Shown here: positions 1-50,475 of the stretch, piece after piece
Position numbering within the stretch: the first letter of the stretch is position 1
How the letters are laid out: the number at the start of each line of letters is the position of its first letter
Source: Escherichia phage vB-Eco-KMB25
Direction: 5' to 3' (one strand)
Sequence record: OR424386.1
Length of the DNA: 50,475 nucleotides
Made by a program: the position numbers and the translations under genes
The notes under the pieces: generated by a model
Seen by the model: the letters and a program-made list of their open reading frames with translations, nothing else
Database searches by the model: none
Told to the model about the DNA's origin: nothing

Positions 1-525
1 ATGGCTAAAAAAACAGAAGCGCCAGCGGCGGAAAGTCTAAACTTTAAAAAGTTATGGAATAAGCGATATTCCGATCTGGTAGGTATTGAGATTGATAAAC
101 GCGCAACGCTAACGCCGGAACAAGTCATGAACCTGATTGTTCAGTATTTTGAGTGGGCGGAGCTAAACGCCATTAAAGCAGGTGAGACTACATCCTTTCA
201 GGGTCGAGTGTATCAGGATACGATTCACAAGCCGCGTATTTTTACATGGGAAGGGTTAAAGCTGTTTTGCGGTTTTTCAGGCACAGCACTAGCAAAGTGG
301 AAACTTAAACCAGGCTATGATGTTGTTATTGAGTTTGCGGAATCGGTAATCAAAGAACAAAAATACCAGTTAGCTGCAAACGGAATGATTAACAGCACCA
401 TGATCGCAAAAGAGCTTGGCATTGATAAAGGCGACACGTTCAATATTAGCGCCAATGCTGAAACGGAAGTTAACACGGAAGAAGCAATGAAAAACGCCGT
501 CGCAAGCGTTCTAAGTAAAATTTAA
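1..525 (+). CDS. terminase small subunit (putative)
   Basis: 174-aa ORF abutting the large terminase gene at the head of the packaging operon; assigned by synteny and size only. Confidence 0.5.
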   Translation: MAKKTEAPAAESLNFKKLWNKRYSDLVGIEIDKRATLTPEQVMNLIVQYFEWAELNAIKAGETTSFQGRVYQDTIHKPRIFTWEGLKLFCGFSGTALAKWKLKPGYDVVIEFAESVIKEQKYQLAANGMINSTMIAKELGIDKGDTFNISANAETEVNTEEAMKNAVASVLSKI

Positions 526-536
526 GGGTGAATGCT

Positions 537-2108
537 ATGTTGATATGGGAAGATTTAAGCAAGTTAGAAAAGCTGGCTATTAAAGAATTGAGTACACACG
601 ATTTTGATACTTTCGTTAAAATCTGGTTCCCGATCCAGCAAGGGGAAAAATGGATTCCTAACTGGCATCACCTTTATATCGCAAGAGCGATTGATGAAAT
701 TATTGAAGGTACGCGGAAAGATACGATCTTTAATGTAACTCCAGGCTCAGGTAAGACGGAATTACTTTCTATCCATTTCCCTCCGTATTCTTATTTAAAA
801 CTTAATAAGGTGCGGAACCTAAATATTTCATTTGCCGATACGCTTGTTAAACGAAACAGTAAGCGTGTGCGTGATCTGGTTAATTCGCGAGAATGGCAAG
901 AGCTTTTCCCTGCAAAAACTGGTACAAGCAAAGATGATGAATTTCAGGTTTTAAATGACGCTGGCAAAGTTCGACTTGAAATGATTAGTAAATCAATGGG
1001 CGGTCAAATTACTGGTAGCCGTGGCGGTTATATCACTCCTGGTATTTATTCCGGTTGCGTTACGCTTGACGATCCAGAAAAGCCCGATGATATGTTTTCG
1101 AAGGTGAAGCGTGAGCGCGGTCAGATGATAGCGAAGAACACCATTCGATCACGTCGCGCACATTCAGAAACGCCAATTATCGTTATCCAGCAGCGTTTAC
1201 ATGCGCAGGATATGACATGGTTTCTGATGAATGGCGGAATGGGTATTGAATTTGATCAGATATCAATTCCGGCTATGGTTACAGAGGAGTACGGGAAATC
1301 GCTTCCTGATTGGTTGCAGCCGCACTTTGAAAAGGATGTGCTTTCGTCTGAATACATCGTTATTGACGGCGTGAAGTATTATTCTTTTTGGCCTAGCAAG
1401 GAAAGCATTCATGACTTGAAAGCGCTACGCGATGCGGATTTGTACACGTTCCTTTCTCAGTATCAGCAAGAGCCAATTGCTCTTGGAGGTAACGCAATTA
1501 ACGTTGGATGGTTCCAGTATTACGGAACCGGAGAAAAATCAACTATGCCAAAACCGGATCGCTTTGATTATACGTTTATTACAGCAGATACCGCTCAGAA
1601 AGAAGGTGAGCTAAACGACTACAGCGTTTTATGTTATTGGGGCATGTTCAAAGGCCGTATATATTTTATTGACGGTGTGCGCGGAAAATGGGAAGCGCCA
1701 ATGTTAGAAACACAGTTTAAAGCGTTTGTTAAACAGTGCTGGAACCGTAACAAAGAATGCGGAAACTTGCGTAAAATTTACGTGGAAGATAAAGCGAGCG
1801 GTACAGGTTTGATCCAGAATTGCCGCAAAGCATTTCCGATAGAAATTACGCCAGTGCAACGCGATAAAGACAAAGTAACGCGCTGCATGGACGCTCAGCC
1901 AGTGATCAAGAATGGTTATGTTGTATTGCCTGAATCGCATCACATGCTTGCTGAATTTCTGGCAGAGGCGGCGGCATTCACTTATGATGATAGCCATCCT
2001 CATGATGATATTATGGATAACCTTTTTGATGCTGTTAATATTGAGCTTAACCTTGCTGATAATGCGGTTGATAGAATGAAGCGTTTAGCTGGATTAGCGA
2101 AGCGTTAA
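537..2108 (+). CDS. terminase large subunit
   Basis: About 520 aa between terS and portal; Walker A-like TPGSGKT near N-terminus; ATG 537 follows AAGGG RBS (track start 528 is GTG). Confidence 0.75.
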   Translation: MLIWEDLSKLEKLAIKELSTHDFDTFVKIWFPIQQGEKWIPNWHHLYIARAIDEIIEGTRKDTIFNVTPGSGKTELLSIHFPPYSYLKLNKVRNLNISFADTLVKRNSKRVRDLVNSREWQELFPAKTGTSKDDEFQVLNDAGKVRLEMISKSMGGQITGSRGGYITPGIYSGCVTLDDPEKPDDMFSKVKRERGQMIAKNTIRSRRAHSETPIIVIQQRLHAQDMTWFLMNGGMGIEFDQISIPAMVTEEYGKSLPDWLQPHFEKDVLSSEYIVIDGVKYYSFWPSKESIHDLKALRDADLYTFLSQYQQEPIALGGNAINVGWFQYYGTGEKSTMPKPDRFDYTFITADTAQKEGELNDYSVLCYWGMFKGRIYFIDGVRGKWEAPMLETQFKAFVKQCWNRNKECGNLRKIYVEDKASGTGLIQNCRKAFPIEITPVQRDKDKVTRCMDAQPVIKNGYVVLPESHHMLAEFLAEAAAFTYDDSHPHDDIMDNLFDAVNIELNLADNAVDRMKRLAGLAKR

Positions 2109-2120
2109 TGTGTAAAATCA

Positions 2121-2147
2121 AAGGCTGGAATATTCCGGCCTTTTTTA
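2121..2147 (+). terminator. hairpin plus T-run between terL and portal (attenuator-type terminator)
   Basis: GGCTGGA-ATAT-TCCGGCC followed by TTTTTT. Confidence 0.5.
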
Positions 2148-2161
2148 TTATGGGGGTATTT

Positions 2162-3457
2162 ATGAGCGACAAGGTAAAGGCCATTACTAAAGAAGATGGT
2201 TACAACGAAATTTTCGGATCTAAAGATGGAACGTTTAGGCCAAATGCTTTTTACATGCAAAGTGCGGCATTTAAAACGTTATCGCAGTTTTATGAAGAAG
2301 ATGGAATGGCTAGGCGCATTGTCGATGTTATTCCAGAAGAAATGGTAACGCCTGGTTTTAAAGTTGACGGCGTGAAAAATGAAAAGTCTTTTAAATCGCG
2401 TTGGGATGAATTGCGATTAAACGCTAAAATTATTGATGCGCTTTCATGGTCGCGTTTATTTGGCGGTTCTGCAATTCTTGCTGTTGTTGCTGATAACAGA
2501 ATGCTGAAATCACCTGTAAAGCCTGGTGCACAACTTGAAGATATTCGCGTATATGATCGCTATCAGATCACCATTCAGGAACGTGAAACTAATGCGCGGA
2601 GTGTTCGTTACGGTGAGCCAAAACTTTATAAGATATCACCTGGCGGAGATATACCTGAATTCTTTGTTCATTACTCGCGTATTTGCATCATTGATGGTGA
2701 GCGCGTATCGAATGAAAAACGCAGTCAAAATGATGGTTGGGGCGCAAGCATTTTAAACAAGCGTTTGATTGAGGCGATTATTGATTATAACTATTGCCAT
2801 GAATTAGCAACGCAATTGCTACGCAGAAAACAACAAGCAGTATGGAAAGCGCGTGATCTGGCTTTGATGTGCGACGATGAAGAAGGGCGCTATGCGGCGC
2901 GTTTGCGTTTGGCTCAGGTTGATGACGAAAGCGGAGTTGGTAAGGCAATTGGTATTGATGCCACCGATGAAGAATATGAGGTTCTCAATTCTGACGTTTC
3001 CGGCGTTCCAGAGTTCTTACAGGAAAAGATTGATCGAATTGTTGCACTAACTGGCATTCATGAAATCATCCTCAAAAATAAGAACACTGGCGGCGTTTCA
3101 GCGAGTCAAAACACGGCGCTAGAGACTTTCTATAAGTTAATTGATCGCAAGCGCGGAGAGGATTACAAGCCGATTCTTGAATTCCTTTTGCCGTTCATGA
3201 TCTCAGAAGCGGAATGGTCGATTGAATTCGAGCCGTTAAGCGTTCCGAGTGATAAGGATAAAGCTGAAATCATGGCTAAAAACGTTGAGTCAATCGTTAA
3301 GCTGAAAGCAGAGCAAGCGATCGATCTTAAAGAAACGCGAGAGACTTTGCGATCAATCTGCCCTGACATTAAAATTAGTGATGGTGACAACATTGAACTA
3401 CCAGATCCAGAAGAACAGGAACCGGAACCAGGAACGGAGGAATTAAACAATGAATGA
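2162..3457 (+). CDS. portal protein (putative)
   Basis: 431 aa directly after terL; strongly acidic C-terminal tail (PDPEEQEPEPGTEE); ATG 2162 behind GGGGG RBS. Confidence 0.6.
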   Translation: MSDKVKAITKEDGYNEIFGSKDGTFRPNAFYMQSAAFKTLSQFYEEDGMARRIVDVIPEEMVTPGFKVDGVKNEKSFKSRWDELRLNAKIIDALSWSRLFGGSAILAVVADNRMLKSPVKPGAQLEDIRVYDRYQITIQERETNARSVRYGEPKLYKISPGGDIPEFFVHYSRICIIDGERVSNEKRSQNDGWGASILNKRLIEAIIDYNYCHELATQLLRRKQQAVWKARDLALMCDDEEGRYAARLRLAQVDDESGVGKAIGIDATDEEYEVLNSDVSGVPEFLQEKIDRIVALTGIHEIILKNKNTGGVSASQNTALETFYKLIDRKRGEDYKPILEFLLPFMISEAEWSIEFEPLSVPSDKDKAEIMAKNVESIVKLKAEQAIDLKETRETLRSICPDIKISDGDNIELPDPEEQEPEPGTEELNNE

Positions 3458-4190
3458 TGTCTCATGGAGATTTCCAGAGGCAACGAGGCGCGACGTTGAT
3501 CGCGCCTTACAATTGCTTGTGAGGGATCTTGTTGTAAGAATGCGCCGTAACACAAAGCGCCTTAAATTTGATGATCAGGTTAGTGAAGCGGCGGCAGATA
3601 ATGAATCATACGCAGAGGAATTAATTTCCGCATTCATTGCGCTACTGCCAACTTTCGCGCTATCCATCTATAAATTCAACTCAAAGGAATTTATCAGGAT
3701 CGCAAATAAGACGGGAGGCAAGAATAATTTAGCCGTCCTGTTGCTGATTGGTCGAGGTGCTAACGCTGGTGAATCGTGGTACGCGCCTAAATATCATGTA
3801 TGGCGGCAAATGGTGCGCGACTCTATCAGAAAGATGGTTGACAATATTCTTGACGATTGGGAGATGCAAGTAAGGTTAGCCGAATTGCACGAAGCGGATC
3901 AGAAAAGACTAAATGCAATTATCGAAAGGCGATTTAAGGTATATAAAAATTGGGCGTCCCGTCGCACTTCTGGTATAGTTGGCGCTTGGAATAGCGTGTT
4001 AATGTATCAGCGTTGCGTTGATGCTGGCGTTACCCATTATATTTGGCGCGGTCAGTTAGATGATCGCGAGCGTGAAAAACATTTGATGTGGGAAAAGAAA
4101 CGGATCGCCTTAACATCCAATCATGTTTTTCCTGGTGAGGAATTTAATTGTCGTTGTTGGGCGCAGCCGGATTGGGAGACAGCAAAATGA
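3450..4190 (+). CDS. head morphogenesis / minor head protein (putative)
   Basis: 246 aa, overlaps portal stop, position typical of F-like minor head protein. Confidence 0.4.
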   Translation: MNDVSWRFPEATRRDVDRALQLLVRDLVVRMRRNTKRLKFDDQVSEAAADNESYAEELISAFIALLPTFALSIYKFNSKEFIRIANKTGGKNNLAVLLLIGRGANAGESWYAPKYHVWRQMVRDSIRKMVDNILDDWEMQVRLAELHEADQKRLNAIIERRFKVYKNWASRRTSGIVGAWNSVLMYQRCVDAGVTHYIWRGQLDDREREKHLMWEKKRIALTSNHVFPGEEFNCRCWAQPDWETAK

Positions 4191-5296
4191 AAAAAGTGCA
4201 ACGTTTTGATAGCGTGAGAGTAAAAGCGCATTTTGATGAACATGGTTTTTTAGTTGATCGTCCTATTGTGGCGCGAATTGGTTTGCAGATTTACCAAACG
4301 CCATTTGGAGAGCGTAGAGAATTCAGGCCAGCAAGTGAAGTGTTTAAAGCTGATAGCCTGGCGACTTACGCAGGGAAACCAATCACAGTAGGTCACGTCA
4401 CCGTAACGCCGGAAAATGCGCGTGATGTTGTAGTTGGTACTTGTTCAGGCGCTGGCATTCCAAATGGGATCGGAGTTGAAGCACCTTTAAATATTTACGC
4501 AAAGGATGCAATTGAAAGCGCGAAGAAAAAACAAACGGCTGAAATTAGCGTTGGTTATACGTCGATTGATATTGATAAGCCTGGTTATGGATCTAATGAA
4601 ACTGGTGAATACATCTTTGAAGAAGATCTAAAAGAAGATGAACAGCCGCCTGAAGGATGGGTAAAATTTGATGCGCTGCAAACAAGCATTAGTGTTAACC
4701 ATATTGCGTTAGTGTTTAAGGGTCGCGCTGGAATTGCAAAATTGAATCTTGATAGCGAGCAAGAATTCCCGTATGATATCGACGTTAAATTAAATAAAGA
4801 GGATGAGGCTATGACCGTTAAAATTAAACTTGATGGTGCTGTTGAATTTGACGTACCAAAAGAAGTTGCTACTTTTATCGAAACCGTGAAAGCAGACGCT
4901 ACAGCGGCAAAAACTAAAGCCGATAGCCTGGAAGCAGAGCGCGATGCGCTACAGGCGAAAGTTGACGGCATTCCGGCGCAGATTGAAGAAGCCGTGAAAA
5001 AAGCAAAAGCTGACGCTGATGAACATGCCGCGCTGGTCGCTACCGCTTCCGAAGTTGGAGTAAAATGCGACGGCCTAACCGCCAAAGAAATTAAGATCGC
5101 ATATGTAAAAGAGGTCATGGGTAATGACATTAGCGCAAAGGCTGATGCATATATTGATACCGCTTTTGATATCGCTAAAGAATCTGATAAAATGGCGGCT
5201 CAACGTATCGCATTAAAAGGCGATGCAGCAAAAAACAAACAGGATGCAGCGGAAACAGTTCTTGATCCTTCCGCACGTCTGAATAAAGCTAAGTAA
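4187..5296 (+). CDS. scaffolding / prohead protease-like protein (putative)
   Basis: ATGA overlap with upstream gene; Ala/Lys/Glu-rich predicted coiled-coil C-terminus (AKTKADSLEAERDALQAKVD...) typical of scaffolds. Confidence 0.4.
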   Translation: MKKVQRFDSVRVKAHFDEHGFLVDRPIVARIGLQIYQTPFGERREFRPASEVFKADSLATYAGKPITVGHVTVTPENARDVVVGTCSGAGIPNGIGVEAPLNIYAKDAIESAKKKQTAEISVGYTSIDIDKPGYGSNETGEYIFEEDLKEDEQPPEGWVKFDALQTSISVNHIALVFKGRAGIAKLNLDSEQEFPYDIDVKLNKEDEAMTVKIKLDGAVEFDVPKEVATFIETVKADATAAKTKADSLEAERDALQAKVDGIPAQIEEAVKKAKADADEHAALVATASEVGVKCDGLTAKEIKIAYVKEVMGNDISAKADAYIDTAFDIAKESDKMAAQRIALKGDAAKNKQDAAETVLDPSARLNKAK

Positions 5297-5308
5297 GGAG
5301 AAAATATT

Positions 5309-5788
5309 ATGGCTCAGATTTCAGCAAGTTATCATGTTGCAATGGCTCGCGCCTTGCCTGGTCAAGTTTCTGACACTTCCGCGTATAACATCGACGGCGC
5401 TTGTGTTCTTGATGGTGATGCCGGATCAACAATTTATGTTGGCGTTGGTGTTCAACATGGCGGAGTTAGCGCAAGCGGTGAGAAATTAATTAAGGCTATG
5501 GCGGCGTCTGGTAATGCTTATGGTGTTGCTATTCGATCCAACTTCCAGACCACATCTAAAGATGGTCGCATGGTTTATGAGGCTGGTAGCGGAATTAACG
5601 TAATGACTAAAGGGCGCGTTTGGATGCTATCTGTAGAATCAAAAGCGCCAGCATTCAAAAAACCTATCAAACTTAACAATTCAGGACAGGTTGATTTAAC
5701 GTCTGGATTAATTGAAACTACTTGGATCGCAACTGGAGACTTTACGGAATTCCAAGGTCTAAAACTCGTTGAGGTTCAACTGGTATAA
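5309..5788 (+). CDS. head-associated protein, paralogue 1
   Basis: 159 aa; shares YNIDG and GR(V/I)W motifs with the next gene. Confidence 0.3.
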   Translation: MAQISASYHVAMARALPGQVSDTSAYNIDGACVLDGDAGSTIYVGVGVQHGGVSASGEKLIKAMAASGNAYGVAIRSNFQTTSKDGRMVYEAGSGINVMTKGRVWMLSVESKAPAFKKPIKLNNSGQVDLTSGLIETTWIATGDFTEFQGLKLVEVQLV

Positions 5789-5792
5789 TAAT

Positions 5793-5817
5793 AAGGCCGG
5801 ATTATTCCGGCCTTTTA
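5793..5817 (+). terminator. hairpin plus T-run (near-copy of the 2121 element)
   Basis: GGCCGGA-TTAT-TCCGGCC followed by TTTT. Confidence 0.5.
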
Positions 5818-5831
5818 TATATGGTGGTTTT

Positions 5832-6272
5832 ATGTCTGATTACGGTTCTGTAATAGGTATAGTTGAAAATGGGTGCTTGGTAGATTCAAGCCTTTATAAT
5901 ATAGATGGCTCGCCAGTTATGGATGTTTCAGCCGTGATAGGTAAGGCCGTATGTGTTGATCGCATATCTTGCGGTTACAAAATAATCAGCCACAATTTTA
6001 ATGAAAACTCAAAGCATTACGGAATCGTTACGCGTGATTATATGGATTTTTGCAAAGAATATTACGACGCCGGAGATCCGGTTAACGTAATAACTCATGG
6101 TCGAATTTGGGTAATCACTCAGGACGAACAGGATATTCCATCGTATAAAGATCCTGTTTTTGTTAAAGACAATGGCTCTATATCAACAAGTGGATTTCCT
6201 ACTAGTTGGTTTTTTACTGGCGAATACGTAAGATATTCACACGGATATATTTTACTATCAGTTCAGTTGTAG
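5832..6272 (+). CDS. head-associated protein, paralogue 2
   Basis: 146 aa from ATG 5832 behind hairpin and GGTGG RBS; tandem paralogue of 5309-5788. Confidence 0.3.
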   Translation: MSDYGSVIGIVENGCLVDSSLYNIDGSPVMDVSAVIGKAVCVDRISCGYKIISHNFNENSKHYGIVTRDYMDFCKEYYDAGDPVNVITHGRIWVITQDEQDIPSYKDPVFVKDNGSISTSGFPTSWFFTGEYVRYSHGYILLSVQL

Positions 6273-6361
6273 TGTGCTAACACAAAAAACACTTGAACGT
6301 TTAACAAAAAATGCTATATTAAAGCCGTTATTATGACGGCTTTTCTATGAGGGAAAATATT

Positions 6362-7336
6362 ATGTCTAAAGAAATGAAATATGATGAATTTGAAGCAAAC
6401 GTGATCGCCAACCATATGCAGTTACGCGGCGCTAAAAACGACGCATCTGATATGGGTATTTGGACGGCTCAAGAGCTTCATAAAATTAAGGCTCAAGCCT
6501 ATGAGAAAGAATATCCGGCAGGTTCCGCGCTGCGTGTATTTCCTGTAACGTCCGAACTTTCTGATACAGATAAAACCTTTGAATATCAGACTTTCGACAA
6601 AGTAGGACACGCAAAAATCATCGCTGATTACACTGATGATCTGCCAACTGTTGACGCGCTGATGACTTCTGAATTTGGTAAAGTGTTCCGCCTGGGTAAT
6701 GCGTTCCTGATTTCCATTGACGAAATCAAAGCAGGTCAACGCACTGGCAAGAGCCTTTCCACTCGCAAGGCAAACGCCGCACAGAATGCGCATGATCAGC
6801 TTGTAAACCACCTGGTTTTCAAAGGTTCTAAACCGCATAAAATTATCAGCGTGTTTGAACATCCAAACCTGACAACTATCAACTCCGCAGGTTGGAACAA
6901 CGCCGCAGGTACTGGTAAAAAGCCGGAAACCGCACAGGATGAATTAGAGCAAGCGATTGAAAAAATCGAAACGCTGACCAACGGGCAGCACCGCGCCAAT
7001 ATGATCCTGATTCCGCCGTCAATGCGTAAAGTTCTGATGGTTCGTATGCCGGAAACAACCATGAGCTATCTTGATTATTTCAAGCAGCAGAATGGCGGTA
7101 TCACTATCGAATCCATTTCCGAGCTTGAAGATATCGACGGCGCAGGTACTAAAGCGGCGCTGGTTTACGAAAAAGATCCAATGAACATGAGCATTGAGAT
7201 TCCAGAAGCGTTTAACATGCTGACCGCGCAACCTAAAGACCTGCATTTCAAAGTGCCTTGCACCTCTAAATGTACTGGCCTGACGATTTACCGTCCGTTA
7301 ACGCTGGTTCTGATTAAAGGTCTTGTAGTAGGCTGA
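6362..7336 (+). CDS. major capsid protein (putative)
   Basis: 324 aa in the head gene block; ATG 6362 behind GAGGG RBS; flanked by terminator hairpins as expected for a highly expressed gene. Confidence 0.55.
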   Translation: MSKEMKYDEFEANVIANHMQLRGAKNDASDMGIWTAQELHKIKAQAYEKEYPAGSALRVFPVTSELSDTDKTFEYQTFDKVGHAKIIADYTDDLPTVDALMTSEFGKVFRLGNAFLISIDEIKAGQRTGKSLSTRKANAAQNAHDQLVNHLVFKGSKPHKIISVFEHPNLTTINSAGWNNAAGTGKKPETAQDELEQAIEKIETLTNGQHRANMILIPPSMRKVLMVRMPETTMSYLDYFKQQNGGITIESISELEDIDGAGTKAALVYEKDPMNMSIEIPEAFNMLTAQPKDLHFKVPCTSKCTGLTIYRPLTLVLIKGLVVG

Positions 7337-7352
7337 TAATTCAATTAATATA

Positions 7353-7381
7353 GGGAACCGTTAAAAGGTTCCCTTTTTTTA
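7353..7381 (+). terminator. rho-independent terminator after the capsid gene
   Basis: GGGAACC-GTTAAAA-GGTTCCC followed by TTTTTTT. Confidence 0.6.
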
Positions 7382-7398
7382 TATCTGGAGAAAAACAA

Positions 7399-7671
7399 AT
7401 GGCTAAAGAAAAAGAAATTACACTGGTTAACACTGGCGTTGCACTGATTATTATTGATCGCGTTGACGTTATGCCAGGTAAGGAAATTACCGTTGCGGAA
7501 AGCGTGTTAGAGCGGCAGGGTACAAAATCACTGGTTGCACAAGGCAAGCTAACCGTAAAAGATAACAGCGAGCTAAACGATAAGATCATTGAAGCGTTCA
7601 ACGAAAAACGCAAGCCAAACCCAACCGAAGGCAAAAGCAAAGCACAGCTTGAGGACGGCGGCGAGTATTAA
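7399..7671 (+). CDS. small structural protein (hypothetical)
   Basis: 90-aa ORF with GGAG RBS between terminator hairpins. Confidence 0.25.
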   Translation: MAKEKEITLVNTGVALIIIDRVDVMPGKEITVAESVLERQGTKSLVAQGKLTVKDNSELNDKIIEAFNEKRKPNPTEGKSKAQLEDGGEY

Positions 7672-7678
7672 TTAGAAA

Positions 7679-7703
7679 GGGCGCTCATATAGCGCCTTTT
7701 TTA
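7679..7703 (+). terminator. rho-independent terminator
   Basis: GGCGCT-CATATA-GCGCC followed by TTTTTT. Confidence 0.55.
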
Positions 7704-7717
7704 TTATGGGGGTTATT

Positions 7718-8137
7718 ATGGTTGATGAAATTTATGGCGATATTGAGATCCTAGAGCAAATTTATAAAATAGCGCCAGCATTCAAGAAAGTTGAACCTGA
7801 ATTGATTCAGGCATGGATTGAACTGGCTAAAGATTTCGTTTGCGAAAAGCATTTCAAAGACAAATATTTCCGCGCTGTTGCTCTTTACACTTTGCACCTG
7901 ATGACTCTTGACGGAGCTATGAAACAGGAAAGTGAGAGCGTAGAAAGCTACTCGCATCGTATAGCGTCATTTTCCCTGACTGGTGAGTTTTCTCAGACAT
8001 TCAGCAAAGTTAGTGACGACACAAGCGGTAACACGTTGCGCCAAACGCCGTGGGGTAAAATGTATGAAGTTCTTAACAAGAAAAAAGGCGGCGGATTTGG
8101 CCTTACAACTGCCTTTAATCGGAGGTGCTCACGATGA
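7718..8137 (+). CDS. head-tail connector / completion protein (putative)
   Basis: Synteny between capsid and tail genes; start region repeats the TTATTATGGGGGTTATTATG module seen at the portal start. Confidence 0.3.
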
Positions 8138-8505
8138 ATTATGAACAAATCAGATCTATGGCATCGGCTGGAATTAATTTTTTTAGCGATGGAACGGGTG
8201 AATTTGATTGCATTACTCAACCTGGAAGCGTTGAAATTGTTGGCGGTATTGAGGTTGAAAAACCTGAAATAAAGGTGAAGATTAAAGGTCTTGTGAGAGC
8301 ACCACGGACGCGAGAAGTTGACGGAGAGGTAATTAGAGTTACCGACAAGTTAGGCGTTTTTAATGCTGATGTAGAGCTTAAAAACGGATATCAGATTGAT
8401 ATAGACGGCGAGCGTTATGTTATGGTTGAAACAAGACCAATCAGACCAACAAGCATTACCGTTGCTTACCGTCCAATAATGCGGAGGGTTGCGGTTCATG
8501 GCTGA
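8134..8505 (+). CDS. head-tail joining protein (putative)
   Basis: Synteny; ATG 8134 behind GGAGG. Confidence 0.3.
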
Positions 8506-8938
8506 TTATTCGATCCGAGAATTTCATGGCAATGTTGACAAATGGATCGAGCAAGTAGAAAGCGGATTGAATGACGTGATTCAGATTTTTGGTGAAAAGG
8601 TTCACGGCGCATTAGTTGATATTGCGCCAGTGGACACAGGACGATTCAAAGCCAATATGCAGATCACAGCAAACAAACCGCCTCTTTACGCGCTCAATCA
8701 ATATGATCCTGATGGTGAGAAAACAAAGGCGGAAGGTCGCAGGACGCTTTATGCTTTATTGCATGGCGGCGGTGCTATCAAATCAATATACTTTTCCAAT
8801 ATGCTGATTTACGCTAATGCTCTTGAGTATGGTCATTCAAAGCAAGCGCCAGCGGGGGTATTTGGTATCGTTGCGATCCGGTTGCGCTCTTACATGGCGG
8901 AAGCGATAAGGGAGGCGAGAAAGAAAAATGCACTATGA
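8489..8938 (+). CDS. tail completion protein (putative)
   Basis: Synteny; overlapping start and stop with neighbours. Confidence 0.3.
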   Translation: MRFMADYSIREFHGNVDKWIEQVESGLNDVIQIFGEKVHGALVDIAPVDTGRFKANMQITANKPPLYALNQYDPDGEKTKAEGRRTLYALLHGGGAIKSIYFSNMLIYANALEYGHSKQAPAGVFGIVAIRLRSYMAEAIREARKKNAL

Positions 8939-9320
8939 ATTATCTGTTGCGGCAAGAATGGCGCTGGCTCAAGAATACGAAAGTGAATATATGATCGCTT
9001 ATGAAAACGTTGAATTTACGCCACCAGAAGGCGGCGGCATTTGGCTGAAATATGACTACAAAGAAGCAGATACAATAATTCACGATCTGAAAAGGAAATG
9101 CATTAGCTATATTGGAATGGTTCAGATCGGAATTGAATTCCCGCCAGGATCAGGAATTGATAAGGCTCGCAAGCTGGCAAAAAATATTGCTGATTTCTTT
9201 GAAGATGGTAAAATGCTTTCGAATGGCTATATTTCAGAAGGTGCAAAAGTGCATCAAGTTCAGAAATCAGAATCAGGATGGTTTTATCCAGTACGTTTTT
9301 ATGTTCGTTATGATGGTTAA
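8928..9320 (+). CDS. tail-associated protein (putative)
   Basis: Synteny only. Confidence 0.3.
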   Translation: MHYELSVAARMALAQEYESEYMIAYENVEFTPPEGGGIWLKYDYKEADTIIHDLKRKCISYIGMVQIGIEFPPGSGIDKARKLAKNIADFFEDGKMLSNGYISEGAKVHQVQKSESGWFYPVRFYVRYDG

Positions 9321-9334
9321 TAAAGGGGGCTATT

Positions 9335-9997
9335 ATGCACTTACCTAACGGATCACAGATTTTTATTGAAAACACGCGCGGCGTGGCAGTAAGCGCAACC
9401 AACGTAAGCAATGCAACAAAACCGGAATTTACGCTTGAAAGCGGCGGTGATGGATTCCAGAAAGGTGATTATATTATCGTTACCGCCTCAAGTTGGGGTA
9501 AGTTGCTTGATCGCGTTCTGCGTGTGACGGCGGCGGAAGCAACTAAGGTTACTGTTGAAGGTATCGACACAACCGATACTAATGTTTTTCCGTCTGGCGC
9601 TGTAACTGCGAGCTTTGCGAAAATCAACGGTTGGACAGAGATCCCATGCGTACAGGATTTGGGGCAGGACGGCGGCGAGCAGCAGTATTACAATTACCAG
9701 TGTTTGAGCGATGACCAGGAGCAGCAGTTACCAACCTATAAAAGCGCGGTATCACTGACTTACACATTTGCGCATGAATACGATAACCCGATTTATCCGC
9801 TCTTGCGTAAGGCTGACGAATCCGGCGACGTTAAAGCATTGCGCATGTATGTACCAAAAGCAAAAGAAATGCGCCTTTGGGCTGGTGTGCTTTCTTTCAA
9901 CGAGATCCCACAAACGTCGGTAAACGAAATGGAAACCGTTTCTTTGTCGGTATCCCTGAAAGGTCGCTTTACTTTCTTGCCGTCTACTCAGGCTTAA
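9335..9997 (+). CDS. major tail protein (putative)
   Basis: 220 aa directly upstream of the chaperone pair and tape measure; followed by a strong terminator hairpin. Confidence 0.5.
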   Translation: MHLPNGSQIFIENTRGVAVSATNVSNATKPEFTLESGGDGFQKGDYIIVTASSWGKLLDRVLRVTAAEATKVTVEGIDTTDTNVFPSGAVTASFAKINGWTEIPCVQDLGQDGGEQQYYNYQCLSDDQEQQLPTYKSAVSLTYTFAHEYDNPIYPLLRKADESGDVKALRMYVPKAKEMRLWAGVLSFNEIPQTSVNEMETVSLSVSLKGRFTFLPSTQA

Positions 9998-10003
9998 TTT
10001 AAA

Positions 10004-10027
10004 GGGGCGCATTGCGTCCCTTTTTTA
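10004..10027 (+). terminator. rho-independent terminator after the major tail gene
   Basis: GGGGCGC-ATT-GCGTCCC followed by TTTTTT. Confidence 0.6.
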
Positions 10028-10068
10028 TTTGATGTAATATCACCTCAATATTTAACAACTCAGGAGAA

Positions 10069-10389
10069 ATGACAATGGCTAAAATGAAATTGACTCTTGC
10101 CCCGCTTCCAGATTTCAAACTTCCAGTTAAATTTGTATTGCCGGATGGTAACGAGCAGAAAATTGTGTTTACAGTTAAGCATAAAAAGGCCAGCGAGATT
10201 CAAGAGCTTTACCAGAAAGAAGGTATTAAAGATCCTGAATTCATCATGAATGTTGCCGTTGGTTGGGATCTGGAAGAAGAATTCAACGAAGAAAACGCTC
10301 AACTGTTAGTTGATTATTATCCTGGCGCGGCGCTGGCTCTTATGGGATCTTATTTAAGTGCGCTGGCAGGGCAACGCGTAAAAAACTAA
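10069..10389 (+). CDS. tail assembly chaperone (G-like)
   Basis: 106 aa between major tail and tape measure genes; ends with slippery A AAA AAC before the stop. Confidence 0.55.
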   Translation: MTMAKMKLTLAPLPDFKLPVKFVLPDGNEQKIVFTVKHKKASEIQELYQKEGIKDPEFIMNVAVGWDLEEEFNEENAQLLVDYYPGAALALMGSYLSALAGQRVKN

Positions 10390-10706
10390 AACGGGCGGTT
10401 TATCTGTATTATCAGAAACCGCCGACAGATGCAGAATTGCAAGCCGTAGGATTAACACGCGCAGACTATGAAGGAGAAGATCCGCCAGAGGTCATATTTG
10501 ATGAAAGTATGATGCAATCATGGGATATATTTTGCGCGATGGGCACACAGTGGCGTAGTGCTGGCGCTGGTGCTTACGGTTTTGATTATAATGTTTTGCC
10601 TATGTTATTCAGAATCTATAAAATAGACGATGAAGAAATGGCCTTAAATGACTTGCGCATCATGGAACAAAAAGCACTGGAAATGATGCAAGCAAATAAC
10701 AAATAA
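10069..10706 (+). CDS. tail assembly chaperone G-T fusion via programmed -1 frameshift (putative)
   Basis: The -1 frame is open from 10314 to 10706 and overlaps the 3' end of the G-like gene; heptamer AAAAAAC at 10380-10386. Confidence 0.4.
10380..10386 (+). other. candidate -1 ribosomal slippery heptamer A AAA AAC
   Basis: X XXY YYZ pattern in the G-like frame, two codons before its stop, within the frame overlap. Confidence 0.4.
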
Positions 10707-10729
10707 AGCGCCTACGGGCGCTTTTTTTA
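10707..10729 (+). terminator. rho-independent terminator before the tape measure gene
   Basis: GCGCC-TACG-GGCGC followed by TTTTTTT. Confidence 0.55.
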
Positions 10730-10743
10730 TGAGGGTAAAATAT

Positions 10744-13656
10744 ATGGCTGAACAATTTGCAGGTTTAACACTTGGCGTTAACGTCGAGCAGTTAAACAGG
10801 GCTGTAAAGTCATTGCAGGACTTTAAAAAAGCAAACGACGAAGCAAAGAAAGGCGTTGAGAGCTTTGTTAATGAGGAAGAAATTGCAAAGCAAAGAGCAA
10901 AACAATTAGCTGATGAATTGGCGAAACAGAGCCGTGAATTTAAACGCATTCAGGACACTGTTGATCCGACGGCGGCTAAAATGCGCAAGCTATCTCAGGC
11001 CGCAAGTGATCTTGATAAGCTATGGCAAAAGGGCATTGTTCCCGATGAAACGTTTTTCCAGTTGGGGAGTATGCTGGAAACTCAGATCAGCAAGCTGGAG
11101 CGTAATAAAAAGGCGTTAACGGAAGAAGGCCGCGCAGCACTTGAGGAATCAAAAGCCAAAGAGAAAGCAGCGTTAGCAGGAAAAACTTTCCTTGCGGATC
11201 TGGAATCGCAAGCCGCCGCTCTTGGCAAAACAAAAGCCGAATTGCTTGAAATGAAAGCGGCACAACTTGGCGTAAGTGCTCAGGCCGCGCCATTTATTGC
11301 ACAGCTTAAAGCGCAAGAAAAACAGATGAAGTTAACCGGAATTAGCGCGGGGCAATATAACCAGGCCATGCGAATGCTTCCGGCTCAGATCACTGACGTT
11401 GTAACGTCGCTGGCTTCCGGTATGCCTGTTTGGTTGGTTGCAATCCAGCAGGGTGGACAGATTAAGGATTCTTTCGGCGGCGTTGGCAATACGTTTAAAG
11501 CGCTGTTGTCGTTTCTGAATCCGGTAAACGTTGGGCTTGCCGCCTTAGCCGTTTCAATTGGTGCTCTTGTTAAGGCTGGTTATGATGCGTATAAGTCGCA
11601 ACGTGACTTGCAAGAGGCGTTGGTGCTGACTGGTGGCTATGCTGGAACAAGCGGCGCACAGTTCGATAAGCTGGCGCAGGACATTAATAACAGCACTGAT
11701 GCGACGATAGGAAACATCCGATCCATCGCAACAGAGCTTGCAAAATCAGGCAAATTCACGATTGATCAGATTAAATCGATCACAAAGACTACCGCTCAGT
11801 GGTCAACGGTAACGGGTGAATCAAGCGACAAGATAACCGATTACTTTAATAAGATTGCTGGCGATCCGGTTAAAGGTCTTGCAGAGCTAAACGAGCAATT
11901 CAACTTTTTAAGCGAGGGGCAATTAACCTACATTGCAGACCTGGAGAAAACGAAAGGCAAAACGGAAGCAGTAACGGCGGCGACAAAATTATTTGCTGAT
12001 GTTATGGATCAGAGATTAGCTAAACTGGCAGACTCCGCAACGCCATTAGAAAAGATGTGGACGAACATTAAAAAATGGGCTTCAGATGCGTGGGGTTGGG
12101 TTGGGGATCACACGCTGGCGGCGCTTAACCTGATTATTGACGTTGTAGCCGGAACCGTTGAGCAAGTTCGTTATTTACTTAATCAGGGTGATATTCTCAT
12201 TGGTGAATTTATTGTGTCGGCAACAAAAGCGATGCAAAAAATACCAGGACTTGATAATGTTGGCGATTCTGTTATTTCGCAGCAGCAGAAGATTATCAAT
12301 AACGCTAAGGAGAACAACAAGGAGCTATTAAAATCAATTGCCGAACGTAACGAGCGAGTCAAAAAAGGCGAGCAGGGTTACATTGACATGATGAAAAATC
12401 GTGCGGCGGTTGAACAGCAATATGCGACAAAAACAAAAGAGAATATCAGGAAGGAAGCCGAGGAATTAGCCAAGCGCGATAAAAAGCAAAAGGCTGAAAA
12501 AGTTAAGGTATCGGCTGGCGATAAGCTGGAAGAACAATATCAGCGTGATATCCTGGCGTTAGAAACTCAATTAAGAGTTTTGAAAGGGCACAAGACGATC
12601 ACAGATACCATAAGCCAGCAACGTAAATCTTTATGGGCTGAACAAGCTAAAATTCAGATTTTGCAAGAAGCCTCAACAAAACGGCAACTTACTGATGAAG
12701 AAAAAAGCATTTTAGCCAACAAAGATAAGATCCTGGCGATGGCTGAACAAAAAGCTATTTTAGGCGATCAGATTGTTGCGCAAACGCGCCTTAATCAGTT
12801 GCAAGATAGCTCAATCAAGTTTATCCAGCAGCAGAAAGCAGCAACAGAAGCACTAGCAAAAACCAGAGGGTTAAGCGAGCGTGAAGCAGCAAGAGCGGCG
12901 GAACGTGCAAAGGTTGAATCTGATTATCTTGCTAAGGGAGGACAGAAAGAAGATCCGCAACTTAAAGCCATGATGGATTCATTAGACAACCGCTATAAAG
13001 AGGAAGATGCCAAACGTGCTGATTGGTTGGCTGGCGCTAAAAATGCCTTTGCTGAGTATGGCGAGGAAGCAATGAACATGTATGATAATATCGGCAACAT
13101 TGCGAGCCAGGCGCTAAACGGCCTATCGCAACAAATGGCTGATTTTTTAACTACTGGACAAGCAAACTTCAAAGACTTTGCAAAATCTATCATTAGCATG
13201 ATTGTTCAGATGATAACAAAGATGGCTCTTTTTAATGCCATATCAGGCATGTTTGGTTCATTTGGTTTTGGTGGAGCAACTGGAGGATTTCAGGGTGCTA
13301 GTTTTGCTGTTGGCGGTTATACTGGCGACGGTGGAAAATATGATCCGGCTGGCGTTGTTCATAAAGGTGAGTTTGTTTTCACCAAAGAGGCAACGCAAAG
13401 GATCGGAGCCAGAAACCTGTATCGCATGATGCGAGGTTATGCAAACGGAGGTCAAGTAGGAAGCGTGACAACTGGCGGCTCTGGAATCAATCGCGGTGCA
13501 TCGCAATTTGCATTTGGTGATATAAACGTTAACATTGACAACGGTCAAGATCCAAAAGGGATGGAAACTGGTATTAAGATGATTTTCACTGAAATGATTC
13601 AACGGTCATGCTCGCAAGGTGGCGAGGTTTATAATTTTGTTCATGGGAGGGCTTAA
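10744..13656 (+). CDS. tail tape measure protein
   Basis: 970 aa, the longest gene in the tail block; coiled-coil-rich centre and Gly-rich C-terminus; follows the chaperone pair. Confidence 0.85.
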   Translation: MAEQFAGLTLGVNVEQLNRAVKSLQDFKKANDEAKKGVESFVNEEEIAKQRAKQLADELAKQSREFKRIQDTVDPTAAKMRKLSQAASDLDKLWQKGIVPDETFFQLGSMLETQISKLERNKKALTEEGRAALEESKAKEKAALAGKTFLADLESQAAALGKTKAELLEMKAAQLGVSAQAAPFIAQLKAQEKQMKLTGISAGQYNQAMRMLPAQITDVVTSLASGMPVWLVAIQQGGQIKDSFGGVGNTFKALLSFLNPVNVGLAALAVSIGALVKAGYDAYKSQRDLQEALVLTGGYAGTSGAQFDKLAQDINNSTDATIGNIRSIATELAKSGKFTIDQIKSITKTTAQWSTVTGESSDKITDYFNKIAGDPVKGLAELNEQFNFLSEGQLTYIADLEKTKGKTEAVTAATKLFADVMDQRLAKLADSATPLEKMWTNIKKWASDAWGWVGDHTLAALNLIIDVVAGTVEQVRYLLNQGDILIGEFIVSATKAMQKIPGLDNVGDSVISQQQKIINNAKENNKELLKSIAERNERVKKGEQGYIDMMKNRAAVEQQYATKTKENIRKEAEELAKRDKKQKAEKVKVSAGDKLEEQYQRDILALETQLRVLKGHKTITDTISQQRKSLWAEQAKIQILQEASTKRQLTDEEKSILANKDKILAMAEQKAILGDQIVAQTRLNQLQDSSIKFIQQQKAATEALAKTRGLSEREAARAAERAKVESDYLAKGGQKEDPQLKAMMDSLDNRYKEEDAKRADWLAGAKNAFAEYGEEAMNMYDNIGNIASQALNGLSQQMADFLTTGQANFKDFAKSIISMIVQMITKMALFNAISGMFGSFGFGGATGGFQGASFAVGGYTGDGGKYDPAGVVHKGEFVFTKEATQRIGARNLYRMMRGYANGGQVGSVTTGGSGINRGASQFAFGDINVNIDNGQDPKGMETGIKMIFTEMIQRSCSQGGEVYNFVHGRA

Positions 13657-14003
13657 TGTTAGATGAATTTACCTGGTGTACGCAGATTCAGAGCGGCGGC
13701 GGTGTAATGACAACTACCAATAACGACAGGGAAGTTGTTTTTGGTAACGGTTATCGCCAAAAGGCATCTTCTGGATTTAACACGGAGCGTAGGGAGTTTT
13801 CTATTGTTTACGCTGGCGCTGATTATAAAAAAGTGAAAGCGTTCATGACGGATCACAGATTAAAGCCTTTCTTGTGGAGGATGCCGGATGGTGATTTAGG
13901 GTTGTTTACTGTTAAAGCCGGAACGGTAGGACTAACTCCAATAAGCCCAACCGCTCAGGAAGTCAAAGCAACTTTCACGGAAGAATTTACATCCATGCGA
14001 TAA
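13656..14003 (+). CDS. minor tail protein (lambda M-like)
   Basis: 115 aa directly after the tape measure gene; first of a lambda-like M-L-K-I-J order. Confidence 0.6.
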   Translation: MLDEFTWCTQIQSGGGVMTTTNNDREVVFGNGYRQKASSGFNTERREFSIVYAGADYKKVKAFMTDHRLKPFLWRMPDGDLGLFTVKAGTVGLTPISPTAQEVKATFTEEFTSMR

Positions 14004-14007
14004 ATCA

Positions 14008-14033
14008 AAGCCGCCATTGTGCGGCTTTTTTAT
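14008..14033 (+). terminator. rho-independent terminator
   Basis: AAGCCGC-CATTGT-GCGGCTT followed by TTTTT. Confidence 0.55.
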
Positions 14034-14070
14034 TGTGTCTATAATGGTGCTTTATTGGAGGGCATAGAAT

Positions 14071-14829
14071 ATGGCTGAAAAACAGATCAAAAAGACTTTT
14101 GAAAATTGTCTGCAATCGCTTTTCCCTGGTGAAATAATTACGCTTGTTGAGGTTGACGGCACAAAATTTGGTGCGCAGGTTTACCGCTTTCATGCTGAAA
14201 ATATCGCGTACACGCCAGAGGAATTAATGCAAGCGCGTGAAAATGGAATATTGCCGCCGAAAGATATTAAATTTCGTGGCGAGGTTTACGGGGCGCGGCC
14301 TTTTGGTATTACTGGCATCGGATTTACAAGTAACGGAAAGGCAGAGAAACCACAATTGGCGCTTTCAAATTTAGATAGCCGCGTATCTGCATTAATCAGA
14401 TCATATAATGGCATGATGCAAGCCAAAGTAACAATTTGGGTTACATCGGCTGATTTAATTGATGAAGAAGGAAACGTGGAGGACGGCGCATATAGAAAAT
14501 TGGTTTATTATATTGAGCGTCCGAATTTTGTTAATCAGACAGTTGCACGTTTTGAATTAACATCACCTTATGATATGGATGGAATTATGATCCCGCCACG
14601 ACTTACGCAAAGCGTTTGTTATTGGGCGCAAAGGGGATGGTATAGAAGCGGGAAAGGTTGCGGATATAACGGATCGGCAATGTTCGATAAAGACAATAAT
14701 CCGGTAACAGATCCGAGCAAGGATTATTGCGCCGGAACGGTTACAGCTTGCAAATTGCGCTTTGGCGCTCAAAATGAATTAGACTTTGGCGGTTGCGCGG
14801 TTGCATCACTATTGAGGAAAAACCAATGA
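14071..14829 (+). CDS. minor tail protein (lambda L-like)
   Basis: 252 aa with C-terminal cysteine cluster (CYWAQ..GKGCGY..DYCAGTVTAC), as in Fe-S-containing gpL. Confidence 0.65.
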   Translation: MAEKQIKKTFENCLQSLFPGEIITLVEVDGTKFGAQVYRFHAENIAYTPEELMQARENGILPPKDIKFRGEVYGARPFGITGIGFTSNGKAEKPQLALSNLDSRVSALIRSYNGMMQAKVTIWVTSADLIDEEGNVEDGAYRKLVYYIERPNFVNQTVARFELTSPYDMDGIMIPPRLTQSVCYWAQRGWYRSGKGCGYNGSAMFDKDNNPVTDPSKDYCAGTVTACKLRFGAQNELDFGGCAVASLLRKNQ

Positions 14830-15548
14830 TTAACGCAAAAATTAAACTTGAAATTATGCGCCATGCCAATGACGTTTATCCTAATGAATGTTGTGGCCTG
14901 GTAACTCAAAAATCACGCGTACAGAAGTATCACCGGATCGACAACGTAAGCAAGGATCCGGAAAAGCATTTTGAAATGGACGCTGAACAATATGCAGAAG
15001 TTGAGGACGGCGGCGCAGATATCATCGCGATAGTTCATAGCCATACAGGGGAGGGAGCAACCACAATCCCTAGCGCACACGATTTGTGCATGTGTGATGA
15101 AACTGGTGTTTCTTGGGTTATAGTTTCGATACCAGAAGGAGACATGAGAATCATAGAGCCACAATCACGGCCTTTGATTGGTCGCCCCTGGTCGCTTGGC
15201 GCTTATGATTGTTGGGGGCTTATTATGGCCTGGCATAAAGAGCAAGGCGTGATCCTGAATGATTTCCGCAAGCCGTATGAATGGTGGAAGCCGGAACATG
15301 GTGAAAACCTTTATCAAGATAATTACTTGAAAGAAGGTTTTATGGAAACAGGAGAGCCACCAAAGCCAGGTGATATGATCATAATGCAGTTGCAAGCGCC
15401 AGTATGGAACCACTCCGGAATTTATTTAGGCAACAATCAACTATTGCATCATGCATTCGGCAAGTTGTCGCGAGTTGATTTATATTCTGGATGGTATCAG
15501 GAACACACAACAATGATTTGCAGACATAAGGATCTGAAAAATGAATAA
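14826..15548 (+). CDS. tail tip protein (lambda K-like; MPN/JAB plus NlpC/P60-like)
   Basis: N-terminal JAMM-like motif HSHTGEGATTIPSAHD; C-terminal Cys/His papain-like region (YDCWG ... H); ATGA overlap with L-like gene. Confidence 0.7.
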   Translation: MINAKIKLEIMRHANDVYPNECCGLVTQKSRVQKYHRIDNVSKDPEKHFEMDAEQYAEVEDGGADIIAIVHSHTGEGATTIPSAHDLCMCDETGVSWVIVSIPEGDMRIIEPQSRPLIGRPWSLGAYDCWGLIMAWHKEQGVILNDFRKPYEWWKPEHGENLYQDNYLKEGFMETGEPPKPGDMIIMQLQAPVWNHSGIYLGNNQLLHHAFGKLSRVDLYSGWYQEHTTMICRHKDLKNE

Positions 15549-16140
15549 GGTTATCAACGTAAAATTATCAGGCTCATTAGGTCGCCGCTTTGGTGTTTTC
15601 CATAAATACGCCGTTGAGAGTTGGCCTGAATGCGTAAGGGCATTATCAAGCCAGGTTGAAGGATTCAAAGAATTTATGCAAAGTGAAATCGGATCAAAGA
15701 TGAAATTTGCAATTTTCGTTGATGGTAAAAATGTTGGCCTGAATAATGATAGCGCATGGCGTTGCGCTCGCGAGGTTAGAATTGTTCCCGTTCCAACCGG
15801 TTCAAAATCTGGAGGTTTATTTCAGGTTGTATTAGGCGCTGTAATTATGGTTGCTGCATTCTATACTGGCGGCGCTTCACTTGCTGCAATGGGGGCTTTT
15901 TCTTCATCGGCTTTTATGATGGGCGGTGCTATGGTTCTTGGCGGAGTAATGCAGATGATTAGCCCACAACAGGGAGGCATGAAAATGGAGAGTCAAAGCG
16001 CTGAAAATAAACCATCATATGCGTTTGGTGGTGCTGTTAATACTACGGCGGCAGGTTATCCGGTATGTTTGCCATATGGTTATAGAACGGTTGGTGGCGC
16101 TGTATTCAGTGCTGGCTCATACGCAGAAGATAAACTTTAA
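15541..16140 (+). CDS. tail assembly protein (lambda I-like)
   Basis: 199 aa with Gly/Ala-rich hydrophobic C-terminal half; position between K-like and J-like genes. Confidence 0.65.
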   Translation: MNKVINVKLSGSLGRRFGVFHKYAVESWPECVRALSSQVEGFKEFMQSEIGSKMKFAIFVDGKNVGLNNDSAWRCAREVRIVPVPTGSKSGGLFQVVLGAVIMVAAFYTGGASLAAMGAFSSSAFMMGGAMVLGGVMQMISPQQGGMKMESQSAENKPSYAFGGAVNTTAAGYPVCLPYGYRTVGGAVFSAGSYAEDKL

Positions 16141-16147
16141 TTATATA

Positions 16148-16173
16148 AACCCGCCGTTGCGCGGGTTTTTTGT
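16148..16173 (+). terminator. rho-independent terminator between I-like and J-like genes
   Basis: AACCCGC-CGTTG-CGCGGGTT followed by TTTTTG. Confidence 0.6.
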
Positions 16174-16221
16174 TACATGTACAATGGCAGCACGTTTAAA
16201 TAGCACAAAAGGTTAAAAGCT

Positions 16222-19200
16222 ATGATCAAAAATATGATAACTGGCAGTAAGGGCGGTTCTTCAAAGCCTCATACACCTGTTGAAATGGAAGATAACCTAA
16301 TTTCAATTAACAGGATCAGAATTCTTTTAGCCGTTTCTGATGGTGAAGTTGATCCAGACTTTTCATTGAAAGATTTATATTTTGATGACGTTCCGGTTAT
16401 GAATCAGGATGGTTCACTAAACTTTCAGAATGTTAAGGCAGAATTCAGACCAGGGACGCAAACGCAGGATTATATTCAGGGGTTTACTGATACAGCCAGC
16501 GAAATTACAGTTGCTCGCGATCTGACAGCCTCAACGCCTTATATTATTTCTGTTACCAATAAAAACCTTTCTGCGATCCGTATTAAAATTTTAATGCCTC
16601 GCGGGGTTACTCAGGAAGATAACGGAGATCTAACAGGTGTTCGCGTTGAATATGCTGTTGATATGGCTGTTGATGGTGCTGAATATAAAGAGGTTTTTTA
16701 TGATGTAATTGAAGGTAAAACAATGAGCGGTTACGACAGAAGCCGCCGAATTGATTTACCTGCTTTCAATGAGCGTGTTTTATTGCGCGTCCGCCGCCTG
16801 ACAGATAGCACGTCAGCAAGGGTAACGGATCTGATTAAAATGCAAAGCTATGCGGAAGTTGTAGACGCTAAATTTCGTTACCCCCTGACTGGTTTAGTAT
16901 ATGTTGAGTTTGACAGCGAATTATTCCCTAATGCGTTGCCGAATATCAGCATTAAGAAAAAATGGAAAATCATTAATGTTCCGTCAAATTATGATCCTAT
17001 TTCCCGCACTTACTCAGGGTCATGGGATGGAACCTGGAAAAAGGCATGGAGTAATAACCCTGCTTTTGTTCTGTATGATTTGATTACCAATCAGCGTTAC
17101 GGACTCGATCAAAGAGAATTAGGCATCGCGCTTGATAAATGGAGCATTTACGAATGTGCGCAGTATTGCGATCAGATGGTTCCAGACGGTAAAGGCGGAA
17201 CAGAGCCGCGCTATCTTTGCGACGTTGTGATCCAGAGCCAGGTAGAAGCGTATCAGCTTGTGCGTGATATTTGTTCAATCTTCCGTGGCATGAGCTTTTG
17301 GAATGGTGAGAGCCTTTCAATCGTGATCGATAAGCCTCGCGATGCGTCATACATCTTTACTAATGACAACGTGGTTAACGGTGAATTCACTTACACGTTT
17401 GCCAGCGAAAAAAGCATGTACACGCAATGCAACGTGACTTTCGACGATGAACAAAACATGTATCAACAGGATGTTGAGGGAGTTTTCGAAACGGAGGCGG
17501 CGTTACGCTTTGGCTATAACAGCACGTCAATTACTGCGATTGGATGCACACGACGCAGCGAAGCCAACCGCCGTGGACGCTGGATTTTAAAAACCAACGT
17601 CAAGAGCACAACGGTAAACTTTGCTACAGGTCTGGAAGGTATGATCCCAACCGTAGGCGATGTGATTGTTGTATCGGATAACTTTTGGTCAAGCGCTCTA
17701 ACGCTGAATCTATCAGGTCGCGTGATGGAGGTTAGCGGGTTGCAGGTGTTCACGCCGTTTAAGGTTGACGCAAGAGCAGGTGATCGCATTCTGGTAAATA
17801 AGCCGGATGGTAAACCAGTTGGTAGAACCATTGCTAGTGTGAGTGATGACGGTAAAACGCTAACGCTAAACACGACATTTGGTTTTGACGTTCATCCGGA
17901 TACCATTTTTGCAATTGAGCGAACCGATATTGCACAGCAACGATATATTGTAACTGGAATCACTAAGGGTGACGGTGATGAAGAATTTACCTACAACATA
18001 ACGGCTGTTGAATACGATCCGAACAAATACGATGAAATTGATTATGGCGTAAACATTGATGACCGTCCGACTTCAATCGTGCAGCCTGACATTTTGCCAG
18101 CACCGCAAAACGTCAAGATCGAATCTTATTCGCGAGTTATTCAGGGCGCGAGCGTGGAAACAATGCACGTTTCATGGGATAAAGTTGAATACGCAAGTCT
18201 GTATGAAATGCAGTGGCGAAAAGACAATGGCAACTGGAACAATACGCCGCGAACCGCGAACAAGGAAACGGAAGTTGAAGGTATTTATGCGGGTAACTAT
18301 CACGTAAGGGTTAGATCTGTTGCGGCTAATGGTTCAGCGTCTGGATGGTCTGCAATAGTAAGCGCAGGATTAACCGGAAAAGTGGGAGAGCCGGAAAAGC
18401 CAATTAACCTTACAGCGTCAGATAATGAGGTTTTCGGCATTCGCGTAAAATGGGGTATGCCGGAGGGAAGCGGAGACACGGCCTATATAGAGTTGCATCA
18501 AGCGCCAAACGGTGCTGATGGTCATCCTATCGTTGATGAAGCAACGCTCTTAACGCTGATACCGTTCCCGCAATATGAGTATTGGCATTCAATACTGCCA
18601 GCGGGTCATGTTGTCTGGTACAAGGCAAGAGCAGTTGACAAAATCGGTAACGTTTCTGATTGGACTGATTTTGTGCGCGGCATGGCTTCCGACGATACAA
18701 GCATTATCACGGATCATATTAAGGTCGATATTGAAAATTCTGATGGCTATAAGTGGTTGCAGGAAAACGCAATAAAGACCAATGATAAGATCCACAGCAC
18801 AGCGGAATCAGTGATTGAAAACGCATTAGCTAATGATAAAGATGTTCGACGTATGCGAGTTGAAAACGGAAAGCGTAAAGCGGAGTTCTTGCAATCGCTG
18901 AAACTCATTGCAGACGAAACAGAAGCTAGGGTAACACAGGTCACTCAAATGAGTGCGCAATTTGACGAGAAATTAACGGCTCAAAATAGCGAATTGAGAG
19001 AGGTAATTGCTAACAGCACTGAAACCATTAGCCAAAGGATTGATCAGCTTACAGCTACGTTTGATAGCGAAATTGATGGGGTTAAGCAGGATATCAAAGC
19101 GCAGATAACTGATGTTAACCAGGCAATCACCAATGAAGCGGAAGCGCGAGCGTCAGCAGATAGGGCGTTATCAACTCAAATTGGAGATACCCAATCAGCA

Positions 19201-19680
19201 GTGAATCAGAAACTTGATTCTTGGGTTAATGCCGATAGCGTTGGTGCGATGTACGGCGTTAAGTTGGGGATCAGGTATAACGGGCAGGAATATAGCGCGG
19301 GTATGGCTCTTTCCCTTGTTGGTGACGGATCAGGAGTTAAATCACAATTCCTGTTTGATGCTGGACGATTTGCGATCATAAACAACCAACAGAGCGGAAC
19401 GTTTTCTCTTCCTTTTGTTGTTGAAAATAATCAAGTATTCATGAATAGTGCGTTTATTAAAGATGGTACTATTACGAATGCAAAGATAGGGGGTTATATT
19501 TCATCAAATAACTATGTTTGGAATCAATCAGGATGGTATCTTGGCAAGGATGGACAGTTCTATAACTTTGGTTCTACTCCTGGCGAGGGTGCGATGAAAC
19601 AATCCAATGAAACAATCAGCGTAAGGGATCAGAATGGTGTTCTTCGCGTTCAAATAGGAAGAATAACCGGAGTGTTTTAA
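16222..19680 (+). CDS. central tail fibre / host specificity protein (lambda J-like)
   Basis: 1152 aa; N-terminal GSKGGSSKPHTP and central VPSNY..YSG.WDGT..NNPAF..QYCDQ.VPDG.GGTEPR blocks resemble lambda gpJ as recalled from memory. Confidence 0.85.
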   Translation: MIKNMITGSKGGSSKPHTPVEMEDNLISINRIRILLAVSDGEVDPDFSLKDLYFDDVPVMNQDGSLNFQNVKAEFRPGTQTQDYIQGFTDTASEITVARDLTASTPYIISVTNKNLSAIRIKILMPRGVTQEDNGDLTGVRVEYAVDMAVDGAEYKEVFYDVIEGKTMSGYDRSRRIDLPAFNERVLLRVRRLTDSTSARVTDLIKMQSYAEVVDAKFRYPLTGLVYVEFDSELFPNALPNISIKKKWKIINVPSNYDPISRTYSGSWDGTWKKAWSNNPAFVLYDLITNQRYGLDQRELGIALDKWSIYECAQYCDQMVPDGKGGTEPRYLCDVVIQSQVEAYQLVRDICSIFRGMSFWNGESLSIVIDKPRDASYIFTNDNVVNGEFTYTFASEKSMYTQCNVTFDDEQNMYQQDVEGVFETEAALRFGYNSTSITAIGCTRRSEANRRGRWILKTNVKSTTVNFATGLEGMIPTVGDVIVVSDNFWSSALTLNLSGRVMEVSGLQVFTPFKVDARAGDRILVNKPDGKPVGRTIASVSDDGKTLTLNTTFGFDVHPDTIFAIERTDIAQQRYIVTGITKGDGDEEFTYNITAVEYDPNKYDEIDYGVNIDDRPTSIVQPDILPAPQNVKIESYSRVIQGASVETMHVSWDKVEYASLYEMQWRKDNGNWNNTPRTANKETEVEGIYAGNYHVRVRSVAANGSASGWSAIVSAGLTGKVGEPEKPINLTASDNEVFGIRVKWGMPEGSGDTAYIELHQAPNGADGHPIVDEATLLTLIPFPQYEYWHSILPAGHVVWYKARAVDKIGNVSDWTDFVRGMASDDTSIITDHIKVDIENSDGYKWLQENAIKTNDKIHSTAESVIENALANDKDVRRMRVENGKRKAEFLQSLKLIADETEARVTQVTQMSAQFDEKLTAQNSELREVIANSTETISQRIDQLTATFDSEIDGVKQDIKAQITDVNQAITNEAEARASADRALSTQIGDTQSAVNQKLDSWVNADSVGAMYGVKLGIRYNGQEYSAGMALSLVGDGSGVKSQFLFDAGRFAIINNQQSGTFSLPFVVENNQVFMNSAFIKDGTITNAKIGGYISSNNYVWNQSGWYLGKDGQFYNFGSTPGEGAMKQSNETISVRDQNGVLRVQIGRITGVF

Positions 19681-19720
19681 AATGTGGGGCGCATGCCCCA
19701 CTAATTAAAGAGGTGATTTT

Positions 19721-20029
19721 ATGAGTTACGATATTGCAACATGGGACGCAAACGGCGTTTACAATAACTATGGAATTAAGCCAGTTTCAGTAATATCAAA
19801 TATACAACTTTCATCAGGTCAAACATCTGGGCAATGGTTTTTTAATGTTCCACAAGGTAAAAAATTAGGCTATGTTGTTGGTCTTGATATTGGAGGTACT
19901 CAGGTTGGAAGGAAGATTGAAGTTTCTGGAAATTCTATAATTGTTAGCGCAGCATTATCTGGAAACGTAGGTTATAATTATTACCCTGCATCGCAATGTG
20001 AAGTTATCGTGTATTTGGAGAATGCATAA
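19721..20029 (+). CDS. small tail-associated protein (hypothetical)
   Basis: 102 aa with strong RBS AAAGAGGTG; contains WDANG motif shared with the ORF at the window end. Confidence 0.3.
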   Translation: MSYDIATWDANGVYNNYGIKPVSVISNIQLSSGQTSGQWFFNVPQGKKLGYVVGLDIGGTQVGRKIEVSGNSIIVSAALSGNVGYNYYPASQCEVIVYLENA

Positions 20030-20279
20030 TGTCTTATGGAGCAATGATTGATTACAAAAGTCAAACTTTCATAACGCCGGAATCAACTCCTTTTGTTAGG
20101 TTTACATTCCTGGTCAACAGCCTGTTATTGTTAACGTTTCTGCATATACTGCGGCAAGTTTTAACGGGTCAACAACGAGAATAAATGCCGCATCCAATCA
20201 GGCGGCTGGCGGTTCTCCTGTCGGTTATCTGAATACAGGCGTTGCGGTGACGGCAATTAATACAGCATCTTATGACTAA
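20029..20279 (+). pseudogene. frameshifted paralogue of the 3' part of the gene at 50018-50475
   Basis: ORF from ATG 20029 stops at 20184; the -1 frame (20100-20279) encodes VYIPGQQPVIVNVSAYTA... and is identical over at least 54 nt to 50422-50475; an in-frame TAG sits immediately before the homologous segment. Confidence 0.35.
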
Positions 20280-20306
20280 AAAAAGGAGGCTAAAGCCTCC
20301 TTTTTA
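20278..20306. terminator. bidirectional rho-independent terminator
   Basis: GGAGGC-TAAA-GCCTCC hairpin flanked by an A-run and a T-run between convergent genes. Confidence 0.6.
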
Positions 20307-20537
20307 TTAAATGCTACAATCTGAGTTTTTGAAGTTATCAACGCTCACCCACTGATAACTGAACGGGTATCCAGGCTTAACAAGAGTACGATCACCCACT
20401 CTCTTAACACCGAATATTGCAACTTCATAATTCATGCCGCTGTTTTCATATGTGGCGCTACATTCTCTCTTTGGCATGTTTGAACATCCAGTAATTAGAA
20501 TTGATGCGGCAATTGCTGCAATGATTGATTTTTTCAT
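20307..20537 (-). CDS. small lipoprotein, Cor-like superinfection-exclusion candidate
   Basis: 76 aa from ATG 20537 (RBS AAGGAA); lipoprotein signal MKKSIIAAIAASILITGC; convergent and adjacent to the tail fibre genes, as Cor is in T1/phi80-type phages. Confidence 0.45.
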   Translation of the reverse strand: MKKSIIAAIAASILITGCSNMPKRECSATYENSGMNYEVAIFGVKRVGDRTLVKPGYPFSYQWVSVDNFKNSDCSI

Positions 20538-20585
20538 GGTTATTTCCTTGTCATTTTGAATTTGGTTCATAGTTTGTGTGAGATA

Positions 20586-20640
20586 ACTATGCTACTAAAA
20601 TCCAATTGTTGCAAGTATTGTTTTTAGCAAAAAGTGCTAT
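20586..20640 (-). promoter_or_regulatory. promoter of the lipoprotein gene: TTGCAA-17-CATAGT with an upstream dyad box
   Basis: Minus-strand -35 at 20609-20614 and -10 at 20586-20591; box TAGCACTTTTTGCTAAAAAC at 20621-20640. Confidence 0.4.
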
Positions 20641-20723
20641 CTGTTGTTTTCTTTTGTTCCAAGGTGTTCACAACTTAATCCGGCGTAAAATTGAAAACGT
20701 CTTGATAACAAAAAGAACAAATG

Positions 20724-20808
20724 AAATATCTATATAATACATACACTTAGAGTTTAATTATTATTATATATATCTATTTGTATTCTTCTTGTTTCTATTG
20801 TTCTCTAC
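20724..20808. repeat. AT-rich repeat element, copy 1
   Basis: AAATATCTATATAATACAT ... TAATTATTATTATATAT ... CTTGTTTCT, shared with 41222-41294. Confidence 0.5.
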
Positions 20809-21006
20809 GGTTTGTGGTTGTTGTGTGTTTTGTATTGGTTGATGGTTATATATCACATGGTATGTATTTATATATGGTATGCGGCGTAAATGCGTGAACA
20901 ATGGAACACAAAAACAACAATCAGTAAAATCATAAACTTACGATGTGATTTTGTTGTCAATGCTAGTTGTAAACGCATGCAAAACAAAAAGAACACTTAA
21001 ATGGTA

Positions 21007-21034
21007 TTGACTACATGCAACAAAGACATATAAT
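21007..21034 (+). promoter_or_regulatory. sigma70-type promoter TTGACT-16-TATAAT
   Basis: Near-consensus hexamers about 30 nt upstream of the exonuclease gene RBS. Confidence 0.6.
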
Positions 21035-21062
21035 GCAGACATACCAACGAGAGGATGACAAA

Positions 21063-22118
21063 ATGAGCGATTTTAAAGTTTACACCTTTGACCAGTTAAC
21101 CAATGATGAATATCACGATCCTAAAGGTTGGGCGGCTGAATACGTTAGCGGTTCAAGCCTGGCGGAAATCTTTGCAACTTGTCCGGCTGCATGGAAATAC
21201 AGACCACGCGAGGAAAGCAAAGCGCTTGTTTTCGGTACGCAGTCACACACCAACTTTCAAAGCAGTGAGTTGTTCGCAAAAGAGTACCGCCGAGCGCCAG
21301 CGCCGGAAGATTACGAAAACTTGATCACAAGCCAAACGGCATTAGCCAGCAAGTTAAAATCTTTTGGCCTGACTGGTACAAGCGGTAAAACTTATCCAGA
21401 CCTGATAAAAATGATGGTTGATTGTGGGGAGGATCTTAATGTTCAGTGGCTGATTGAAATGATCGCAGAGAGCCAGGCGCGAGCGGATAACGTTGAATTG
21501 GTTCCGGCTAAAGATTACGACGCTTGCGTTACCATGCGCCGCGTACTTGAAAACATACCGGAACACAACGCTTGCATGAATAGCCCAACAGCACAACGCG
21601 AGCTATCAATTTTCGGATCTATTAAAGGCGTTAAAGTCAAAGTAAGGCTTGACCATGTTGATATTTGCAAGGATGTGCTTGCAACGGTGATTTCCGGCTA
21701 TGACGGTGAAGGGAATCCGGTTTATGAAACAACGCGATTTGATGAAGCTATTGTGATCACTGATTACAAAACAACGTCAAGCGCTAACCCAACGGAGTTT
21801 TCACGGCTGGCATTCAATCACGGATACTACTTGAAAATGGCATTGCAGCATGACCTATTCAAGAAAGCGTATCCAGAAGAAACGCGCCCCGTAGTAGTCA
21901 GATTGCTGGCGCAGGAAAAGAAAGAGCCTTATTTACCGATTGCATACCGCATGACGGATGAACAATTGAAGATCGGACGGCTTCAATACATGAGTGTGAT
22001 AAACCAGTTTGCAGAATGCCAGGCAAATGACAGTTGGCCTTCATACGCAAACGGAGAGCCTGAAATTGATCTTCAAACGCCTGATTGGGTACGCAGACAA
22101 TACAAAGGTTTTTTATAA
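21063..22118 (+). CDS. PD-(D/E)xK family exonuclease (recombination exonuclease candidate)
   Basis: ATG 21063 behind GAGAGGA; motifs RLDHVD ... ITDYKTT resemble the D..(D/E)xK nuclease core; lies upstream of the Erf-like and SSB genes. Confidence 0.5.
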   Translation: MSDFKVYTFDQLTNDEYHDPKGWAAEYVSGSSLAEIFATCPAAWKYRPREESKALVFGTQSHTNFQSSELFAKEYRRAPAPEDYENLITSQTALASKLKSFGLTGTSGKTYPDLIKMMVDCGEDLNVQWLIEMIAESQARADNVELVPAKDYDACVTMRRVLENIPEHNACMNSPTAQRELSIFGSIKGVKVKVRLDHVDICKDVLATVISGYDGEGNPVYETTRFDEAIVITDYKTTSSANPTEFSRLAFNHGYYLKMALQHDLFKKAYPEETRPVVVRLLAQEKKEPYLPIAYRMTDEQLKIGRLQYMSVINQFAECQANDSWPSYANGEPEIDLQTPDWVRRQYKGFL

Positions 22119-22119
22119 A

Positions 22120-22161
22120 TAGCACTTTTTGCTAAAACAGCCATTCGATGCGTGGTATACT
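22120..22161 (+). promoter_or_regulatory. dyad-box promoter (TAGCACTTTTTGCTAAAAC, 17 bp, TATACT)
   Basis: Member of the repeated box-spacer-hexamer architecture. Confidence 0.5.
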
Positions 22162-22193
22162 ACACGCATCAACCAACAAGAGAGGAAATAAAA

Positions 22194-22484
22194 ATGGAAA
22201 AGCAATTCAACGAGCGCGAAATCAAAGAAGTTCAGGATCACGTAGAAAAAGTAACTTCCGCAATCGCAGTTACGCAACGTGAATTTTTAAAGGTAATTGA
22301 TCCGAGTGAATCGCCTGAAACTATGGCATACGTTCGCAAGGTTGCACATGCATTTGATAATGTAATTCTCACAATATTTCAGCACGAAGATAATGAGCAA
22401 TATAAAAACATGTTGCACCAGGCCAGTGAGGTAATGATCCAGAATTTGATTGATTACCACAATAAAGGTAAAGAAACTCATTAA
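22194..22484 (+). CDS. hypothetical protein
   Basis: 96-aa ORF from ATG 22194 behind GAGAGGA. Confidence 0.3.
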   Translation: MEKQFNEREIKEVQDHVEKVTSAIAVTQREFLKVIDPSESPETMAYVRKVAHAFDNVILTIFQHEDNEQYKNMLHQASEVMIQNLIDYHNKGKETH

Positions 22485-22531
22485 TTAAATTGGCGGCGAA
22501 AGCCGCCTAACCTATCAGCGGAGTGAATTAG

Positions 22532-23194
22532 ATGAAATTTTCAGAACAAAACGCAAACGTGATTAAGGCATTGTTTGAGGCGCGTCAATTATTCACCAAA
22601 GTAAAAAAGGATAAGCAAAATACGCACCTTAAAAACAAATATGCAACGCTTGACAGTGTTCTTGATGCAATTATGCCTGGGCTTACTGATAAGGGTTTAT
22701 TCCTTACACAAGATCAGAAAGTCAGTGAAGATCTTAAATCAATGACTGTATTCACGCGATTCATTCATGTTGAATCAAACGAATGGGTAGAATATAGCTT
22801 CACGCTTCCAATGCAGAAATTAGATCCTCAAGGCGGCGGCTCAACAAATAGCTATGCTCGACGTTATGCGCTTTGTACTGCTTTAGGGTTGGCAACGGCT
22901 GACGATGACGCAAATCTTGCCACCAAAAACGCGCAGGATTGGAAAAAAGATCTTGATGCTTGCGATAACCTTACAGACTTGCAAGAAACGTTTAAAACTG
23001 CTTACAAGCAATCTGACGCAGCAAACCGCCGAATCATTAAAGAGCATTACGATAAGCTGAAAGCAAAAATGGAAATAGGAAAGGCTCGCGGCTTTAATCC
23101 GGCTGAACCAGCGGCGAATGTTGCAAAGAATGAAAAGGTTGAAAAGGAACCGCAACAGGAAGTAAAATCACAGTCTATCACTGACTTTGAATAA
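22532..23194 (+). CDS. single-strand annealing protein (Erf-like, putative)
   Basis: 220 aa between the exonuclease and SSB genes; assigned by synteny and general resemblance to Erf-type recombinases. Confidence 0.45.
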   Translation: MKFSEQNANVIKALFEARQLFTKVKKDKQNTHLKNKYATLDSVLDAIMPGLTDKGLFLTQDQKVSEDLKSMTVFTRFIHVESNEWVEYSFTLPMQKLDPQGGGSTNSYARRYALCTALGLATADDDANLATKNAQDWKKDLDACDNLTDLQETFKTAYKQSDAANRRIIKEHYDKLKAKMEIGKARGFNPAEPAANVAKNEKVEKEPQQEVKSQSITDFE

Positions 23195-23231
23195 TAATTT
23201 GCGGGGCGTAATGCCCCGATAAGGAAAAATA

Positions 23232-23657
23232 ATGCACGTTATCACTGGTGAAATTCGCAAAGAGCCTTATATTAAGCAGGGCGCAAGCGGAACTTTATAC
23301 ATCGTTGAATTAGCGGAATCGTATAAAGATCGTGAAGGTAATCGACAATATACGAATTACAAGTTTTTCTTTAATGCCAAAAGCGACGGCATGAATAATT
23401 GGTATCGCGATGCGTTCCAGATCGGTAAGGTTGTTTCAGTATCGTGCGATCAGTTACGCATTGATAGCAACGAATACAACGGACAAATTTATAACACGCT
23501 AACAAGTGCTGGATTTGCTAACCTGCAATTTAGCCAGCGCGGGGAAGGTCAAGCACCACAACAGCAACGACCGCCTCAGCAACATCGACCACAGCAACAG
23601 CAAGCGCCACAAAACAACGAGCCTCCAATGGATTTCGACGACGATATCCCATTCTGA
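23232..23657 (+). CDS. ssb: single-stranded DNA-binding protein
   Basis: Gln/Pro-rich linker followed by C-terminal MDFDDDIPF, the conserved acidic SSB tail. Confidence 0.85.
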   Translation: MHVITGEIRKEPYIKQGASGTLYIVELAESYKDREGNRQYTNYKFFFNAKSDGMNNWYRDAFQIGKVVSVSCDQLRIDSNEYNGQIYNTLTSAGFANLQFSQRGEGQAPQQQRPPQQHRPQQQQAPQNNEPPMDFDDDIPF

Positions 23658-23659
23658 TA

Positions 23660-23690
23660 AAATAAAACCCCGCAATGCGGGGTTTTTTAT
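23660..23690. terminator. bidirectional rho-independent terminator
   Basis: AACCCCGC-AAT-GCGGGGTT hairpin flanked by A- and T-runs between convergent ssb and tail fibre genes. Confidence 0.65.
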
Positions 23691-25834
23691 TACTTAGTAA
23701 GCTGAACAAGCATTGCTTGCATTTCCGCAATTGCGGCTTTCATTTCTGCGATCTCGTTTTTCAACTCTTTAATTTCCTCCTGTTGTTTCTCTATTTTTTC
23801 TTTCTGCTCTTTGAATGCGTTAACCAAAAGAGCTACAACGCCATTATAGTTAATGCCTTTGATTGCCTCGCCTTTTGGATCTATCTGACCATCATTATTC
23901 AAAGAATGAACCGCTTCCGGCAAAACCCTTTCAACATCTTGTGCGATCAATCCAGCCTCAATGCTATAAACGCTGTTTTCATCTTCAATTAGATTGTTGC
24001 GCTTGTAGTAAGTATAACCAGTTAGATAATCAATTTTGTCGGATGCTGTTTCGATCTCTTTTAGATGTGCTTTCATCCTTATGTCAGATGTGCTAATCCA
24101 TTGGTTACAAGTAGCATTTCCAACGTTATTGAAAATGAATTCTCCACCCTTTACATAAAGGTGAGTTTCAGCACCGCCACTCGACCAGTTAACGGCATCC
24201 ATTCCAGTAATCCAATCATCACCCCAATGAACAACCTTAAATACGTTAACGGCTGCGTCTTTTGCTGTAATCTCGCAAAGCATTCCAGCACCACGATCAC
24301 GCCAAGCAGTAAAAGCGCCTCCCTGAATTTGACCGCCAATCATGGCACTTGCCCCACCAGACCTAATGCCAGCAACCCTAATGCCGTTTGCATCGTCACT
24401 AATAGGCCATATAGTCAATAACCCGTACATGTTAAAATCATTAGCTTGGCATGTTGCAATATTTCTACCGTTGCACATTACTTGCAAAATGCCATCACCG
24501 CCCCACCTAAAACCTGTGTCAGTGTCACCAATTACTAACGCATTACTTCCAAGCGCATTACCAATACCCCTACCGATAACTATTGAATTGTAATTTATCG
24601 CGTTACCGCTTTCATCAAATTGATAATAGTTTGTATCACCTCCTTCCCTAGTGACTTGTATTGTTGATTTTGCTAATCCACCTTGAATTTCGTTGTAAAT
24701 TCTTGAGTATGAAAGCTGTACATCTTCTGGACTTTTGTTTATTAAATAAAGAACTCCAGAGTTTGCAGAGTTTTTTTCTGTTAGGCTTATTCCTCTAAAA
24801 ACAGGTATATCAGCCTCACCAATGCCAAAGTTATTCCTTGCTTGGCTTACGTTTTCCGCACCAGTACCGCCAGCACCAACAGAAAGAGCGGATGTGCTGT
24901 TATCGCTATTTCTTGCAACTCGCCACTCGCCGTTGTTTGCGATCCGTAATTCATAAGTCCATGCAGGGTTACGAAATGAGTTATAATCACCTGGATTTTG
25001 CCCCTTAACTGAATTAACAGCCTCAACTTTCAGCGCCTCCCTTGCTAAATCTTTATTAGCAAGATCATTAAGATTCTGATCCTTATGCAGAAGGTTTTCA
25101 GGGTTAACTTGTTGTGCCCATTGGCGAGCTTCATCACGCGCAGTCTCAGCGCCAGCCTTTGCAGAGTCGGCGGCAATCTTTGATTGTTCAGCGGCAAGTT
25201 GTGATTCCTTTGCTGCATCGCGAGCATTAACAGACTCGTTTTTAATTGATCCAATTTCAGAAACGGCGCTATCTTTTATTTGTTGCGTCTGCGTTTTTAT
25301 TGCGTCAGTGTCCGCCTTAATCTGATTGGTTTCATTGACGGCAGCATCCTTAATCTGTTGAGTCTCAGATACAGCAGAATCCTTAATATGTTGCGTTTCA
25401 TTTTTTAGTTGCTCAGTTGCCGCTTTGTCGTTTGCTACCTGTTGAGCATCAGCATTAACCTTGTTAACTAAATCTTGCAATGTTTTCAGATCGAAGTTTT
25501 TAAAGAATTCAATTGCTTCCTCAATTACCGTTTCTTTACTTTGGTAATAACGCAGCGTTTCCGCTACATCTTGCGCCATTCCATCGACAGTTAGCGAGTC
25601 ATTCAACAGGATCACATAATTTCCGTTTGCTACTTGCTCGCCGTCAGTCTGGATCGCTTTCATTTCCGTGTCGCTTACAATATCGCTAATCACAGCCAAT
25701 TTAAGAGGCGATGTGAGAAATACGATTGTTGCGCCAGTGCGGATAAGAGAAAGAGGCTCACGCCATTTTGTGCCAGTACCAGTAATAACGCCTTGCGCGT
25801 CCATTGCAGCCGTACCAGTTCGATATAAAGCCAT
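23690..25834 (-). CDS. tail fibre protein with C-terminal intramolecular chaperone (S74-like) domain
   Basis: 714 aa; C-terminal ...[19 protein letters not shown]... then coiled-coil [35 protein letters not shown], typical of auto-cleaving fibre chaperone domains; RBS GAGGTG. Confidence 0.7.
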
Positions 25835-25900
25835 AATTACACCTCATTTTATTCATTGAAACAGTGTAGTGATTATGCGATATTGCTATGTTACATGCAA

Positions 25901-25924
25901 TAAAAAACCCCGCCTTAGCGGGGT
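25901..25924 (-). terminator. rho-independent terminator (minus strand)
   Basis: CCCCGC-TAAG-GCGGGG hairpin followed by a T-run on the minus strand. Confidence 0.55.
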
Positions 25925-25989
25925 TCGTCAACGACAACGAGAAGCCAATGAAACAGATTCATCGAAAAGTGTTAGTAGCAGGATGAATA

Positions 25990-26916
25990 TTATAATAAGT
26001 CACTTGCCTTGTAAAGCCTCCGCTCTATTCCATTTTTGAATTTACCGTTAATTGGTAGCATTACGTCTAATTCGCGATCATCAGCAGAAATCAAAGTATC
26101 GCGATCATTAGCATGGCACACAACGCGCATTTTGCGATCTCCTTTGTATCTGTATGCAACAATTTCAAGATTTGAAGGCGAGAAACACGCCCATACTTCT
26201 TGCCCCGTCGCCAGGTGTATATGTTGCGCATCAATCCAATCAACGCAAAGGTAAATTGTTTTGTCAGTCTTGCCAGTTACCGCAACGCTTCCACGCGTGT
26301 AATCTTTCGCGTAAAAACTGCTTTTACCTTCCTCATTGACGAAAAGAATATTGCACATGTCATCATCCAATTCATCACTATGCACCAGGTGGCAAGGAAT
26401 AGCGTGTATATGCTCGCAATATCCATTTTCATGAGTTTTTACGCCAACTTGATACGATTCGCCGTCTAATGGATAAAACGCCTCAAAAACGCTTAGATTT
26501 GTTATTTCCATGCGTTCAGTTTTATCCATAACCTCAACACATTTTTCATGAGTTGCTTGCGATCCGAAATTGTAACCGGAGTCACGTTTTGCCGCTTTGT
26601 TAGCCTTGTTGACAACCTCAACCGGAACCAGGTTTAACCATTCGCCTAGAGTGTCGATTGCTTCACTGTAATTTTCACCACGTATGCGCATGAATAATCC
26701 GATCCCTGAATCATTCCCGCATTGGTTGCAAATGTTGCCGCCGTCGCCTTTCTCGTTGATTTTGTCCGTCCATCTGAAACGGTCTTTACCTCCACAATAA
26801 GGGCATGGTTGATGCTTTCCGTTAAAGGTTAATTGAGGAATATCACAAAGTTTCATCAATGCCGCTTGCCACATTCCGCGCATCTTTGGGATCACTTCTT
26901 CTTTCTGGTAATGCAT
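25990..26916 (-). CDS. DNA primase-like protein (zinc-binding)
   Basis: N-terminal CPYCGG...CNQCG zinc-ribbon-like motif; adjacent to the helicase gene; RBS GGAGG. Confidence 0.45.
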   Translation of the reverse strand: MHYQKEEVIPKMRGMWQAALMKLCDIPQLTFNGKHQPCPYCGGKDRFRWTDKINEKGDGGNICNQCGNDSGIGLFMRIRGENYSEAIDTLGEWLNLVPVEVVNKANKAAKRDSGYNFGSQATHEKCVEVMDKTERMEITNLSVFEAFYPLDGESYQVGVKTHENGYCEHIHAIPCHLVHSDELDDDMCNILFVNEEGKSSFYAKDYTRGSVAVTGKTDKTIYLCVDWIDAQHIHLATGQEVWACFSPSNLEIVAYRYKGDRKMRVVCHANDRDTLISADDRELDVMLPINGKFKNGIERRLYKASDLL

Positions 26917-26948
26917 TTCTCAACCTCCAAATAAAAAAACCTGGCACG

Positions 26949-26991
26949 ATGATAAACCATGCCAGGCCGGAATTTTTAGCAATCAGTGCTA
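26949..26991 (-). promoter_or_regulatory. dyad-box promoter (TAGCACTGATTGCTAAAAA, 18 bp, TATCAT)
   Basis: Box overlaps the last codons of the upstream gene (..DSTDC stop). Confidence 0.45.
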
Positions 26992-27584
26992 TCGACGGAA
27001 ATCACAACGCGTTTCTTCTGATTGGCTTCCTTTGCTTTGCGCCGTTCTTCTTTCGCCTTGTCGCGTTCAGCTTTGCGCCGCGCTTTCTCCTTCTCGCGTT
27101 CTTCTGGAGTCATAGACCGTAACGGATCGTAAGGCCGAACAAATCCGCGCGCCTCCGCTTCTTCTTTTGTGACAAATCGCATGAGCTTTCTGTTGCTGCA
27201 ACGATTCTCTAATGGCTTGCCGTTGTTGTCAAAGCGCAAATCTGGACGGCAATATGAAGCGCGGAAACCGTTAAAACCTTTGCGGCGGTAATCCTTTTGG
27301 ATCAGTTCAGCGCCTTTAGCTGAAATCATTCCGCGCTCTTTCCATCCCCACACTGTTTTAAGGTTAACGCCAATCTCACGCGCCAACGCAGCACAGCCGC
27401 CATAAGCGCTAACCACTTCATCAAGCCTAGCTTTTAATCCTGCCCTTACTTCTTCCTTTAGTACCAGATAACCGCTAACAGGTGCGCGGCGCTTCCGGTC
27501 TTTACCACGCCTTACGCCGTTGTTACCATTGATTGTGCGTTTGTCGATTTCGCCCGTTGAGGCCGCAATTTTGATTCCGCCCAT
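26976..27584 (-). CDS. putative DNA-binding protein with Lys/Arg/Glu-rich C-terminus
   Basis: ATG 27584 behind AGGTGA; HTH-like segment AALAREIGVNLKTVWGW; protein ends DSTDC, encoded by the dyad box. Confidence 0.3.
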   Translation of the reverse strand: MGGIKIAASTGEIDKRTINGNNGVRRGKDRKRRAPVSGYLVLKEEVRAGLKARLDEVVSAYGGCAALAREIGVNLKTVWGWKERGMISAKGAELIQKDYRRKGFNGFRASYCRPDLRFDNNGKPLENRCSNRKLMRFVTKEEAEARGFVRPYDPLRSMTPEEREKEKARRKAERDKAKEERRKAKEANQKKRVVISVDSTDC

Positions 27585-27595
27585 ATTTTCACCTA

Positions 27596-27637
27596 TAGCA
27601 CTTTTTGCTAAAACTATTGAGTAAGTTTGTGTATGAT
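27596..27637 (+). promoter_or_regulatory. dyad-box promoter (TAGCACTTTTTGCTAAAAC, 17 bp, TATGAT)
   Basis: Upstream of the helicase gene. Confidence 0.5.
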
Positions 27638-27672
27638 ATGGTGCAAATGGCATTTAGTCAAAAGGATAAGTA

Positions 27673-29646
27673 ATGATTCCTAACATTGAAAAACAGATTG
27701 AAGAACTTGGAGCGGAAAAGATAAAGGCAATACAAAAACGCTTCACAGTTGGTGAAATTGTGCCTTACGAATATCAATGCGTTGCATACGTTGAGATCGC
27801 AAAGCGTTTAAGCCGTTATGAACATCCGTTTTTTGTTAAGGCGGCTGTATCGGCTGGTAAAACAATCATCTTTGCTATGGTTGCGGCTCAGTGCCGTAAA
27901 ATGGGGTTGAAAGCGTTATTTCTGGCGCGTCAATCTGAAATTGTGGATCAGGATTCAAAAGAGATTAGCGCCTTTGGTGTTCCGAATTCCGTTTATTGCG
28001 CTGGCCTGAATACCAAAAGCGCTTATTTCCCGATTGTTGTCGGATCGGAAGGCACTGTAATTGGTGGATTGAATAAAGCGTTGGGTGATTACGTCCCGCA
28101 AGTTTTAGGTATAGACGAATGTCATCAAGTCAACTGGAATGATATTGTTGAAGCCGAGGAAAACGGCGAAAGCATAGAGCAAATGATGACACCGAAAGGT
28201 GAACCAGTTGAAGGGAATCCGTTGCTGATTGGTTCAGGCCGCGCACAATACACCATTATCATTGCAGAAATGCGCCGCCGTTGCCTTGAGACTTACGGTC
28301 ATCAGTTGCGCATATTTGGAATGACAGGATCGGAATATCGCGGAATTGAGCCGATACTTGTCGAAGATAAAAGAATTCCTGGGTTTTGGCGTGAGCAGAT
28401 CACAAACATTGATACTGATTACCTGGTAAAATTTGGTTCAGTTGTTCCCACTTATTTTGGCAATGTTGGTGATTTGGGTTACGACTTATCAGAATTTACG
28501 CCAGTACATGAATTTGGCGTTGCTGATTATGACCAGAAGCAATTAAAGGCAATGAGTGACAAGATTCACAAATCAGGAACCATGACGCAGAAAATAATGC
28601 AGATGGTTCATGAGGTGATGAAAAACCGCTTGTGCGCTCTTGTTACTTGCGCTGACGAAAGGCACTGTAAAGAGGCGGCGGCGGCGCTTCCTCCTGGCAC
28701 GAAATATCACATTATTACCGGAAAAACTGGAGAGAAACAGAGGCGCTTATGGCTTGAGGATGCTTATGAAGGCAGGGTGAAATATATTTTTCAGGTTCAG
28801 GCGCTAACAACTGGCGTGAACGTGCCGCCGTGGGATACTTCTGTTATTTTGCGTAAGATCGGAAGTCTCACGCTATTAACTCAACTTTTGGGGCGTGGTA
28901 TGCGTCAATTAAAAACATACCATAAAGAAGTATTGGGGATGCACAAAACGGATCACCTTGTTTTGGATTTTTCAGGCACGATGTTTGAAATGGGTAATTT
29001 GTATTTCGATCCGATGTTAGAGCAAGCGCAATTCCAGTTACGTAAATCACAGGACAAAGATCCGAAATATTGCCCGATTTGCGGTACAGAAAATTCATTC
29101 TATGCTCGCCGTTGCATTAATGAGGATGAAAACGGAAATCGTTGTGAACATTTCTGGACGTTCCAGGAATGTGAGGATCAGATTGATGACCGCACAAAGA
29201 AAGTTATTGTAAAAGGTTGCGGCGCAAAAAATGACGTTGCGGCGCGTGTATGCCGTTGCTGTAATGTTCAGTTACGCGATCCAAATGATAACTTATCCGG
29301 CAAGATGTACCGTAAAAACGATTGGTGCGACGTGTTAGATTTTAATGTGACGCTGACAAAAAACCAGGCTGGCGTAATATTCTGCTACACGTTACGTGAT
29401 AGTGGCGGCGTAGAATTCAGGGCATACGAAAAATATTTCCCTGAATCAGAACACAAGATATGTAAAACGCTTTGGACAAAGGCGGTTAGAACACATGTTA
29501 TAGATCGCCAAGCCGCAAACTTTATGATCACTTGCCGCAATGCAATTAAGATCATGAGTTATGCGGGGCAAATATTGCCGCCAAAACGTGTTACCCATCG
29601 CAAGAACACAAAGAAAGAAGATTTGATCGCACAGAAGGAGTTTTAA
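27673..29646 (+). CDS. SF2 DNA helicase (DEAD/DEAH-box type)
   Basis: Walker A AVSAGKT, DECH box, motif VI QLLGRGMRQ; C-terminal Cys-rich zinc-ribbon-like region. Confidence 0.8.
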   Translation: MIPNIEKQIEELGAEKIKAIQKRFTVGEIVPYEYQCVAYVEIAKRLSRYEHPFFVKAAVSAGKTIIFAMVAAQCRKMGLKALFLARQSEIVDQDSKEISAFGVPNSVYCAGLNTKSAYFPIVVGSEGTVIGGLNKALGDYVPQVLGIDECHQVNWNDIVEAEENGESIEQMMTPKGEPVEGNPLLIGSGRAQYTIIIAEMRRRCLETYGHQLRIFGMTGSEYRGIEPILVEDKRIPGFWREQITNIDTDYLVKFGSVVPTYFGNVGDLGYDLSEFTPVHEFGVADYDQKQLKAMSDKIHKSGTMTQKIMQMVHEVMKNRLCALVTCADERHCKEAAAALPPGTKYHIITGKTGEKQRRLWLEDAYEGRVKYIFQVQALTTGVNVPPWDTSVILRKIGSLTLLTQLLGRGMRQLKTYHKEVLGMHKTDHLVLDFSGTMFEMGNLYFDPMLEQAQFQLRKSQDKDPKYCPICGTENSFYARRCINEDENGNRCEHFWTFQECEDQIDDRTKKVIVKGCGAKNDVAARVCRCCNVQLRDPNDNLSGKMYRKNDWCDVLDFNVTLTKNQAGVIFCYTLRDSGGVEFRAYEKYFPESEHKICKTLWTKAVRTHVIDRQAANFMITCRNAIKIMSYAGQILPPKRVTHRKNTKKEDLIAQKEF

Positions 29647-29648
29647 AA

Positions 29649-30056
29649 ATGGTTACTGATAAAGGCGATTATCTGGAGTATTACGACAAATCAGATCCAG
29701 ATGACAGAAAAGAGGAAGCGCACCAGGTTGATTCTTATTCATGGTTAACATATGAGTTTCCAATGTGGCTTGTTTGGCACACTAAAAACGAAGGGAAGAA
29801 AACAATAGGCACAGCAGTAAAGGATCAGCAAGCAGGTGTAAAAAAAGGAGTAAGCGACATTCTAATCCTGACTGGTTTTATTGGCTGCAAATATGCATTC
29901 ATTGCAATTGAGCTTAAACGAGCCAACAAGAAAGGAACTAAAGTAAGCCAGGAACAAAGGGAATTCTTGCGCCGCGTTAGGGAATGCGGAGGATTTGCCG
30001 CAGTATGCTATGGTGTAGATCAAGTAAAATTGGCTATCGCAGACGCTACAAAATAG
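29649..30056 (+). CDS. VRR-NUC domain nuclease (putative)
   Basis: 135 aa; core ...DILILTGFIGCKYAFIAIELKR...VSQEQREF... resembles the VRR-NUC D-E-K fold. Confidence 0.5.
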   Translation: MVTDKGDYLEYYDKSDPDDRKEEAHQVDSYSWLTYEFPMWLVWHTKNEGKKTIGTAVKDQQAGVKKGVSDILILTGFIGCKYAFIAIELKRANKKGTKVSQEQREFLRRVRECGGFAAVCYGVDQVKLAIADATK

Positions 30057-30096
30057 CACTTTTTGTTAAAACAGGCGCGACGGAATGCGCCATAAT
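30054..30096 (+). promoter_or_regulatory. dyad-box promoter (TAGCACTTTTTGTTAAAAC, 18 bp, CATAAT)
   Basis: Box TAG is the stop codon of the upstream gene. Confidence 0.5.
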
Positions 30097-30127
30097 GCAC
30101 ACATCAGAACGAAACGGAGAATTAACC

Positions 30128-30406
30128 ATGAAAAAGATGTTATCAGTAGTTGCTTTATCACTTGCCATTGTCGGTTGCATGGATAAACCAAAAACATATA
30201 TTTGCGGAAATGAAGCGTTTGAGGTTACAAGCGAATATATGAAAGTTGTGCAAGGTAAAAGCACAGGCGTTGTAATGGATAATATCAGCAAAAATCAATA
30301 TAAGCTGTTTACGCCAATTGGAACGGCTTTTTACACTGTTAACGATAGCACCATTGATATTAAAGTTGGCGTTTATCAGAACACTCTAACTTGCGAGGTA
30401 AAATAA
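30128..30406 (+). CDS. small lipoprotein (hypothetical)
   Basis: 92 aa from ATG 30128 behind GGAG; signal peptide with lipobox MKKMLSVVALSLAIVGC. Confidence 0.45.
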   Translation: MKKMLSVVALSLAIVGCMDKPKTYICGNEAFEVTSEYMKVVQGKSTGVVMDNISKNQYKLFTPIGTAFYTVNDSTIDIKVGVYQNTLTCEVK

Positions 30407-30407
30407 A

Positions 30408-31148
30408 ATGGCTAAGGATTTTCAGGACAAAGCAACCATTGATACTTTTGAGCCGGAAATGGATTTTCATGAACTGCAACACGGCAGATATTCAGATATT
30501 GCTTTACGTTCAGGCGGTCATTATCAGCCAGTTAGAGAAAACCCATTATTTAAGGTTAGCGGCAACCGTTATGCAGGAAGTAAAACGCCGGACGTAGTGC
30601 GCGACTTGTGGGAAACTCCAGATGAAATTGTTGAATACCTTGCTGAACGTTACGGCAAATATGATCTTGACGCAGCAGCAACGGAAGATAATAAAAAATG
30701 CGATAAATTTTACAGCAAAGAAACAAACTGCTTAAAGCGTTGGTGGGGTAGCAATAAGCACGTTTGGTTAAATCCACCATACAGCAATCCAGATCCATTT
30801 ATCAAAAAAGCAATTGAGCAGATGGAACACGGAAACCAGATTGATATTTTACTTCCGGCTGATAATTCAACTGCATGGTTTAGTGACGCACAAAAACACG
30901 CGGCAGAAATTATCTGGATTACTGGTGAAACCTGGAAGGATGAAGAAGGTCGCGAATATTCCAGAACTGGTCGAGTAGCGTTTATTTCTGGCATGACAGG
31001 TGAGCCAGTTAGCGGAAACAATAAAGGTAGTGTAATTTTTATCATGCGCCAATTGGAAGAAGGTGAGCAACAGCAAACGCACTATGTGAAGATTAGCGAC
31101 ATTTGCCCTTCCGTAAAAAATAAACGAGCCAAAGCGCGGAGTATTTAA
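30408..31148 (+). CDS. dam: DNA N6-adenine methyltransferase (phage Dam-type)
   Basis: 246 aa; catalytic WLNPPYS motif; size and context as for T1-type Dam. Confidence 0.75.
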   Translation: MAKDFQDKATIDTFEPEMDFHELQHGRYSDIALRSGGHYQPVRENPLFKVSGNRYAGSKTPDVVRDLWETPDEIVEYLAERYGKYDLDAAATEDNKKCDKFYSKETNCLKRWWGSNKHVWLNPPYSNPDPFIKKAIEQMEHGNQIDILLPADNSTAWFSDAQKHAAEIIWITGETWKDEEGREYSRTGRVAFISGMTGEPVSGNNKGSVIFIMRQLEEGEQQQTHYVKISDICPSVKNKRAKARSI

Positions 31149-31377
31149 AATGAGCATTCGATTAGCCGATCACATGAAATGGGATTTATTTGTCGGTATG
31201 ACAATTCGCTTACTTGATAAGCATGGTTATAACGATGATAAAATGGAGTTGATAAACTGCCTGGATATGACATTTGACGAAATCAAAGTTGCGCCTTTGT
31301 ACATGTGGGAAAGAAAAATTGAGCACGACCTGATACAATACAAACGCAGAGAGGGCGCACGATTTTTCAATGTGAAA

Positions 31378-31420
31378 TAGCACTTTTTGTTAAAACCCGC
31401 TACGGCGGGTTTTGTATTAT
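31378..31420 (+). promoter_or_regulatory. dyad-box promoter (TAGCACTTTTTGTTAAAAC, 18 bp, TATTAT)
   Basis: Spacer contains terminator-like hairpin CCCGC-TACG-GCGGG followed by TTTTG. Confidence 0.5.
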
Positions 31421-31923
31421 GTGCTTAACGGAAAACAAGAGGATTTCAAAAATGAAAATCGTAAACGTCGAATACTTCAAAGATGCGCAATGGCTGGCTA
31501 AAGAATCATTGTTTATGCTTGATCGCAAAAATCCAAAGGTTATTGCACAAATACTTTGGAATGACGCAATGGAGTTACTTAAAAAGGCTTACGGTTATGA
31601 AAGTGAAGAAAGGTAAAAAGGAAACTTGGGAGCTTGCTAAAAAAGGCGGTCTTGATGAAGGGATCGCCAAAATAGCAAAGTATTTCGATATTAAAGACGT
31701 GTGCGTTATTGTTGGTGACGAAATGGCGTATGTTGAAGAAAAGCCGCGACGTGTTCACCGTGTTCCGGCAATACCAACAACAATAGACTATAAATCAGTT
31801 ATTAACAAAACCAAAGAACAAAAGAAATATTACAAATGAGATACATTTCTGTTATTTTGTTGCCGCCTGTTATCGCTTGGGTTATTATGTACGCCGTTGT
31901 TATGAATTAAGAGGATGTTAAAC

Positions 31924-33039
31924 ATGAGTTTAAAAAAGATTACCGACGAGCAATTGATTGCTGAACGTGAGGCGGGTTTAAAACTGCGTGAGATTGCGGA
32001 AAAATACGGAATGAGCTTGCGCCAGGTTGAGCACCGCCACAGCAAATTAGCAAAGCGTGGCGAGATCTCAACTATCGGATCACCTGGCTTTGCGGTAATT
32101 GGCGAGTCAAAGCTAGTTGATAAAAACGGCAATACTAAACTAACCTGGATTAAGACGCACAAAGATAAAGACCAGTTAGAGGCAATAATGCAAGCGGCTA
32201 TGGATGCATTTTCTGACGAGTTGCCACGCCTGGAACCACAGCCGGAAAAGATTACTGACTATTCGAAAACCCTTGCGCTATATCCGATCTTTGATATTCA
32301 TATTGGTGCAATGGCTCATAAGCATGAAAGCGGAGAGAATTACGACACAGCAACGGCAGAAAAGATCATGAATGAATTCTTTGATTATGCCGTCGATAAA
32401 GCACCGAATAGCGAAAAGGCTGTATTGCTGATTGGTGGTGATATGATTCACAGCGACGGCCTGGAGGCTGTAACACCTGCAAGCGGTCACGTTTTGGATC
32501 AGGATTCGCGATATGCGAAACTTGTTTATGTTGCCATTCGAGCCACGCGCAGAGCAGTAAGCCGAATGCTGGAAAAACATAAAGAGGTTGAATTGCAGAT
32601 CATTGAAGGTAATCACGACCAATCAGGAATGATCTGGCTACGTGCTGCAATGGCGGCGGCGTATGAGAATGAGCCACGCGTAAAGGTTGATGTTTCTCCG
32701 CGCGTCGTGCATCACACTCAATATGGTAAAACTTTCCTGGCTTATCATCATGGTCACACTGTACGAAAGCCAGAAACGCTTTTAATGATGTGTGCAGCGG
32801 ATTGGCGGGAAGATTTCGGAAACTCCAATTCAATGTATGCGCATGTAGGGCATTGGCATCACCAGACTGTTACAGAAACGAGCCTTGGCATTGTTGAGGT
32901 GCATAGCACTATGGCAGCAAAAGACGCTTACGCCGCGCGTGGTGGCTGGCGTTCACGTCGCAGGGCGGCGGTAATTATTTATGATAAGGAATATGGCGAA
33001 ATAGGGCGGTTTATGTTTTACCCTGAAATGATTGCTTAA
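31924..33039 (+). CDS. metallophosphoesterase with N-terminal HTH domain
   Basis: HTH LKLREIAEKYGMSLRQV; calcineurin-type motifs DIHIG, GGDMIHSD, GNHD, HHGH. Confidence 0.5.
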   Translation: MSLKKITDEQLIAEREAGLKLREIAEKYGMSLRQVEHRHSKLAKRGEISTIGSPGFAVIGESKLVDKNGNTKLTWIKTHKDKDQLEAIMQAAMDAFSDELPRLEPQPEKITDYSKTLALYPIFDIHIGAMAHKHESGENYDTATAEKIMNEFFDYAVDKAPNSEKAVLLIGGDMIHSDGLEAVTPASGHVLDQDSRYAKLVYVAIRATRRAVSRMLEKHKEVELQIIEGNHDQSGMIWLRAAMAAAYENEPRVKVDVSPRVVHHTQYGKTFLAYHHGHTVRKPETLLMMCAADWREDFGNSNSMYAHVGHWHHQTVTETSLGIVEVHSTMAAKDAYAARGGWRSRRRAAVIIYDKEYGEIGRFMFYPEMIA

Positions 33040-33055
33040 TTAAATTATCAAGAAA

Positions 33056-33084
33056 AAGGCTGGCTAAGTGCTGGCCTTTTTTTG
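33056..33084 (+). terminator. rho-independent terminator (putative)
   Basis: GGCTGGC-TAAGT-GCTGGCC hairpin (two G-U wobbles) followed by a T-run. Confidence 0.4.
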
Positions 33085-33150
33085 TTTTTGTGGTTAACAT
33101 ATTCACACTAATTTTGGCATTGACATTTTAATTTAATTGAGGATCAGATT

Positions 33151-33375
33151 ATGAGAGACTTTCTTTTAATGGCGCAAAACTCTTTCGGAGGTGCAACGGT
33201 AGTTGGATCTTTTACTGGTGAGTTTTTGCTTGCACTTGCTACGTTTATTTTGTTCGCTATTTTCGGCTGTTGGGGCGCATGGCTGAAATGGCGTGATAGT
33301 AAAGCGATCCGAGAGGCTTTAGATTCAGGGGATTTAAAAACGGCGCTTAATCTACGGCAGAAAGAGAGGGTGTAA
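33151..33375 (+). CDS. holin (putative)
   Basis: 74 aa with hydrophobic segments and charged C-terminus, immediately upstream of the endolysin gene. Confidence 0.5.
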
Positions 33376-33869
33376 TGACAATCAAGAAAGGTATAGCCGC
33401 CACCGTCACAGGGGCGGCTTTAATGTTGGCATCGCCTTTGATTGAAGAAATTGAAGGCGTAAAGTATAAGCCTTACAAGGATATTGCGGGGATCTGGACT
33501 GTATGCCACGGCATTACAGGAAAGGATGTGATTCTTGGAAAGGAATATACCAGGCGAGAATGTGACGCGCTATTAGCAAAACACATGAAAGTAGCGGCTG
33601 ACGCTGTTGATAAGGCGGTTAATGTTGAAATTCCTTTATCAATGCGAGCGGCTCTATACTCATTCACTTTTAATGCTGGTACTGGCGCGTTTCGTAAGTC
33701 AACCATGCTGAAAAAGATCAACAATGGTGATTTATGGGGCGGTTGTGGTGAGCTATGGAACTGGACATATTACCGGAATCCTAAAACGGGTAAAAAGGAA
33801 AAATCAAGAGGATTGAAGAATCGCCGCGCCGTCGAATATAAATATTGTGTAAGGGATCTGAATAAATGA
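33375..33869 (+). CDS. endolysin, lysozyme (T4-type glycoside hydrolase), possible SAR type
   Basis: Catalytic pattern E..D..T in [26 protein letters not shown]; weakly hydrophobic Gly/Ala-rich N-terminus [15 protein letters not shown]. Confidence 0.75.
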
Positions 33870-34255
33870 AAAGAAAATTACTGGCTATTATGATGTGCAT
33901 TGCTCTTTCTGGTTGTTCAGCTTCAAGCGTGTTACCTGGTCTGATTGGTAGCAAGCCTGATATAACGGCACAGGCTGGAGCGGAGAATGTGAAACAGACT
34001 GTTGGTGTAACCGCAAAGCAGGATACATCAAGCAAGCAGGAAACCACATTCAAAGAATCGGCAGTTGGTCAAGTTGACACATCCAATAAAAAGCAGGTTA
34101 GCACTTCAAGCATTAAGGCAGATAACATCACAGCGGAAAGAATAGAGATCCGAAATAATGATGGCCTTAATGTTCCGGCAATCGCAATGGGTATCTTGAT
34201 GTTTATTGCTGGTATGCTGGCGGGGTGGACACTTAAACGTAATAAGGCGGCATAA
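33866..34255 (+). CDS. unimolecular spanin (u-spanin) candidate
   Basis: N-terminal lipoprotein signal (LSGC lipobox) plus C-terminal transmembrane segment; last gene of the lysis cassette, as for T1 gp11. Confidence 0.6.
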
Positions 34256-34268
34256 GCCGCCTTTTCTT

Positions 34269-34490
34269 TTAAAAAATATTGCTCATTAAGTCTTGAAAAC
34301 TATTGCCGCTATAATCCTTTTCTTCAATAATGTGAGCACCTTTCTTTTTTATATCCCACAGCATTTTTTCATACTCGCAGCGGTTAATGCCAAACGTACT
34401 ACCATCATCAACATATGCGGTTCCTTTGTTGTTGAAAACGTCAAATGTAACATTAACAACGCGAATTGTTTTGATAGTGCATTTTAACAT
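34269..34490 (-). CDS. hypothetical protein
   Basis: 73-aa ORF downstream of a dyad-box promoter. Confidence 0.3.
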   Translation of the reverse strand: MLKCTIKTIRVVNVTFDVFNNKGTAYVDDGSTFGINRCEYEKMLWDIKKKGAHIIEEKDYSGNSFQDLMSNIF

Positions 34491-34526
34491 TTTGTTTTCC
34501 TTTTGTTGCTACGTTTCGTTAAAACA

Positions 34527-34569
34527 AATATACCCGATACAAGATCGGGTGTTTTAACAAAAAGTGCTA
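34527..34569 (-). promoter_or_regulatory. dyad-box promoter (TAGCACTTTTTGTTAAAAC, 18 bp, TATATT)
   Basis: Box TAG is the stop codon of the upstream gene. Confidence 0.5.
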
Positions 34570-34687
34570 TTCAAAGCGCCTGACGTGAATTAGTAGTTCA
34601 CCGTCATCATTTGTTAACTGGTGCTCATTATCTCCAAACGCTCGCATGTCACTGTAAAGCAATAGCAATAATGAGTAGACCAAATCA

Positions 34688-35080
34688 TCATGCGAAACTC
34701 TCATTGCTGAACTTTCTTTCAAAATAAGATCTATCAAATGCTGGCTTGCAGAATAATTCTTCATCACTCATTTTCTCAATGTTCATCATCTCCCACACAT
34801 AACGATTGGAATCACCTTCCAGGCTATGCAACTCAAAATTAAACGGCCTTTTCATCTTGTTTTTGCACCAGTACACGCAATGAACGCCGTCAAGATATCC
34901 ATAACCAATCATTCGCGCTATAAACTCTTTGCTTGAGCTTGAAGCGAAATAGCGGGGCGTTACCCCCGCATTTTTGGCGAGCCTTTCACATTCACGGTGA
35001 CGGAATATAAATCTTGCTAACTCTTGGCGGTTGAATTTCTCGCGAGACTCGCAAAAGCGATACAGATCTAATAAGAACAT
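34688..35080 (-). CDS. hypothetical protein
   Basis: 130-aa ORF; overlaps a small downstream ORF (34567-34704). Confidence 0.3.
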   Translation of the reverse strand: MFLLDLYRFCESREKFNRQELARFIFRHRECERLAKNAGVTPRYFASSSSKEFIARMIGYGYLDGVHCVYWCKNKMKRPFNFELHSLEGDSNRYVWEMMNIEKMSDEELFCKPAFDRSYFERKFSNESFA

Positions 35081-35082
35081 GA

Positions 35083-36663
35083 TTACCCCATTAACGCCGG
35101 ATTTACATAAACAAATTTACCAACGCTGCAAACATAATTCTTTTCTTCAAGCATTGGCAATAATTGTTCCTCAATTCGTTTCATCACGCCTGATTGACCT
35201 GTAAACGGCTTAACCTTACGCGCACTTTCATAGATGGCTCTTGCATTGGTAACTCCTTTATTTTGACGTGAGATCTTAATGATGATTTCAATTAACTTGC
35301 TCATTTCGGCATCATCGCCAGCGTGACCGGAAGCATTAGCGGCGTTGATATATGTTTTGCTTAATTCGCTGAACATCACCAAAGCCTCTTGCATTGTCTC
35401 AACTTCAATTTCTCGCGACTTTTGCGGCGTACCGTTTGGATTAAACCAATTGCGGATCGTGTGCAATACTGACGCAATGCGGATCACTTGCTTATCCATT
35501 TTGCCCAAAGCACCACGCAACATTGTATGTGAATATTTCCCGCCGTCTGCTAAATCTGGCTCTAATTGCTGGCGAGCAATATTAAGAACACGCATTGCAG
35601 AACGTGACGGCTTCAATACAACATTTTGCTCAGTCATGATGTTATGAATCAACTGGAAATATTGCGCCTTTAATTCTTTATCAACTGGCGTGTAATCAAG
35701 ATCACCATTTTCATCAATAAATACACGCTCGCCTAACATTGTTTTTTCACGTACAAGCAAGAAACGTTCACTAACACCGATACCACGCGCCCCTGCATCC
35801 ATGATCCCTTTTATCGTTTCATCCTGGGCAATTACGCTCATGCAGCCCAACGCAACAAAACTCATATTGTTTTCAGAGTTGGCGCGAGCTATTGAAACGT
35901 GTCCGGCGTCCCATGCTTTTAGAACCAATTCGCTGTTAGTCTTGCGATCACTATTAGCGTAAGTCAATCCGAGTAAGCTGTTGATGCTTGTTGCTTCATC
36001 GGAAATGACAGCAAAGTTACCCTGGCGATTGTTGATCTTTGCTAACCCTTCCGGCGTGGTGTCTGATACCGGAAAAACGATATCGCACATTTTTTCTAAC
36101 TTTTCCTCTAATTCCTCCTTTTCCTCAAACAACGCAGCTAACTCAGTGCCGGAACGTTCAGCTTTCAATTCCTTTTCAACGCCTTTTAATTTCGCTGCGA
36201 TCTTCTTTCGCTCTTTCTTGCGTTGTTCGTTGATGCGCTCAACTTCACAGACCATTGGCGCAATAGCCAGGCTGTTGATTGCTGATTTACCAGTTGATGG
36301 CGGCTGACTGGTTACAACATAAAGCGCCGTTGGTTGTTCAGTGCCGTGGTACTCAACTTGGAAGCGTCCAACCATAGCGGCGGAAACGCAACCAATGAAA
36401 TGCATATAGGCCGATGATTCAGGAAATTGAACAGATTGCGCAATGCTACGTGACAGTTTACCCACAACATCAACATCATTACCCAAAGAGATCACAGGAT
36501 AGCGGTCATTAGCGCCGTTAATATCCTTTACAGGTTCCCAAAAGCTGGACGATTGGCGGTAGCCGTTCGACTGAATAGCAACGCGAAGCGGCGATGTTCC
36601 CTGCGATTCTGCAATGGCTATAACTTGTTGAGGTGTCAATTTGTTGGTGTCAAAGTCAAACAT
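35083..36663 (-). CDS. P-loop NTPase (Walker A/B), possible replication-associated ATPase
   Basis: 526 aa; Walker A TSQPPSTGKS and Walker B-like VISDEAT. Confidence 0.45.
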   Translation of the reverse strand: MFDFDTNKLTPQQVIAIAESQGTSPLRVAIQSNGYRQSSSFWEPVKDINGANDRYPVISLGNDVDVVGKLSRSIAQSVQFPESSAYMHFIGCVSAAMVGRFQVEYHGTEQPTALYVVTSQPPSTGKSAINSLAIAPMVCEVERINEQRKKERKKIAAKLKGVEKELKAERSGTELAALFEEKEELEEKLEKMCDIVFPVSDTTPEGLAKINNRQGNFAVISDEATSINSLLGLTYANSDRKTNSELVLKAWDAGHVSIARANSENNMSFVALGCMSVIAQDETIKGIMDAGARGIGVSERFLLVREKTMLGERVFIDENGDLDYTPVDKELKAQYFQLIHNIMTEQNVVLKPSRSAMRVLNIARQQLEPDLADGGKYSHTMLRGALGKMDKQVIRIASVLHTIRNWFNPNGTPQKSREIEVETMQEALVMFSELSKTYINAANASGHAGDDAEMSKLIEIIIKISRQNKGVTNARAIYESARKVKPFTGQSGVMKRIEEQLLPMLEEKNYVCSVGKFVYVNPALMG

Positions 36664-36690
36664 CTAAAAATCTCCTTCTTGTTGCCGCTA

Positions 36691-36733
36691 ATTATAACGG
36701 CAACATTCTACAGCCTTTTAGCAATTCGTGCTA
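36691..36733 (-). promoter_or_regulatory. dyad-box promoter (TAGCACGAATTGCTAAAAG, 18 bp, TATAAT)
   Basis: Perfect -10 hexamer lies in the loop of hairpin GTTGCCG/CGGCAAC. Confidence 0.5.
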
Positions 36734-36979
36734 TTTGATCGGCTCAACCCTGGCTAATAACCTTCCATCTATAATGCTATGACATTCAAGAGTTTTAGGA
36801 TCGAATGCAAGCGAACGATGGAACGTATGACCAATCAGCAAATATGAATGCTTATCCCTGATGCGATAGACCGTTTCACCTTCCTTTAATGACGATATCG
36901 CACTAAAAACAACCTTGTAACGATATTTTTGCATGGCCTCAGAACGGTGAGGCGTATAGTCTTTTTCTGGTAAACTCAT
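36731..36979 (-). CDS. hypothetical protein
   Basis: 82-aa ORF whose TAG stop is the first triplet of the downstream dyad box. Confidence 0.3.
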   Translation of the reverse strand: MSLPEKDYTPHRSEAMQKYRYKVVFSAISSLKEGETVYRIRDKHSYLLIGHTFHRSLAFDPKTLECHSIIDGRLLARVEPIK

Positions 36980-37338
36980 GAGTATTTGGCCTCAAACAGA
37001 TAAGCACCGCCAGCGGCAGAGAATCCAACTTCTTCCCGATACAGCGTGAAACGGTCGCCGTTTTCGTCGAACACGTATCCAGCAACAGCACCTAACACGC
37101 GGCCTTGTTCGATCTGGTAACGCTTATCGGCTTTGAAAGTTTTCTTGATCTGCATGGAGTGGTTTACCCATGTGCATTTAATGGTTTTGGTCTTAACATT
37201 TCGGAATGTTAATCCTGTTAAGTTTGCGTGAATCCATTTCCCATCTAACTTAACGAAAGTATCATCATTTTCGTCTACCCGCGCTTTGTATAGGCGGTTA
37301 TCAGATCCGATAAGTTTGATTGATTTGAATTTAGCCAT
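36976..37338 (-). CDS. hypothetical protein
   Basis: 120-aa ORF with RBS AAGGAG. Confidence 0.3.
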   Translation of the reverse strand: MAKFKSIKLIGSDNRLYKARVDENDDTFVKLDGKWIHANLTGLTFRNVKTKTIKCTWVNHSMQIKKTFKADKRYQIEQGRVLGAVAGYVFDENGDRFTLYREEVGFSAAGGAYLFEAKYS

Positions 37339-37370
37339 TTGATTTATCTCCTTTTGTTTTCGTTGAAATC

Positions 37371-37413
37371 ATTATGCCGGATACGTGATCCGGCGTTTTA
37401 ACAAAAAGTGCTA
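37371..37413 (-). promoter_or_regulatory. dyad-box promoter (TAGCACTTTTTGTTAAAAC, 18 bp, CATAAT)
   Basis: Spacer is hairpin GCCGGAT-CACGT-ATCCGGC. Confidence 0.5.
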
Positions 37414-38106
37414 TTTCTGATTTGCCAGGCATACAGCAAGCGCAAAGCCGCGCGGAGTGAGTGAGCGGATCAGCTTTGTTCGCTTAGACTTGCCGCCGAG
37501 CTTTTGCCAGCCTGGATTGTTGTTCCCTGTTGGCAATACTGCGTTTGTATCCGGCATTACAAAGCCGTTACCCGTCCAAAGACAAGTTTTTTTGGTGTAC
37601 GCATCGCGAGCGGGAATGATTTCAGGAAAGTGAGGATGTTTATCATCTTCCGGCAACAGACCTCCAAACGCGCAAGGATGAAAGATAAAATCAGGTTGCC
37701 GCCACATTGACGACAGAACACTAACAGGATTCTCAATCATATATGGAACGTTAAACCGATCCGCAATATTGGCAGCAATCTTTGCCGTTTCAACCGCCTT
37801 TTTCTGGAAGTCTGGATCACGTTCACGCTTTGCTGCAAAGTGACGCGATCCGCTAACAGCTAAATCAGTGCATGGAGGGAATGCAATAATAAAATCTGGA
37901 GTGCCAAAGACGCGCATCATTGCGTTATGCTGGAATGATAATCCGATCCACTCATTCAAATAAACGATGTTGGGATGAGTCACGCGCACTGATTGGTAAT
38001 CACCATGATCAGCACCGTCGAAATTAAAGCACAGCACTTTGTGACCACGTTCAGCCCACGGCAACGCAGCATAACCAGAACCATCAAATAGTGAGAAAAT
38101 AAGCAT
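37411..38106 (-). CDS. putative SAM-dependent DNA methyltransferase (C5-cytosine-like motifs)
   Basis: 231 aa from ATG 38106 behind AAAGGA; motif I-like LFDGSGY, PC-containing FPPCTD, ENV-like MIENPVSV. Confidence 0.4.
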   Translation of the reverse strand: MLIFSLFDGSGYAALPWAERGHKVLCFNFDGADHGDYQSVRVTHPNIVYLNEWIGLSFQHNAMMRVFGTPDFIIAFPPCTDLAVSGSRHFAAKRERDPDFQKKAVETAKIAANIADRFNVPYMIENPVSVLSSMWRQPDFIFHPCAFGGLLPEDDKHPHFPEIIPARDAYTKKTCLWTGNGFVMPDTNAVLPTGNNNPGWQKLGGKSKRTKLIRSLTPRGFALAVCLANQK

Positions 38107-38783
38107 GTTTAAATCCTTTCTGTATGACCTTGCAAGGCATTTTGTTTGTAGGTGTGACAATCGTATTAGTTACGGCCTGAAATCGCGAAATAATGCGAAA
38201 CAGGCCGCTATTTTTTACTTACAGAATGGGCATGTTGTTTTATCCCCGCTTCCGCCGTGTTTTGGACAGCAAATTTTTTCGATAGGTGTCATTTTAAATA
38301 CTCCTTAGAATGGGAAACAACGCTTGCAAGATGGATCGAAGTTACAACCGCAATCATTGATTATTGCGTTAGGATCAGCAAGCATCACGCTACTTTCTTG
38401 ATCCATATCCATAGCGCCTAATGCGTCATCAAGCGTTATTTCAAGATAGGCAACTTTAAGCGCCCATTCCTTGTTGAGTCCATCCGCCTCCGCTTCATGT
38501 AGGCGAGCAAAGAAAGCATCTTGAACCATATCAACCCCACTTCTCAATAAACATGCTCATTTCGTCAATCATCGCGTAAGCATCGCTTTCAGTCATGCGA
38601 CGGATTCTTCCGCCTGGGTGTTCGCCAACAGCGTAACCAGTTTTTACGCGGGTAATCGTTAACTGATGGAATCCAGAATCGCGATCCATTTTCAAAACTA
38701 CTTTCCCGTGAGCTTTGACAATGTTCATGATGGATTCAGTTTTCAGTTTCATTTTTGATTCTCCATTTTGTTTATGTGAAAGT

Positions 38784-38826
38784 ATGATACCAATCAGAGC
38801 GTTATCGTTTTTAGCAATTCGTGCTA
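38784..38826 (-). promoter_or_regulatory. dyad-box promoter (TAGCACGAATTGCTAAAAAC, 17 bp, TATCAT)
   Basis: Box encodes the C-terminal NSTNC of a 51-aa upstream ORF (38822-38978). Confidence 0.45.
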
Positions 38827-38974
38827 TTTACGGCGATAAACGGATATCCTGTTAAATCTGCATTTCTATAACGTGCAGACCTAACCCAACAGCCGCCTTT
38901 GCTCATAATTAAAGCGTTTTTATGGCGAATGTTCACGCGGCAAATTCTTCCGGTTTTTATGTTTTTGAAGTAGG

Positions 38975-39208
38975 TCATAATTTAACCTCATGATACTCTA
39001 TAAACTCTTGCACATATGCGCATTCGCGCGGCGACTCCTGGCCTTTTATCACCTCACAGCCACCATTAAACAGATAGCAGTGCTGGCAAAGGTTGCCACC
39101 TGCGTTTTCCTCAGCGATCTGAATTCCGGTACACAAACCGCCACCAAACCTATGAGGAAAATCGTAAGCCTGGCAGCGGCACGTTGCTTGATTCCGCTTA
39201 CGTTTCAT
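38975..39208 (-). CDS. cysteine-rich small protein (hypothetical, possible zinc binding)
   Basis: 77 aa with several CxC/CxxC-type motifs. Confidence 0.3.
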   Translation of the reverse strand: MKRKRNQATCRCQAYDFPHRFGGGLCTGIQIAEENAGGNLCQHCYLFNGGCEVIKGQESPRECAYVQEFIEYHEVKL

Positions 39209-39521
39209 TAGATGTTCTCGCTAATAAACTGGATAACCTGGCGAAGATGTTTTTCATCTTTAATTAATGCTGGCAATTCTTCCATAACTTCTTTTTTAAG
39301 ATAAATGTTTGCATTCCAGGTGAATGAGCCATCACCATTTACGCGGTAAGAGCAAAGCCATTCGCAATCATTATCAGATTCCCAAATGCACAGCGTTTCA
39401 AATTCTTCAAACTTGTTGTAACCCGTTTCAATGCTTAACTCAATGCCACGTTTGCCAGCGAAGTTAGTAGTTGTTTTTGATACCATCATTTTAAAATTCT
39501 CCGGTTCGTTTCGATGAATGC

Positions 39522-39564
39522 ATTATGCCAAAACAAACCGGATCGCTTTTAACAAAAAGTGCTA
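39522..39564 (-). promoter_or_regulatory. dyad-box promoter (TAGCACTTTTTGTTAAAAG, 18 bp, CATAAT)
   Basis: Upstream of gene 39208-39489. Confidence 0.5.
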
Positions 39565-40340
39565 TTTAATTAAAATACGAATACCTTTTCGCACGCTTTC
39601 CGTCGCCTCCGTAATGGTCATTAGCAACAGCAAGAATCCAAGCGTTAGGAATAAAAAATAGCTTCATTAATCACTCTCCATGACAATTACAGGCTCCAGG
39701 CGCTCAAGCACCACTTTGAAATCGGAGTAAAAAGTAGGGCGACGTTTTGTTAATTCCTCATATGTATCAGTTGCCAGGCAAGCGCGATCACCTTCATAGC
39801 ACACAACTCGCTTACCATTGGCGCGGCTTATTGCAACGACGCGATAAGTATTATTGATCATTTCATCACCTCAATTGAATAAATACTTTCAACGCCTGGC
39901 GCGTATAACCGATCTCCATCTTCAGTTATGCAAAGACAAAGTGCAAGGCCGCGATTGTCTGAAATATGCAAGTCATTTTGTCTATCCATCAAAATTTCAT
40001 ATTCGCGATCTTCATCAAAGCGCCAAACGCTTAACATGCACTTTCCAGATGATTTAACTTTTACTTTCTTTCCGGCGAAATTTAAACGACTCATTGCGCC
40101 ACCTCCACAGTTTCAAATACGGTATTGAATGCCAGAAGTTTAAATTTCTTGCCAGGCTCAACAACCTGAATATTCCAGGTAATGCCGCCGTGATATGCAA
40201 CCATATCATCAATATCGACGGTGATTTGTGCGCCCTTCTTGAATAAACCTTTTTCATGGCTCGCATCGCGTACAGTAACCACAGTTTCGAATTGAGTTTG
40301 AATTTCCATCGTTAATCTCCTGATTGGTTTCGATGGGGTA

Positions 40341-40383
40341 ACTATATCAAGATACCCCGATCCGGTTTTAACAAAAAATGCTA
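40341..40383 (-). promoter_or_regulatory. dyad-box promoter (TAGCATTTTTTGTTAAAAC, 18 bp, TATAGT)
   Basis: -10 lies in the loop of hairpin GGGGTA/TACCCC. Confidence 0.5.
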
Positions 40384-40384
40384 T

Positions 40385-40819
40385 TTACAGCCATTCGCCG
40401 GAAACAATGAAATCAGTGAAATCGTCATGATCCAAAATGCTGTGATAGCCAGTGCAATAATCATTTTTAACCATGTTACCACGCAAACGCACATAATCAG
40501 CCTTTCGATCCGTAATCCAACGAATAAAGCGAGCGTTACGTTGTGGTATCGTTCCGGCGTAAGCCTCTTTGAATCCAATGTGTGCGATGAATGCCACAAA
40601 GCGGATTTGCAAGCCTGGATTGTCTTTCTTTGCCTCGTTAACCAGGTCGCGGAAGTTTTCACGCGTTGGCTTGACCGGAACCAATTCGCCTAACTCGATC
40701 ATGCGGTTGAAGTCTGAAATGCTGGAATATGATTGCATAAACAGCCCATCGCTACCAAACATCACAACGCCGTTTTCGATGAAGTAAGTGTGTCCGTTGT
40801 ATTTGTTGGTGTATTTCAT
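40385..40819 (-). CDS. hypothetical protein
   Basis: 145 aa from ATG 40819 behind GAGG. Confidence 0.3.
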   Translation of the reverse strand: MKYTNKYNGHTYFIENGVVMFGSDGLFMQSYSSISDFNRMIELGELVPVKPTRENFRDLVNEAKKDNPGLQIRFVAFIAHIGFKEAYAGTIPQRNARFIRWITDRKADYVRLRGNMVKNDYCTGYHSILDHDDFTDFIVSGEWL

Positions 40820-40850
40820 CGTGAATTCCTCAGTTCGTTTCGATGAAGCA

Positions 40851-40893
40851 ATCATAGCAATTCGCGTCTGATTGGTTTTAACAAAAAGTGCTA
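40851..40893 (-). promoter_or_regulatory. dyad-box promoter (TAGCACTTTTTGTTAAAAC, 18 bp, TATGAT)
   Basis: Outermost promoter of the minus-strand cluster, at the edge of the AT-rich region. Confidence 0.5.
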
Positions 40894-40902
40894 TTCATGC
40901 GA

Positions 40903-40932
40903 TAGACCGATTGGTCTAGACCGTTTGGTCTA
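40903..40932. repeat. two tandem inverted repeats TAGACC-N4-GGTCTA (operator-like)
   Basis: TAGACCGATTGGTCTA and TAGACCGTTTGGTCTA overlap by 2 bp. Confidence 0.5.
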
Positions 40933-41221
40933 ATGAACGCATCGTTTTGTGTATCGAACGCATTCATGATCCTGTTACGTGATCGTTATATGATCAGATG
41001 ATGATTGATGTGTGAGATTTTGTGATTGAAATTGATTTGATTTGATTAGATTTGAGTAGTGAGAGAGTAGAAATAATCACACCTTGCCGATCAGTGAAAA
41101 CTTTTCCCGCAAAACATCACTCCATGCTCCGCGCGTTTCGTTTTGTTCCTCGTTGTTTTCCGCCAGACCTTCCGCAGTTTAGCGCAACGTTACACAACAC
41201 GTATAACAACAAAATATCTAT

Positions 41222-41294
41222 ATAATACATTGAAAAGTAAGATAATTATTATTATATATCTATATTGTTATATAACTTGTTTTGCTTGTTTCTC
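41222..41294. repeat. AT-rich repeat element, copy 2
   Basis: Shares the 19-nt core AAATATCTATATAATACAT and the TAATTATTATTATATAT block with 20724-20808. Confidence 0.5.
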
Positions 41295-41482
41295 ATGATA
41301 TTGATACCCCTTTACTGATTGATAGAGTATAAAATTATAAGATAGGTGCTCTTATTTATTATAGGTGGCGGTGATTTTTAGCGAAATGGTGTAACGATTT
41401 AGAACATCGTTGATTTGAAAGGATAAATTTTCAATTACTGTTACATTGCGTGATGTTTTTGTTGTCTAATCAAAAATAACAC

Positions 41483-41510
41483 TTGACGCATAAGCCAGGC
41501 TTGCTAAGAT
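41483..41510 (+). promoter_or_regulatory. sigma70-type early promoter TTGACG-16-TAAGAT
   Basis: Upstream A-rich tract; about 35 nt before the GGAGG RBS of the first early gene. Confidence 0.55.
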
Positions 41511-41544
41511 TTCTGCATCTAGCAACAACGGAGGATAACCAATC

Positions 41545-41832
41545 ATGGTAAGGGGCAAAATCGTAAAGCGTGACCTATCCATAGTTGACGCAACGCCAGA
41601 AGATGCAACCAAAGATATCATGCGCCTAATGTACATAGCACGGATACTGGAGGCTGCAAAACCAAACAGGCTGTATTACATCGACATTAAGGCATCTGGT
41701 CGAGATGTTAACTCATTGCGCCAGGCAATAAACACTATTGCGAAAGAGGATCGCATAACCATTAAGACAATAACCACTGATAACGGCTATATAGGCTTTG
41801 TTATCATCGACGTTAAAGAAGCGTTTGTGTAA
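41545..41832 (+). CDS. hypothetical early protein
   Basis: 95-aa ORF with RBS GGAGG. Confidence 0.3.
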   Translation: MVRGKIVKRDLSIVDATPEDATKDIMRLMYIARILEAAKPNRLYYIDIKASGRDVNSLRQAINTIAKEDRITIKTITTDNGYIGFVIIDVKEAFV

Positions 41833-41843
41833 AGAGGTGAATC

Positions 41844-42287
41844 ATGGAACAAATGACAAGTAAAGAGTTTTGCGAAAAATTGCGTGAAGCCGCAAGAGCC
41901 GCTGCAACAGGTGAAGTGATCAAGTTGCCAGTTGCCTACATAACAATGAACGTCCAGGCAGAGGACGCAAAGAAACTAAATTCATCATACATCCGCACGA
42001 TCATGAATCGCGTACCTGAAGTAAAAGAGGTTGGATCTGTAAGTGTCAAGAAAAAGACAAGTGATGACGGAGCGGAATATTACGAAATAGCAATTAACCG
42101 CGACACAAAACGCCGCATCGTGACAACCAATGACCTTCCGGCAATCAAAGAGCATGAGCGCGAAAAGCTGGTTGAAAAGATTATGCGCATATCGCCGGAC
42201 TTCTCACACCTGGACGATGAAAAGGCACTGGTTGCAATGCGAGCGGTTGCCACGTTCAAAGAACTGATTAAGGAGATCGCGAAGTGA
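41844..42287 (+). CDS. hypothetical early protein
   Basis: 147-aa ORF with RBS AGAGGTG. Confidence 0.3.
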   Translation: MEQMTSKEFCEKLREAARAAATGEVIKLPVAYITMNVQAEDAKKLNSSYIRTIMNRVPEVKEVGSVSVKKKTSDDGAEYYEIAINRDTKRRIVTTNDLPAIKEHEREKLVEKIMRISPDFSHLDDEKALVAMRAVATFKELIKEIAK

Positions 42288-42510
42288 AAGCATTCGCCTT
42301 TGTCGCTGCAATGTGGTGTGTTGTTATTGATAGTCCTGGCGTGGCGCTGGTTGTGTTAGGTCTGATTTTGTTGGGGGTGTTTGATGAATAAGAAACTTTT
42401 AGATCATGCCGTGGTGTTCTTTATCGCTGCTGCTGGATTTTCGCTGTTGTCAATTGCTTTTTCAATCCTTGCTTTTGCCGTGTCAATGCTGAAATGACGG
42501 ATTACATCCT

Positions 42511-42553
42511 GATTGGCAAATAGCACTTTTTGTTAAAACTCGATTGGGGTAGT
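42511..42553 (+). promoter_or_regulatory. dyad-box promoter (TAGCACTTTTTGTTAAAAC, 18 bp, CATAAT)
   Basis: -10 in the loop of hairpin TGGGGTA/TACCCCA; followed by TCGAAACGAAACGAGG leader. Confidence 0.5.
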
Positions 42554-43355
42554 TTGGCATAATTACCCCATCGAAACGAAACGAGGAAAACACAATGACT
42601 ACCTTAATCACCTGGGAACACGAAACAAGCCAGCCAGTAACCCGCGAGTTTGAAACTCTTAGCCAGGCTTATCTTTTGGCTGCTAACGGTGGTTATTACA
42701 AGGCTCAAGTTGTTGATGAAATGGGAGTGATCGTTTATGAATTCCATGCATAATTTCCGCAGCTACACGCAGGAAGTGGATTTTGAGGGGATCAAGTTAC
42801 CACTTCCTAACATATACCGCTATATCACTCGTGATGAATACGGATTTATAAACGCCTGGCGAGATAAGCCCAAAAAGGTTGGCAATGAATACGGCGACGG
42901 CTCAGAGATGCCGATCACGTTAGGTCATCAAACTGGCGAGAATGTAGCGGCTGTAATGCGCAAATATCGCCGCAGCCTCACAAACTCATTAATTTCTATC
43001 TTTGGCATACAGGAGTAATAAAAATGTTTGAACTGAAACGCGTAACTGTTGAGATCCTGAATGATGGCTCTTACGATGGAATGAAACACTTAACATTCCC
43101 GATCCGCATTGAGAATTGCATTGATTACGGTATTGAAGTTGGAATGGTTGACGTTCCGCTTGATGCCCTGGTAGCGGCTGGCTATGACAAAGAGAAAGGC
43201 CAATGCGCCGATATACCGGATAGCTATGAAAGCGACACACATTTCCCGTTCACCTATGGCGAATGCAGGATTGTTGATTGAGGTTATAAAGTGAGCAGTT
43301 GGCATAATGAACACGTAATGCAATTCTACCGCTACAGAATAAAGAAAATGCTAAA

Positions 43356-43398
43356 TAGCACGAATTGCTAAAACTAAATCAGGGGCATTTGTTATAGT
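43356..43398 (+). promoter_or_regulatory. dyad-box promoter (TAGCACGAATTGCTAAAAC, 18 bp, TGtTATAGT)
   Basis: Extended -10-like TGnTATAGT in the loop of hairpin AGGGGCA/TGCCCCT. Confidence 0.5.
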
Positions 43399-43432
43399 GC
43401 CCCTCGTTGAGTTAAGCAAAGGAGAATCAACA

Positions 43433-43987
43433 ATGTTAAGCATCGAAAAAATCAACTTCCCGATCACATTTAAAAATTGCGCTAACGGTAAAAATATTAC
43501 ATATCACAGTGAATACAGCAACGGCGTTTGGAGTAGCGGCGAGAAAAGCAGTCTTTCATTGCAATATTTCATTAAGCTGCATAATGAGCATAACCAAAGC
43601 AATAGTAATGTGTTGAGGTACTATTACGAAATGGCAGAAAAACGCGAGGATAACGATCTGTTATATGCGATGAAATATTTAAATATCAGGCCTGGCCATG
43701 TCAATTTAAACGGTGCTGTGTTTACTGAGTCAGTAGGTGCTAAAGATTACGATTACATTTGCAAGGTTGAAAATATGCCAGTTGGCGCAACGCTTTTAGG
43801 TGTTCAGCGTGAAAATGGCGAATGGGACGAGTTGAAATTTAAACCGCGCCGCATTGAAGTACATGACGATGTTATTTGCTTGCTTTCCGGTTATTCTGGT
43901 GGCTACAAGAGCGGCAATAATTACGGCGCTGAAATCAACATTAAGATCGGCACTAACGTAAAAATCAAAAACAGCACGAATTGCTAA
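43433..43987 (+). CDS. hypothetical early protein ending in NSTNC
   Basis: 184 aa from ATG 43433 behind AGGAG; last five codons are supplied by the next dyad box. Confidence 0.3.
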   Translation: MLSIEKINFPITFKNCANGKNITYHSEYSNGVWSSGEKSSLSLQYFIKLHNEHNQSNSNVLRYYYEMAEKREDNDLLYAMKYLNIRPGHVNLNGAVFTESVGAKDYDYICKVENMPVGATLLGVQRENGEWDELKFKPRRIEVHDDVICLLSGYSGGYKSGNNYGAEINIKIGTNVKIKNSTNC

Positions 43988-44014
43988 AACAGAATTTTGA
44001 GCTTGCTGTATAGT
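43972..44014 (+). promoter_or_regulatory. dyad-box promoter (CAGCACGAATTGCTAAAAC, 18 bp, TATAGT)
   Basis: Box embedded in the 3' end of the upstream CDS. Confidence 0.45.
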
Positions 44015-44361
44015 AAGCTCATACCAAACAACGAAAGGATCAAAAAATGGAATTAGCACGTAACGCGGTTTATGGCTTACACCTTAATAAAGGCGGCAAA
44101 GGCTCAAGTTATGCACACCTTTTTCATGTTAACGAGCGCGGTCAAATTGATATTGCAATGTATGTTGACAAACTGGTTAAAGGTTGTGAGTCCAGCAAGT
44201 TCAGACCCGATCTGATTGAATACGATCACACACACAGTCACGACCACTGGTTAGGTGGTTATAAATTTACAATGCTTGATAGCCATGTTATTGACACAAG
44301 AAAATTAACGAATCGTGACTATAGGCGCATGGCTCGAAAAATCCTGAAGCAGAAAGCGCAA

Positions 44362-44404
44362 TAGCACGAAATGTTAAGCGGTCATGTGTGCTGATTGGTA
44401 CAAT
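44362..44404 (+). promoter_or_regulatory. dyad-box promoter, degenerate box (TAGCACGAAATGTTAAGCG, 18 bp, TACAAT)
   Basis: Downstream leader GCATCAACCAACAAGAGAGGA is nearly identical to that at 22164-22184. Confidence 0.4.
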
Positions 44405-44547
44405 GACCGCATCAACCAACAAGAGAGGATAGAAAAATGTCAAAAGAATCAATTAAGCAGTTTCTGAAATACGGCTCTATGATTGTGCTCGCTACCGTTG
44501 TGCTGGCTGGCATCGCTTACAGTGTCATCGAATTTGTGGGGTAATGG

Positions 44548-45111
44548 ATGTTTAAGATCGAATTGTGGGGGAAGGAATACGCTAATCACTACGTTGCAAC
44601 AAAACAGCGTTTCGTTATTTTTGACCTGGACGGCACGTTATCAAATGGGGCGCATCGCTTGCACCTGTTGCCAACTGTTGACTTGCATCTTACTGAAAGC
44701 TGGAGTGAGTTTAACCGCGCCTCAAAGGATGATTCACCGTTCAGCAATAACATTTCCGTGTGCAATGCTATGTTTGATGCCGGATACCTGGTTATCATCC
44801 TAACGGGTCGGAGTGATGAAGTTGAGGCAGAAACGCGAGCATGGTTAGCTGAAAACGGCGTTTCTTTCGATTGGCTGATTATGCGCCGAGCGGAGGACAA
44901 CCGGAAAGATACCGTGATCAAAGAGGAAGTTTTACGGACTATCGGGCTTGATCGCATTGTCGCATGTTGGGATGACTCGCCAAACGTTATTGCACACTTG
45001 CGCGGCCTGGGCTTGACGGTTTACCAGGTTATTGACTACGGAGACCAGTTGCACGATCACATAAAATCTCACGGCGTGGAGGAATTGAGCGATGACAGCA
45101 AAGCTAATTGA
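44548..45111 (+). CDS. HAD-superfamily phosphatase (polynucleotide 3'-phosphatase-like)
   Basis: Motif I FDLDGTL, later LTGRSD and WDDSP motifs typical of HAD phosphatases. Confidence 0.55.
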   Translation: MFKIELWGKEYANHYVATKQRFVIFDLDGTLSNGAHRLHLLPTVDLHLTESWSEFNRASKDDSPFSNNISVCNAMFDAGYLVIILTGRSDEVEAETRAWLAENGVSFDWLIMRRAEDNRKDTVIKEEVLRTIGLDRIVACWDDSPNVIAHLRGLGLTVYQVIDYGDQLHDHIKSHGVEELSDDSKAN

Positions 45112-45477
45112 AGATCGGCATGGTGATAACGTGCTTATTTACATCGAAGGGAAATCGGTGTTGATTGACTGCAAATATGAGGATGACACACATTTGCAGT
45201 TTCGCGGAATCTTTGACAAGAAAGGCGCATTGGAGTTAGCGGAACACATCAAGCGTCTTGCGGAAGAATTACCGGAATAGAGGATTTATTATGTTGACTT
45301 TTATCTTGATCGCTATCGTTTTAATTCTGTATGTTTGCGGCGCTTTCCTGATGCGAGCGCTACTAAAAGAGGCTGACGCTGATGATAAGGATAGTTGGAA
45401 GCCGATTATTTTATGGCCTGGCTATATCATCGTGCCAATTTACGAACTAATCCGCGATGGTGAGTTTAAATGGTAAA

Positions 45478-45520
45478 TAGCACTTTTTGCTAAAACTTGC
45501 TAAGGCACATTTGATAAAGT
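45478..45520 (+). promoter_or_regulatory. dyad-box promoter (TAGCACTTTTTGCTAAAAC, 18 bp, TGaTAAAGT)
   Basis: -10 in the loop of hairpin AGGCACA/TGTGCCT. Confidence 0.5.
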
Positions 45521-46024
45521 GTGCCTTGTCGAGACAAGCAAGGAGAATGACACATGAAAGTTTTTATGATTAAACAGTTTGGACGCACTGCATATTATAT
45601 CATCAACGACGAGGGAGATATTTTCATTTCGAACTATCCTACTCTTGAAGTAGGTCGTCATTTCAGAAGTTCAGTTGACGAAAAGGGAGTTATCAATATG
45701 GTTGAGTGTGGAATGATGGTTCCCTTCAATAAAGAAGCGGCTGAATTATTCCAGCAATCACAGATCCGAAAACGCAACCGCAATATTATTTGCTTCACAA
45801 TTGCAATGGTTGTAACTGTTGGCTCAATCTTACTTGGAGTGTGGTCGTGATGAATACTGATAATAAAGTTGAAACACAAAAGACGATCAACTATCTGCGA
45901 GCGCTTGCTGATGCTCTTGAGTCCGGCGAGGCAGCATTAAATGATGTTAGTATTGAGTCAAGAAATCACGGATGGACTCAGATCGAAGAAACATTAACCG
46001 TTCAATATTTTAAGGTGAATAAAG

Positions 46025-46600
46025 ATGGCTAAAATTATAATCCTCAATGCGCCTCCTGGTGCTGGTAAAGACACGATAGGCAAGATGATTTCTGTCTATT
46101 CGCCTGGTAAGCAATGCCGAATCATTAGCTTTAAAGAGCCAATGTTTGATATTGCATTAGCTATCCTGGGCAAAGAGAACTATAAGCGTTTCATGCTGGC
46201 TTACGATGACAGAGAGCAGAAAGAAAGGCCGCAAACATTCCTGATGGGTATGTCACCGCGCGAGTTCATGATCTGGATTAGCGAGGATGTGATCAAGCCT
46301 AAATTCGGTAAGGATTATTTCGGCGTAAGGTTTAATCAGAAAGTAAAAGAGTGTGATGCTCCTGTTGTTTGCACTGATGGCGGTTTTCCAGATGAAATTA
46401 TAGCGCTAATCAATGCTGGTAATGAGGTGAAGTTATGCCGCTTGCACCGCGACGGGTTCACGTTTGCAGGTGATAGCCGCAACTACATTCGAATAAATCC
46501 ATACTACCAGAAAAACGGATATAGCGAGCACGATTATAAATTGGTTGATAAACAACCAAATGTAACGGTAAAGGAAATCATTCGCGATCACCTTAAATAG
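46025..46600 (+). CDS. P-loop kinase (polynucleotide or nucleotide kinase-like)
   Basis: N-terminal Walker A LNAPPGAGKDT; 191 aa; 0.9 kb downstream of the HAD phosphatase. Confidence 0.5.
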   Translation: MAKIIILNAPPGAGKDTIGKMISVYSPGKQCRIISFKEPMFDIALAILGKENYKRFMLAYDDREQKERPQTFLMGMSPREFMIWISEDVIKPKFGKDYFGVRFNQKVKECDAPVVCTDGGFPDEIIALINAGNEVKLCRLHRDGFTFAGDSRNYIRINPYYQKNGYSEHDYKLVDKQPNVTVKEIIRDHLK

Positions 46601-46640
46601 CACGAATTGCTAAAACTTGCGCAAGGCCATTTGTTATAGT
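46598..46640 (+). promoter_or_regulatory. dyad-box promoter (TAGCACGAATTGCTAAAAC, 18 bp, TGtTATAGT)
   Basis: Box TAG is the kinase stop codon; -10 in the loop of hairpin AAGGCCA/TGGCCTT. Confidence 0.5.
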
Positions 46641-47474
46641 GGCCTTATTCAAGAGAAGCAACCAATCAGAGGAATAAACGATGAAAATCAAATGCACCAA
46701 ATCAAACACAATGAATCTGACAGTTGGCGCGATTTACCATATGGAAGAAGGTGTAAACGGGTTTAGCCCAACTGTTACGCATGAGTACGGCGGTCACTTC
46801 TTCTTAAACGGTAAAGACGGATTATCTGTAAATGTTGGCTCTTTCGTTCTGGCAGAATTTGAGATCGTGGAGGAATAAAAATGTTCTGGATTCATTCGCC
46901 GCAAGGTTTGCTTTATGTGCCTGGCGTTGAATTTGAAGAACGACGCGACGGCGACACGGTAAACATCATAACTAAGGATTCAAAAGGCCACACTCTTAAA
47001 ACGTATGTTTTAAACACTCCGGTTAAGGTCGAAAAAGATGATTAAATTTATTGGTTTTGTGGCATTGCTTGTGTGCGGCATATGGCTTACTGACAATGAC
47101 ACTTGGCAAAGTGCTGTTGGAGGATTACTTATTTTTCTTGCTGGTGGCATGGTTGGCAGTGATGACGCAACAAATAAGAACAAACTTTCGGATCATTTAC
47201 GCAGAGAGACAAAACGATGAATAGAAAAATGCTGGTACGCGCCTTTGCTAAGATTGCTAAAAGGTGGGGAGACTCTAACAAATCGCCTTACACGTTTAGC
47301 CGCTACGGTTATAAAAATGCTCGCGACTGGGGTCGCTGCATTGCGGATAACTACAACTCCGAAATTCTGGAAGATTTCGCAAAGTGGATTGATACGCCTT
47401 TGAAGGATTGGTGTCAATTTGACTATGACTATTTCGCAGAAGAAGAAATTTCTTGTTTGTAAGGAGAATAAAAT

Positions 47475-47987
47475 ATGAAAGCTAAAAATGATTTTTATAA
47501 CTACCTGACAAAAGGCCGCGACTATACCGTTTTGAATAGCATAGATACTCTTTACCTGGTTGTTGCTGATAATGGCGTTAGAGTTTGGCTTGATAAAACT
47601 CTTTTCGAAAGCGAGCACCTAAGCAATGCAAAGCGGATCGCAGATGAAGCAAGTGCATTAGCAGAGCGTGAAAGAATTCGCGATATCGTTGCGGAGCAGG
47701 TGAGAAATTCATGTTCGCCTGGTGGCGATATCTTCAAATCAATGCGCGGTGAAATGACTGTTGGAATTCAAGATCGCGTAATTGCAAAATCAGTTGATTC
47801 TGTAATTGAGAATGCGAAATTCAATGCGTTGATTAACTCAGAGCCTAACGAATACGTCAAAGTGTTAGAGCAACTGCGTGAAGTGCTGAGAGTGCCGGAA
47901 GGTGAGAATATAGTGACTCATGCAAAGGTTGTAAGGACGTTGGCTGATGCTTTGCTTGACGTTTACCCAGGAATGAAGTGCAAATAG
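47475..47987 (+). CDS. hypothetical early protein
   Basis: 170-aa ORF whose TAG stop begins the next dyad box. Confidence 0.3.
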   Translation: MKAKNDFYNYLTKGRDYTVLNSIDTLYLVVADNGVRVWLDKTLFESEHLSNAKRIADEASALAERERIRDIVAEQVRNSCSPGGDIFKSMRGEMTVGIQDRVIAKSVDSVIENAKFNALINSEPNEYVKVLEQLREVLRVPEGENIVTHAKVVRTLADALLDVYPGMKCK

Positions 47988-48027
47988 CACTTTTTGTTAA
48001 AACTTCCGCGAGGGCATTTGTTAAAGT
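47985..48027 (+). promoter_or_regulatory. dyad-box promoter (TAGCACTTTTTGTTAAAAC, 18 bp, TGtTAAAGT)
   Basis: Same architecture; first gene downstream encodes the acidic 67-aa protein. Confidence 0.5.
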
Positions 48028-48061
48028 GTCCTCATTGAAGCGAAACACGGAGATTTAGAAA

Positions 48062-48265
48062 ATGGCTGTATACACTGGCAAGATGTTTGAAAGCGAAAAC
48101 CCGATTTACGGCGGCACTTATGAGCTAATCATTGATGAAGATCGCGTTATCCTGGCTGATGACGACAGCGAGGAATATTATGAAGTAGAGGCCGACAAAT
48201 GGGATAACGACGTTATGTTTCTTGTTGATAACAACCGCATCAAGTTTTACGCAGTGGAGGAATAA
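48062..48265 (+). CDS. highly acidic small protein (hypothetical)
   Basis: 67 aa with about 20 Asp/Glu and few basic residues (ADDDSEEYYEVEADKWDND). Confidence 0.3.
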   Translation: MAVYTGKMFESENPIYGGTYELIIDEDRVILADDDSEEYYEVEADKWDNDVMFLVDNNRIKFYAVEE

Positions 48266-49280
48266 CAGATGATCGCAATCAACCTATCAGAAGAACAAGC
48301 GAAATCGTTGCTAAATAGCTTGGGATGGCGTTATGGCTCTGGTGAATATGAGCGATTGGATGTTAAAAGCGATGTTGCAAAAGAGGTTTTCATCCAGCTT
48401 GAGCAGCAATTAATGCCACGCTCAACAAGTGCGGCAGAGTTAGCAGTGTGGCGGCACGAAAACGGATTGAACGAAATGGATGTTGAAAAGTGGAAGCGTA
48501 AAAACGAGGTGTTAGCATGATTTACATTCACTCTTACGGAGTTGGCAAGTTTGGCAGCAAGCAGATCAGAAACATTCACGACACGTTAGAAGAAGCGCAA
48601 GCACAGCAACGCGTTTTAGGTGGAGTTGTTCAGGCTTTTGAATCGGTTGAGAATTTAGGCATTAACGAGCAGATAAAGGAAATCGTTGTTGATGAAGTAG
48701 CATGTATCATTGACGATTTCAGCACGAAAGCGCCAGGTTCGGCGCGTGAGCTTGAGCCAGGTTCTATCGAGTGGGATTTATACAAGGTTGGAGTGCTAAA
48801 CCGCCTCCGCGAGCTACTCGCAGAAATTTAACGAATTTGCATCGATTTTAATCGCCTCCAGACGCATTCTAAGAGGCGAATTTTTTAGGAAGGTGATTCT
48901 ATGCCTGAATACATAAAACCGTCGCAGTGGTGCGCACATAAGCAAGAAGAAGCATTAGAGCGCGGCGACACTGACACAGCATTGCACTACTTTGAAATGT
49001 TTCAACTTTGGAAATCAAGAGGACTTTAAAATGTTTGGACTTAATGAGGCTGAATACAACATTGTTAAACGCGCTGCAAAAGAGTGCATGAAGGATCTGA
49101 AAGTTGAAGTTACGAGCGGCAACAAATACGATCATATTGCGGCTGGCATTATCACCAAACATCACACGCCAATTTCTACCTTAATCACTCGCACAAAGTT
49201 TGTATGGCTTGCTGGTTATATAGCTGGTCGATGGGGTAAGCCTGGCGAGTATGAATAATAAGCACTTGAATCAATGAAGG

Positions 49281-49309
49281 TTGACGGCGTGTTGTCTGAT
49301 TGGTAGATT
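49281..49309 (+). promoter_or_regulatory. sigma70-type promoter TTGACG-17-TAGATT
   Basis: Good -35, acceptable -10, followed by a ~130-nt structured leader before ATG 49441. Confidence 0.45.
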
Positions 49310-50017
49310 AAACGCCGTGAACATAAGAGGCTCAATAGAGCAAAGCGCGGCGCGTTAGCCGTAAAACCTAATCGGATGGGATTGCATAGCAAACGACCAT
49401 CGCGGGAACCGTAACCCGCAACCATTCAGGAGAATTCACGATGCAAAACAAAGAAATCGCAAAGGTAACTATCATCGTCGAGCGTGACGGAAAGAAAACG
49501 CGATACAAGAAGCGATTTAAACAAGGTGAGGCGATGTTAGGCCGGATCGGTGATTTCATGGTGAAATTGCAAGAGGATAAACCGGATGAAATTCAAGGTT
49601 AAGCTAACTATCCGGCGCATGGGTCGCAATTGCGGATCATGTAAACAAGATTTCGAATGCGAGGTTGAAGCGCTAAACACTGTTGATGCGGTTAAATGCG
49701 CTAAAGTTCTTTCAGGTGCTAACCCTGAAACACACCAATTTTCAATCAATTATGTGAGGGCTATATAATGCTGATGTTCATTGCTGGTTTTGGTTTTTGT
49801 GCGATTATCTGTTTCTTTCTCTATCTTTGTTTTTCGTGGGGTGTACAGCGTTGCGTAAAAGACAACGAATTAGTGATCGCCATTTACGAAAACAAAGCTG
49901 ATAAATGGAAGATTACTAAAAACTTTGAAAAGATTGCTGATGAAATTGCATTCCGTCGCAAGTTTGGCAAGCCTGGAAGCATCAAGTATATTGATTGATT
50001 TATATTCAAGAACGGAA

Positions 50018-50475
50018 GTGGTAGCAACAAAAACAACTGGCGAAAACGTAAGCGCAATATCAAGAGTTTATTGCCCTAGATCATATTCTGCCATTGGATT
50101 TATAAAATGCTCATGGGGTGCGGCTTTAGGTTGTTATAGGGACGGTGATTATATAGTTTTTAGCGGATCTGCACAGGGTAGGAATGTGCCGTTGTTTACA
50201 ATAACATGTTATTTATTTGCTAAATTTCCACAACCATTACCGCAATGGGGCATGGCTATATGGGATGCAAACGGTACATGCATTCTAACAAATGAAAGCA
50301 AGCCATTATCGGATCTTATTACTATTGGAGAACCTGGTTCTGGCGGTGGAATATATATAGATCAGACATTATCTGGTTCTTATGCTGTTATGCCTAGATT
50401 GATGGGCTCTACTTTAGTTCAGGTTTACATTCCTGGTCAACAGCCTGTTATTGTTAACGTTTCTGCATATACTGC
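50018..50475 (+). CDS. tail fibre-like / receptor-recognition candidate, truncated by the window end
   Basis: Frame open from 49940 to the window edge; start uncertain (GTG 50018 or ATG 50252); WDANG motif as in 19721-20029 and 3' end identical to 20099-20152. Confidence 0.35.
   Translation, partial: MVATKTTGENVSAISRVYCPRSYSAIGFIKCSWGAALGCYRDGDYIVFSGSAQGRNVPLFTITCYLFAKFPQPLPQWGMAIWDANGTCILTNESKPLSDLITIGEPGSGGGIYIDQTLSGSYAVMPRLMGSTLVQVYIPGQQPVIVNVSAYT

Follow-up and report, generated by a model that had tools for sequence, protein, structure and literature searches.

A direct repeat published for T1-like phages fits the marbox consensus of the host and overlaps stop codons: candidate stop/hairpin/promoter cassettes, probably activated by Rob, MarA or SoxS

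T1-like phages carry a 21-22-bp direct repeat that has been published for Stevie (VWATAGCAYKWWTTGYTAAAAV) and TLS (aaATAGCACnnnTTGnTAAAA), and also for T1, Rtp and Rogue1 (PMC4319613, PMC11447400). In the Stevie and TLS papers, the repeats are asymmetric, point in the direction of transcription, lie ~76 nt ahead of start codons and form three groups by spacer (T, G and A); the authors term them intergenic, compare them with the stoperators of mycobacteriophage L5, offer stoperator, enhancer site and UP element as ideas, and list their role as an open question, most recently in the 2024 re-annotation of TLS (PMC4319613, PMC11447400). Copies are annotated as repeat_region in the Stevie GenBank record. 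Our literature searches on T1-like phages returned no transcriptomics, start-site maps, transcription start, binding or genetic data, and no link between marboxes and phages. The TLS main text makes no mention of stop codons or gene overlap of the repeat, and the literature that we searched on the repeats mentioned neither a constant 18-bp distance to a -10 hexamer nor marbox identity.

Elements with comparable layouts are known from hosts and from other phages. Class II marbox sites lie in forward orientation at about -41, where they overlap and replace the -35 element (PMC12052159, PMC10268841, PMC8811837), and the PeSLs (promoter-early stem-loops) of T4-type phages combine a terminator with a promoter at module boundaries (PMC2839356, PMC4122927). 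Here, we examined a T1-like siphophage with ~99% identity to Citrobacter phage Stevie, using the whole 50,475-nucleotide stretch of OR424386.1 (the window). Its recurring box is the same element as the direct repeat of Stevie, TLS, T1, Rtp and Rogue1, so that the repeat itself was previously published; what is new is that this asymmetric box matches the host marbox consensus. Judged from sequence, its copies probably form compact stop/hairpin/promoter cassettes that would be activated by host Rob, MarA or SoxS.

Box consensus and promoter geometry

The box has the consensus (A)AATAGCAC-NNN-TTGYTAAAAC, corresponding to a 20-bp element, A-TAGCAC-NNN-TTGYTAAAAC, and occurs in ~21 copies across the window; positions are numbered here from the T of TAG as index 0. 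Allowing up to two mismatches, 21 copies were observed and 0.85 expected. Matches to the TLS consensus followed the orientation of transcription, with an ATG at index 69-83, mostly 74-77, and the box was co-oriented with the downstream gene in 20 of 20 cassettes, which is the forward marbox orientation. All cassette ATGs coincide with annotated gene starts (Table 1).

Table 1. Coordinates of the 20 cassettes and of the gp29 gene.
Span	Strand	Box TAG	Upstream gene, C-terminus and stop	Hairpin, -10 and downstream gene	Remarks
22117..22196	+	22120	recE-like gp23, TAA 22116-22118 (T + flank AA)	-10 TATACT, leader, gp24 ATG	
27593..27675	+	27596	none co-directional	no hairpin; helicase gene	divergent region
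30051..30130	+	30054-30056	VRR-NUC gp31, ...TK-stop at box TAG	short GC hairpin; -10 CATAAT; ATG 30128	
31375..31454	+	31378-31380	gp34, ...VK-stop at box TAG	terminator-like hairpin CCCGC-TACG-GCGGG-TTTT; -10 TATTAT; gp35 ATG	
42518..42597	+	42521	gp62, end 42497		only box apart from upstream gene (24-nt gap)
43353..43435	+	43356	26-aa ORF 43291-43371, box read in frame 1, ...NSTNC, TAA 43369-43371		
43969..44049	+	CAG replaces TAG (43972)	gp68 (43631-43987) reads through, ...NSTNC, TAA 43985-43987		
44359..44439	+	44362-44364	gp69, ...AQ-stop at box TAG		degenerate cassette TAGCACGAAATGTTAAGC
45475..45556	+	45478	gp73, TAA 45474-45476		stop one base ahead of box TAG
46595..46683	+	46598-46600	dNMP kinase gp76, ...LK-stop at box TAG	-10 TATAGT within hairpin loop	
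47982..48064	+	47985-47987	gp81, ...CK-stop at box TAG		30 nt 5' hypervariable vs Stevie, box invariant
20568..20642	-	20639	none	no hairpin; predicted to drive Cor-like gene	gene missing in Stevie; Stevie homology breakpoint at 5' edge
26914..26994	-	26991	regulator gp29, ...DSTDC, TAA 26978-26976	strong terminator hairpin with -10 TATCAT in loop, then T7 run; primase ATG	
34488..34572	-	34569-34567	gp42, ...FE-stop at box TAG	terminator-like hairpin	
36661..36736	-	36733-36731	gp45, ...IK-stop at box TAG	-10 TATAAT in hairpin loop; helicase gp44 ATG	
37336..37416	-	37413-37411	methyltransferase gp47, ...QK-stop at box TAG		
38750..38829	-	38826	gp50 (38811-38978), ...NSTNC, TAA 38813-38811		
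39487..39567	-	39564	gp53, TAA 39568-39566		stop one base ahead of box TAG
40307..40386	-	40383	gp57, TAA 40387-40385		TAGCAT variant
40817..40896	-	40893	no real upstream gene	no significant hairpin	first leftward cassette
26976-27584	-				gp29 gene: HTH regulator; weak YdaS/Cro match; phrog_2856 'transcriptional regulator' match

The preliminary description had called the box a dyad. That term does not fit: G2 is present in 100% of copies and its symmetric partner, C12, in 38%, the flanks read AAA/AAA, and the orientation is always fixed. Comparison with published marbox strings (PMC3709825, PMC6900184, PMC12052159) gave 19 exact matches in the window to the consensus AYnGCACnnWnnRYYAAA (AYNGCACNNWNNRYYAAA), with 0.11 expected, and 14 to the ChIP-derived marbox GCAHWWWWTGYYAAA, with 0.15 expected. 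Against the full consensus, AYnGCACnnWnnRYYAAAY, only the final Y deviates, being A in the phage box as it is in Escherichia coli micF. With spacings of GCA-5-TG-2-AAA, the conserved blocks fall exactly where the MarA-family logo has them.

Downstream of the box, almost every copy in the window and in T1 has its -10 hexamer starting at index 37 (an 18-bp gap); of 124 unique box contexts taken from 18 Drexlerviridae loci, 92 have the start at index 37 and 30 at index 36. The hexamer has the consensus TATAAT, with A2 and T6 at 100%, and is often an extended TG -10. A generic sigma70 scan detected none of the cassettes, and TAAAAC, which occupies the -35 position, matches TTGACA at 2 of 6 bases; the scan did find box-less promoters at 41301 and 41483. 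In E. coli, the micF marbox ACAGCACTGAATGTCAAAAC stands 18 bp ahead of TAGAAT with its centre at -41.5, and the sodA and nfo marboxes also have an 18-bp gap. The window thus follows the class II layout, for which a gap of 18-19 bp and a centre at ~-41 are expected, with its positions counted from the predicted start site.

Could host RNA polymerase read the box alone, as an UP element or an odd -35-like element that boosts extended -10 promoters with no activator? The TLS authors proposed UP elements, A/T-rich tracts lie at ~-52/-50, -43/-39 and -35/-32, where the alpha-CTD binds, and G occurs at -14 in 82% of cassettes, extended -10 promoters being able to work without a -35. UP elements, however, do not explain the near-invariant G2, C3, A4, C5, T10 and G11, and TTGYTA would be separated from the -10 by a 22-bp spacer, too distant for a -35 element. 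An activator-free box also leaves the exact transcription factor consensus and geometry unexplained, and we regard it as improbable.

Other element types were tried and rejected. The sigma54 (-24/-12) consensus, TGGCAC-N5-TTGC, has invariant GG and GC one helical turn apart and a start ~12 nt downstream; in the box, GG is replaced by AG, TTGC is 2 bp closer, and the conserved -10 lying 18 bp downstream misfits. By analogy with the MotA box of T4, the phage element would lie ~7 bp too far upstream. A dyad operator bound by a dimeric HTH protein is at odds with the unequal half-sites, the non-complementary flanks (AAA/AAAAC) and the fixed orientation.

Stop codons, C-terminal tails and hairpins

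In the window, 17 boxes follow a co-directional gene, and 16 of them contain or adjoin its stop codon, the sole exception being the box at 42521. The TAG of the box is the upstream stop in eight cases, usually as Lys-stop; the internal TAA serves in four cases, giving (N/D)ST(N/D)C tails; and in the remaining four a T joined to the two conserved A's immediately 5' of TAG makes a TAA stop. The same stop pattern was seen in 13 of 15 boxes of T1. Among the 124 Drexlerviridae contexts, a set that contains related sequences and may contain some spurious ORFs, the upstream stop fell at index 0 in 55, index 13 in 17, index -4 in 10 and index -3 in 5.

Most of what had first been described of these gene ends was borne out. 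All six genes named as finishing with AAA-TAG on the first box triplet do so (30056, 31380, 46600 and 47987 on the plus strand; 36731 and 37411 on the minus strand), to which we add two TAG-terminated genes, ending at 34567 (minus strand; Glu-stop) and at 44364 (Gln-stop, in a degenerate box). DSTDC does end the minus-strand regulator gene at 26976. The NSTNC tails likewise stood for gp68 (43631-43987) and two small ORFs, of 26 and 55 aa, with slightly corrected coordinates: 43291-43371 and 38811-38978, instead of 43282-43370 and 38822-38978. The preliminary description recognized stops in two frames, both of which we see, and missed the third, formed by the T and the flanking AA, in which genes end at 22118 and 45476 (plus strand) and at 39566 and 40385 (minus strand).

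It had further been claimed that a DNA-level signal, under selection apart from coding, sets the C-termini, and four comparisons support this. Conservation of the box was 0.89 where it is translated, 0.95 where it is used as TAG only, and 0.88 outside any ORF. In four diverged lineages, orthologues of the regulator gene gp29 terminate within the box and share the reading frame there, with tails DSTDC, NSIFS and NSTNS, while their upstream C-terminal sequence and length differ (202 vs 151-158 aa). At the end of gp81, the window and Stevie are hypervariable right to the edge of the invariant box. Finally, VRR-NUC and RecE homologues in related phages that have no box end with other terminal residues and other stop codons, so the C-terminal residues are not kept where the box is absent. 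Equal conservation whether or not the box is translated, together with the different ends in box-less relatives, upholds the earlier interpretation. The constraint is nonetheless bidirectional, in that the degenerate spacer of a translated box avoids the Phe codon TTT: boxes translated in frame 1 have TTT in 2 of 17 cases and the others in 72 of 107 (Fisher p = 2e-5, for contexts that are related).

Hairpins with z < -2 were found in 13 of the 20 cassettes and were missing in all three cassettes with no upstream gene (27596, 20639 and 40893); mean dG was -12.1 kcal/mol vs -4.9 kcal/mol for random 41-mers. A search of Rfam for a known RNA family gave no hits. In one genome pair, window/Stevie, homology breakpoints occur at box edges (20644, ~46600 and 47951-47981) and also away from boxes (36923, 41134 and 42283).

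These features bear on whether the box acts mainly at the level of RNA or recombination, as an end-of-gene termination or processing signal composed of stop codons, an AU-rich segment and a hairpin, or as a cassette-shuffling junction like the PeSLs of T4-type phages, which are composite promoter-terminator motifs tied to indels. An upstream stop and a hairpin within the unit, no hairpin where the upstream gene is absent, and breakpoints at some box edges would suit such a role. Against it, the boxes with no upstream gene are fully conserved, the breakpoints at 36923, 41134 and 42283 lie elsewhere, and the strict 18-bp register to the -10, like the ~75 nt between box and following ATG, belongs to a downstream promoter. 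We consider a primary function of this kind very unlikely; RNA and recombination roles may be secondary, and compatible with a promoter role.

Candidate regulators and proposed mechanism

Several observations stand against a marbox. T0, A1, T9, A17 and the upstream AA are conserved beyond the classical degenerate consensus, which could mean a more specific, different binding protein, and a conserved phage HTH regulator, gp29, accompanies the box in each of the Drexlerviridae examined. The box might then be the operator of a phage DNA-binding protein, for example the Cro/YdaS-like HTH protein gp29, with the likeness to a marbox arising by coincidence or mimicry; such a protein would activate or shut off every box promoter. 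We think this unlikely, and the evidence is as follows. gp29 contains an HTH, weakly matches YdaS/Cro and also matches phrog_2856, 'transcriptional regulator'. Its homologues were found in 830 phage records, essentially all Drexlerviridae, and are absent from box-less relatives. The 27596 box lies inside the gp29 leader, where gp29 and the helicase gene diverge, in a typical autoregulatory layout, and some copies contain a partial dyad, TAGCA-N5-TGCTA. An operator of this type is, however, hard to reconcile with an element that is asymmetric and strictly oriented, whose block spacing is that of the MarA-family logo, and whose 18 bp to the -10 is that of host class II promoters. In addition, nearly all early promoters, those first in their operons included, carry the box, and a phage factor would need prior synthesis from the few box-less promoters (41301, 41483). 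The phages that have both gp29 homologues and boxes all infect Enterobacterales; box-less relatives infect enterics too, and host range does not discriminate between a host and a phage factor. No AraC/MarA-like protein was found in a Pfam scan of 50 early phage proteins, nor a MarA-like activator by phmmer when MarA and SoxS sequences served as queries.

We therefore favour a host activator. The box would be the upstream half of a promoter for host RNA polymerase, namely a marbox for the monomeric activators MarA, SoxS, Rob and RamA of enterobacteria, and its binder a host rather than a phage protein. Placement would be class II: forward, centred at ~-41, 18 bp ahead of a TAtAaT -10 hexamer and replacing the -35, with transcription predicted to start near index 49 and the start codon ~75 nt past the box. 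DNA recognition would fix the letters of the box, leaving TAG in frame 0 and TAA at index 13 in frame 1 as incidental features, and one added T would turn the A-rich flank into TAA in frame 2. With these three stops combined, the box would act as an immovable stop in every frame.

On a tightly packed, headful-packaging genome, upstream genes could be lengthened or trimmed to these stops, with ...K-stop in frame 0 and ...(N/D)ST(N/D/K)(C/S)-stop in frame 1 as by-product tails. In translated boxes, the degenerate spacer would favour codons for polar residues over Phe. The 18-bp spacer and -10 region may double as a variable-sequence hairpin of the upstream transcript; with the hairpin inside the promoter spacer, ~95 nt would accommodate, besides the stop and the RNA 3' hairpin, a promoter, leader and ribosome-binding site.

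One difficulty is that T1 thrives in laboratory cultures free of stress, where there is little MarA or SoxS and most Rob is sequestered; basal levels of activator, or extended -10 activity that needs no activator, would have to be enough. We put the chances at about even that early and middle genes of T1-like phages (Drexlerviridae) run from ~20 class II marbox promoters, with dependence on Rob, MarA, SoxS and RamA and a possible sensing of host state via them, and that the replicating array of perfect marboxes may titrate these regulators off host genes such as acrAB-tolC and micF. An early programme on marbox promoters would entail dependence on host regulators of stress and antibiotic resistance.

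The marbox reading offers a testable answer for repeats that have long gone unexplained. If true, it describes a phage whose whole early programme is built on a host stress regulon, and it ties a large, practically important phage family, known as laboratory contaminants and as therapy candidates against E. coli, Klebsiella, Salmonella and Citrobacter, to the regulon of multidrug efflux, porins and oxidative-stress defence, of which TolC, the TLS receptor, is itself a member. For annotation, small genes that end in K-TAG or NSTNC-TAA, and starts ~75 nt past a box, become callable with confidence. The boxes also provide a clean case of mutual constraint between a regulatory site and coding sequence.

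Comparison with known systems

Like the stoperators of mycobacteriophage L5, the boxes are short asymmetric repeats oriented with transcription. L5 stoperators, however, are repressor sites scattered in transcribed DNA of a temperate phage, whereas the box phage is virulent (no lysogeny functions are annotated in Stevie) and its boxes stand at constant distances from the -10 (18 bp) and from the ATG. An L5-type stoperator was rejected on these grounds, as the fixed distances to the -10 and the start codon point to initiation rather than a roadblock.

The PeSLs of T4-type phages resemble the cassettes as short repeated units of promoter plus stem-loop flanking small early genes. They differ in using the T4 early sigma70 promoter, whereas in the phage cassettes a marbox would replace the -35, the hairpin loop often contains the -10 and the element itself includes the upstream stop; a recombination role is weakly indicated for the boxes.

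With the class II promoters of the MarA/SoxS/Rob/RamA regulon (micF, sodA, nfo, fumC), the cassettes share a 20-bp asymmetric forward marbox centred at ~-41, 18 bp to a canonical sigma70 -10 and no recognisable -35. Host sites are degenerate and scattered, whereas the phage carries ~20 near-consensus copies per 50 kb on a virulent genome, and its predicted sites are fused to the preceding stop codon and hairpin.

The repeat and the gene ends that fall on it

The window belongs to a T1-like siphophage; over positions 26000-48000, it shares 99.3% identity with Citrobacter phage Stevie (Drexlerviridae, Tempevirinae, Tlsvirus), the annotation of which was projected onto the window genes. The 20-bp box A-TAGCAC-NNN-TTGYTAAAAC is a known repeat, marked repeat_region in the Stevie record and given in the Stevie genome announcement as VWATAGCAYKWWTTGYTAAAAV, in 16 copies with 'role unknown' (PMC4319613). 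A 2024 paper on TLS gave it as aaATAGCACnnnTTGnTAAAA, ~76 nt 5' of start codons, reported similar repeats in T1, Rtp, and Rogue1, considered stoperators, enhancer sites or UP elements, and named its function as an open question; stop codons and gene overlap are absent from its main text (PMC11447400). Use of the box as a gene terminus in three frames, its fixed class II register (an activator site that overlaps and replaces the -35), and its identity with the marbox, the site bound by the host activators MarA, SoxS, Rob, and RamA, appear to be undescribed. Together, these three properties would offer a directly testable answer to the published question.

The core TAGCAC-N5-GYTAAAAC occurred in 21 window copies at ≤2 mismatches (0.85 expected). 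With the T of TAG as index 0, every box was searched in all three frames for the first stop and for the ORF that it closes. All six gene ends that the preliminary description had placed on AAA-TAG (30056, 31380, 46600, and 47987, and 36731 and 37411 on the minus strand) were correct, and the TAG is also the stop of two further genes (34567, minus strand, and 44364). The internal TAA (index 13) closes NSTNC tails in gp68 (end 43987) and in ORFs of 26 and 55 aa, and DSTDC is the tail of the regulator gene ending at 26976 (gp29, minus strand); the tails claimed for small ORFs held, with the coordinates of two of these ORFs ~10 nt off. In the third frame, a TAA at index -4 to -2, composed of a T and the two conserved A's preceding TAG, closes four genes (ends 22118 and 45476, and 39566 and 40385 on the minus strand). 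With these TAG and TAA cases, the stop of the co-directional upstream gene lies in or directly next to the box for 16 of the 17 window boxes that have such a gene, the sole exception being box 42521, which has a 24-nt gap to that gene. Because the 26-aa ORF ends inside the box, about one-fifth of it is box-encoded; its annotation in Stevie and its gene call look doubtful.

T1 has the same box; of the 15 that follow a gene by its own annotation, 13 contain or adjoin the stop of that gene. In one T1 box, TAG has become CAG and the stop is displaced to a TAA at index 6, within the box. In 18 loci from a range of Drexlerviridae, a scan that relied solely on the host marbox consensus, as published, and a -10 requirement yielded 124 unique box contexts. 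The stop of the nearest upstream ORF (at least 50 codons) fell at index 0 in 55, 13 in 17, -4 in 10, -3 in 5, and 6 in 3, usage of frame 0 being roughly double that of either other frame. Related sequences, and perhaps a small number of spurious ORFs, are included here, and the numbers based on annotation (window and T1) are firmer. In an intermediate lineage (L048, IMGVR_UViG_2974632794; helicase 48% identical), boxes are shifted or degenerate (~9860 and ~2070). The T-run of its regulator-gene box is one base shorter, which puts the box TAA out of frame and leaves the protein with the end ...NSIFVKQ and a TGA further downstream as its stop; its RecE gene ends with a TAA immediately 5' of the variant box cGGCACAAATAGCTAAAC.

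Selection on the box and its encoded tails

The earlier view that C-termini are shaped by a DNA-level signal selected independently of coding was supported in four ways. Across the 16 specified positions, conservation averaged 0.95 in boxes with a TAG stop, 0.89 in those translated in frame 1, and 0.88 in those outside any ORF. Comparison of orthologous gene ends showed that in four lineages the regulator gene stops within the box, always in one and the same frame, with tails DSTDC (Stevie/TLS group), NSIFS (T1), and NSTNS (two further groups); these lineages differ in the C-terminal residues before the tail and in protein length (202 vs 151-158 aa). A comparison of the window with Stevie showed hypervariability over the final 30 nt of gp81, right up to an invariant AAATAG. 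Related Klebsiella/Salmonella siphophages (helicases ~42% identical) lack the box, and their VRR-NUC and RecE homologues have other terminal residues and TGA or TAA stops; thus, the tails are not conserved for protein reasons where the box is absent.

Coding exerts a reverse pressure on the box. Among boxes read in frame 1, 2 of 17 have TTT (Phe) as their degenerate spacer vs 72 of 107 otherwise (Fisher p = 2e-5, the contexts being non-independent), which argues that box-encoded tails are really translated.

Predicted promoter cassettes and unusual boxes

The -10 hexamer (consensus TATAAT; A2 and T6 invariant; G at -14 in 82% of copies) starts at index 37 in almost all window and T1 copies and, among the 124 contexts, at index 37 in 92 and index 36 in 30. 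A conserved CA at index 48-49 is likely the transcription start site, as predicted from sequence, and is followed by an A/C-rich leader and a ribosome-binding site. In 20/20 cassettes (box, -10, leader, and start codon), the ATG at index 69-83 is the annotated gene start. We found no -35 in them, and a generic sigma70 scan misses every cassette; recognition of the box by RNA polymerase alone is one rival to an activator site. TTGYTA was rejected as a -35, being 22 bp from the -10.

A hairpin is usual between box and start site; it occupies the 18-bp spacer or carries the -10 in its loop, and its arms vary in sequence among copies while keeping complementarity (z < -2 in 13/20; mean dG -12.1 kcal/mol vs -4.9 for random 41-mers). 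A few are canonical terminators with T-runs (31378, and 26991 and 34569 on the minus strand); most have no T-run. The three cassettes without a co-directional upstream gene (27596, and 20639 and 40893 on the minus strand) have no hairpin, so this structure most likely acts for the upstream transcript. As a further rival to activator binding, the box could function mainly at the RNA level or in recombination.

Several loci deserve individual description (see table). The annotated start of gp32 runs the gene through box and promoter; its true start is likely the ATG at 30128, 74 nt past the box and after GGAG, from which the product begins MKKMLSVVALS and resembles a signal or lipoprotein leader. 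Positions 19449-20643, which hold a Cor-like gene downstream of a box, have no Stevie counterpart, and homology restarts at 20644, the box edge. Two canonical promoters predicted in a box-free divergent region (650 bp) are probably activator-independent immediate-early promoters; the genes downstream of them are unlike Stevie's. The late-region box, on the strand opposite the structural genes, lies just upstream of the major head protein gene, adjoins a terminator, and has no good -10 at index 37; possible roles are those of an antisense promoter, a decoy or an activator site in reverse orientation. T1 (L002) has minus-strand boxes at 15068-15085 and 18832-18849, one at the same position. The A-spacer box matches the marbox consensus exactly and lies just 21 nt 5' of the large tail protein gene ATG (16222), leaving no space for promoter and leader; a 65-aa ORF overlapping the gp21 end would have its last residues, ...NSTKG, in this box and is unlikely to be a gene. 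Among the early proteins, one is a hit to Pfam PF25180 'Phage antiviral trigger protein Gp54' (E = 1.3e-31), and several others match recent DUF families (DUF7170, DUF7180, DUF7299, DUF7334).

Features in the window, with the annotation or scan behind them
Feature	Position	Strand	Basis or annotation
Predicted sigma70 promoter, extended TG, TTGATA-16-TAGAGT	41301-41328	+	sigma70 scan
Predicted sigma70 promoter, extended TG, TTGACG-16-TAAGAT	41483-41510	+	sigma70 scan
Gene downstream of predicted promoters	41545-41832		phrog_28623
Gene downstream of predicted promoters	41844-42287		DUF7174
Late-region consensus box	6299-6316	-	
A-spacer box ATAGCACAAAAGGTTAAAAG	16200-16219	+	
Cor-like superinfection-exclusion gene	20307-20570	-	phrog_1119
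Box with predicted promoter	20622-20639	-	
Overlapping predicted -10s, helicase TATGAT (+) and gp29 TATCAT (-)	27627-27645	+/-	
gp32	30005-30406	+	Stevie start
55-aa ORF	38811-38978		
26-aa ORF	43291-43371	+	'Stp activator of host PrrC' in Stevie

The box as a candidate host activator site

At the sequence level, the box is a match to the binding site of the enterobacterial MarA/SoxS/Rob/RamA activators. It fits every specified position but the last of the classical consensus AYnGCACnnWnnRYYAAAY (PMC3709825), and the ChIP-derived consensuses GCAHWWWWTGYYAAA (PMC6900184) and gcannwwntgnnaaa (PMC12052159) exactly. Host-derived patterns gave 19 and 14 exact matches in the window vs 0.11 and 0.15 expected. 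The preliminary description's reading of C-terminus shaping and independent selection stands; its label 'dyad' does not, as conservation is asymmetric (G2 invariant, its dyad partner at index 12 a C in just 38% of copies), the two flanks do not complement each other, and the orientation is fixed. A literature search found no link between T1-like phages and the marbox.

The main rival is that a phage-encoded factor recognises the box. The candidate is gp29, a Cro/YdaS-like HTH protein that is conserved in every examined member of the Drexlerviridae and that box-less relatives lack; box 27596 lies in the leader of gp29 itself. The predicted -10s of the helicase and divergent gp29 promoters overlap, so an activator on this box could shift RNA polymerase away from gp29 and onto the helicase gene. 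No AraC/MarA-like phage protein was found among 50 early-region proteins, or by phmmer. Because all these phages infect Enterobacterales, host range does not separate the host-factor from the phage-factor reading.

Most likely, the box would be a class II site at which host Rob, MarA or SoxS binds; within this family, Rob is the member that is abundant and made constitutively. DNA recognition by such an activator would fix positions that happen to spell stops in two frames, with the A-rich flank supplying the third. In a genome limited by headful packaging and with hardly any DNA to spare, the genes upstream would come to end on these immovable stops; stop-loss mutations would cost them just one to five residues, so that gene ends could drift to the box. 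The upstream transcript's hairpin would be threaded through the promoter's only free positions, and the tails K-stop and (N/D)ST(N/D/K)(C/S)-stop would be by-products, tuned solely via the degenerate spacer.

In class II marbox promoters, the site lies in forward orientation, overlaps and replaces the -35, and is centred near -41 (PMC12052159, PMC10268841, PMC8811837). The phage cassettes share this geometry. In E. coli K-12 micF, the marbox ACAGCACTGAATGTCAAAAC is centred at -41.5, with exactly 18 bp between it and the -10 TAGAAT, and the phage gap, from index 19 to index 36, is the same 18 bp. The gap is also 18 bp in sodA and nfo and 17-18 bp in fumC, all of which, with micF, were reportedly classed as class II promoters by Martin et al. 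in 1999.

Follow-up and report, generated by a model that had tools for sequence, protein, structure and literature searches.

The two methyltransferase genes and their setting

In the window, meaning the whole analysed stretch of 50,475 nucleotides of Escherichia phage vB-Eco-KMB25 (OR424386.1), two DNA methyltransferase genes were identified, with the following features.

30051..30072, plus strand: copy of the 22-nt repeat AAATAGCACTTTTTGTTAAAAC, upstream of the block of lipoprotein ORF and Dam gene (context only)
30125-30406: lipoprotein-like ORF, 93 aa, directly upstream of the Dam gene and in the same block
30395..30399, plus strand: GAGGT, ribosome-binding site before the ATG of the Dam gene; likewise annotated at this site in Stevie
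30408..31148, plus strand: gene for a 246-aa Dam-like N6-adenine DNA methyltransferase of the T1 Dam family (PF05869, TIGR01712, phrog_111)
30771..30782, plus strand: NPPY catalytic motif IV, residues 122-125 (translation check)
37395..37416, minus strand: copy of the 22-nt repeat AAATAGCACTTTTTGTTAAAAC that overlaps the short gene at its stop codon (repeat families D1-D10; context only)
37411..38106, minus strand: short C5-cytosine DNA methyltransferase gene, 231 aa, phrog_757 or 'Dcm-like' family of Drexlerviridae
37441..37476, minus strand: C-terminal motif KLIRSLTPRGFA, with R214, P218 and G220 nearly invariant (conservation counts)
37717..37734, minus strand: motif VI ENPVSV, residues 125-130, Glu125 being the equivalent of the ENV glutamate (hhalign to M.HhaI E119-N120-V121)
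37864..37881, minus strand: motif IV FPPCTD, residues 76-81, which holds Cys79, predicted to be catalytic (codon 37870-37872; hhalign to M.HhaI P80-C81)
38071..38091, minus strand: motif I region LFDGSGY, cofactor-binding loop, residues 6-12 (hhalign to M.HhaI F18-G22)
38114..38118, minus strand: ribosome-binding site AAGGA of the short gene, before the ATG (Stevie annotation)

By sequence comparison the phage belongs to Tlsvirus and is close to the T1-like Citrobacter phage Stevie, to which positions 30000-38300 are 99.7% identical. Both genes were already known: in Stevie they carry DNA methyltransferase annotations (gp33, Dam-like; gp47, short), dozens of relatives have them annotated as well, and for each of the two a homologue has been studied experimentally. 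The 22-nt motif carries a repeat_region annotation in Stevie, and the copy at 37395..37416 is possibly a promoter or operator of the next gene block leftward.

An earlier note had proposed two DNA methyltransferases of different type at this locus, and this reading is supported. Both reading frames were found at the positions given in the note, the quoted motifs were verified by translation, each gene is preceded by a ribosome-binding site, and neither is a chance ORF, as shown by the family matches given below. A longer, 249-aa version of the short protein starting from the TTG at 38160 was rejected; it has no ribosome-binding site, and the family members align from the ATG.

The assignment of the first protein to the phage Dam-type enzymes, based on its NPPY motif, was confirmed. 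The protein scored above the cutoffs of Pfam PF05869 (2.3e-62, 210.1 bits, cutoff 28.1) and of the NCBIfam equivalog TIGR01712 (1.4e-56, 190.6 bits, cutoff 97.05) and matched phrog_111, and NPPY is also kept in the T1 and KarlJaspers homologues. It is 64% identical to T1 Dam (ST20) over 244 aligned residues (E 2e-121) and 68% identical to the Dam of KarlJaspers. The neighbourhood, with a helicase, a small ORF and dam in this order, is common to T1 and vB-Eco-KMB25. On the other hand, about 55 N-terminal residues diverge from T1 Dam, and the 93-aa lipoprotein-like ORF immediately 5' of the gene is a difference from T1. T1 Dam is reportedly a GATC-specific m6A methyltransferase. Most likely, the predicted enzyme forms N6-methyladenine at GATC through the NPPY active site. 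A sequence-based search found no solved structure for the T1 Dam family.

Architecture of the short cytosine methyltransferase

The 231-aa protein matched phrog_757 (1.5e-86) over residues 1-230, so that the homology search led to the family of the KarlJaspers/K42 'Dcm-like' methyltransferase and not to a non-methyltransferase family. Among enterobacterial phages phrog_757 is very frequent: its database clusters number over 5,400, and 1,533 phage records contain it, as against 1,668 with M.HhaI-like relatives. The length, which had been noted as unusually short for a C5-like protein, is shared by the whole family (208-270 aa, median 241; alignment A1), whereas the canonical phage C5 enzymes retrieved as a comparison have 288-351 aa and M.HhaI has 327 aa. 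The canonical PF00145 enzymes M.HhaI, M.HaeIII and E. coli Dcm are about 100 residues longer than the short enzyme. Pfam and NCBIfam profile searches of the 231-aa protein returned zero matches; PF00145 stayed below its gathering threshold, with nothing even at E <= 1, and among phrog_757 members it gave weak matches in 6 of 77 (best E 0.0014). Because Pfam and NCBIfam miss phrog_757, automated annotation often labels these short enzymes 'hypothetical protein'.

The profile comparison with M.HhaI (hhalign) aligned motifs I, IV (PC) and VI (ENV, here ENP). Conservation was counted over 77 diverse members of phrog_757. The C5 motifs that had been read from the translation are all present, and two of them are well conserved, namely PC (C79 in 74/77, P77 in 73/77) and ENP (E125 in 74/77, N126 in 72/77, P127 in 76/77). 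The claim does not extend to FxGxG as a family feature. FDGSG lies opposite FAGLG of M.HhaI in the alignment, but its first glycine, G9, is kept in only 8 of the 77 members. Since motif I of phrog_757 has the consensus SL[F/Y]Dx[T/S]G, the exact FxGxG spelling in this protein appears to be partly a clade coincidence.

Structure prediction gave a confident model, and its top structural matches were C5 methyltransferases; the predicted protein has the C5-methyltransferase fold. The best matches were the catalytic domains of DNMT3A and DNMT3B, at 13-17% identity and a TM-score of about 0.47. These enzymes differ in being eukaryotic, multidomain and oligomeric when active, and have minimal recognition domains.

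The C-terminal half could not be aligned to M.HhaI by hhalign, motifs IX/X included. Motif VIII QxRxR was absent in the phrog_757 conservation check, its region being left unaligned by hhalign, and where canonical enzymes have it the family has an invariant D168-A-Y170-x-K172-x-T174. A GN motif X was not found in the 231-aa protein, and a target recognition domain of canonical type would not fit into it: the distance from the motif VIII-like strand to the C-terminal RSxTPRGFAxA is only about 35 residues (180-213), ENP is separated from the C-terminal motif by only about 86, and a stretch near residues 185-203 is hypervariable and indel-rich across phrog_757. Judged from the alignments, KLIRSLTPRGFA is the family-specific stand-in for motifs IX/X. 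When E. coli K-12 Dcm was compared with the phrog_757 profile (hhalign), 25 columns around the PC motif alone were aligned (E 0.26), and no similarity to the Dcm target recognition domain was detected. As a name for the short enzyme, 'Dcm-like' refers to function and does not denote orthology to true Dcm or M.EcoRII.

It is conceivable, although we hold it to be unlikely, that phrog_757 represents a distinct minimal C5-methyltransferase architecture, in which motifs I-VI are kept, the C-terminal half is replaced and the specificity, or even the cofactor use, differs from that of host Dcm. The proposed C-terminal module may contain Y170, K172, W177 and RSxTPRGFA and displace motif VIII, the recognition domain and motifs IX/X. 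If so, one of the commonest phage cytosine methyltransferase families has a recognition mechanism that is unmapped.

The missing recognition domain, the short and partly hypervariable stretch after ENP, the DNMT3A/B matches and the restriction of Dcm similarity to motif IV favour another explanation, namely that the short enzyme is an active C5 methyltransferase with a target other than CCWGG. Its specificity could be different or relaxed, or the outer C could be methylated; a DNMT3-like dimer might recognise the DNA. This seems rather improbable in view of the evidence presented in the next section.

The K42 homologue, retron Ec86 and presumed recognition sites

The experimentally characterised relative is the enzyme of phage K42. 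KarlJaspers (Bas06), to which K42 is closely related, has a 711-bp 'Dcm-like' gene (bas06_0055) whose 236-aa product is 65% identical to the 231-aa protein over the full length. A DUF3987 helicase, two small ORFs and the methyltransferase follow each other on one strand in vB-Eco-KMB25, Stevie and KarlJaspers. The phages differ in genus (Hanrivervirus for KarlJaspers, Tlsvirus here), and 35% of the residues differ, including a variable stretch at 186-197.

Disruption of the 711-bp gene allowed K42 to escape from retron Ec86 (Wang et al., 10.1101/2023.08.16.553469). In that work, expression of the K42 enzyme, which was toxic by itself, triggered retron Ec86 (Eco1) and increased 5mC on Ec86 msDNA as measured by LC-MS; no such rise was observed with the C82A/E128A/K175A/K176A mutant, and defence was lost when the CCTGG of the msDNA was mutated (10.1101/2023.08.16.553469). 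By alignment, C82, E128, K175 and K176 correspond to C79, E125, K172 and K173 of the 231-aa protein, which, by analogy with K42, would also be a trigger of Ec86. The preprint has since been published (Cell Reports 2024).

The K42 results bear on the chemistry of the reaction. Transfer of a non-methyl group by the short enzyme, for example carboxymethyl from the Cx-SAM that E. coli makes, or a DNMT2-like action on RNA, is very improbable, since the 5mC found by LC-MS depended on active K42 enzyme (10.1101/2023.08.16.553469). The phage DNA cytosine C5-carboxymethyltransferase CmoX (PDB 8yf3; PMC12783734) is a canonical enzyme of 372 aa with CmoA alongside; its motif is SPPC, and R350 serves for Cx-SAM. 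The 231-aa protein has FPPC instead of the SPPC that defines CmoX relatives, and neither a cmoA nor a ligase gene adjoins the short gene in the ORF list or in the Stevie annotation.

As for the target, CCWGG specificity of the K42 enzyme was an assumption in the preprint, and CCWGG is presumed for the family. The assays were carried out in MG1655, a strain with a dcm gene of its own; nonetheless, control msDNA was low in 5mC (10.1101/2023.08.16.553469). A difference between the phage enzyme and host Dcm is thus possible; host Dcm neither methylated the msDNA nor triggered the retron while the phage enzyme did both, and this favours a target other than CCWGG. A distinct specificity or cofactor use in phrog_757, if present, would explain why the msDNA is marked by the phage enzyme and not by host Dcm. 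Against a different target stands the loss of defence upon mutation of CCTGG.

Site counts gave indirect support for GATC and CCWGG as targets. The genome has 284 GATC sites with no avoidance, which is consistent with the predicted Dam activity but is no proof of it. CCWGG occurs 115 times, twice the expectation from composition and again with no avoidance, while CCSGG, GGWCC and GGSCC have zero sites and 21 of the 64 six-base palindromes are missing. In three phages with the short gene CCSGG was eliminated and CCWGG tolerated and enriched, whereas the examined part of T1, without the gene, retained 32 CCSGG sites; the comparison is one of three related phages with half of one genome. This pattern fits a W-specific enzyme and not a CCNGG-specific or relaxed one. 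McrBC in enteric hosts threatens DNA with 5mC after a purine, so that a target of this kind would expose the phage.

Proposed mechanism and anti-restriction role

The best overall explanation, to which we assign a probability of about 80%, is that the phage encodes two orphan methyltransferases, for GATC m6A and CCWGG 5mC, which serve anti-restriction and bring a retron liability. Gene identity, motifs, fold and the relatedness to characterised proteins are shown by the analysis, while the target sequences, the anti-restriction benefit and the triggering of the retron by the short protein are inferred. Both enzymes would depend on S-adenosylmethionine and act without a restriction-enzyme partner. 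In the short one, a minimal C5-cytosine methyltransferase, Cys79 (PC) would attack C6 of a flipped-out cytosine and Glu125 (ENP) would protonate N3, after which the methyl group would pass to C5 and the cysteine be freed. The product would be 5-methylcytosine, with the inner C of CCWGG as the likeliest target.

Fast-replicating phage DNA would in this way become fully methylated at two motifs that are also methylated by the enzymes of enteric hosts, which would protect it against GATC-specific and CCWGG- or CCNGG-specific restriction enzymes. CmCWGG would at the same time escape McrBC-type enzymes, which cleave methylated DNA, because its 5mC is preceded by C and not by a purine.

A main role other than anti-restriction for one or both enzymes, such as full methylation of replicating phage DNA as an escape from MutH/SeqA-type host processes, timing of phage gene expression or packaging, or interference with the physiology of the host, is less probable still than a different target. 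The protection would be partly redundant, as GATC and CCWGG are already methylated in enteric hosts, and the toxicity of the K42 enzyme points in the same direction. However, anti-restriction by orphan methyltransferases that mimic motifs common in hosts is well documented for phages, and the palindrome avoidance indicates strong restriction selection that spares exactly GATC and CCWGG. Host methylation of phage DNA is moreover incomplete: in lambda, host Dam has reached only about half of the GATC sites by the time of packaging (PMC3299994), which would explain why a phage needs an enzyme of its own. In the BASEL study most Drexlerviridae, a Tlsvirus included, were very sensitive to restriction, with no link to methyltransferase content, a result that favours a role outside restriction.

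Under the orphan-methyltransferase reading, cytosine methylation would become a liability in hosts with Ec86 (Eco1), where methylation of the msDNA stem-loop would lead to abortive infection. The short enzyme family, as a likely restriction shield and a known Ec86 trigger, bears on the choice and engineering of T1-like phages for therapy.

Two methyltransferase genes of different type

Both open reading frames were found at exactly the coordinates proposed in an earlier note, which had claimed from the sequence alone a Dam-type N6-adenine and a short C5-cytosine methyltransferase. All the motifs quoted there were confirmed by translation, and a good ribosome-binding site precedes each gene.

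Methyltransferase genes of the window
30408-31148, plus strand: Dam-like gene, 246 aa, with NPPY at residues 122-125 (from translation)
37411-38106, minus strand: short gene, 231 aa, with LFDGSGY (motif I), FPPCTD (motif IV, Cys79) and ENPVSV (motif VI, Glu125)

The observation was confirmed, and its interpretation is supported. The reference genome already carries annotations for both genes, each of which has a studied homologue. The counterparts in Citrobacter phage Stevie are gp33 (Dam-like gene) and gp47 (short gene), both labelled "DNA methyltransferase" in RefSeq; labels in relatives include "Dam methylase" and "putative DNA cytosine methyltransferase". A translated gene of Salmonella phage phSE-2 matches the short protein at 100% identity.

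The Dam-type assignment was upheld by matches to Pfam PF05869 (210 bits) and to the equivalog TIGR01712 "phage N-6-adenine-methyltransferase" (191 bits), by the NPPY motif and by 64% identity to phage T1 Dam; identity to the Dam of KarlJaspers (Bas06) was 68%. T1 Dam is reportedly a GATC-specific m6A enzyme. In the papers covered, a literature search on T1 Dam specificity and phage Stevie yielded nothing useful, and a PDB sequence search with the Dam-like protein retrieved no relative of solved structure. A non-specific adenine methyltransferase of the Hia5/Hin1523 type was considered and rejected, since those enzymes form a different family, not PF05869; they carry a DPPY motif and are kin of E. 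coli and T4 Dam (PMC3299994).

Immediately 5' of the Dam-like gene lies a 93-aa open reading frame (30125-30406, plus strand), whose N-terminus, MKKMLSVVALSLAIVGC, is a signal of the lipoprotein type and includes a lipobox cysteine. The frame matches phrog_7420, a family of unknown function (4e-53). It may be transcribed together with dam and encode a lipoprotein of the membrane or exclusion kind.

The short cytosine methyltransferase and its family

The correct reading of the short gene is 231 aa from the ATG at 38106. A few database records begin at an upstream TTG that no ribosome-binding site precedes; the alignment of homologues starts at the ATG. The short protein had no match in Pfam or NCBIfam. 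The homology search placed it in phrog_757 "DNA methyltransferase" (1.5e-86). The family comprises 5,404 database clusters at E <= 0.001 (1,231 representatives at 50% identity) and occurs in 1,533 phage GenBank records, among them Drexlerviridae, Dhillonvirus, Vequintavirinae and Straboviridae, a number similar to the 1,668 records with M.HhaI-like canonical enzymes. Its members span 208-270 aa; therefore, small size characterises the whole family and does not reflect truncation.

The AlphaFold2 model, built from a 77-sequence alignment, was very confident (pLDDT 96, pTM 0.92). Against the PDB, Foldseek matched it to DNMT3A/B/C chains and to one prophage C5 methyltransferase (E ~1e-6, TM ~0.47). 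Among viral models it matched proteins named DNA-cytosine methylase, plus two long proteins of uncultured Caudovirales in BFVD: A0A6J5SE15_1 (1,397 aa, named Helicase/UvrB N-terminal) and A0A6J5NPY6_2 (1,126 aa). The latter two aligned over ~240 columns with 25-28% identity and TM ~0.65, so the short methyltransferase domain may also occur as part of larger proteins.

By sequence, kinship with the canonical C5 enzymes was seen only in profile-profile comparison. Searching the PDB with the single sequence gave noise only, and the family profile gave a marginal match to M.HaeIII (E 0.29). When that profile was aligned by hhalign to a single E. coli Dcm or M.HhaI sequence, the PC motif alone was aligned. 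Reaching E 2.2e-6 (89% probability) took a profile that combined M.HhaI and E. coli Dcm with seven phage enzymes; its M.HhaI sequence was verified against PDB 10mh (752 bits, residues 1-327). This alignment spans residues 3-134 of the short protein and 14-128 of M.HhaI, and pairs FDGSG with FAGLG, PC with PC and ENP with ENV. The C-terminal half gave no profile alignment to canonical enzymes in hhalign. In place of the canonical QxRxR, the short family has D168-A-Y170-x-K172-x-T174-x-x-W177, and in place of motifs IX/X it has R214-S-x-T-P218-R-G220-F-A, whereas only ~35 variable residues occupy the expected place of the target recognition domain. The conserved R219, within this unaligned half, was considered for the motif X Asn position, the Cx-SAM selector in the carboxymethyltransferase CmoX. 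PF00145 was missed by the short protein and weakly matched by 6 of 77 relatives. The enzyme is therefore treated here as a C5 methyltransferase by virtue of its fold and catalytic core, outside the Pfam family as currently defined.

A homologue close to a studied enzyme is bas06_0055 of KarlJaspers, a 711-bp gene annotated "Dcm-like C5 cytosine methyltransferase", whose product is 65% identical to the short protein over the full length (E 3e-116). Both genes share a position behind a DUF3987 helicase and two small open reading frames. Phage K42, a strain of KarlJaspers with 95.4% genome identity to Bas06, has been studied as a trigger of retron Ec86 (10.1101/2023.08.16.553469; later Cell Reports 43:114857). 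In that preprint, four of four escapers disrupt the 711-bp gene or its ribosome-binding site, expression of the gene is toxic only in cells that carry the retron, and the gene is encoded by 34 of 35 retron-sensitive phages (10.1101/2023.08.16.553469). LC-MS showed that 5mC on the retron DNA (msDNA) rose with the wild-type enzyme and not with the C82A/E128A/K175A/K176A mutant (10.1101/2023.08.16.553469). These residues align with C79, E125, K172 and K173 of the short protein. The enzyme that had been called less conventional is thus in a family of which one member has been characterised.

The homologue is adjoined by an HNH or homing endonuclease gene in Dhillonvirus and certain other phages, and a few phage records hold only a fragment of the methyltransferase gene, e.g. 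Teewinot (residues 176-231). This points to a locus targeted by homing-endonuclease traffic.

Proposed target sites and anti-restriction benefit

The CCWGG target given for the K42 enzyme goes back to the name "Dcm" and to the finding that mutation of CCTGG in the msDNA abolishes defence; the preprint shows no site mapping (10.1101/2023.08.16.553469). In hhalign, the short family shows no similarity to E. coli Dcm beyond the PC motif. The K42 assays were done in MG1655, and control msDNA carried little 5mC (10.1101/2023.08.16.553469); MG1655 has its own dcm gene, yet this 5mC is low; the phage and host enzymes may thus differ.

Site counts were compared in four genomes (the window, Stevie, KarlJaspers and part of T1), and they give indirect support to CCWGG as the putative target of the short enzyme and to GATC as that of the Dam-like enzyme. 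Restriction-type palindromes are very strongly avoided across the window: of the 64 possible six-base ones, 21 do not occur, and GGCC, AGCT and CTAG are depleted. GATC (284 sites) and CCWGG (115 sites, twice the composition expectation) are not avoided, while CCSGG, GGWCC and GGSCC number zero against 44-59 expected from base composition. The CCWGG-rich, CCSGG-poor pattern is common to the window, Stevie and KarlJaspers. In the 24.8 kb of T1 examined (half of the genome), there is no copy of the short gene, 32 CCSGG sites are kept and CCWGG is at expectation. A CCWGG-specific methylase combined with CCSGG elimination would neutralise both EcoRII-type (CCWGG) and SsoII-type (CCNGG) enzymes, as we infer from these few genomes.

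For both enzymes we infer an anti-restriction benefit, which the note had considered plausible. Lambda DNA is packaged with only about half of its GATC sites methylated by host Dam (PMC3299994), which gives a fast lytic phage cause to encode enzymes itself. In the BASEL study most Drexlerviridae, one Tlsvirus included, were very restriction-sensitive, and methyltransferase content was unlinked.

Repeated motif and mosaic structure

A 22-nt motif, AAATAGCAC(TTTTT or GAATT)G(T/C)TAAAAC, occurs in ~20 copies in the window.

Copies of the 22-nt motif
30051-30072, plus strand
31375-31396, plus strand
42518-42539, plus strand
43352-43373, plus strand
45474-45495, plus strand
46594-46615, plus strand
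47981-48002, plus strand
34551-34572, minus strand
36715-36736, minus strand
37395-37416, minus strand
38808-38830, minus strand
39547-39568, minus strand
40366-40385, minus strand
40876-40895, minus strand
22117-22138, further copy
27593-27614, further copy

Nearly always the copies are oriented as the local genes and stand at the heads of gene blocks, usually followed on the 3' side by a short GC-rich hairpin and then by a TATAGT/CATAAT-like box ~25 nt downstream. The motif was not picked up by a generic sigma-70 scan, which gave fewer matches in 29500-39000 than in shuffles and was thus uninformative, and the Stevie record tags it merely as "repeat_region". The motif probably serves as a promoter or operator module specific to the phage. 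The ~200-nt gap without open reading frames 5' of the short gene (38107-38304), unusually long for a tightly packed leftward block, contained no copy of the motif and no Rfam match; the Rfam scan of the whole window gave no match.

Region 30000-38300 is 99.7% identical to Stevie (Drexlerviridae, Tempevirinae, Tlsvirus) and 93-99% identical to ~40 further Citrobacter, Salmonella and Escherichia phages. The window is mosaic in comparison with the complete genome of Stevie: 20644-41137 is 99.8% identical and the remainder 88-97%; megablast left three stretches without match. Regions 19434-20643, directly past the tail-tip gene, and 41138-42282, within the divergent early region (~1.1-1.2 kb each, flanks 96-99.8% identical), are mosaic replacement modules. 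The final ~480 nt (49999-50475) also had no Stevie match and show partial similarity to a gene labelled "membrane associated protein", which adjoins tail genes in related phages. Its last 55 nt (50421-50475) repeat 20098-20152 exactly, a duplication more in keeping with strain variants joined in the assembly graph (k-mer 55) than with a biological repeat.

What the first reader, a model, noticed from the sequence alone, without database searches (positions are those of the whole stretch)
42530..48030. Sequence-variable but structurally conserved hairpins enclose the -10 element or spacer of the dyad-box promoters
In most dyad-box promoters the 18-bp spacer plus hexamer forms a 6-8 bp inverted repeat of different sequence each time, for example AGGGGCA-tttgttatag-TGCCCCT at 43382-43405, AGGCACA/TGTGCCT at 45503, AAGGCCA/TGGCCTT at 46622, GGGGTA/TACCCC on the minus strand at 40340, and GTTGCCG/CGGCAAC around the TATAAT at 36680-36705. 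The -10 sits in the loop, or the hairpin fills the spacer. Stem sequences co-vary while the structure is kept, implying selection at the structural level, for example a leaky terminator for upstream read-through fused to the next promoter, or a DNA hairpin or cruciform.
Basis: partly seen in the sequence, partly recalled or inferred. Interest (0 to 1): 0.5.

Follow-up and report, generated by a model that had tools for sequence, protein, structure and literature searches.

The report
Hairpins built into phage promoters
In this T1/TLS-like phage, most of the repeated "box" promoters carry a hairpin of variable sequence around or just before their -10 element; the sequence statistics point to an RNA stem-loop formed on transcripts arriving from the upstream gene, a design already described for T4-like phages.

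Summary
The window is a Tlsvirus phage, 97.9% identical to Citrobacter phage Stevie. It has about 20 copies of the box AATAGCAC-N5-GYTAAAAC. Each box sits at a fixed distance from a TG-extended TATAAT-like -10 and a CA start site.

Fifteen of 20 box promoters, including all seven in 42530-48030, have a stable hairpin (-9 to -20 kcal/mol) between box and start site. In 96 non-redundant sites from relatives the fold is far stronger than in column-shuffled controls (z = -30). A subfamily chosen by loop motif alone shows clear covariation: 87% of cells paired against 69% in shuffles, and 19 different stems.

There are two sharp classes. In one the arms flank the -10. In the other the hairpin fills the spacer and abuts the -10.

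Four lines of evidence favour an RNA hairpin on read-through transcripts over a DNA cruciform:
- G.U pairs far outnumber A.C pairs.
- Stable RNA tetraloops (GNRA, UNCG) are enriched.
- The sense strand folds better than the antisense strand.
- Promoters with no co-directional upstream gene lack the hairpin.

Most hairpins lack a U-tract, so termination is inferred, not shown. The closest known systems are PeSL promoter/stem-loop cassettes of T4-like phages and promoter-coupled terminators. This is a new member of a known kind.

The parts
42519..42539 (+). Dyad box (AATAGCACTTTTTGTTAAAAC), the upstream element of the promoter
   Evidence: Register to the -10 and start site is fixed. The Stevie record annotates the equivalent as repeat_region.
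42545..42570 (+). Class A hairpin. The core GGGGTA/TACCCC encloses TGGCATAAT, with the -10 at 42558-42563. The likely start site is A at 42570.
   Evidence: -14.2 kcal/mol, z = -3.4.
43354..43374 (+). Dyad box. The stop codon of the upstream Stp-like ORF lies inside it.
43381..43404 (+). Class A hairpin AGGGGCA/TGCCCCT around TGTTATAGT, with the -10 at 43393-43398.
   Evidence: -15.1 kcal/mol, z = -4.8. Covariation.
43970..43990 (+). Dyad box. The stop codon of ORF 43397-43987 lies inside it.
43998..44021 (+). Class A hairpin TGAGCTT/AAGCTCA around the TATAGT at 44009-44014.
   Evidence: -13.6 kcal/mol, z = -3.8.
44360..44380 (+). Dyad box variant (AATAGCACGAAATGTTAAGCG). The TAG of the upstream ORF lies inside it.
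44378..44410 (+). Long hairpin GCGGTCAT/ATGACCGC. The 3' arm overlaps the -10 TACAAT at 44399-44404.
   Evidence: -20.3 kcal/mol, z = -4.7.
45476..45496 (+). Dyad box.
45501..45528 (+). Class A hairpin AAGGCACA/TGTGCCTT around TGATAAAGT, with the -10 at 45515-45520.
   Evidence: -16.2 kcal/mol, z = -5.7. Covariation.
46596..46616 (+). Dyad box. Its TAG is the stop codon of ORF 46025-46600.
46623..46646 (+). Class A hairpin AAGGCCA/TGGCCTT around TGTTATAGT, with the -10 at 46635-46640. The likely start site is A at 46647.
   Evidence: -12.9 kcal/mol, z = -2.8. Covariation.
47983..48003 (+). Dyad box. Its TAG is the stop codon of ORF 47475-47987.
48010..48033 (+). Class A hairpin GAGGGCA/TGTCCTC, with one G.U pair, around TGTTAAAGT. 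The -10 is at 48022-48027.
   Evidence: -14.2 kcal/mol as RNA; the antisense DNA strand folds at only -2.2 kcal/mol.
22147..22170 (+). Class A hairpin GATGCGTG/CACGCATC around TGGTATACT, after box 22118-22138 and downstream of the RecE-like gene.
   Evidence: -14.2 kcal/mol, z = -4.3.
26938..26968 (-). Class A hairpin CCTGGCA/TGCCAGG around TATCAT, followed by TTTTTTTATTT. This is a full intrinsic terminator sitting inside a box promoter. It follows the HTH regulator gene.
   Evidence: (-16.6 kcal/mol). It is TLS terminator T57 next to repeat DR10 and is annotated as a terminator in Stevie.
30074..30091 (+). Class B hairpin GGCGC/GCGCC filling the spacer and abutting the -10 CATAAT.
   Evidence: -10.0 kcal/mol, z = -2.1.
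31391..31414 (+). Class B hairpin AAAACCCGC/GCGGGTTTT, then TTTTG-TATTAT. This is a canonical promoter-coupled terminator.
   Evidence: It is TLS terminator T62 right after repeat DR12 and is annotated as a terminator in Stevie.
34532..34550 (-). Class B hairpin ACCCGAT/ATCGGGT, then ATATTTGTTTT.
   Evidence: -9.3 kcal/mol. Annotated as a terminator in Stevie.
36681..36704 (-). Class A hairpin GTTGCCG/CGGCAAC around TATAAT.
   Evidence: -11.8 kcal/mol, z = -2.6.
37376..37394 (-). Class B hairpin GCCGGAT/ATCCGGC abutting CATAAT.
   Evidence: -11.7 kcal/mol, z = -3.4.
40332..40362 (-). Class A hairpin GGGGTA/TACCCC, with a bulged extension, around TGATATAGT.
   Evidence: -12.0 kcal/mol, z = -1.6.
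40842..40895 (-). Box promoter without a hairpin. It is the first promoter of the leftward early unit, and about 700 bp of non-coding DNA lies upstream.
   Evidence: -6.3 kcal/mol, z = -1.5. Stevie annotation.
27594..27647 (+). Box promoter without a hairpin. It is the first promoter of the helicase unit and diverges from the HTH regulator gene.
   Evidence: -3.0 kcal/mol, z = +0.17..

Best explanation
**What the cassette is.** Each cassette is a compact composite of a promoter and an RNA stem-loop. It is the counterpart in T1-like phages of a PeSL (promoter-early stem-loop cassette of T4-like phages).

**The promoter.**
- A 21-bp dyad box lies at about -51 to -31.
- It has no -35 element.
- A TATAAT-like -10, mostly TG-extended, lies at -12 to -7.
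- A CA start site lies 7 nt further on.

**Where the hairpin fits.** The upstream gene's stop codon usually lies inside the box. The conserved leader begins at +1. So only two stretches of free sequence remain: the 18 bp between box and -10, and the 6 bp between -10 and +1.
- Class B hairpins are built in the first stretch. The stem ends at -12 and abuts the -10.
- Class A hairpins use both stretches. The arms flank the -10 and the stem ends at -1.

**What it does.** The promoter's own transcript starts after the 3' arm. The stem-loop therefore exists only on RNA that reads in from the upstream cassette. On that RNA I infer that it attenuates or terminates read-through, which insulates the next promoter and sets the dosage of each cassette. 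It would also leave a hairpin that protects the 3' end of the upstream mRNA.

**Shown:**
- The hairpins exist, and there are two register classes.
- The structure is conserved and the stems covary.
- The sequence signatures are those of sense-strand RNA.
- A subset are canonical terminators with a U-tract.

**Inferred:**
- The promoter and start-site assignment, which rests on conservation only.
- The attenuator activity of the majority that lack a U-tract.
For: **1. Promoter register (446 unique sites).**
- G of the TG motif is present in 361 of 446 sites.
- The -10 hexamer consensus is TATAAT. Its A at position 2 and T at position 6 are each present in 380 of 446.
- The start-site A, 7 nt after the hexamer, is present in 357 of 446.

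**2. Structure.**
- Folds are much stronger than dinucleotide shuffles (-12.7 against -6.7 kcal/mol) and column shuffles (z = -30.6).
- Fifteen of 20 window sites fold.
- Covariation is clear in a subfamily chosen independently of the stems, with 19 distinct stems.

**3. RNA level and sense strand.**
- Internal G.T outnumbers A.C 86:13 in 158 distinct stems.
- The ratio is 25:7 after removing conserved columns and collapsing to 79 stem families, p = 0.002.
- It is 13:0 in the subfamily.
- Class B tetraloops are 22 of 41 GNRA and 5 of 41 UNCG, against a few percent expected.
- The sense strand folds better than the antisense strand in 63 sites against 31, p = 1.5e-6.

**4. Link to upstream transcription.**
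- In the window, hairpins occur at 15 of 17 promoters with a co-oriented upstream gene and at 0 of 3 that are first in their unit. Fisher p = 0.009 by hand, or 0.035 if the doubtful site 20638- is dropped.
- An annotation-free proxy based on GC skew gives -6.7 kcal/mol (n = 15) against -10.8 (n = 83), p = 0.009.

**5. Sharp 3' boundaries.** The 3' arm ends at -12 in 47 hairpins and at -1 in 53, of 205 distinct hairpins.

**6. A subset are true terminators.** Three in the window pass the terminator scan. Curators annotated the same hairpins as rho-independent terminators in T1, TLS and Stevie.

**7. Precedent.**
- PeSL stem-loops lie between -35 and -10 or overlap the -10. One PeSL stem-loop reduced lacZ expression as much as the rrnB T1 terminator (PMC2839356).
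- Promoter-coupled terminators, in which the coupled promoter raises termination efficiency, are described in bioRxiv 10.64898/2026.08.19.745784.
Against: - Twelve of 15 window hairpins have no U-tract. Across relatives, only 8 of 113 class A and 18 of 85 class B tails have 5 or more T in 8 nt. By the canonical rule most should terminate poorly.
- No transcript 5' or 3' end data for any T1-like phage could be found.
- Among close orthologues, single changes that break a pair outnumber those that keep it, 31 to 15. Double changes split 2 kept to 2 broken.
- Two window promoters with co-oriented upstream genes lack a hairpin (38825-, 39563-).
- One first-in-unit promoter in T1 (36446+) has an AT-rich 9-bp inverted repeat around its -10.
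- C-to-T bias on the coding strand (GC skew +0.15) could account for part of the G.T excess.
- Termination cannot be separated from pure 3'-end protection or RNA processing with sequence data alone.
Confidence: 0.6

Rival explanations
1. The RNA hairpin acts only after transcription. Read-through polycistronic RNA is cut in the AU-rich box or in the leader. The hairpin then serves as a 3' block to exonucleases for the upstream mRNA, or as a 5' shield for the downstream one. It does not stop RNA polymerase.
For: - The RNA-level evidence is the same as for the main explanation.
- Most hairpins lack a U-tract.
- The flanking box RNA and the A/C-rich leader are unstructured.
Against: - A subset are complete terminators.
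- The hairpin is kept strictly upstream of +1. That matters if polymerase must be dealt with before or at the promoter, and matters less for RNA stability.
- One PeSL stem-loop reduced downstream expression strongly.
Confidence: 0.22
2. The hairpin forms in DNA. Supercoiling extrudes a cruciform or single-strand hairpin at the promoter. This presents or hides the -10 and so tunes initiation, as with the hairpin promoters of phage N4 or promoters controlled by a cruciform.
For: - The inverted repeats are centred on the start of the -10 in class A. The pairing register in which the two column numbers sum to 71 stands out.
- The loop is AT-rich.
Against: - G.T pairs far outnumber A.C pairs (86:13, 25:7 and 13:0). 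A cruciform needs both strands to pair.
- RNA-specific GNRA and UNCG tetraloops are enriched on the sense strand.
- As DNA the stems are worth only -2.2 to -7 kcal/mol. At 47986 the antisense strand does not fold.
- Stems are 6-9 bp and loops 4-12 nt.
- The hairpins are missing from promoters that are first in their unit. A feature intrinsic to the promoter should not depend on upstream context.
- These phages encode no RNA polymerase (TLS paper).
Confidence: 0.06
3. The hairpins are a by-product of composition. G-rich spacers and C-rich discriminators are selected for promoter kinetics and happen to be complementary.
For: - Columns 44-47 are C-rich in most sites, and columns 24-28 are G-rich.
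- Many class A stems are GGGG/CCCC.
Against: - Shuffling within columns keeps exactly this composition and abolishes the folds (-4.9 against -10.7 kcal/mol, z = -30.6).
- Stems without G or C runs, such as AACGTCA/TGGCGTT and GAGTGCA/TGCACTC, pair equally well.
- Slid registers pair at only 31-50%.
Confidence: 0.03
4. The cassettes, and perhaps their stem-loops, are mainly recombination sites for shuffling of gene modules, as proposed for PeSL mini-circles.
For: - About 20 near-identical 21-bp boxes plus conserved leaders flank small accessory ORFs.
- Relatives differ by insertions and deletions in this region. Matches cover 63-100% of the query, in up to 7 pieces.
- Orthologous downstream genes sometimes carry unrelated hairpins (clusters 14 and 17).
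Against: - Ends of BLAST alignment blocks between the window and 120 related loci are not enriched in cassettes: 15 of 112 against 11.6% expected. The test is crude.
- Recombination would not explain the RNA-specific signatures.
Confidence: 0.09

Closest known systems
PeSLs (promoter-early stem-loops) of T4-type phages RB49, phi1, PST and nt-1 (Arbiol et al. 2010, PMC2839356; Comeau et al. 2014, PMC4122927)
   Same: - It is a repeated intergenic cassette: upstream stop codon in an AT-rich stretch, then promoter, then stem-loop, then Shine-Dalgarno sequence and start codon.
- The stem-loop most often lies between the two promoter elements or overlaps the -10.
- Stems are G-run/C-run with G.T pairs.
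- Cassettes are concentrated among small early accessory genes.
- The proposed role is attenuation of read-through from the upstream cassette.
   Different: - It is not homologous. The host phage is a siphovirus of the Drexlerviridae.
- The promoter has no -35. It has a 21-bp dyad box centred near -42 and, in most copies, a TG-extended -10.
- The hairpins fall into two sharply fixed registers, ending at -12 or -1.
- No terminator assay exists here.
- A crude test found no excess of recombination breakpoints.
Promoter-coupled terminators (Fletcher, Grainger et al., bioRxiv 10.64898/2026.08.19.745784)
   Same: - The terminator stem-loop overlaps the upstream part of the next promoter.
- The T-tract lies just before the -10.
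- They occur between tandem genes.
- Window hairpins 31391-31414 and 34532-34550 fit the published layout, as do the late-region terminators with TTTTTATTAT tails.
   Different: - Most hairpins here have no T-tract.
- Class A encloses the -10. Any termination point would fall at about +7 of the next promoter, not about 10 bp upstream of its start site.
- The stem does not supply a -35.
Canonical intrinsic (Rho-independent) terminators
   Same: - The hairpin is GC-rich, with 6-9 bp and -9 to -20 kcal/mol.
- GNRA and UNCG tetraloops are enriched.
- It lies 8-25 nt after a stop codon.
- G.U pairs are tolerated.
   Different: - A U-tract is present in only 3 of 15 window hairpins and in a minority across relatives.
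- Class A loops are 4-12 nt and contain a conserved -10.
Phage N4 virion-RNA-polymerase hairpin promoters and cruciform-controlled promoters
   Same: A short inverted repeat lies at a promoter.
   Different: - Those hairpins act in DNA and need both strands or a defined template-strand hairpin with a 3-nt loop. N4 also needs a phage-encoded polymerase.
- Here the signatures are those of RNA on the sense strand, and the phage encodes no polymerase.
Mycobacteriophage L5 stoperators (the published suggestion for the 21-22-bp repeat)
   Same: It is an asymmetric short repeat, intergenic, and oriented with transcription.
   Different: - That suggestion concerns the box, not the hairpin.
- The box here sits at a fixed distance upstream of a -10 and start site. 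That is the position of a promoter element or activator site, not of a roadblock.
- The phage is lytic.

Membership tests
PeSL-type composite promoter/stem-loop cassette | A repeated sigma-70-type early promoter motif with both -35 and -10. | tested here: not met
   The -10, the TG motif and the start site are conserved in register. No -35 is present: columns 12-17 read TAAAAC. The consensus scan calls none of these promoters. A 21-bp box takes the place of the -35 and UP region.
PeSL-type composite promoter/stem-loop cassette | A stable stem-loop placed inside the promoter, between the two elements or overlapping the -10. | tested here: met
   Class B fills the spacer. Class A flanks or overlaps the -10.
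PeSL-type composite promoter/stem-loop cassette | The upstream gene's stop codon lies in the AT-rich 5' part, and a Shine-Dalgarno sequence and start codon lie at the 3' end. | tested here: met
   In six of the seven cassettes in 42.5-48 kb the stop codon lies inside or at the edge of the box. In the seventh (42522) the upstream ORF ends about 20 nt before the box. The start codon lies about 76 nt after the start of the box.
PeSL-type composite promoter/stem-loop cassette | The stem-loop reduces downstream expression (terminator or attenuator activity). | not testable with these tools
   Only indirect evidence is available: RNA-level signatures and the dependence on upstream context.
PeSL-type composite promoter/stem-loop cassette | Cassettes mediate shuffling of gene modules, with recombination junctions inside the cassettes. 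| tested here: inconclusive
   15 of 112 alignment-block ends fall in cassettes, against 11.6% expected. The test is crude.
Intrinsic terminator | A GC-rich hairpin on the transcript. | tested here: met
   (mean -12 to -13.5 kcal/mol).
Intrinsic terminator | A U-tract immediately 3' of the stem. | tested here: not met
   It is met by only 3 of 15 window hairpins. Across relatives, 8 of 113 class A and 18 of 85 class B tails have 5 or more T in 8 nt.
Promoter-coupled terminator (Fletcher et al. 2026) | The order stem-loop, T-tract, -10, with the termination site about 10 bp upstream of the next start site. | tested here: inconclusive
   The layout is met at 31391-31414, at 34532-34550 and at the late-region terminators. 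It is not met by class A. No data on RNA 3' ends exist.
DNA cruciform or N4-type hairpin promoter | Pairing is required on both DNA strands, or on the template strand, so there should be no bias between strands. | tested here: not met
   G.T against A.C is 86:13, 25:7 and 13:0. The sense strand folds better than the antisense strand. DNA folds are weak.
Rfam RNA families | A match to any curated covariance model. | tested here: not met
   No match at gathering score anywhere in the window.

The most novel reading that the evidence does not exclude
The class A hairpins may be terminators or pause sites that lack a U-tract and work only because of their promoter context. In one version, the -10 hexamer held in the loop is read on the non-template strand by sigma-70 still bound to the incoming elongation complex. 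This causes a sigma-dependent pause a few nucleotides past the 3' arm, which stands in for the U-tract. In the other version, polymerase or the box-binding factor at the coupled promoter supplies the delay. Either way, the same 24 bp would encode both the stop for one transcript and the start of the next. The hairpin register, ending exactly at -1, would then be a mechanistic requirement and not merely a matter of available space.
Probability: 0.1. Interest if true: 0.7.

Novelty: new member of a known kind. Interest (0 to 1): 0.4.

Why it matters
**An open question about T1-like phages.** The function of their 21-22-bp intergenic repeat is listed as open in the 2024 TLS paper. That paper found only three sigma-70 promoters in TLS. 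The analysis here gives a concrete and testable reading. The repeat is the upstream half of about 20 compact promoters that lack a -35 and mostly have a TG-extended -10. Most of these promoters carry a built-in RNA stem-loop that acts on read-through from the preceding gene.

**Reach of the design.** The PeSL design was described only in T4-like myoviruses. Here it appears in an unrelated siphovirus family. That points to a convergent way of insulating tightly packed early genes.

**Practical use.**
- It would improve promoter and terminator annotation in Drexlerviridae, several of which are candidates for phage therapy.
- It offers a natural library of about 80 stem families in two fixed registers. 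This could be used to study how hairpins without a U-tract affect RNA polymerase at a promoter.
- The cassettes could serve as insulator-promoter parts of about 50 bp.

Tried and rejected
- **One pairing register on all 92 non-redundant sites.** The signal was weak: 45% paired against 41-43%, with 4 and 19 of 500 shuffles as high. The hairpins occupy several registers. I replaced this test with column-shuffled folding and with a subfamily defined by loop motif.
- **Compensatory changes among close orthologues.** Orthologues were sites with at least 70% identity, grouped by their downstream gene. There were too few events: 15 single changes kept the pair, 31 broke it, and double changes split 2 to 2. 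This is not evidence for covariation at that depth.
- **ORF-based call of a co-oriented upstream gene.** Genes of 26-35 aa make it unreliable. I replaced it with Stevie's annotation and a GC-skew proxy.
- **Recombination breakpoints at cassettes.** No enrichment.
- **Rfam.** No match.
- **Consensus -35/-10 and terminator scans.** They miss the box promoters and all but three of the box hairpins.
- **Literature searches for start-site or 3'-end data on T1-like phages.** Nothing found.
- **TTGCTA inside the box as the -35.** Rejected, because the spacing to the -10 is 22 bp.
- **T4 MotA-box analogy.** Rejected, because the position differs and no MotA or AsiA is known here. This rests on memory and was not tested.
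- **RNase III site.** Rejected, because the stems are far shorter than about 20 bp. This rests on general knowledge.

Full report
**Identity and context.** The window is a Tlsvirus phage (Drexlerviridae). Region 42400-48100 is 97.9% identical to Citrobacter phage Stevie and 91% identical to TLS. The motif AGCAC-N5-GYTAA occurs 27 times at up to 1 mismatch, against 6.3 expected. About 20 of these are full copies of AATAGCAC-N5-GYTAAAAC, intergenic and co-oriented with the genes. Stevie's record annotates them only as repeat_region.

The literature treats the repeat as unexplained. The Stevie paper reports 16 copies of a 22-bp repeat with unknown role and mentions stoperators. The 2024 TLS paper reports a 21-nt repeat about 76 nt upstream of start codons, finds only three sigma-70 promoters in the genome, and lists the repeat's function among its open questions. 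Neither paper mentions a -10 or a hairpin downstream of the repeat.

**Promoter anatomy.** I collected 446 unique box sites from the window and 120 IMG/VR loci. I numbered columns from the A of AGCAC as column 0. Everything downstream is in fixed register.
- G of the TG motif (column 34) is present in 361 of 446 sites.
- The hexamer at columns 36-41 has the consensus TATAAT. Its A at position 2 and T at position 6 are each present in 380 of 446.
- C then A occupy columns 47-48 (307 and 357 of 446). This is the expected start site, 7 nt after the hexamer.
- An A/C-rich leader follows (CATCGAAACGAAAC), then a Shine-Dalgarno sequence and the ATG.

There is no -35. Columns 12-17 read TAAAAC, and TTGCTA lies 22 bp from the -10. 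The consensus -35/-10 scan finds none of these promoters. The centre of the box dyad is near -42. The promoter and start-site assignments rest on conservation and are not shown by experiment.

**The observation.** Two coordinates are off by one base.

I folded the 36 nt after each of 20 window boxes as RNA. Fifteen fold at -9.3 to -20.3 kcal/mol, with z from -1.6 to -5.7, and all seven in 42530-48030 are among them. Five do not fold.

Across 363 in-register sites the mean minimum free energy is -12.7 kcal/mol, against -6.7 for dinucleotide shuffles. The stricter control uses 96 non-redundant sites and shuffles letters within alignment columns, which keeps the G-rich and C-rich positions. It gives -10.7 against -4.9 +/- 0.19 (z = -30.6), and 74% against 12.6% of sites at -8 kcal/mol or better. 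Composition therefore does not explain the folds.

**Two classes.** Among 205 distinct hairpins the 3' arm ends at one of two sharply preferred positions.
- Class B (85 hairpins; 47 end exactly at column 36, which is -12). The hairpin fills the spacer, usually with a 4-5 nt loop, and abuts the -10.
- Class A (113 hairpins; 53 end exactly at column 47, which is -1). The arms flank the -10.

These are the only two stretches of free sequence between the box and the conserved leader. The upstream gene's stop codon usually lies inside the box; for example, the TAG of AATAGCAC ends the ORFs at 44364, 46600 and 47987. The register can therefore be explained by lack of space.

**Covariation.**
- A single fixed register tested on all non-redundant sites gives only a weak signal, because the registers differ between sites.
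- Close orthologues show too few changes to be informative.
- A subfamily of 42 distinct sites, chosen only by the loop motif TTWGNTANART, gives a clear result for the helix pairing columns 24-30 with 41-47. This subfamily includes 43357, 45479, 46599 and 47986.
  - 86.9% of cells are paired, against 69.1 +/- 1.2 in shuffles (0 of 500 as high).
  - 55 cells changed on both sides, against 15.2 expected.
  - The covariation score is 0.487 against 0.170.
  - Slid registers pair at 31-50%.
  - There are 19 distinct stems.
- Phage T1, from another subfamily, has the same box and both hairpin classes.

**RNA or DNA?** Four independent signatures point to RNA on the sense strand.
- Internal G.T outnumbers A.C 86:13 in 158 distinct stems. 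The ratio is 25:7 after removing conserved columns and collapsing to 79 stem families, p = 0.002. It is 13:0 in the subfamily. A cruciform would turn every G.T on one strand into an A.C on the other.
- Class B tetraloops are 22 of 41 GNRA and 5 of 41 UNCG.
- The sense strand folds better than the antisense strand in 63 sites against 31, p = 1.5e-6.
- As DNA the stems are worth only -2.2 to -7 kcal/mol.

One caveat applies to the first point. C-to-T bias on the coding strand (GC skew +0.15) could contribute to the G.T excess, but probably not at this magnitude.

**Which RNA carries the hairpin?** The promoter's own transcript begins after the 3' arm. Only RNA reading in from upstream contains the hairpin. 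Consistent with this, the three window box promoters with no co-directional upstream gene have no hairpin: 40892-, 27597+ and 20638-. Their status was checked against Stevie's annotation. Fifteen of the 17 other promoters have one. Fisher p is 0.009 by hand, or 0.035 without 20638-, whose -10 is poor. An annotation-free proxy based on GC skew, applied to non-redundant sites from many phages, gives the same direction: -6.7 kcal/mol (n = 15) against -10.8 (n = 83), p = 0.009. There are exceptions. Sites 38825- and 39563- lack a hairpin, and T1 36446+ has an AT-rich inverted repeat that may be an operator.

**What it most likely does.**
- Three window hairpins are complete intrinsic terminators (26938-26968 minus strand, 31391-31414 plus strand, 34532-34550 minus strand). 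They are annotated as terminators in Stevie. The first two are TLS terminators T57 and T62. T1 carries class B box hairpins that its curators likewise annotated as terminators.
- The remaining twelve lack a U-tract. Mean T content of the 8-nt tail is 1.2 for class A and 3.4 for class B. Their effect on polymerase is therefore inferred.
- I commit to attenuation or termination of read-through, together with 3'-end protection of the upstream mRNA, at confidence 0.6. The pure RNA stability or processing variant is the main rival, at 0.22.
- Rejected or given low weight: DNA cruciform, compositional by-product, and recombination site. Breakpoints are not enriched in cassettes, 15 of 112 against 11.6% expected.

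**Comparison with known systems.** The architecture matches the PeSLs of T4-type phages. [quoted passage not shown] One PeSL stem-loop reduced lacZ expression as much as rrnB T1. Class B hairpins with a T-tract, and the late-region terminators with TTTTTATTAT or TTTTATATAT tails, match the promoter-coupled terminators of a 2026 preprint, in which the coupled promoter raises termination efficiency.

The differences here are these:
- The elements are not homologous to PeSLs and occur in a siphovirus family.
- A 21-bp box replaces the -35.
- The hairpins fall into two sharply fixed registers.
- There are no functional data.

**Verdict.**
- The finding is a new member of a known kind.
- Interest is moderate. 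The hairpin design itself is known. Its systematic presence, together with the fixed register of box, -10 and start site, gives a testable answer to a question that the T1-like phage literature still lists as open.

Noticed in passing
window, all box sites (for example 42519-42570, 46596-46647): The 21-bp repeat, whose function the 2024 TLS paper calls unknown, sits at a fixed distance from a TATAAT-like -10 (mostly TG-extended) and a CA start site. Its dyad TAGCA-N5-TGYTA is centred near -42, and no -35 is present. This looks like a binding site for an activator or a polymerase-contacting factor, not a stoperator.
   Followed up: partly
window 26976-27653 (-) and 27633-27661 (-): An HTH protein is encoded here. 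It has a weak YdaS-like Pfam hit, and Stevie gp29 is annotated as a lambda-repressor-like transcriptional regulator. It is expressed from one of the few canonical promoters (TTGACT-17-TATCAT), divergent from the helicase box promoter. It is a candidate binder of the box.
   Followed up: partly
window 2120-2153, 5793-5824, 7352-7384, 10001-10033, 14007-14038: Late-region intrinsic terminators are followed directly by -10-like tails such as TTTTTTATTAT, TTTTATATAT and TTTTTTTATAT. This is the layout described for promoter-coupled terminators, and it may explain the 'transcriptons' proposed for T1.
   Followed up: no
window 6301-6315 (-) and 16202-16216 (+): Degenerate box copies lie in the late structural region. 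One is antisense to the capsid genes, and neither has an in-register -10. Copies at similar late-region positions, one of them antisense, occur in TLS (DR7, DR8); T1 has two antisense late-region copies (15084-, 18848-). Their role is unknown.
   Followed up: no
window, +1 to about +15 of many box promoters (for example 42570-42584, 40334-40320 on the minus strand): The leader is conserved, A/C-rich and G-poor (CATCGAAACGAAAC), and is shared by otherwise unrelated cassettes. It could be a translation enhancer, an RNase E site or a rut-like site.
   Followed up: no
window 40893-41480: About 600 bp of non-coding DNA lies between the leftward and rightward early units. It ends in a canonical promoter (TTGACG-16-TAAGAT with TG, at 41483-41510). 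Stevie also annotates no gene here. It could hold an origin or other control region.
   Followed up: no
L122 (phage T1) 36446-36500: The T1 helicase box promoter is first in its unit but has a 9-bp AT-rich inverted repeat, AACGTTTAC-N20-GTAAACGTT, around its -10. The window's equivalent site (27597+) has none. It may be an operator for the divergent regulator.
   Followed up: no
window 30074-30091, 31391-31414 and other class B sites: Read on the opposite strand, class B hairpins are followed by the GTTTTA of the box. The scan tool calls 30091-30074 on the minus strand terminator-like. They could therefore also stop antisense transcription.
   Followed up: no
window 43290-43372: A 26-aa ORF equivalent to the one Stevie and TLS annotate as Stp (activator of the host PrrC anticodon nuclease) ends inside the box at 43354-43374.
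   Followed up: no

What the first reader, a model, noticed from the sequence alone, without database searches (positions are those of the whole stretch)
44548..46600. Split polynucleotide kinase-phosphatase candidate without a recognisable ligase partner
A HAD phosphatase (44548-45111, DLDGTL motif) and a P-loop kinase (46025-46600, GAGKD Walker A) are encoded as separate early genes about 0.9 kb apart, each region having its own dyad-box promoter. Together they resemble the two activities of T4-type polynucleotide kinase-phosphatase, which repairs tRNA cut by host anticodon nucleases, but no RNA ligase-like gene was recognised nearby. They could instead serve nucleotide metabolism. Either a ligase is among the unannotated small ORFs, or the host ligase is used, or the function differs.
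Basis: inference. Interest (0 to 1): 0.5.

Follow-up and report, generated by a model that had tools for sequence, protein, structure and literature searches.

The report
Phage dNMP kinase plus Pnkp-type phosphatase
These are two already-annotated genes of a T1-like phage, a deoxynucleotide (dNMP) kinase and a stand-alone Pnkp-type phosphatase, that most likely help recycle host DNA into phage DNA and are not a split tRNA-repair enzyme, so the finding is largely ordinary.

Summary
Both ORFs are real and lie exactly where stated. The window is a Tlsvirus (Drexlerviridae) phage close to Citrobacter phage Stevie. [quoted passage not shown]

The 191-aa protein is not a Pnk-type kinase. It is homologous over its full length to T4 gp1 dNMP kinase and 52.6% identical to Rao1 R1DNK, which has been shown biochemically to phosphorylate dAMP, dGMP, dCMP and dTMP.

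No ligase is encoded in the window.

The two genes are nevertheless linked. The phosphatase lies upstream of the kinase on the same strand in 67 of 80 related viral loci, often overlapping it and preceded by an exonuclease gene. Two metagenomic proteins fuse the two domains.

A T4 Stp-like 26-aa peptide lies 1.2 kb upstream, as the Stevie authors noted in 2015. T1 and Rao1 carry the pair without Stp.

Best reading: a deoxynucleotide-supply module for reuse of host DNA. The phosphatase substrate remains unknown. Interest is low.

The parts
44548..45111 (+). Stand-alone Pnkp-type HAD phosphatase gene (187 aa), equivalent to Stevie gp71, which is mis-named 'polynucleotide kinase'
46025..46600 (+). 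dNMP kinase gene (191 aa, T4 gp1 / R1DNK family), equivalent to Stevie gp76
43291..43371 (+). 26-aa Stp-like ORF (GTG start): (M)SSWHNEHVMQFYRYRIKKMLNSTNC
   Evidence: 12 of the first 14 residues are identical to T4 Stp, and the length is the same. Annotated as Stp in the Stevie RefSeq record and discussed in PMC4319613.
44437..44544 (+). 35-aa hydrophobic ORF directly upstream of the HAD gene, first gene after the degenerate dyad box
   Evidence: phrog_17726, unknown function
44361..44379 (+). Degenerate dyad box (2 mismatches), followed by TGGTACAAT; candidate promoter of the unit holding the HAD gene
45092..46032 (+). Four small ORFs of unknown function (62, 61, 98 and 60 aa) separating the HAD and kinase genes in this genus
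   Evidence: In T1 this position holds an HNH endonuclease gene. In Rao1 and Webervirus it holds nothing.
45477..45495 (+). Dyad box (perfect match), followed by TGATAAAGT; candidate promoter of the unit holding the kinase gene
46597..46615 (+). Dyad box overlapping the kinase stop codon; start of the next unit
31915..33039 (+). 'DNA repair exonuclease' gene (374 aa, phrog_704). Its orthologues sit immediately upstream of the HAD-kinase pair in Rao1, Webervirus and some Autographiviridae.

Best explanation
The two genes are separate enzymes of the phage's deoxynucleotide-supply module, not two halves of a tRNA-repair Pnkp. The 191-aa protein is a broad-specificity dNMP kinase. It converts 5'-dNMPs released from the degraded host chromosome into dNDPs, which host Ndk then turns into dNTPs for phage DNA synthesis by the host polymerase. 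The 187-aa protein is a stand-alone Pnkp-type HAD phosphatase working in the same pathway. Most likely it removes 3'-phosphates from DNA breakdown products (3'-phosphorylated ends, oligonucleotides, or deoxynucleoside 3',5'-bisphosphates). That would let the linked exonuclease finish digestion and would yield 5'-dNMPs, the kinase's substrate. What is shown: the family membership of both proteins, the biochemical activity of a 52.6%-identical kinase orthologue, conserved gene order and natural fusions, and the absence of a ligase. What is inferred: the phosphatase substrate and the exonuclease, phosphatase, kinase pipeline.

For: Phosphatase.

Linkage. In 67 of 80 IMG/VR loci the HAD gene lies upstream of the kinase on the same strand within 2.2 kb. 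In 32 it is directly adjacent, and in 28 the exonuclease gene lies just upstream of it. The genes overlap by 4 bp in Solomon and PP99. Rao1 has gp56-gp57-gp58 in this order. T1 has the pair split only by an HNH endonuclease gene. Two divergent fusion proteins, HAD_PNKP then kinase, share a homologous linker.

Biology. T1 and TLS degrade the host genome and reuse its nucleotides, and they lack a DNA polymerase gene (PMC11447400). A 2026 paper already reads the pnk and dNMP-kinase pair as enhancing nucleotide supply (PMC13164509).
Against: No member of this stand-alone HAD clade has a measured substrate. I know of no T1-family or host nuclease shown to leave 3'-phosphates on DNA during infection. 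Deleting dnk in Rao1 had no detectable fitness cost in the laboratory, so the module is dispensable under those conditions. In this genus the two genes are no longer adjacent, and they are far from the exonuclease gene. The Stp-like peptide nearby keeps an RNA-damage context conceivable.
Confidence: 0.6

Rival explanations
1. Split Pnkp for tRNA repair. The HAD protein removes the 2',3'-cyclic or 3'-phosphate and the P-loop protein phosphorylates the 5'-OH of tRNA cut by an anticodon nuclease. A host or unrecognised ligase then seals the break.
For: The HAD domain is Pnkp-type with an intact active site. A T4 Stp-like peptide lies 1.2 kb upstream, and in T4 Stp activates PrrC. The Stevie authors suggested this link. 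The pair is genetically linked and sometimes fused.
Against: The kinase is a gp1/R1DNK-type dNMP kinase with measured dNMP activity in an orthologue. Its similarity to T4 Pnk stops at the P-loop. No ligase was found: every ORF of 250 aa or more has another assignment, and Pfam, PHROGs and tblastn scans were negative. T1 and Rao1 carry the pair but have no Stp. From general knowledge, the host RNA ligase RtcB needs a 3'-phosphate or cyclic-phosphate end, which a 3'-phosphatase would destroy.
Confidence: 0.05
2. DNA-end healing. The HAD protein is a DNA 3'-phosphatase that unblocks 3' ends for host polymerase, recombination or ligation during phage replication or repair. Its linkage to the kinase reflects only shared membership of the DNA-metabolism gene block, or the kinase has an unrecognised 5'-OH DNA kinase activity.
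For: The fold and residues are Pnkp-type. Neighbours in relatives are nucleases. In 14 podovirus-type loci a DNA ligase gene directly follows the kinase, for example PP99: 5'-3' exonuclease, endonuclease VII, exonuclease, phosphatase, dNMP kinase, DNA ligase. From general knowledge, stand-alone DNA 3'-phosphatases exist (yeast Tpp1).
Against: This does not explain the overlapping genes or the conserved fusions with a dNMP kinase. The ligase adjacency persists in loci that lack the HAD gene and is absent from every T1-like genome examined. Phosphoryl transfer to a hydroxyl is different chemistry from NMP kinase activity.
Confidence: 0.2
3. Dmp-like mononucleotidase. The HAD protein dephosphorylates 5'-dNMPs, or selected non-canonical dNMPs. 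It would balance or sanitise the pool feeding the kinase, or blunt Kongming-type immunity that is triggered by phage dNMP kinases.
For: T5 Dmp, a proven 5'-dNMP phosphatase, aligns with the HAD protein and shares all HAD motifs plus the HR motif 11 residues after the nucleophile. Dmp genes co-occur with DNK genes in phages and counter Kongming. Pfam Acid_phosphat_B, a family that from general knowledge includes the nucleotidase AphA, also passes its cut-off.
Confidence: 0.12

Closest known systems
Phage dNMP kinases: Rao1 R1DNK, the VAC2 and KarlJaspers DNKs, T4 gp1, T5 Dnk
   Same: Shares the GxxGxGKDT P-loop with Lys15 and the same motif set (SFKxPMF, RxFMIWISE, DGGFxxE, RLHRxGxTFxGDSR). It is 44-53% identical to the T1-like DNKs that were tested, and it shows full-length profile and fold homology to T4 gp1.
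   Different: It is much shorter than T4 gp1 (241 aa) and T5 Dnk (about 250 aa) and lacks their long insertion. The activity of this particular protein has not been measured.
T4 polynucleotide kinase-phosphatase (PseT/Pnkp)
   Same: The HAD protein aligns with the whole C-terminal phosphatase domain (28% identity), keeps all seven residues I recall as essential, and has the same fold.
   Different: There is no Pnk kinase domain in the protein. The neighbouring kinase belongs to another family. The gene order is phosphatase then kinase. There is no Rnl1 partner. The protein carries an extra conserved insertion (HRLHLLPTxDLHLTESWSEFN) and a conserved C-terminal tail that the model leaves at low confidence.
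Capnocytophaga Pnkp1 of the Pnkp1-Rnl-Hen1 RNA repair complex (PDB 4xrp)
   Different: Pnkp1 is a kinase-phosphatase fusion acting with a ligase and Hen1. None of those partners is present here.
T5 Dmp (deoxynucleoside 5'-monophosphatase)
   Same: It is a HAD enzyme with the same motifs, and it also co-occurs with a phage dNMP kinase.
   Different: It is only distantly related, with just the N-terminal half detected, and it has no Pfam match. The Rao1 orthologue of the window's HAD protein does not substitute for Dmp.
T4 Stp (26-aa inhibitor of type Ic restriction and activator of PrrC)
   Same: Same length, with 12 of the first 14 residues identical. These lie within the N-proximal 18 residues implicated in function.
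   Different: The C-terminal 12 residues are unrelated and are encoded by the dyad-box repeat. The function in T1-like phages is untested.

Membership tests
T4-type bifunctional Pnkp (RNA-repair kinase-phosphatase) | HAD (DxDxT) 3'-phosphatase domain with the catalytic set D165, D167, R176, R213, D254, D277, D278 | tested here: met
T4-type bifunctional Pnkp (RNA-repair kinase-phosphatase) | Pnk-type 5'-OH polynucleotide kinase domain, in the same protein or in a partner | tested here: not met
T4-type bifunctional Pnkp (RNA-repair kinase-phosphatase) | Companion RNA ligase (Rnl1/Rnl2 type) | tested here: not met
   None is annotated in the near-identical Stevie genome. No ligase family appears in Pfam or PHROGs scans of 20 ORFs. 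tblastn with T4 and PP99 DNA ligases finds nothing. All ORFs of 250 aa or more are otherwise assigned. T4 Rnl1 and Rnl2 sequences themselves were not used as queries.
T4-type bifunctional Pnkp (RNA-repair kinase-phosphatase) | Activity on polynucleotide 3'-phosphate or 2',3'-cyclic phosphate ends and on 5'-OH ends | not testable with these tools
   Needs enzyme assays.
Phage dNMP kinase (T4 gp1 / R1DNK family) | P-loop ending GKD(T) with a catalytic Lys | tested here: met
   PPGAGKDT at residues 10-17. G14, K15 and D16 are invariant across 90 diverse homologues. R1DNK K15A is inactive.
Phage dNMP kinase (T4 gp1 / R1DNK family) | Full-length homology and fold shared with characterised members | tested here: met
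Phage dNMP kinase (T4 gp1 / R1DNK family) | dNMP to dNDP activity | not testable with these tools
   Measured only for the orthologue R1DNK.
T5 Dmp-type 5'-dNMP phosphatase | Sequence membership of the Dmp clade | tested here: inconclusive
   BLASTP 5e-5 over 76 aa. hhalign gives 65% probability over 80 columns. All HAD motifs align, but the protein is clearly closer to Pnkp.
T4 Stp peptide | 26-aa peptide with a conserved N-proximal segment | tested here: met
   12 of 14 N-terminal residues identical and equal length. The N-proximal 18 residues are implicated in function. Function itself is not testable here.

The most novel reading that the evidence does not exclude
The HAD_PNKP phosphatase and the gp1-type kinase form an order-swapped, non-orthologous analogue of Pnkp (phosphatase then kinase, sometimes in one polypeptide) that heals broken nucleic-acid ends. 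This would mean DNK-family enzymes have an unrecognised 5'-OH polynucleotide kinase activity. In Autographiviridae relatives the adjacent DNA ligase would seal the break. In this Stp-encoding Tlsvirus the module would limit damage from PrrC-type nucleases.
Probability: 0.06. Interest if true: 0.65.

Novelty: already known. Interest (0 to 1): 0.15.

Why it matters
There is little here to surprise a specialist. Both genes are already annotated. The kinase family was characterised biochemically in the Kongming work, where it is the trigger of that immune system. The pairing has been noted in the Drexlerviridae literature.

Three points are still useful:
1. The widespread label 'polynucleotide kinase' on these roughly 180-aa proteins is wrong, because they contain only the phosphatase domain.
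2. The phosphatase-kinase linkage is very strong (same order, overlapping genes, natural fusions, often preceded by an exonuclease gene). That makes this trio the obvious candidate for the still-unidentified host-DNA recycling pathway of T1 and TLS.
3. The window's kinase predicts sensitivity to Kongming-type defence, and the Stp-like peptide predicts interaction with type Ic restriction systems.

Tried and rejected
- Sequence-only searches of the kinase against PDB, with one sequence and with profile A1, gave only P-loop noise.
- NCBIfam gave nothing above its cut-offs.
- hhalign with the low-diversity profile A1 could not separate gp1 from Pnk. The more diverse profile A2 resolved this.
- Two literature hits were irrelevant: 'Stp' matched StpA in the H-NS preprint, and the retron Eco2 paper mentions PNK only as a reagent.
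- A fetch of T4 138-146 kb missed pseT.
- The simple sigma-70 scan did not detect the dyad-box sites, so promoter function rests on the architecture alone.
- I considered the idea that the HAD protein is the phage's anti-Kongming Dmp and rejected it as the main reading because of the Rao1 data.
- I considered the idea that a ligase hides among the small ORFs and rejected it on size and profile scans.
- I considered the DNA-ligase adjacency in podovirus relatives as evidence for end healing. I down-weighted it because it persists without the HAD gene and is absent from T1-like genomes.

Full report
**What the window is.** The region 44000-47000 is 99.4% identical to Citrobacter phage Stevie, a T1-like siphovirus (Drexlerviridae, Tempevirinae, Tlsvirus). 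Whole-window BLAST shows a mosaic relative of Stevie rather than Stevie itself. In the Stevie RefSeq record the two ORFs are gp71 'polynucleotide kinase' and gp76 'deoxynucleoside monophosphate kinase'. The TLS re-annotation paper names the same pair, Gp09 and Gp14 (PMC11447400).

**Observation.** Both ORFs exist at the stated coordinates with the stated motifs, 913 bp apart.
- Four small ORFs of unknown function lie between them.
- The 'dyad box' is a real repeat family, with 23 copies against 0.85 expected.
- An alignment of 20 copies shows a fixed layout: TAAATAGCAC-N5-TGCTAAAAC, then about 20 nt, then an extended -10-like TGnTATAAT, then about 35 nt, then an RBS and an ATG.
- The HAD gene follows a degenerate box at 44361, and the kinase follows a perfect box at 45477.
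- A promoter role is plausible but unproven. The sigma-70 scan does not find these sites, and the Stevie authors call the repeat's role unknown.

**The HAD protein.** This is a Pnkp-type phosphatase domain and nothing more.
- It passes the Pfam cut-off for HAD_PNKP at 3.2e-19 and matches phrog_415 at 4e-69.
- Its best matches among solved structures by sequence are Pnkp1 of the Pnkp1-Rnl-Hen1 complex and T4 Pnkp.
- BLASTP aligns residues 19-161 with T4 PseT 158-296 at 28% identity. A family profile gives 97% hhalign probability over the whole phosphatase domain.
- D26, D28, R37, R88, D121, D142 and D143 align with the T4 residues I recall as essential: D165, D167, R176, R213, D254, D277 and D278.
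- All 120 listed homologues are 162-264 aa and carry only HAD-type domains. The common label 'polynucleotide kinase' is therefore a misnomer.
- The protein is also distantly related to T5 Dmp, a proven 5'-dNMP phosphatase. Homology alone therefore does not fix the substrate.

**The kinase.** This is a dNMP kinase, not a Pnk.
- It matches phrog_139 'dNMP kinase' at 7e-48.
- The AF2 model is very confident, with pLDDT 94.7.
- A diverse 90-sequence profile aligns with T4 gp1 over 177 columns at 94.7% probability. It aligns with T4 Pnkp over only 26 P-loop columns.
- Decisively, the Kongming study characterised Rao1 gp58 (R1DNK). It phosphorylates dAMP, dGMP, dCMP and dTMP, its K15A mutant is inactive, and deleting the gene lowers dATP.
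- Using the sequences in that paper's Table S1, the window protein is 52.6% identical to R1DNK, 52.7% to the KarlJaspers DNK and 44% to the VAC2 DNK. All three trigger Kongming toxicity.

**No ligase.** I found none by any route.
- Nothing ligase-like is annotated in Stevie.
- All window ORFs of 250 aa or more have other assignments.
- Pfam and PHROGs scans of 20 ORFs, including all neighbours, found no ligase family.
- tblastn with T4 and PP99 DNA ligases found nothing in the window, Stevie, T1 or Rao1.

**The two genes are nevertheless a unit.**
- In Klebsiella phage Solomon the order is exonuclease, HAD, kinase, with a 4-bp overlap between HAD and kinase.
- Rao1 has gp56, gp57 and gp58 in the same order.
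- In T1 the pair is interrupted only by an HNH endonuclease gene.
- Of 80 IMG/VR loci holding a kinase homologue (38-99% identity), 67 have the HAD gene upstream on the same strand within 2.2 kb. In 32 it is directly adjacent, and in 28 the exonuclease gene lies just upstream. These loci are related phages, so the counts are not independent events.
- Two divergent metagenomic proteins, P0259 (403 aa) and P0265 (461 aa), fuse HAD_PNKP to this kinase. Their linkers are homologous, so the fusion looks like a real architecture rather than an assembly error.
- A 2026 paper already noted the pnk and dNMP-kinase pair downstream of the exonuclease gene in Drexlerviridae and suggested it boosts nucleotide supply (PMC13164509).

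**The Stp twist.** A 26-aa ORF at 43291-43371 shares 12 of its first 14 residues with T4 Stp. That segment lies within the N-proximal region implicated in Stp function.
- The Stevie authors noted this in 2015 and linked it to the 'polynucleotide kinase'.
- Stp-like peptides occur in 733 phage records, mostly T4-like.
- T1 and Rao1 have the HAD-kinase pair but no Stp. The pair therefore does not depend on Stp.
- From general knowledge, a 3'-phosphatase alone cannot repair PrrC-cut tRNA, and it would remove the end that host RtcB needs.

**Mechanism.** I conclude that the kinase supplies dNDPs from dNMPs in a phage that degrades host DNA, reuses its nucleotides and has no polymerase of its own.
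- For the phosphatase, a 5'-dNMPase coupled or fused to a dNMP kinase would be a futile cycle.
- Rao1 has an intact HAD orthologue (61% identity, all motifs). It is still Kongming-sensitive, accumulates dAMP, and needs T5 Dmp in trans for rescue.
- The most economical reading is therefore a 3'-phosphatase that clears 3'-phosphorylated DNA breakdown products upstream of the kinase. This is inference, and I put about 0.6 on the overall picture.

**Rivals.**
- DNA-end healing (0.2). In PP99-like podoviruses a DNA ligase gene directly follows the kinase, but this also holds where the HAD gene is absent.
- A Dmp-like mononucleotidase (0.12).
- tRNA repair (0.05).

**Verdict.** The features are already known and interest is low.

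Noticed in passing
window 43291-43371 (+): A 26-aa Stp-like ORF with a GTG start. Its N-terminal 14 residues are nearly identical to T4 Stp, while its C-terminal residues (...MLNSTNC*) are encoded by the dyad-box repeat itself. Similar peptides occur in some 40-50 kb siphoviruses as well as in T4-like phages.
   Followed up: partly
window, 23 sites, e.g. 22119, 27595, 42520, 43355, 45477, 46597, 47984 (+) and 34552-40894 (-): The dyad-box repeat (TAGCA-N5-TGCTA) sits about 20 nt upstream of an extended -10-like element, too far to serve as a -35. That position resembles a class-II activator site. In many copies the -10 lies in the loop of a hairpin whose stem differs between copies but stays complementary (e.g. 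GGGGCA/TGCCCC, AAGGCACA/TGTGCCTT, GCGGTCAT/ATGACCGC). Several upstream ORFs end inside the box. A candidate binder is the HTH regulator at 26976-27653 (-).
   Followed up: partly
window 49999-50475 and 20098-20152: The last 477 bases or so of the window have no counterpart in Stevie. The final 55 bases are an exact copy of 20098-20152, and 19433-20644 is also non-homologous to Stevie. This looks like an assembly join or an alternative allele of the tail-fibre-distal region appended to the contig end.
   Followed up: partly
L091 (Pectobacterium phage PP99) 773-5519, and 14 IMG/VR loci such as L062, L079, L083, L088: In about 45-kb Autographiviridae-type phages an ATP-dependent DNA ligase gene directly follows, and often overlaps, the dNMP-kinase homologue. 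This holds whether or not the HAD gene is present. In PP99 the run is 5'-3' exonuclease, endonuclease VII, exonuclease, phosphatase, dNMP kinase, DNA ligase.
   Followed up: partly
P0259 (403 aa) and P0265 (461 aa), metagenomic proteins: Natural fusions of a HAD_PNKP phosphatase (N-terminal) to this dNMP-kinase family (C-terminal), with a homologous linker containing GPELHG. P0259 occurs on three contigs of up to 60.7 kb.
   Followed up: partly
L010 (phage T1) 4948-6534: In T1 an HNH homing endonuclease gene (ST63) is inserted exactly between the HAD gene (ST64) and the kinase gene (ST62, annotated as hypothetical but 50% identical to the window kinase).
   Followed up: yes
window 44548-45111, protein residues 165-187: The C-terminal tail of the HAD protein (YGDxxHxHLKSHGVEEL) is conserved across T1-like phages, yet the model leaves it at low confidence. 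It may be a docking peptide for a partner protein.
   Followed up: no

Follow-up and report, generated by a model that had tools for sequence, protein, structure and literature searches.

What does a very acidic protein of 67 residues do as the first product of a phage transcription unit? The locus that raises this question lies in Escherichia phage vB-Eco-KMB25 (sequence record OR424386.1), and a preliminary description of it, made from the letters alone, proposed a candidate DNA mimic or anti-restriction factor. The stretch of DNA that was analyzed, referred to as the window, comprises 50,475 nucleotides. It belongs to a Tlsvirus (Drexlerviridae, T1-like siphovirus), and across the region of the gene it is 99.9% identical to Escherichia phage U136B.

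Identity of the Gene and Its Product

Translation of the open reading frame yields exactly the 67 residues reported initially, and the original estimate of roughly 30 percent Asp/Glu with few basic residues was a fair one. The protein contains 9 Asp and 10 Glu (28.4%) besides 3 Lys and 2 Arg, with a net charge of −14 and a pI of 4.05. Among the ~84 non-overlapping open reading frames of the window, it ranks first in acidic fraction, in lowest pI, and in negative charge per residue. It corresponds to U136B_023, which is annotated as a hypothetical protein, to gp20 of phage Tls, and to PHROG 6031 (E 9e-33 against phrog_6031), a family already catalogued under the entry "unknown function."

Pfam and NCBIfam scans of the protein revealed no family above noise and no enzymatic or other domain. 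When the Pfam scan was extended to E ≤ 1, the sole match was a sub-threshold YjcQ, and a search of the PDB sequences with the family profile returned no match for the protein. The reading frame is nevertheless a genuine gene rather than a chance occurrence, because it has a Shine-Dalgarno sequence, a homologue annotated as a coding sequence in U136B and Stevie, intact homologues in other phages, a low dN/dS, and conserved acidity.

Organization of the Transcription Unit

The gene is the first of three closely spaced genes on the plus strand, and the unit is closed by a terminator-like hairpin (Table 1). Phage Stevie carries an annotated terminator at the equivalent place, and a simple terminator scan of the window missed the hairpin because of its long loop. 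The upstream gene encodes a protein of 170 residues that is labeled "putative GntR-family transcriptional regulator" in U136B. Pfam gave no support for the GntR label, the only match of the product being a DUF at E 0.17.

Table 1. Positions of the features discussed. Numbers refer to the window unless a locus or residues are named.
Feature	Position	Strand	Remarks
Promoter box ATAGCACTTTTTGTTAAAAC	47984–48003	+	One of the window's 21 copies
Dyad GAGGGCA / TGTCCTC (one G-T wobble) around TGTTAAAGT	48010–48033	+	From the sequence
Extended −10-like element inside the dyad	TG 48019–20, TAAAGT 48022–27	+	From the sequence
Shine-Dalgarno GGAG	48049–48052	+	9 nt before ATG; annotated RBS of U136B maps to the identical position
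First gene, 67 aa (U136B_023, Tls gp20, PHROG 6031)	48062–48265	+	
GGAGGA within the last codons of the first gene (GTG GAG GAA TAA, V-E-E-stop)	48257–48262	+	Shine-Dalgarno of the next gene
Second gene, 83 aa, DUF7180 (PF23805, E 1.4e-30)	48269–48520	+	3-nt gap after the first gene
Third gene, 104 aa, phrog_11192	48517–48831	+	Start overlaps preceding stop (ATGA); 398 phage records
Terminator-like hairpin TCGCCTC-N14-GAGGCGA, then T6 run	48852–48886	+	Closes the three-gene unit
Upstream gene, 170 aa	47475–47987	+	
Box sites (examples)	22121, 27597, 30055, 31379, 42522, 43357, 43973, 45479, 46599, 47986	+	
Box sites (examples)	40892, 40382, 39563, 38825, 37412, 36732, 34568, 26990, 20638	−	
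Gp54-Bas11 homologue, phrog_7421	40091–40309	−	
Methyltransferase-like ORF, 249 aa	37411–38160	−	
Stp-like peptide, 26 aa, VSSWHNEHVMQFYRYRIKKMLNSTNC	~43291–43371	+	
ORF of 184 aa	43433–43987		
Extra cassette and 184-aa gene	43375–43959		
Polynucleotide kinase/phosphatase gene	44548–45111		
phrog_5684 slot occupant, locus L007	2032–2244		
phrog_5684 slot occupant, locus L008	47726–47938		
phrog_5684 slot occupant, locus L030	2017–2274		
Predicted β-strands of the 67-aa protein	Residues 3–11, 19–24, 29–33, 38–44, 51–54, 61–65		AlphaFold2 model

The end of the first gene also serves the start of the second. A C-terminal -VEE is common to unrelated small ORFs, partly because it carries the Shine-Dalgarno sequence of the next gene. 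This overlap means that two of the 19 acidic residues of the protein are partly imposed by translational coupling. The stretch GTGGAGGAAT is common to the ends of three genes (repeat family D5), and the 3′ end of the first gene recurs on other small genes.

Promoter Box

The gene had been described as the first behind a dyad-box promoter, and this was borne out: both the box and the dyad precede it. Copies of the box are present on both strands of the window, where they head all non-structural units, including those for replication, methylase, and small genes, and the structural module (positions 1–20,000) contains none. The genome of phage T1 carries at least 12 copies. The box, AGCAC-N-TTG(C/T)TAAAA, precedes a −10-like hexamer by a fixed distance of 22 nt. 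A simple σ70 scan misses the promoter of the gene because TTGTTA is 22 nt from the −10 element, too far for a canonical −35 element.

Among the paralogous and orthologous copies of the dyad, the arm sequences differ but complementarity is kept, which looks like covariation of the hairpin arms. In most copies inspected by eye, a GC-rich hairpin flanks the −10 element or sits just upstream of it, and some box copies, at 31379 (plus strand) and 26990 (minus strand), resemble a promoter overlapped by a terminator. Read in frame, the box encodes ...NSTNC-stop (43345–43371 and 43961–43987). The Stp-like peptide and the 184-residue ORF share a C-terminal tail because both run into the box.

The box class also precedes gene 54 of phage Bas11. 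Mutations directly upstream of that gene let the phage escape and lower its expression, and Gp54 was expressed from its native promoter region on pBR322 in uninfected E. coli (Zhang et al., PMC11578894). Expression in uninfected cells implies that host RNA polymerase alone suffices for the box class, which by analogy would fit expression of the three-gene unit in the early or middle phase. Of the proposed early host-takeover region, then, the part that stands is that the box heads non-structural units and belongs to a class active without infection; early timing itself we infer from this. A literature search for transcriptome or timing data on T1-like phages found none, and the one candidate paper concerned a T5-like phage.

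Conservation and Relationship to T1 ST61

Intact homologues of the protein were found with tblastn in 56 phage records, all of them Drexlerviridae-like, and the diverged, syntenic copies in W011D, P-K7R, Henu7, and N5822 are 39–47% identical to it. A profile search of a collection of 5.8 billion proteins identified 48 family members, many on phage-sized contigs of ~50 kb. The family is narrow, because HMMER, run exhaustively against 1.84 billion representatives, gave only three true clusters in addition to one spurious repeat protein of 654 residues. This metagenomic protein (P0050), the only non-family match of the exhaustive search, is built of units of ~47 residues (...RLLIADxxGDELYEIDPDxAD...) that resemble residues 20–50 of the 67-aa protein. 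The likeness probably reflects convergence on a β-hairpin motif with an acidic turn instead of homology.

Acidity is kept across the 46 aligned family members, with net charges of −7 to −16 and pI values of 4.05–4.57. Eight columns of this alignment are at least 90% acidic, at positions Glu-10, Glu-21, Glu-26, Asp-27, Glu-41, Asp-45, Asp-48, and Asp-50. The pairwise dN/dS has a median of 0.083 and a maximum of 0.35 (37 pairs), and the gene is under strong purifying selection. These values bear on the idea that the ORF is a leader without function at the protein level, whose translation merely couples or regulates the downstream genes. The ribosome-binding site of the second gene within its last codons would suit such a role. 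Against it stand the low dN/dS, the retention of fold-forming residues and acidic columns down to 26–40% identity, and the confident structure prediction described below, and we regard a mere leader as extremely improbable.

The family extends to phage T1. The T1 protein ST61 (YP_003884, phrog_10456) is a hypothetical protein of 69 residues with a net charge of −14 and a pI of 4.05, and its gene occupies the same slot behind the identical box class, ~1.8 kb upstream of the small terminase. Alignment of ST61 with the family of the 67-aa protein by hhalign gave a probability of 89.5% (E 2e-6, 61 columns). HMMER assigned ST61 to phrog_10456, with a secondary match to phrog_6031 at E 1.4e-4. The two proteins differ in that their identity is only ~26% and the C-terminal third aligns poorly. 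With homology, slot, and box all shared, profile comparison identifies the 67-aa protein as a remote homologue of T1 ST61 and a member of a superfamily that comprises PHROG 6031 and PHROG 10456. The ST61 branch counts 69 records, among them those of ISF001 and IME-JL8.

Occupants of the Slot in Drexlerviridae

The conserved gene for the 104-aa protein was used as an anchor to survey the slot at 41 loci, composed of 33 IMG/VR loci, other fetched phage loci, and the window. The box and the first ORF could be called at 39 of the 41. At all 39, the first ORF behind the box encodes a protein of 67–85 residues with a pI of 4.05–4.67 and a net charge of −7 to −15. The slot is near-universal in Drexlerviridae, and the common denominators of its occupants are small size and acidity.

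The occupants belong to two superfamilies, one consisting of phrog_6031 and phrog_10456 (56 and 69 records) and the other of phrog_5684 (413 records). No link between the family of the 67-aa protein and phrog_5684 was detected by hhalign, and a profile-profile comparison with the first gene of the neighboring cassette likewise gave no link. Proteins of phrog_5684 (bas04_0084, bas11_0080; MKI[KR]IT...DECEVVEE) share the slot and the box with the 67-aa protein and are similarly small and acidic (70–85 residues, pI 4.2–4.7), but they are less acidic, have conserved Cys residues, and show no detectable homology to it. A weak FeoA/SH3-like Pfam signal suggests that phrog_5684 may be another small β-barrel. 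A third slot family was considered and rejected, since PHROG assignment places the 85-residue apparent singleton in phrog_5684. The phrog_5684 records derive for the most part from Klebsiella phages (269 of 413). Bas04 and Bas05, the two BASEL Drexlerviridae that are described as highly resistant to restriction, share an identical phrog_5684 allele.

The constancy of the neighborhood raises the possibility that the protein serves the phage itself, as a CarS-like antirepressor, as a chaperone on a phage DNA-binding protein, or as a subunit together with the DUF7180 and 104-aa proteins. Fixed operon partners with overlapping or tightly spaced starts would fit such a role, a near-universal slot would fit a core regulatory step, and CarS provides the precedent of an acidic SH3-like antirepressor (PMC2926617). 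However, two unrelated superfamilies alternate ahead of these conserved partners, even within one genus, where Henu7 has the family of the 67-aa protein and Bas11 has phrog_5684; this is hard to reconcile with a co-evolved complex. In P-K7R, moreover, the DUF7180 gene is absent from the locus, with a gap of 44 nt between the homologue and the anchor gene, and the regulator label of the upstream gene lacks Pfam support. On this evidence, a phage-internal partner or regulator appears unlikely.

Predicted Structure and Comparison with Gp54

The structure of the protein was predicted with AlphaFold2 from the alignment of 46 sequences, with a pLDDT of 88.9 and a pTM of 0.74. The model consists of six β-strands and contains no helix, and the longest loop connects β1 and β2. 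It superposes on the BFVD model of the W011D homologue, which is 45% identical in sequence, with a TM score of 0.93. The BFVD models of the ST61-family proteins of ISF001 and IME-JL8 are neighbors 2 and 4 of the model, with TM scores of 0.84 and 0.77. The protein is predicted to be a tiny β-barrel of six strands.

A Foldseek search of the PDB with this model gave no significant match. Gp54 of Bas11 (9AXB_B) appears at rank 8 with a TM score of 0.51 and an E value of 0.32, and it is the only PDB match with a TM score of at least 0.5 under both normalizations. Like the structure in 9AXB, the model shows a small six-stranded β-barrel with a long β1-β2 loop, and we describe the predicted fold as Gp54-like with moderate confidence. 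The resemblance does not extend to the sequence. The protein has no Pfam match to PF25180 ("Phage antiviral trigger protein Gp54") at E ≤ 1, and hhalign of the two families gave a probability of 0.6%. As a positive control, the product of a minus-strand gene of the window matches PF25180 at E 1.3e-31. This true homologue of Gp54-Bas11 is likewise the first gene behind a box, here in reversed orientation, and its family is present in 213 phage records. The slot occupant of Bas04, bas04_0084, was also considered as a Gp54 homologue and rejected; Gp54 sits in the leftward cluster.

A functional sibling of Gp54 would be non-essential and would bind a host immunity protein through a hydrophobic barrel core or by β-sheet augmentation and not by charge; it might inhibit one defense and be sensed by another. 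Besides the structural match, each of the two genes is the first behind its box. Gp54 binds CapRel directly once its barrel opens, and the authors suggest that it may inhibit another defense; triggering of CapRel-SJ46 is allele-specific within the Gp54 family, and close homologues often fail to trigger (PMC11578894). The lack of any profile link argues against this reading, and the presence of a true Gp54 homologue in the same window indicates that the two proteins are not interchangeable. In contrast to the 67-aa protein, Gp54-Bas11 is mildly acidic and is encoded in the leftward cluster. By residue count it has 11 Asp/Glu and 7 Lys/Arg, a net charge of about −4, whereas the family of the 67-aa protein is marked by conserved strong acidity. 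A near-universally filled slot also speaks against a niche role in anti-defense. We therefore consider a Gp54-like function rather unlikely.

DNA Mimicry and Restriction

Ocr and ArdA, both very acidic, are the first proteins produced once the DNA has entered. The former is an all-helical dimer and the latter a ~166-aa α/β dimer. The 67-aa protein resembles T7 Ocr (gp0.3) and ArdA in its strong acidity and in its charge density, at about −0.21 per residue within the range of known mimics. It is small, and its pI falls inside the interval of 3.8–5.5 covered by known DNA mimics (PMC2926617). To this extent the description behind the original proposal of a DNA-mimic or anti-restriction candidate stands, as does the first position behind a host-type promoter; the functional inference itself found no support in the comparisons proposed for it.

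The proposed comparison with the Ocr and ArdA folds had a negative outcome. The model is all-β and helix-free, unlike the all-α-helical elongated dimer fold of Ocr, and it comprises one small domain where ArdA has three α/β domains, so that as predicted it is unrelated to either fold as generally known. In the Pfam and NCBIfam scans, the protein gave no match to the family models of Ocr or ArdA. A monomer of 67 residues could also span no more than the equivalent of a few base pairs.

The plating behavior of related phages provides further evidence. Drexlerviridae with slot proteins are largely restriction-sensitive. The family of the 67-aa protein itself is found by tblastn in no BASEL phage, but Bas13 encodes a protein 95.7% identical to T1 ST61. 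Bas13 forms no plaques on EcoRV and plates with reduced efficiency on EcoRI and EcoCFT_II. The ST61-type protein thus leaves the phage unprotected from these systems, and general protection against systems of types II and III is excluded for the ST61 branch. Since Bas13 has no EcoKI sites, no EcoCFT_I sites, and hence no type I sites, its plating does not bear on type I systems.

An Ocr- or ArdA-like protein would imitate B-DNA and block type I restriction-modification or BREX early in infection. The window contains one EcoKI site where ~4.6 are expected, whereas EcoBI sites are not depleted (12 versus ~6.5 expected), and an active countermeasure would be useful against the latter. On the other side, the phage already possesses an Stp-like peptide and methyltransferase genes. 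With the fold and the plating data both against it, an Ocr/ArdA-type role is decidedly unlikely.

Several other features of the window touch on restriction. EcoP1I sites (AGACC) are halved, to 37 where ~78 are expected, and T1 is similar in this respect (43); EcoKI and EcoBI sites are both absent from T1. These counts suggest passive evasion of restriction through site depletion. GATC is over-represented in the window (284 versus ~181 expected), as is CCWGG (115 versus ~57), and the minus strand carries a methyltransferase-like ORF. T4 Stp is an inhibitor of EcoprrI restriction and an activator of the PrrC anticodon nuclease. The 26-residue peptide of the window, whose U136B copy is annotated "putative Stp," resembles it. 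Close to this peptide is a polynucleotide kinase/phosphatase gene with a PDB match to Pnkp1 (E 1.6e-6), which was the only match when the concatenated plus-strand accessory ORFs were compared with the PDB sequences. The Stp-like peptide is a more direct candidate for anti-restriction than the 67-aa protein. An extra cassette and a 184-aa gene are absent from U136B, as a gap in the BLAST alignment shows; here is one instance, within the accessory region, of genes being gained or lost as cassettes.

DNA mimicry in a wider sense is a possible mechanism by analogy with CarS. CarS1 from Myxococcus xanthus is a proven DNA mimic of 86 residues with a pI of 4.1, an all-β SH3-like protein with acidic residues around a pocket, which sequesters a DNA-recognition helix (PMC2926617). 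It offers a mechanistic model for mimicry by an acidic β-barrel.

Discussion

The explanation that we tentatively favor, while rating its chances somewhat below even, is that the 67-aa protein binds, early and stoichiometrically, to a basic surface on a host protein. Its gene would be read first in the three-gene non-structural unit, from a promoter used by host RNA polymerase, and the product would be a soluble, non-enzymatic, acidic mini β-barrel. The conserved carboxylates (Glu-10, Glu-21, Glu-26, Asp-27, Glu-41, and the invariant loop D45-x-x-D48-x-D50) would dock on this surface, which would probably be one that binds nucleic acid, and docking would block it. Such charge mimicry on an SH3-like scaffold would follow the example of CarS. 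Candidate targets are RecBCD-type nucleases, nucleoid proteins, and RNA polymerase. The near-universal filling of the slot makes a common host factor a more likely binding target than a sporadic restriction system.

Two considerations weigh against this binder model or limit it. The gene is conserved within lineages and is not diversifying, unlike many arms-race effectors. The acidity common to the slot occupants could also reflect something besides a common target, such as the Glu-Glu imposed by the ribosome-binding site.

A bolder form of the binder model can be put forward, which we judge unlikely as it stands. The Drexlerviridae, including T1, may reserve the first position of an early operon for a small acidic β-barrel, drawn from two unrelated superfamilies, that would serve as an all-β nucleic-acid mimic and neutralize a universal nucleic-acid-binding hub of the host such as RecBCD or a nucleoid protein. 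The slot protein would then be the T1-family counterpart of λ Gam or T7 gp5.9, on a scaffold undescribed for phage DNA mimics.

Beyond the known PHROG entry, the analysis adds the link to T1 ST61, a Gp54-like predicted fold without sequence similarity, and the rule of an acidic slot across the family; also new is that neither the fold nor the phenotypes back the Ocr/ArdA-type reading. Phages of the T1 type are common; besides being notorious contaminants of laboratories, they serve in therapy-related work (U136B targets TolC), and roughly half of their small genes lack a known function. One of these genes is now placed in a family that reaches T1 ST61, and its product is predicted to be a mini-barrel resembling Gp54, the only solved small accessory protein of Drexlerviridae. 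Should the slot proteins share a host target, its identification would uncover an early step general to T1-family infection, and perhaps nucleic-acid mimics of a new structural class. Should their targets differ, the slot would be a compact model of how non-homologous proteins replace analogous effectors.
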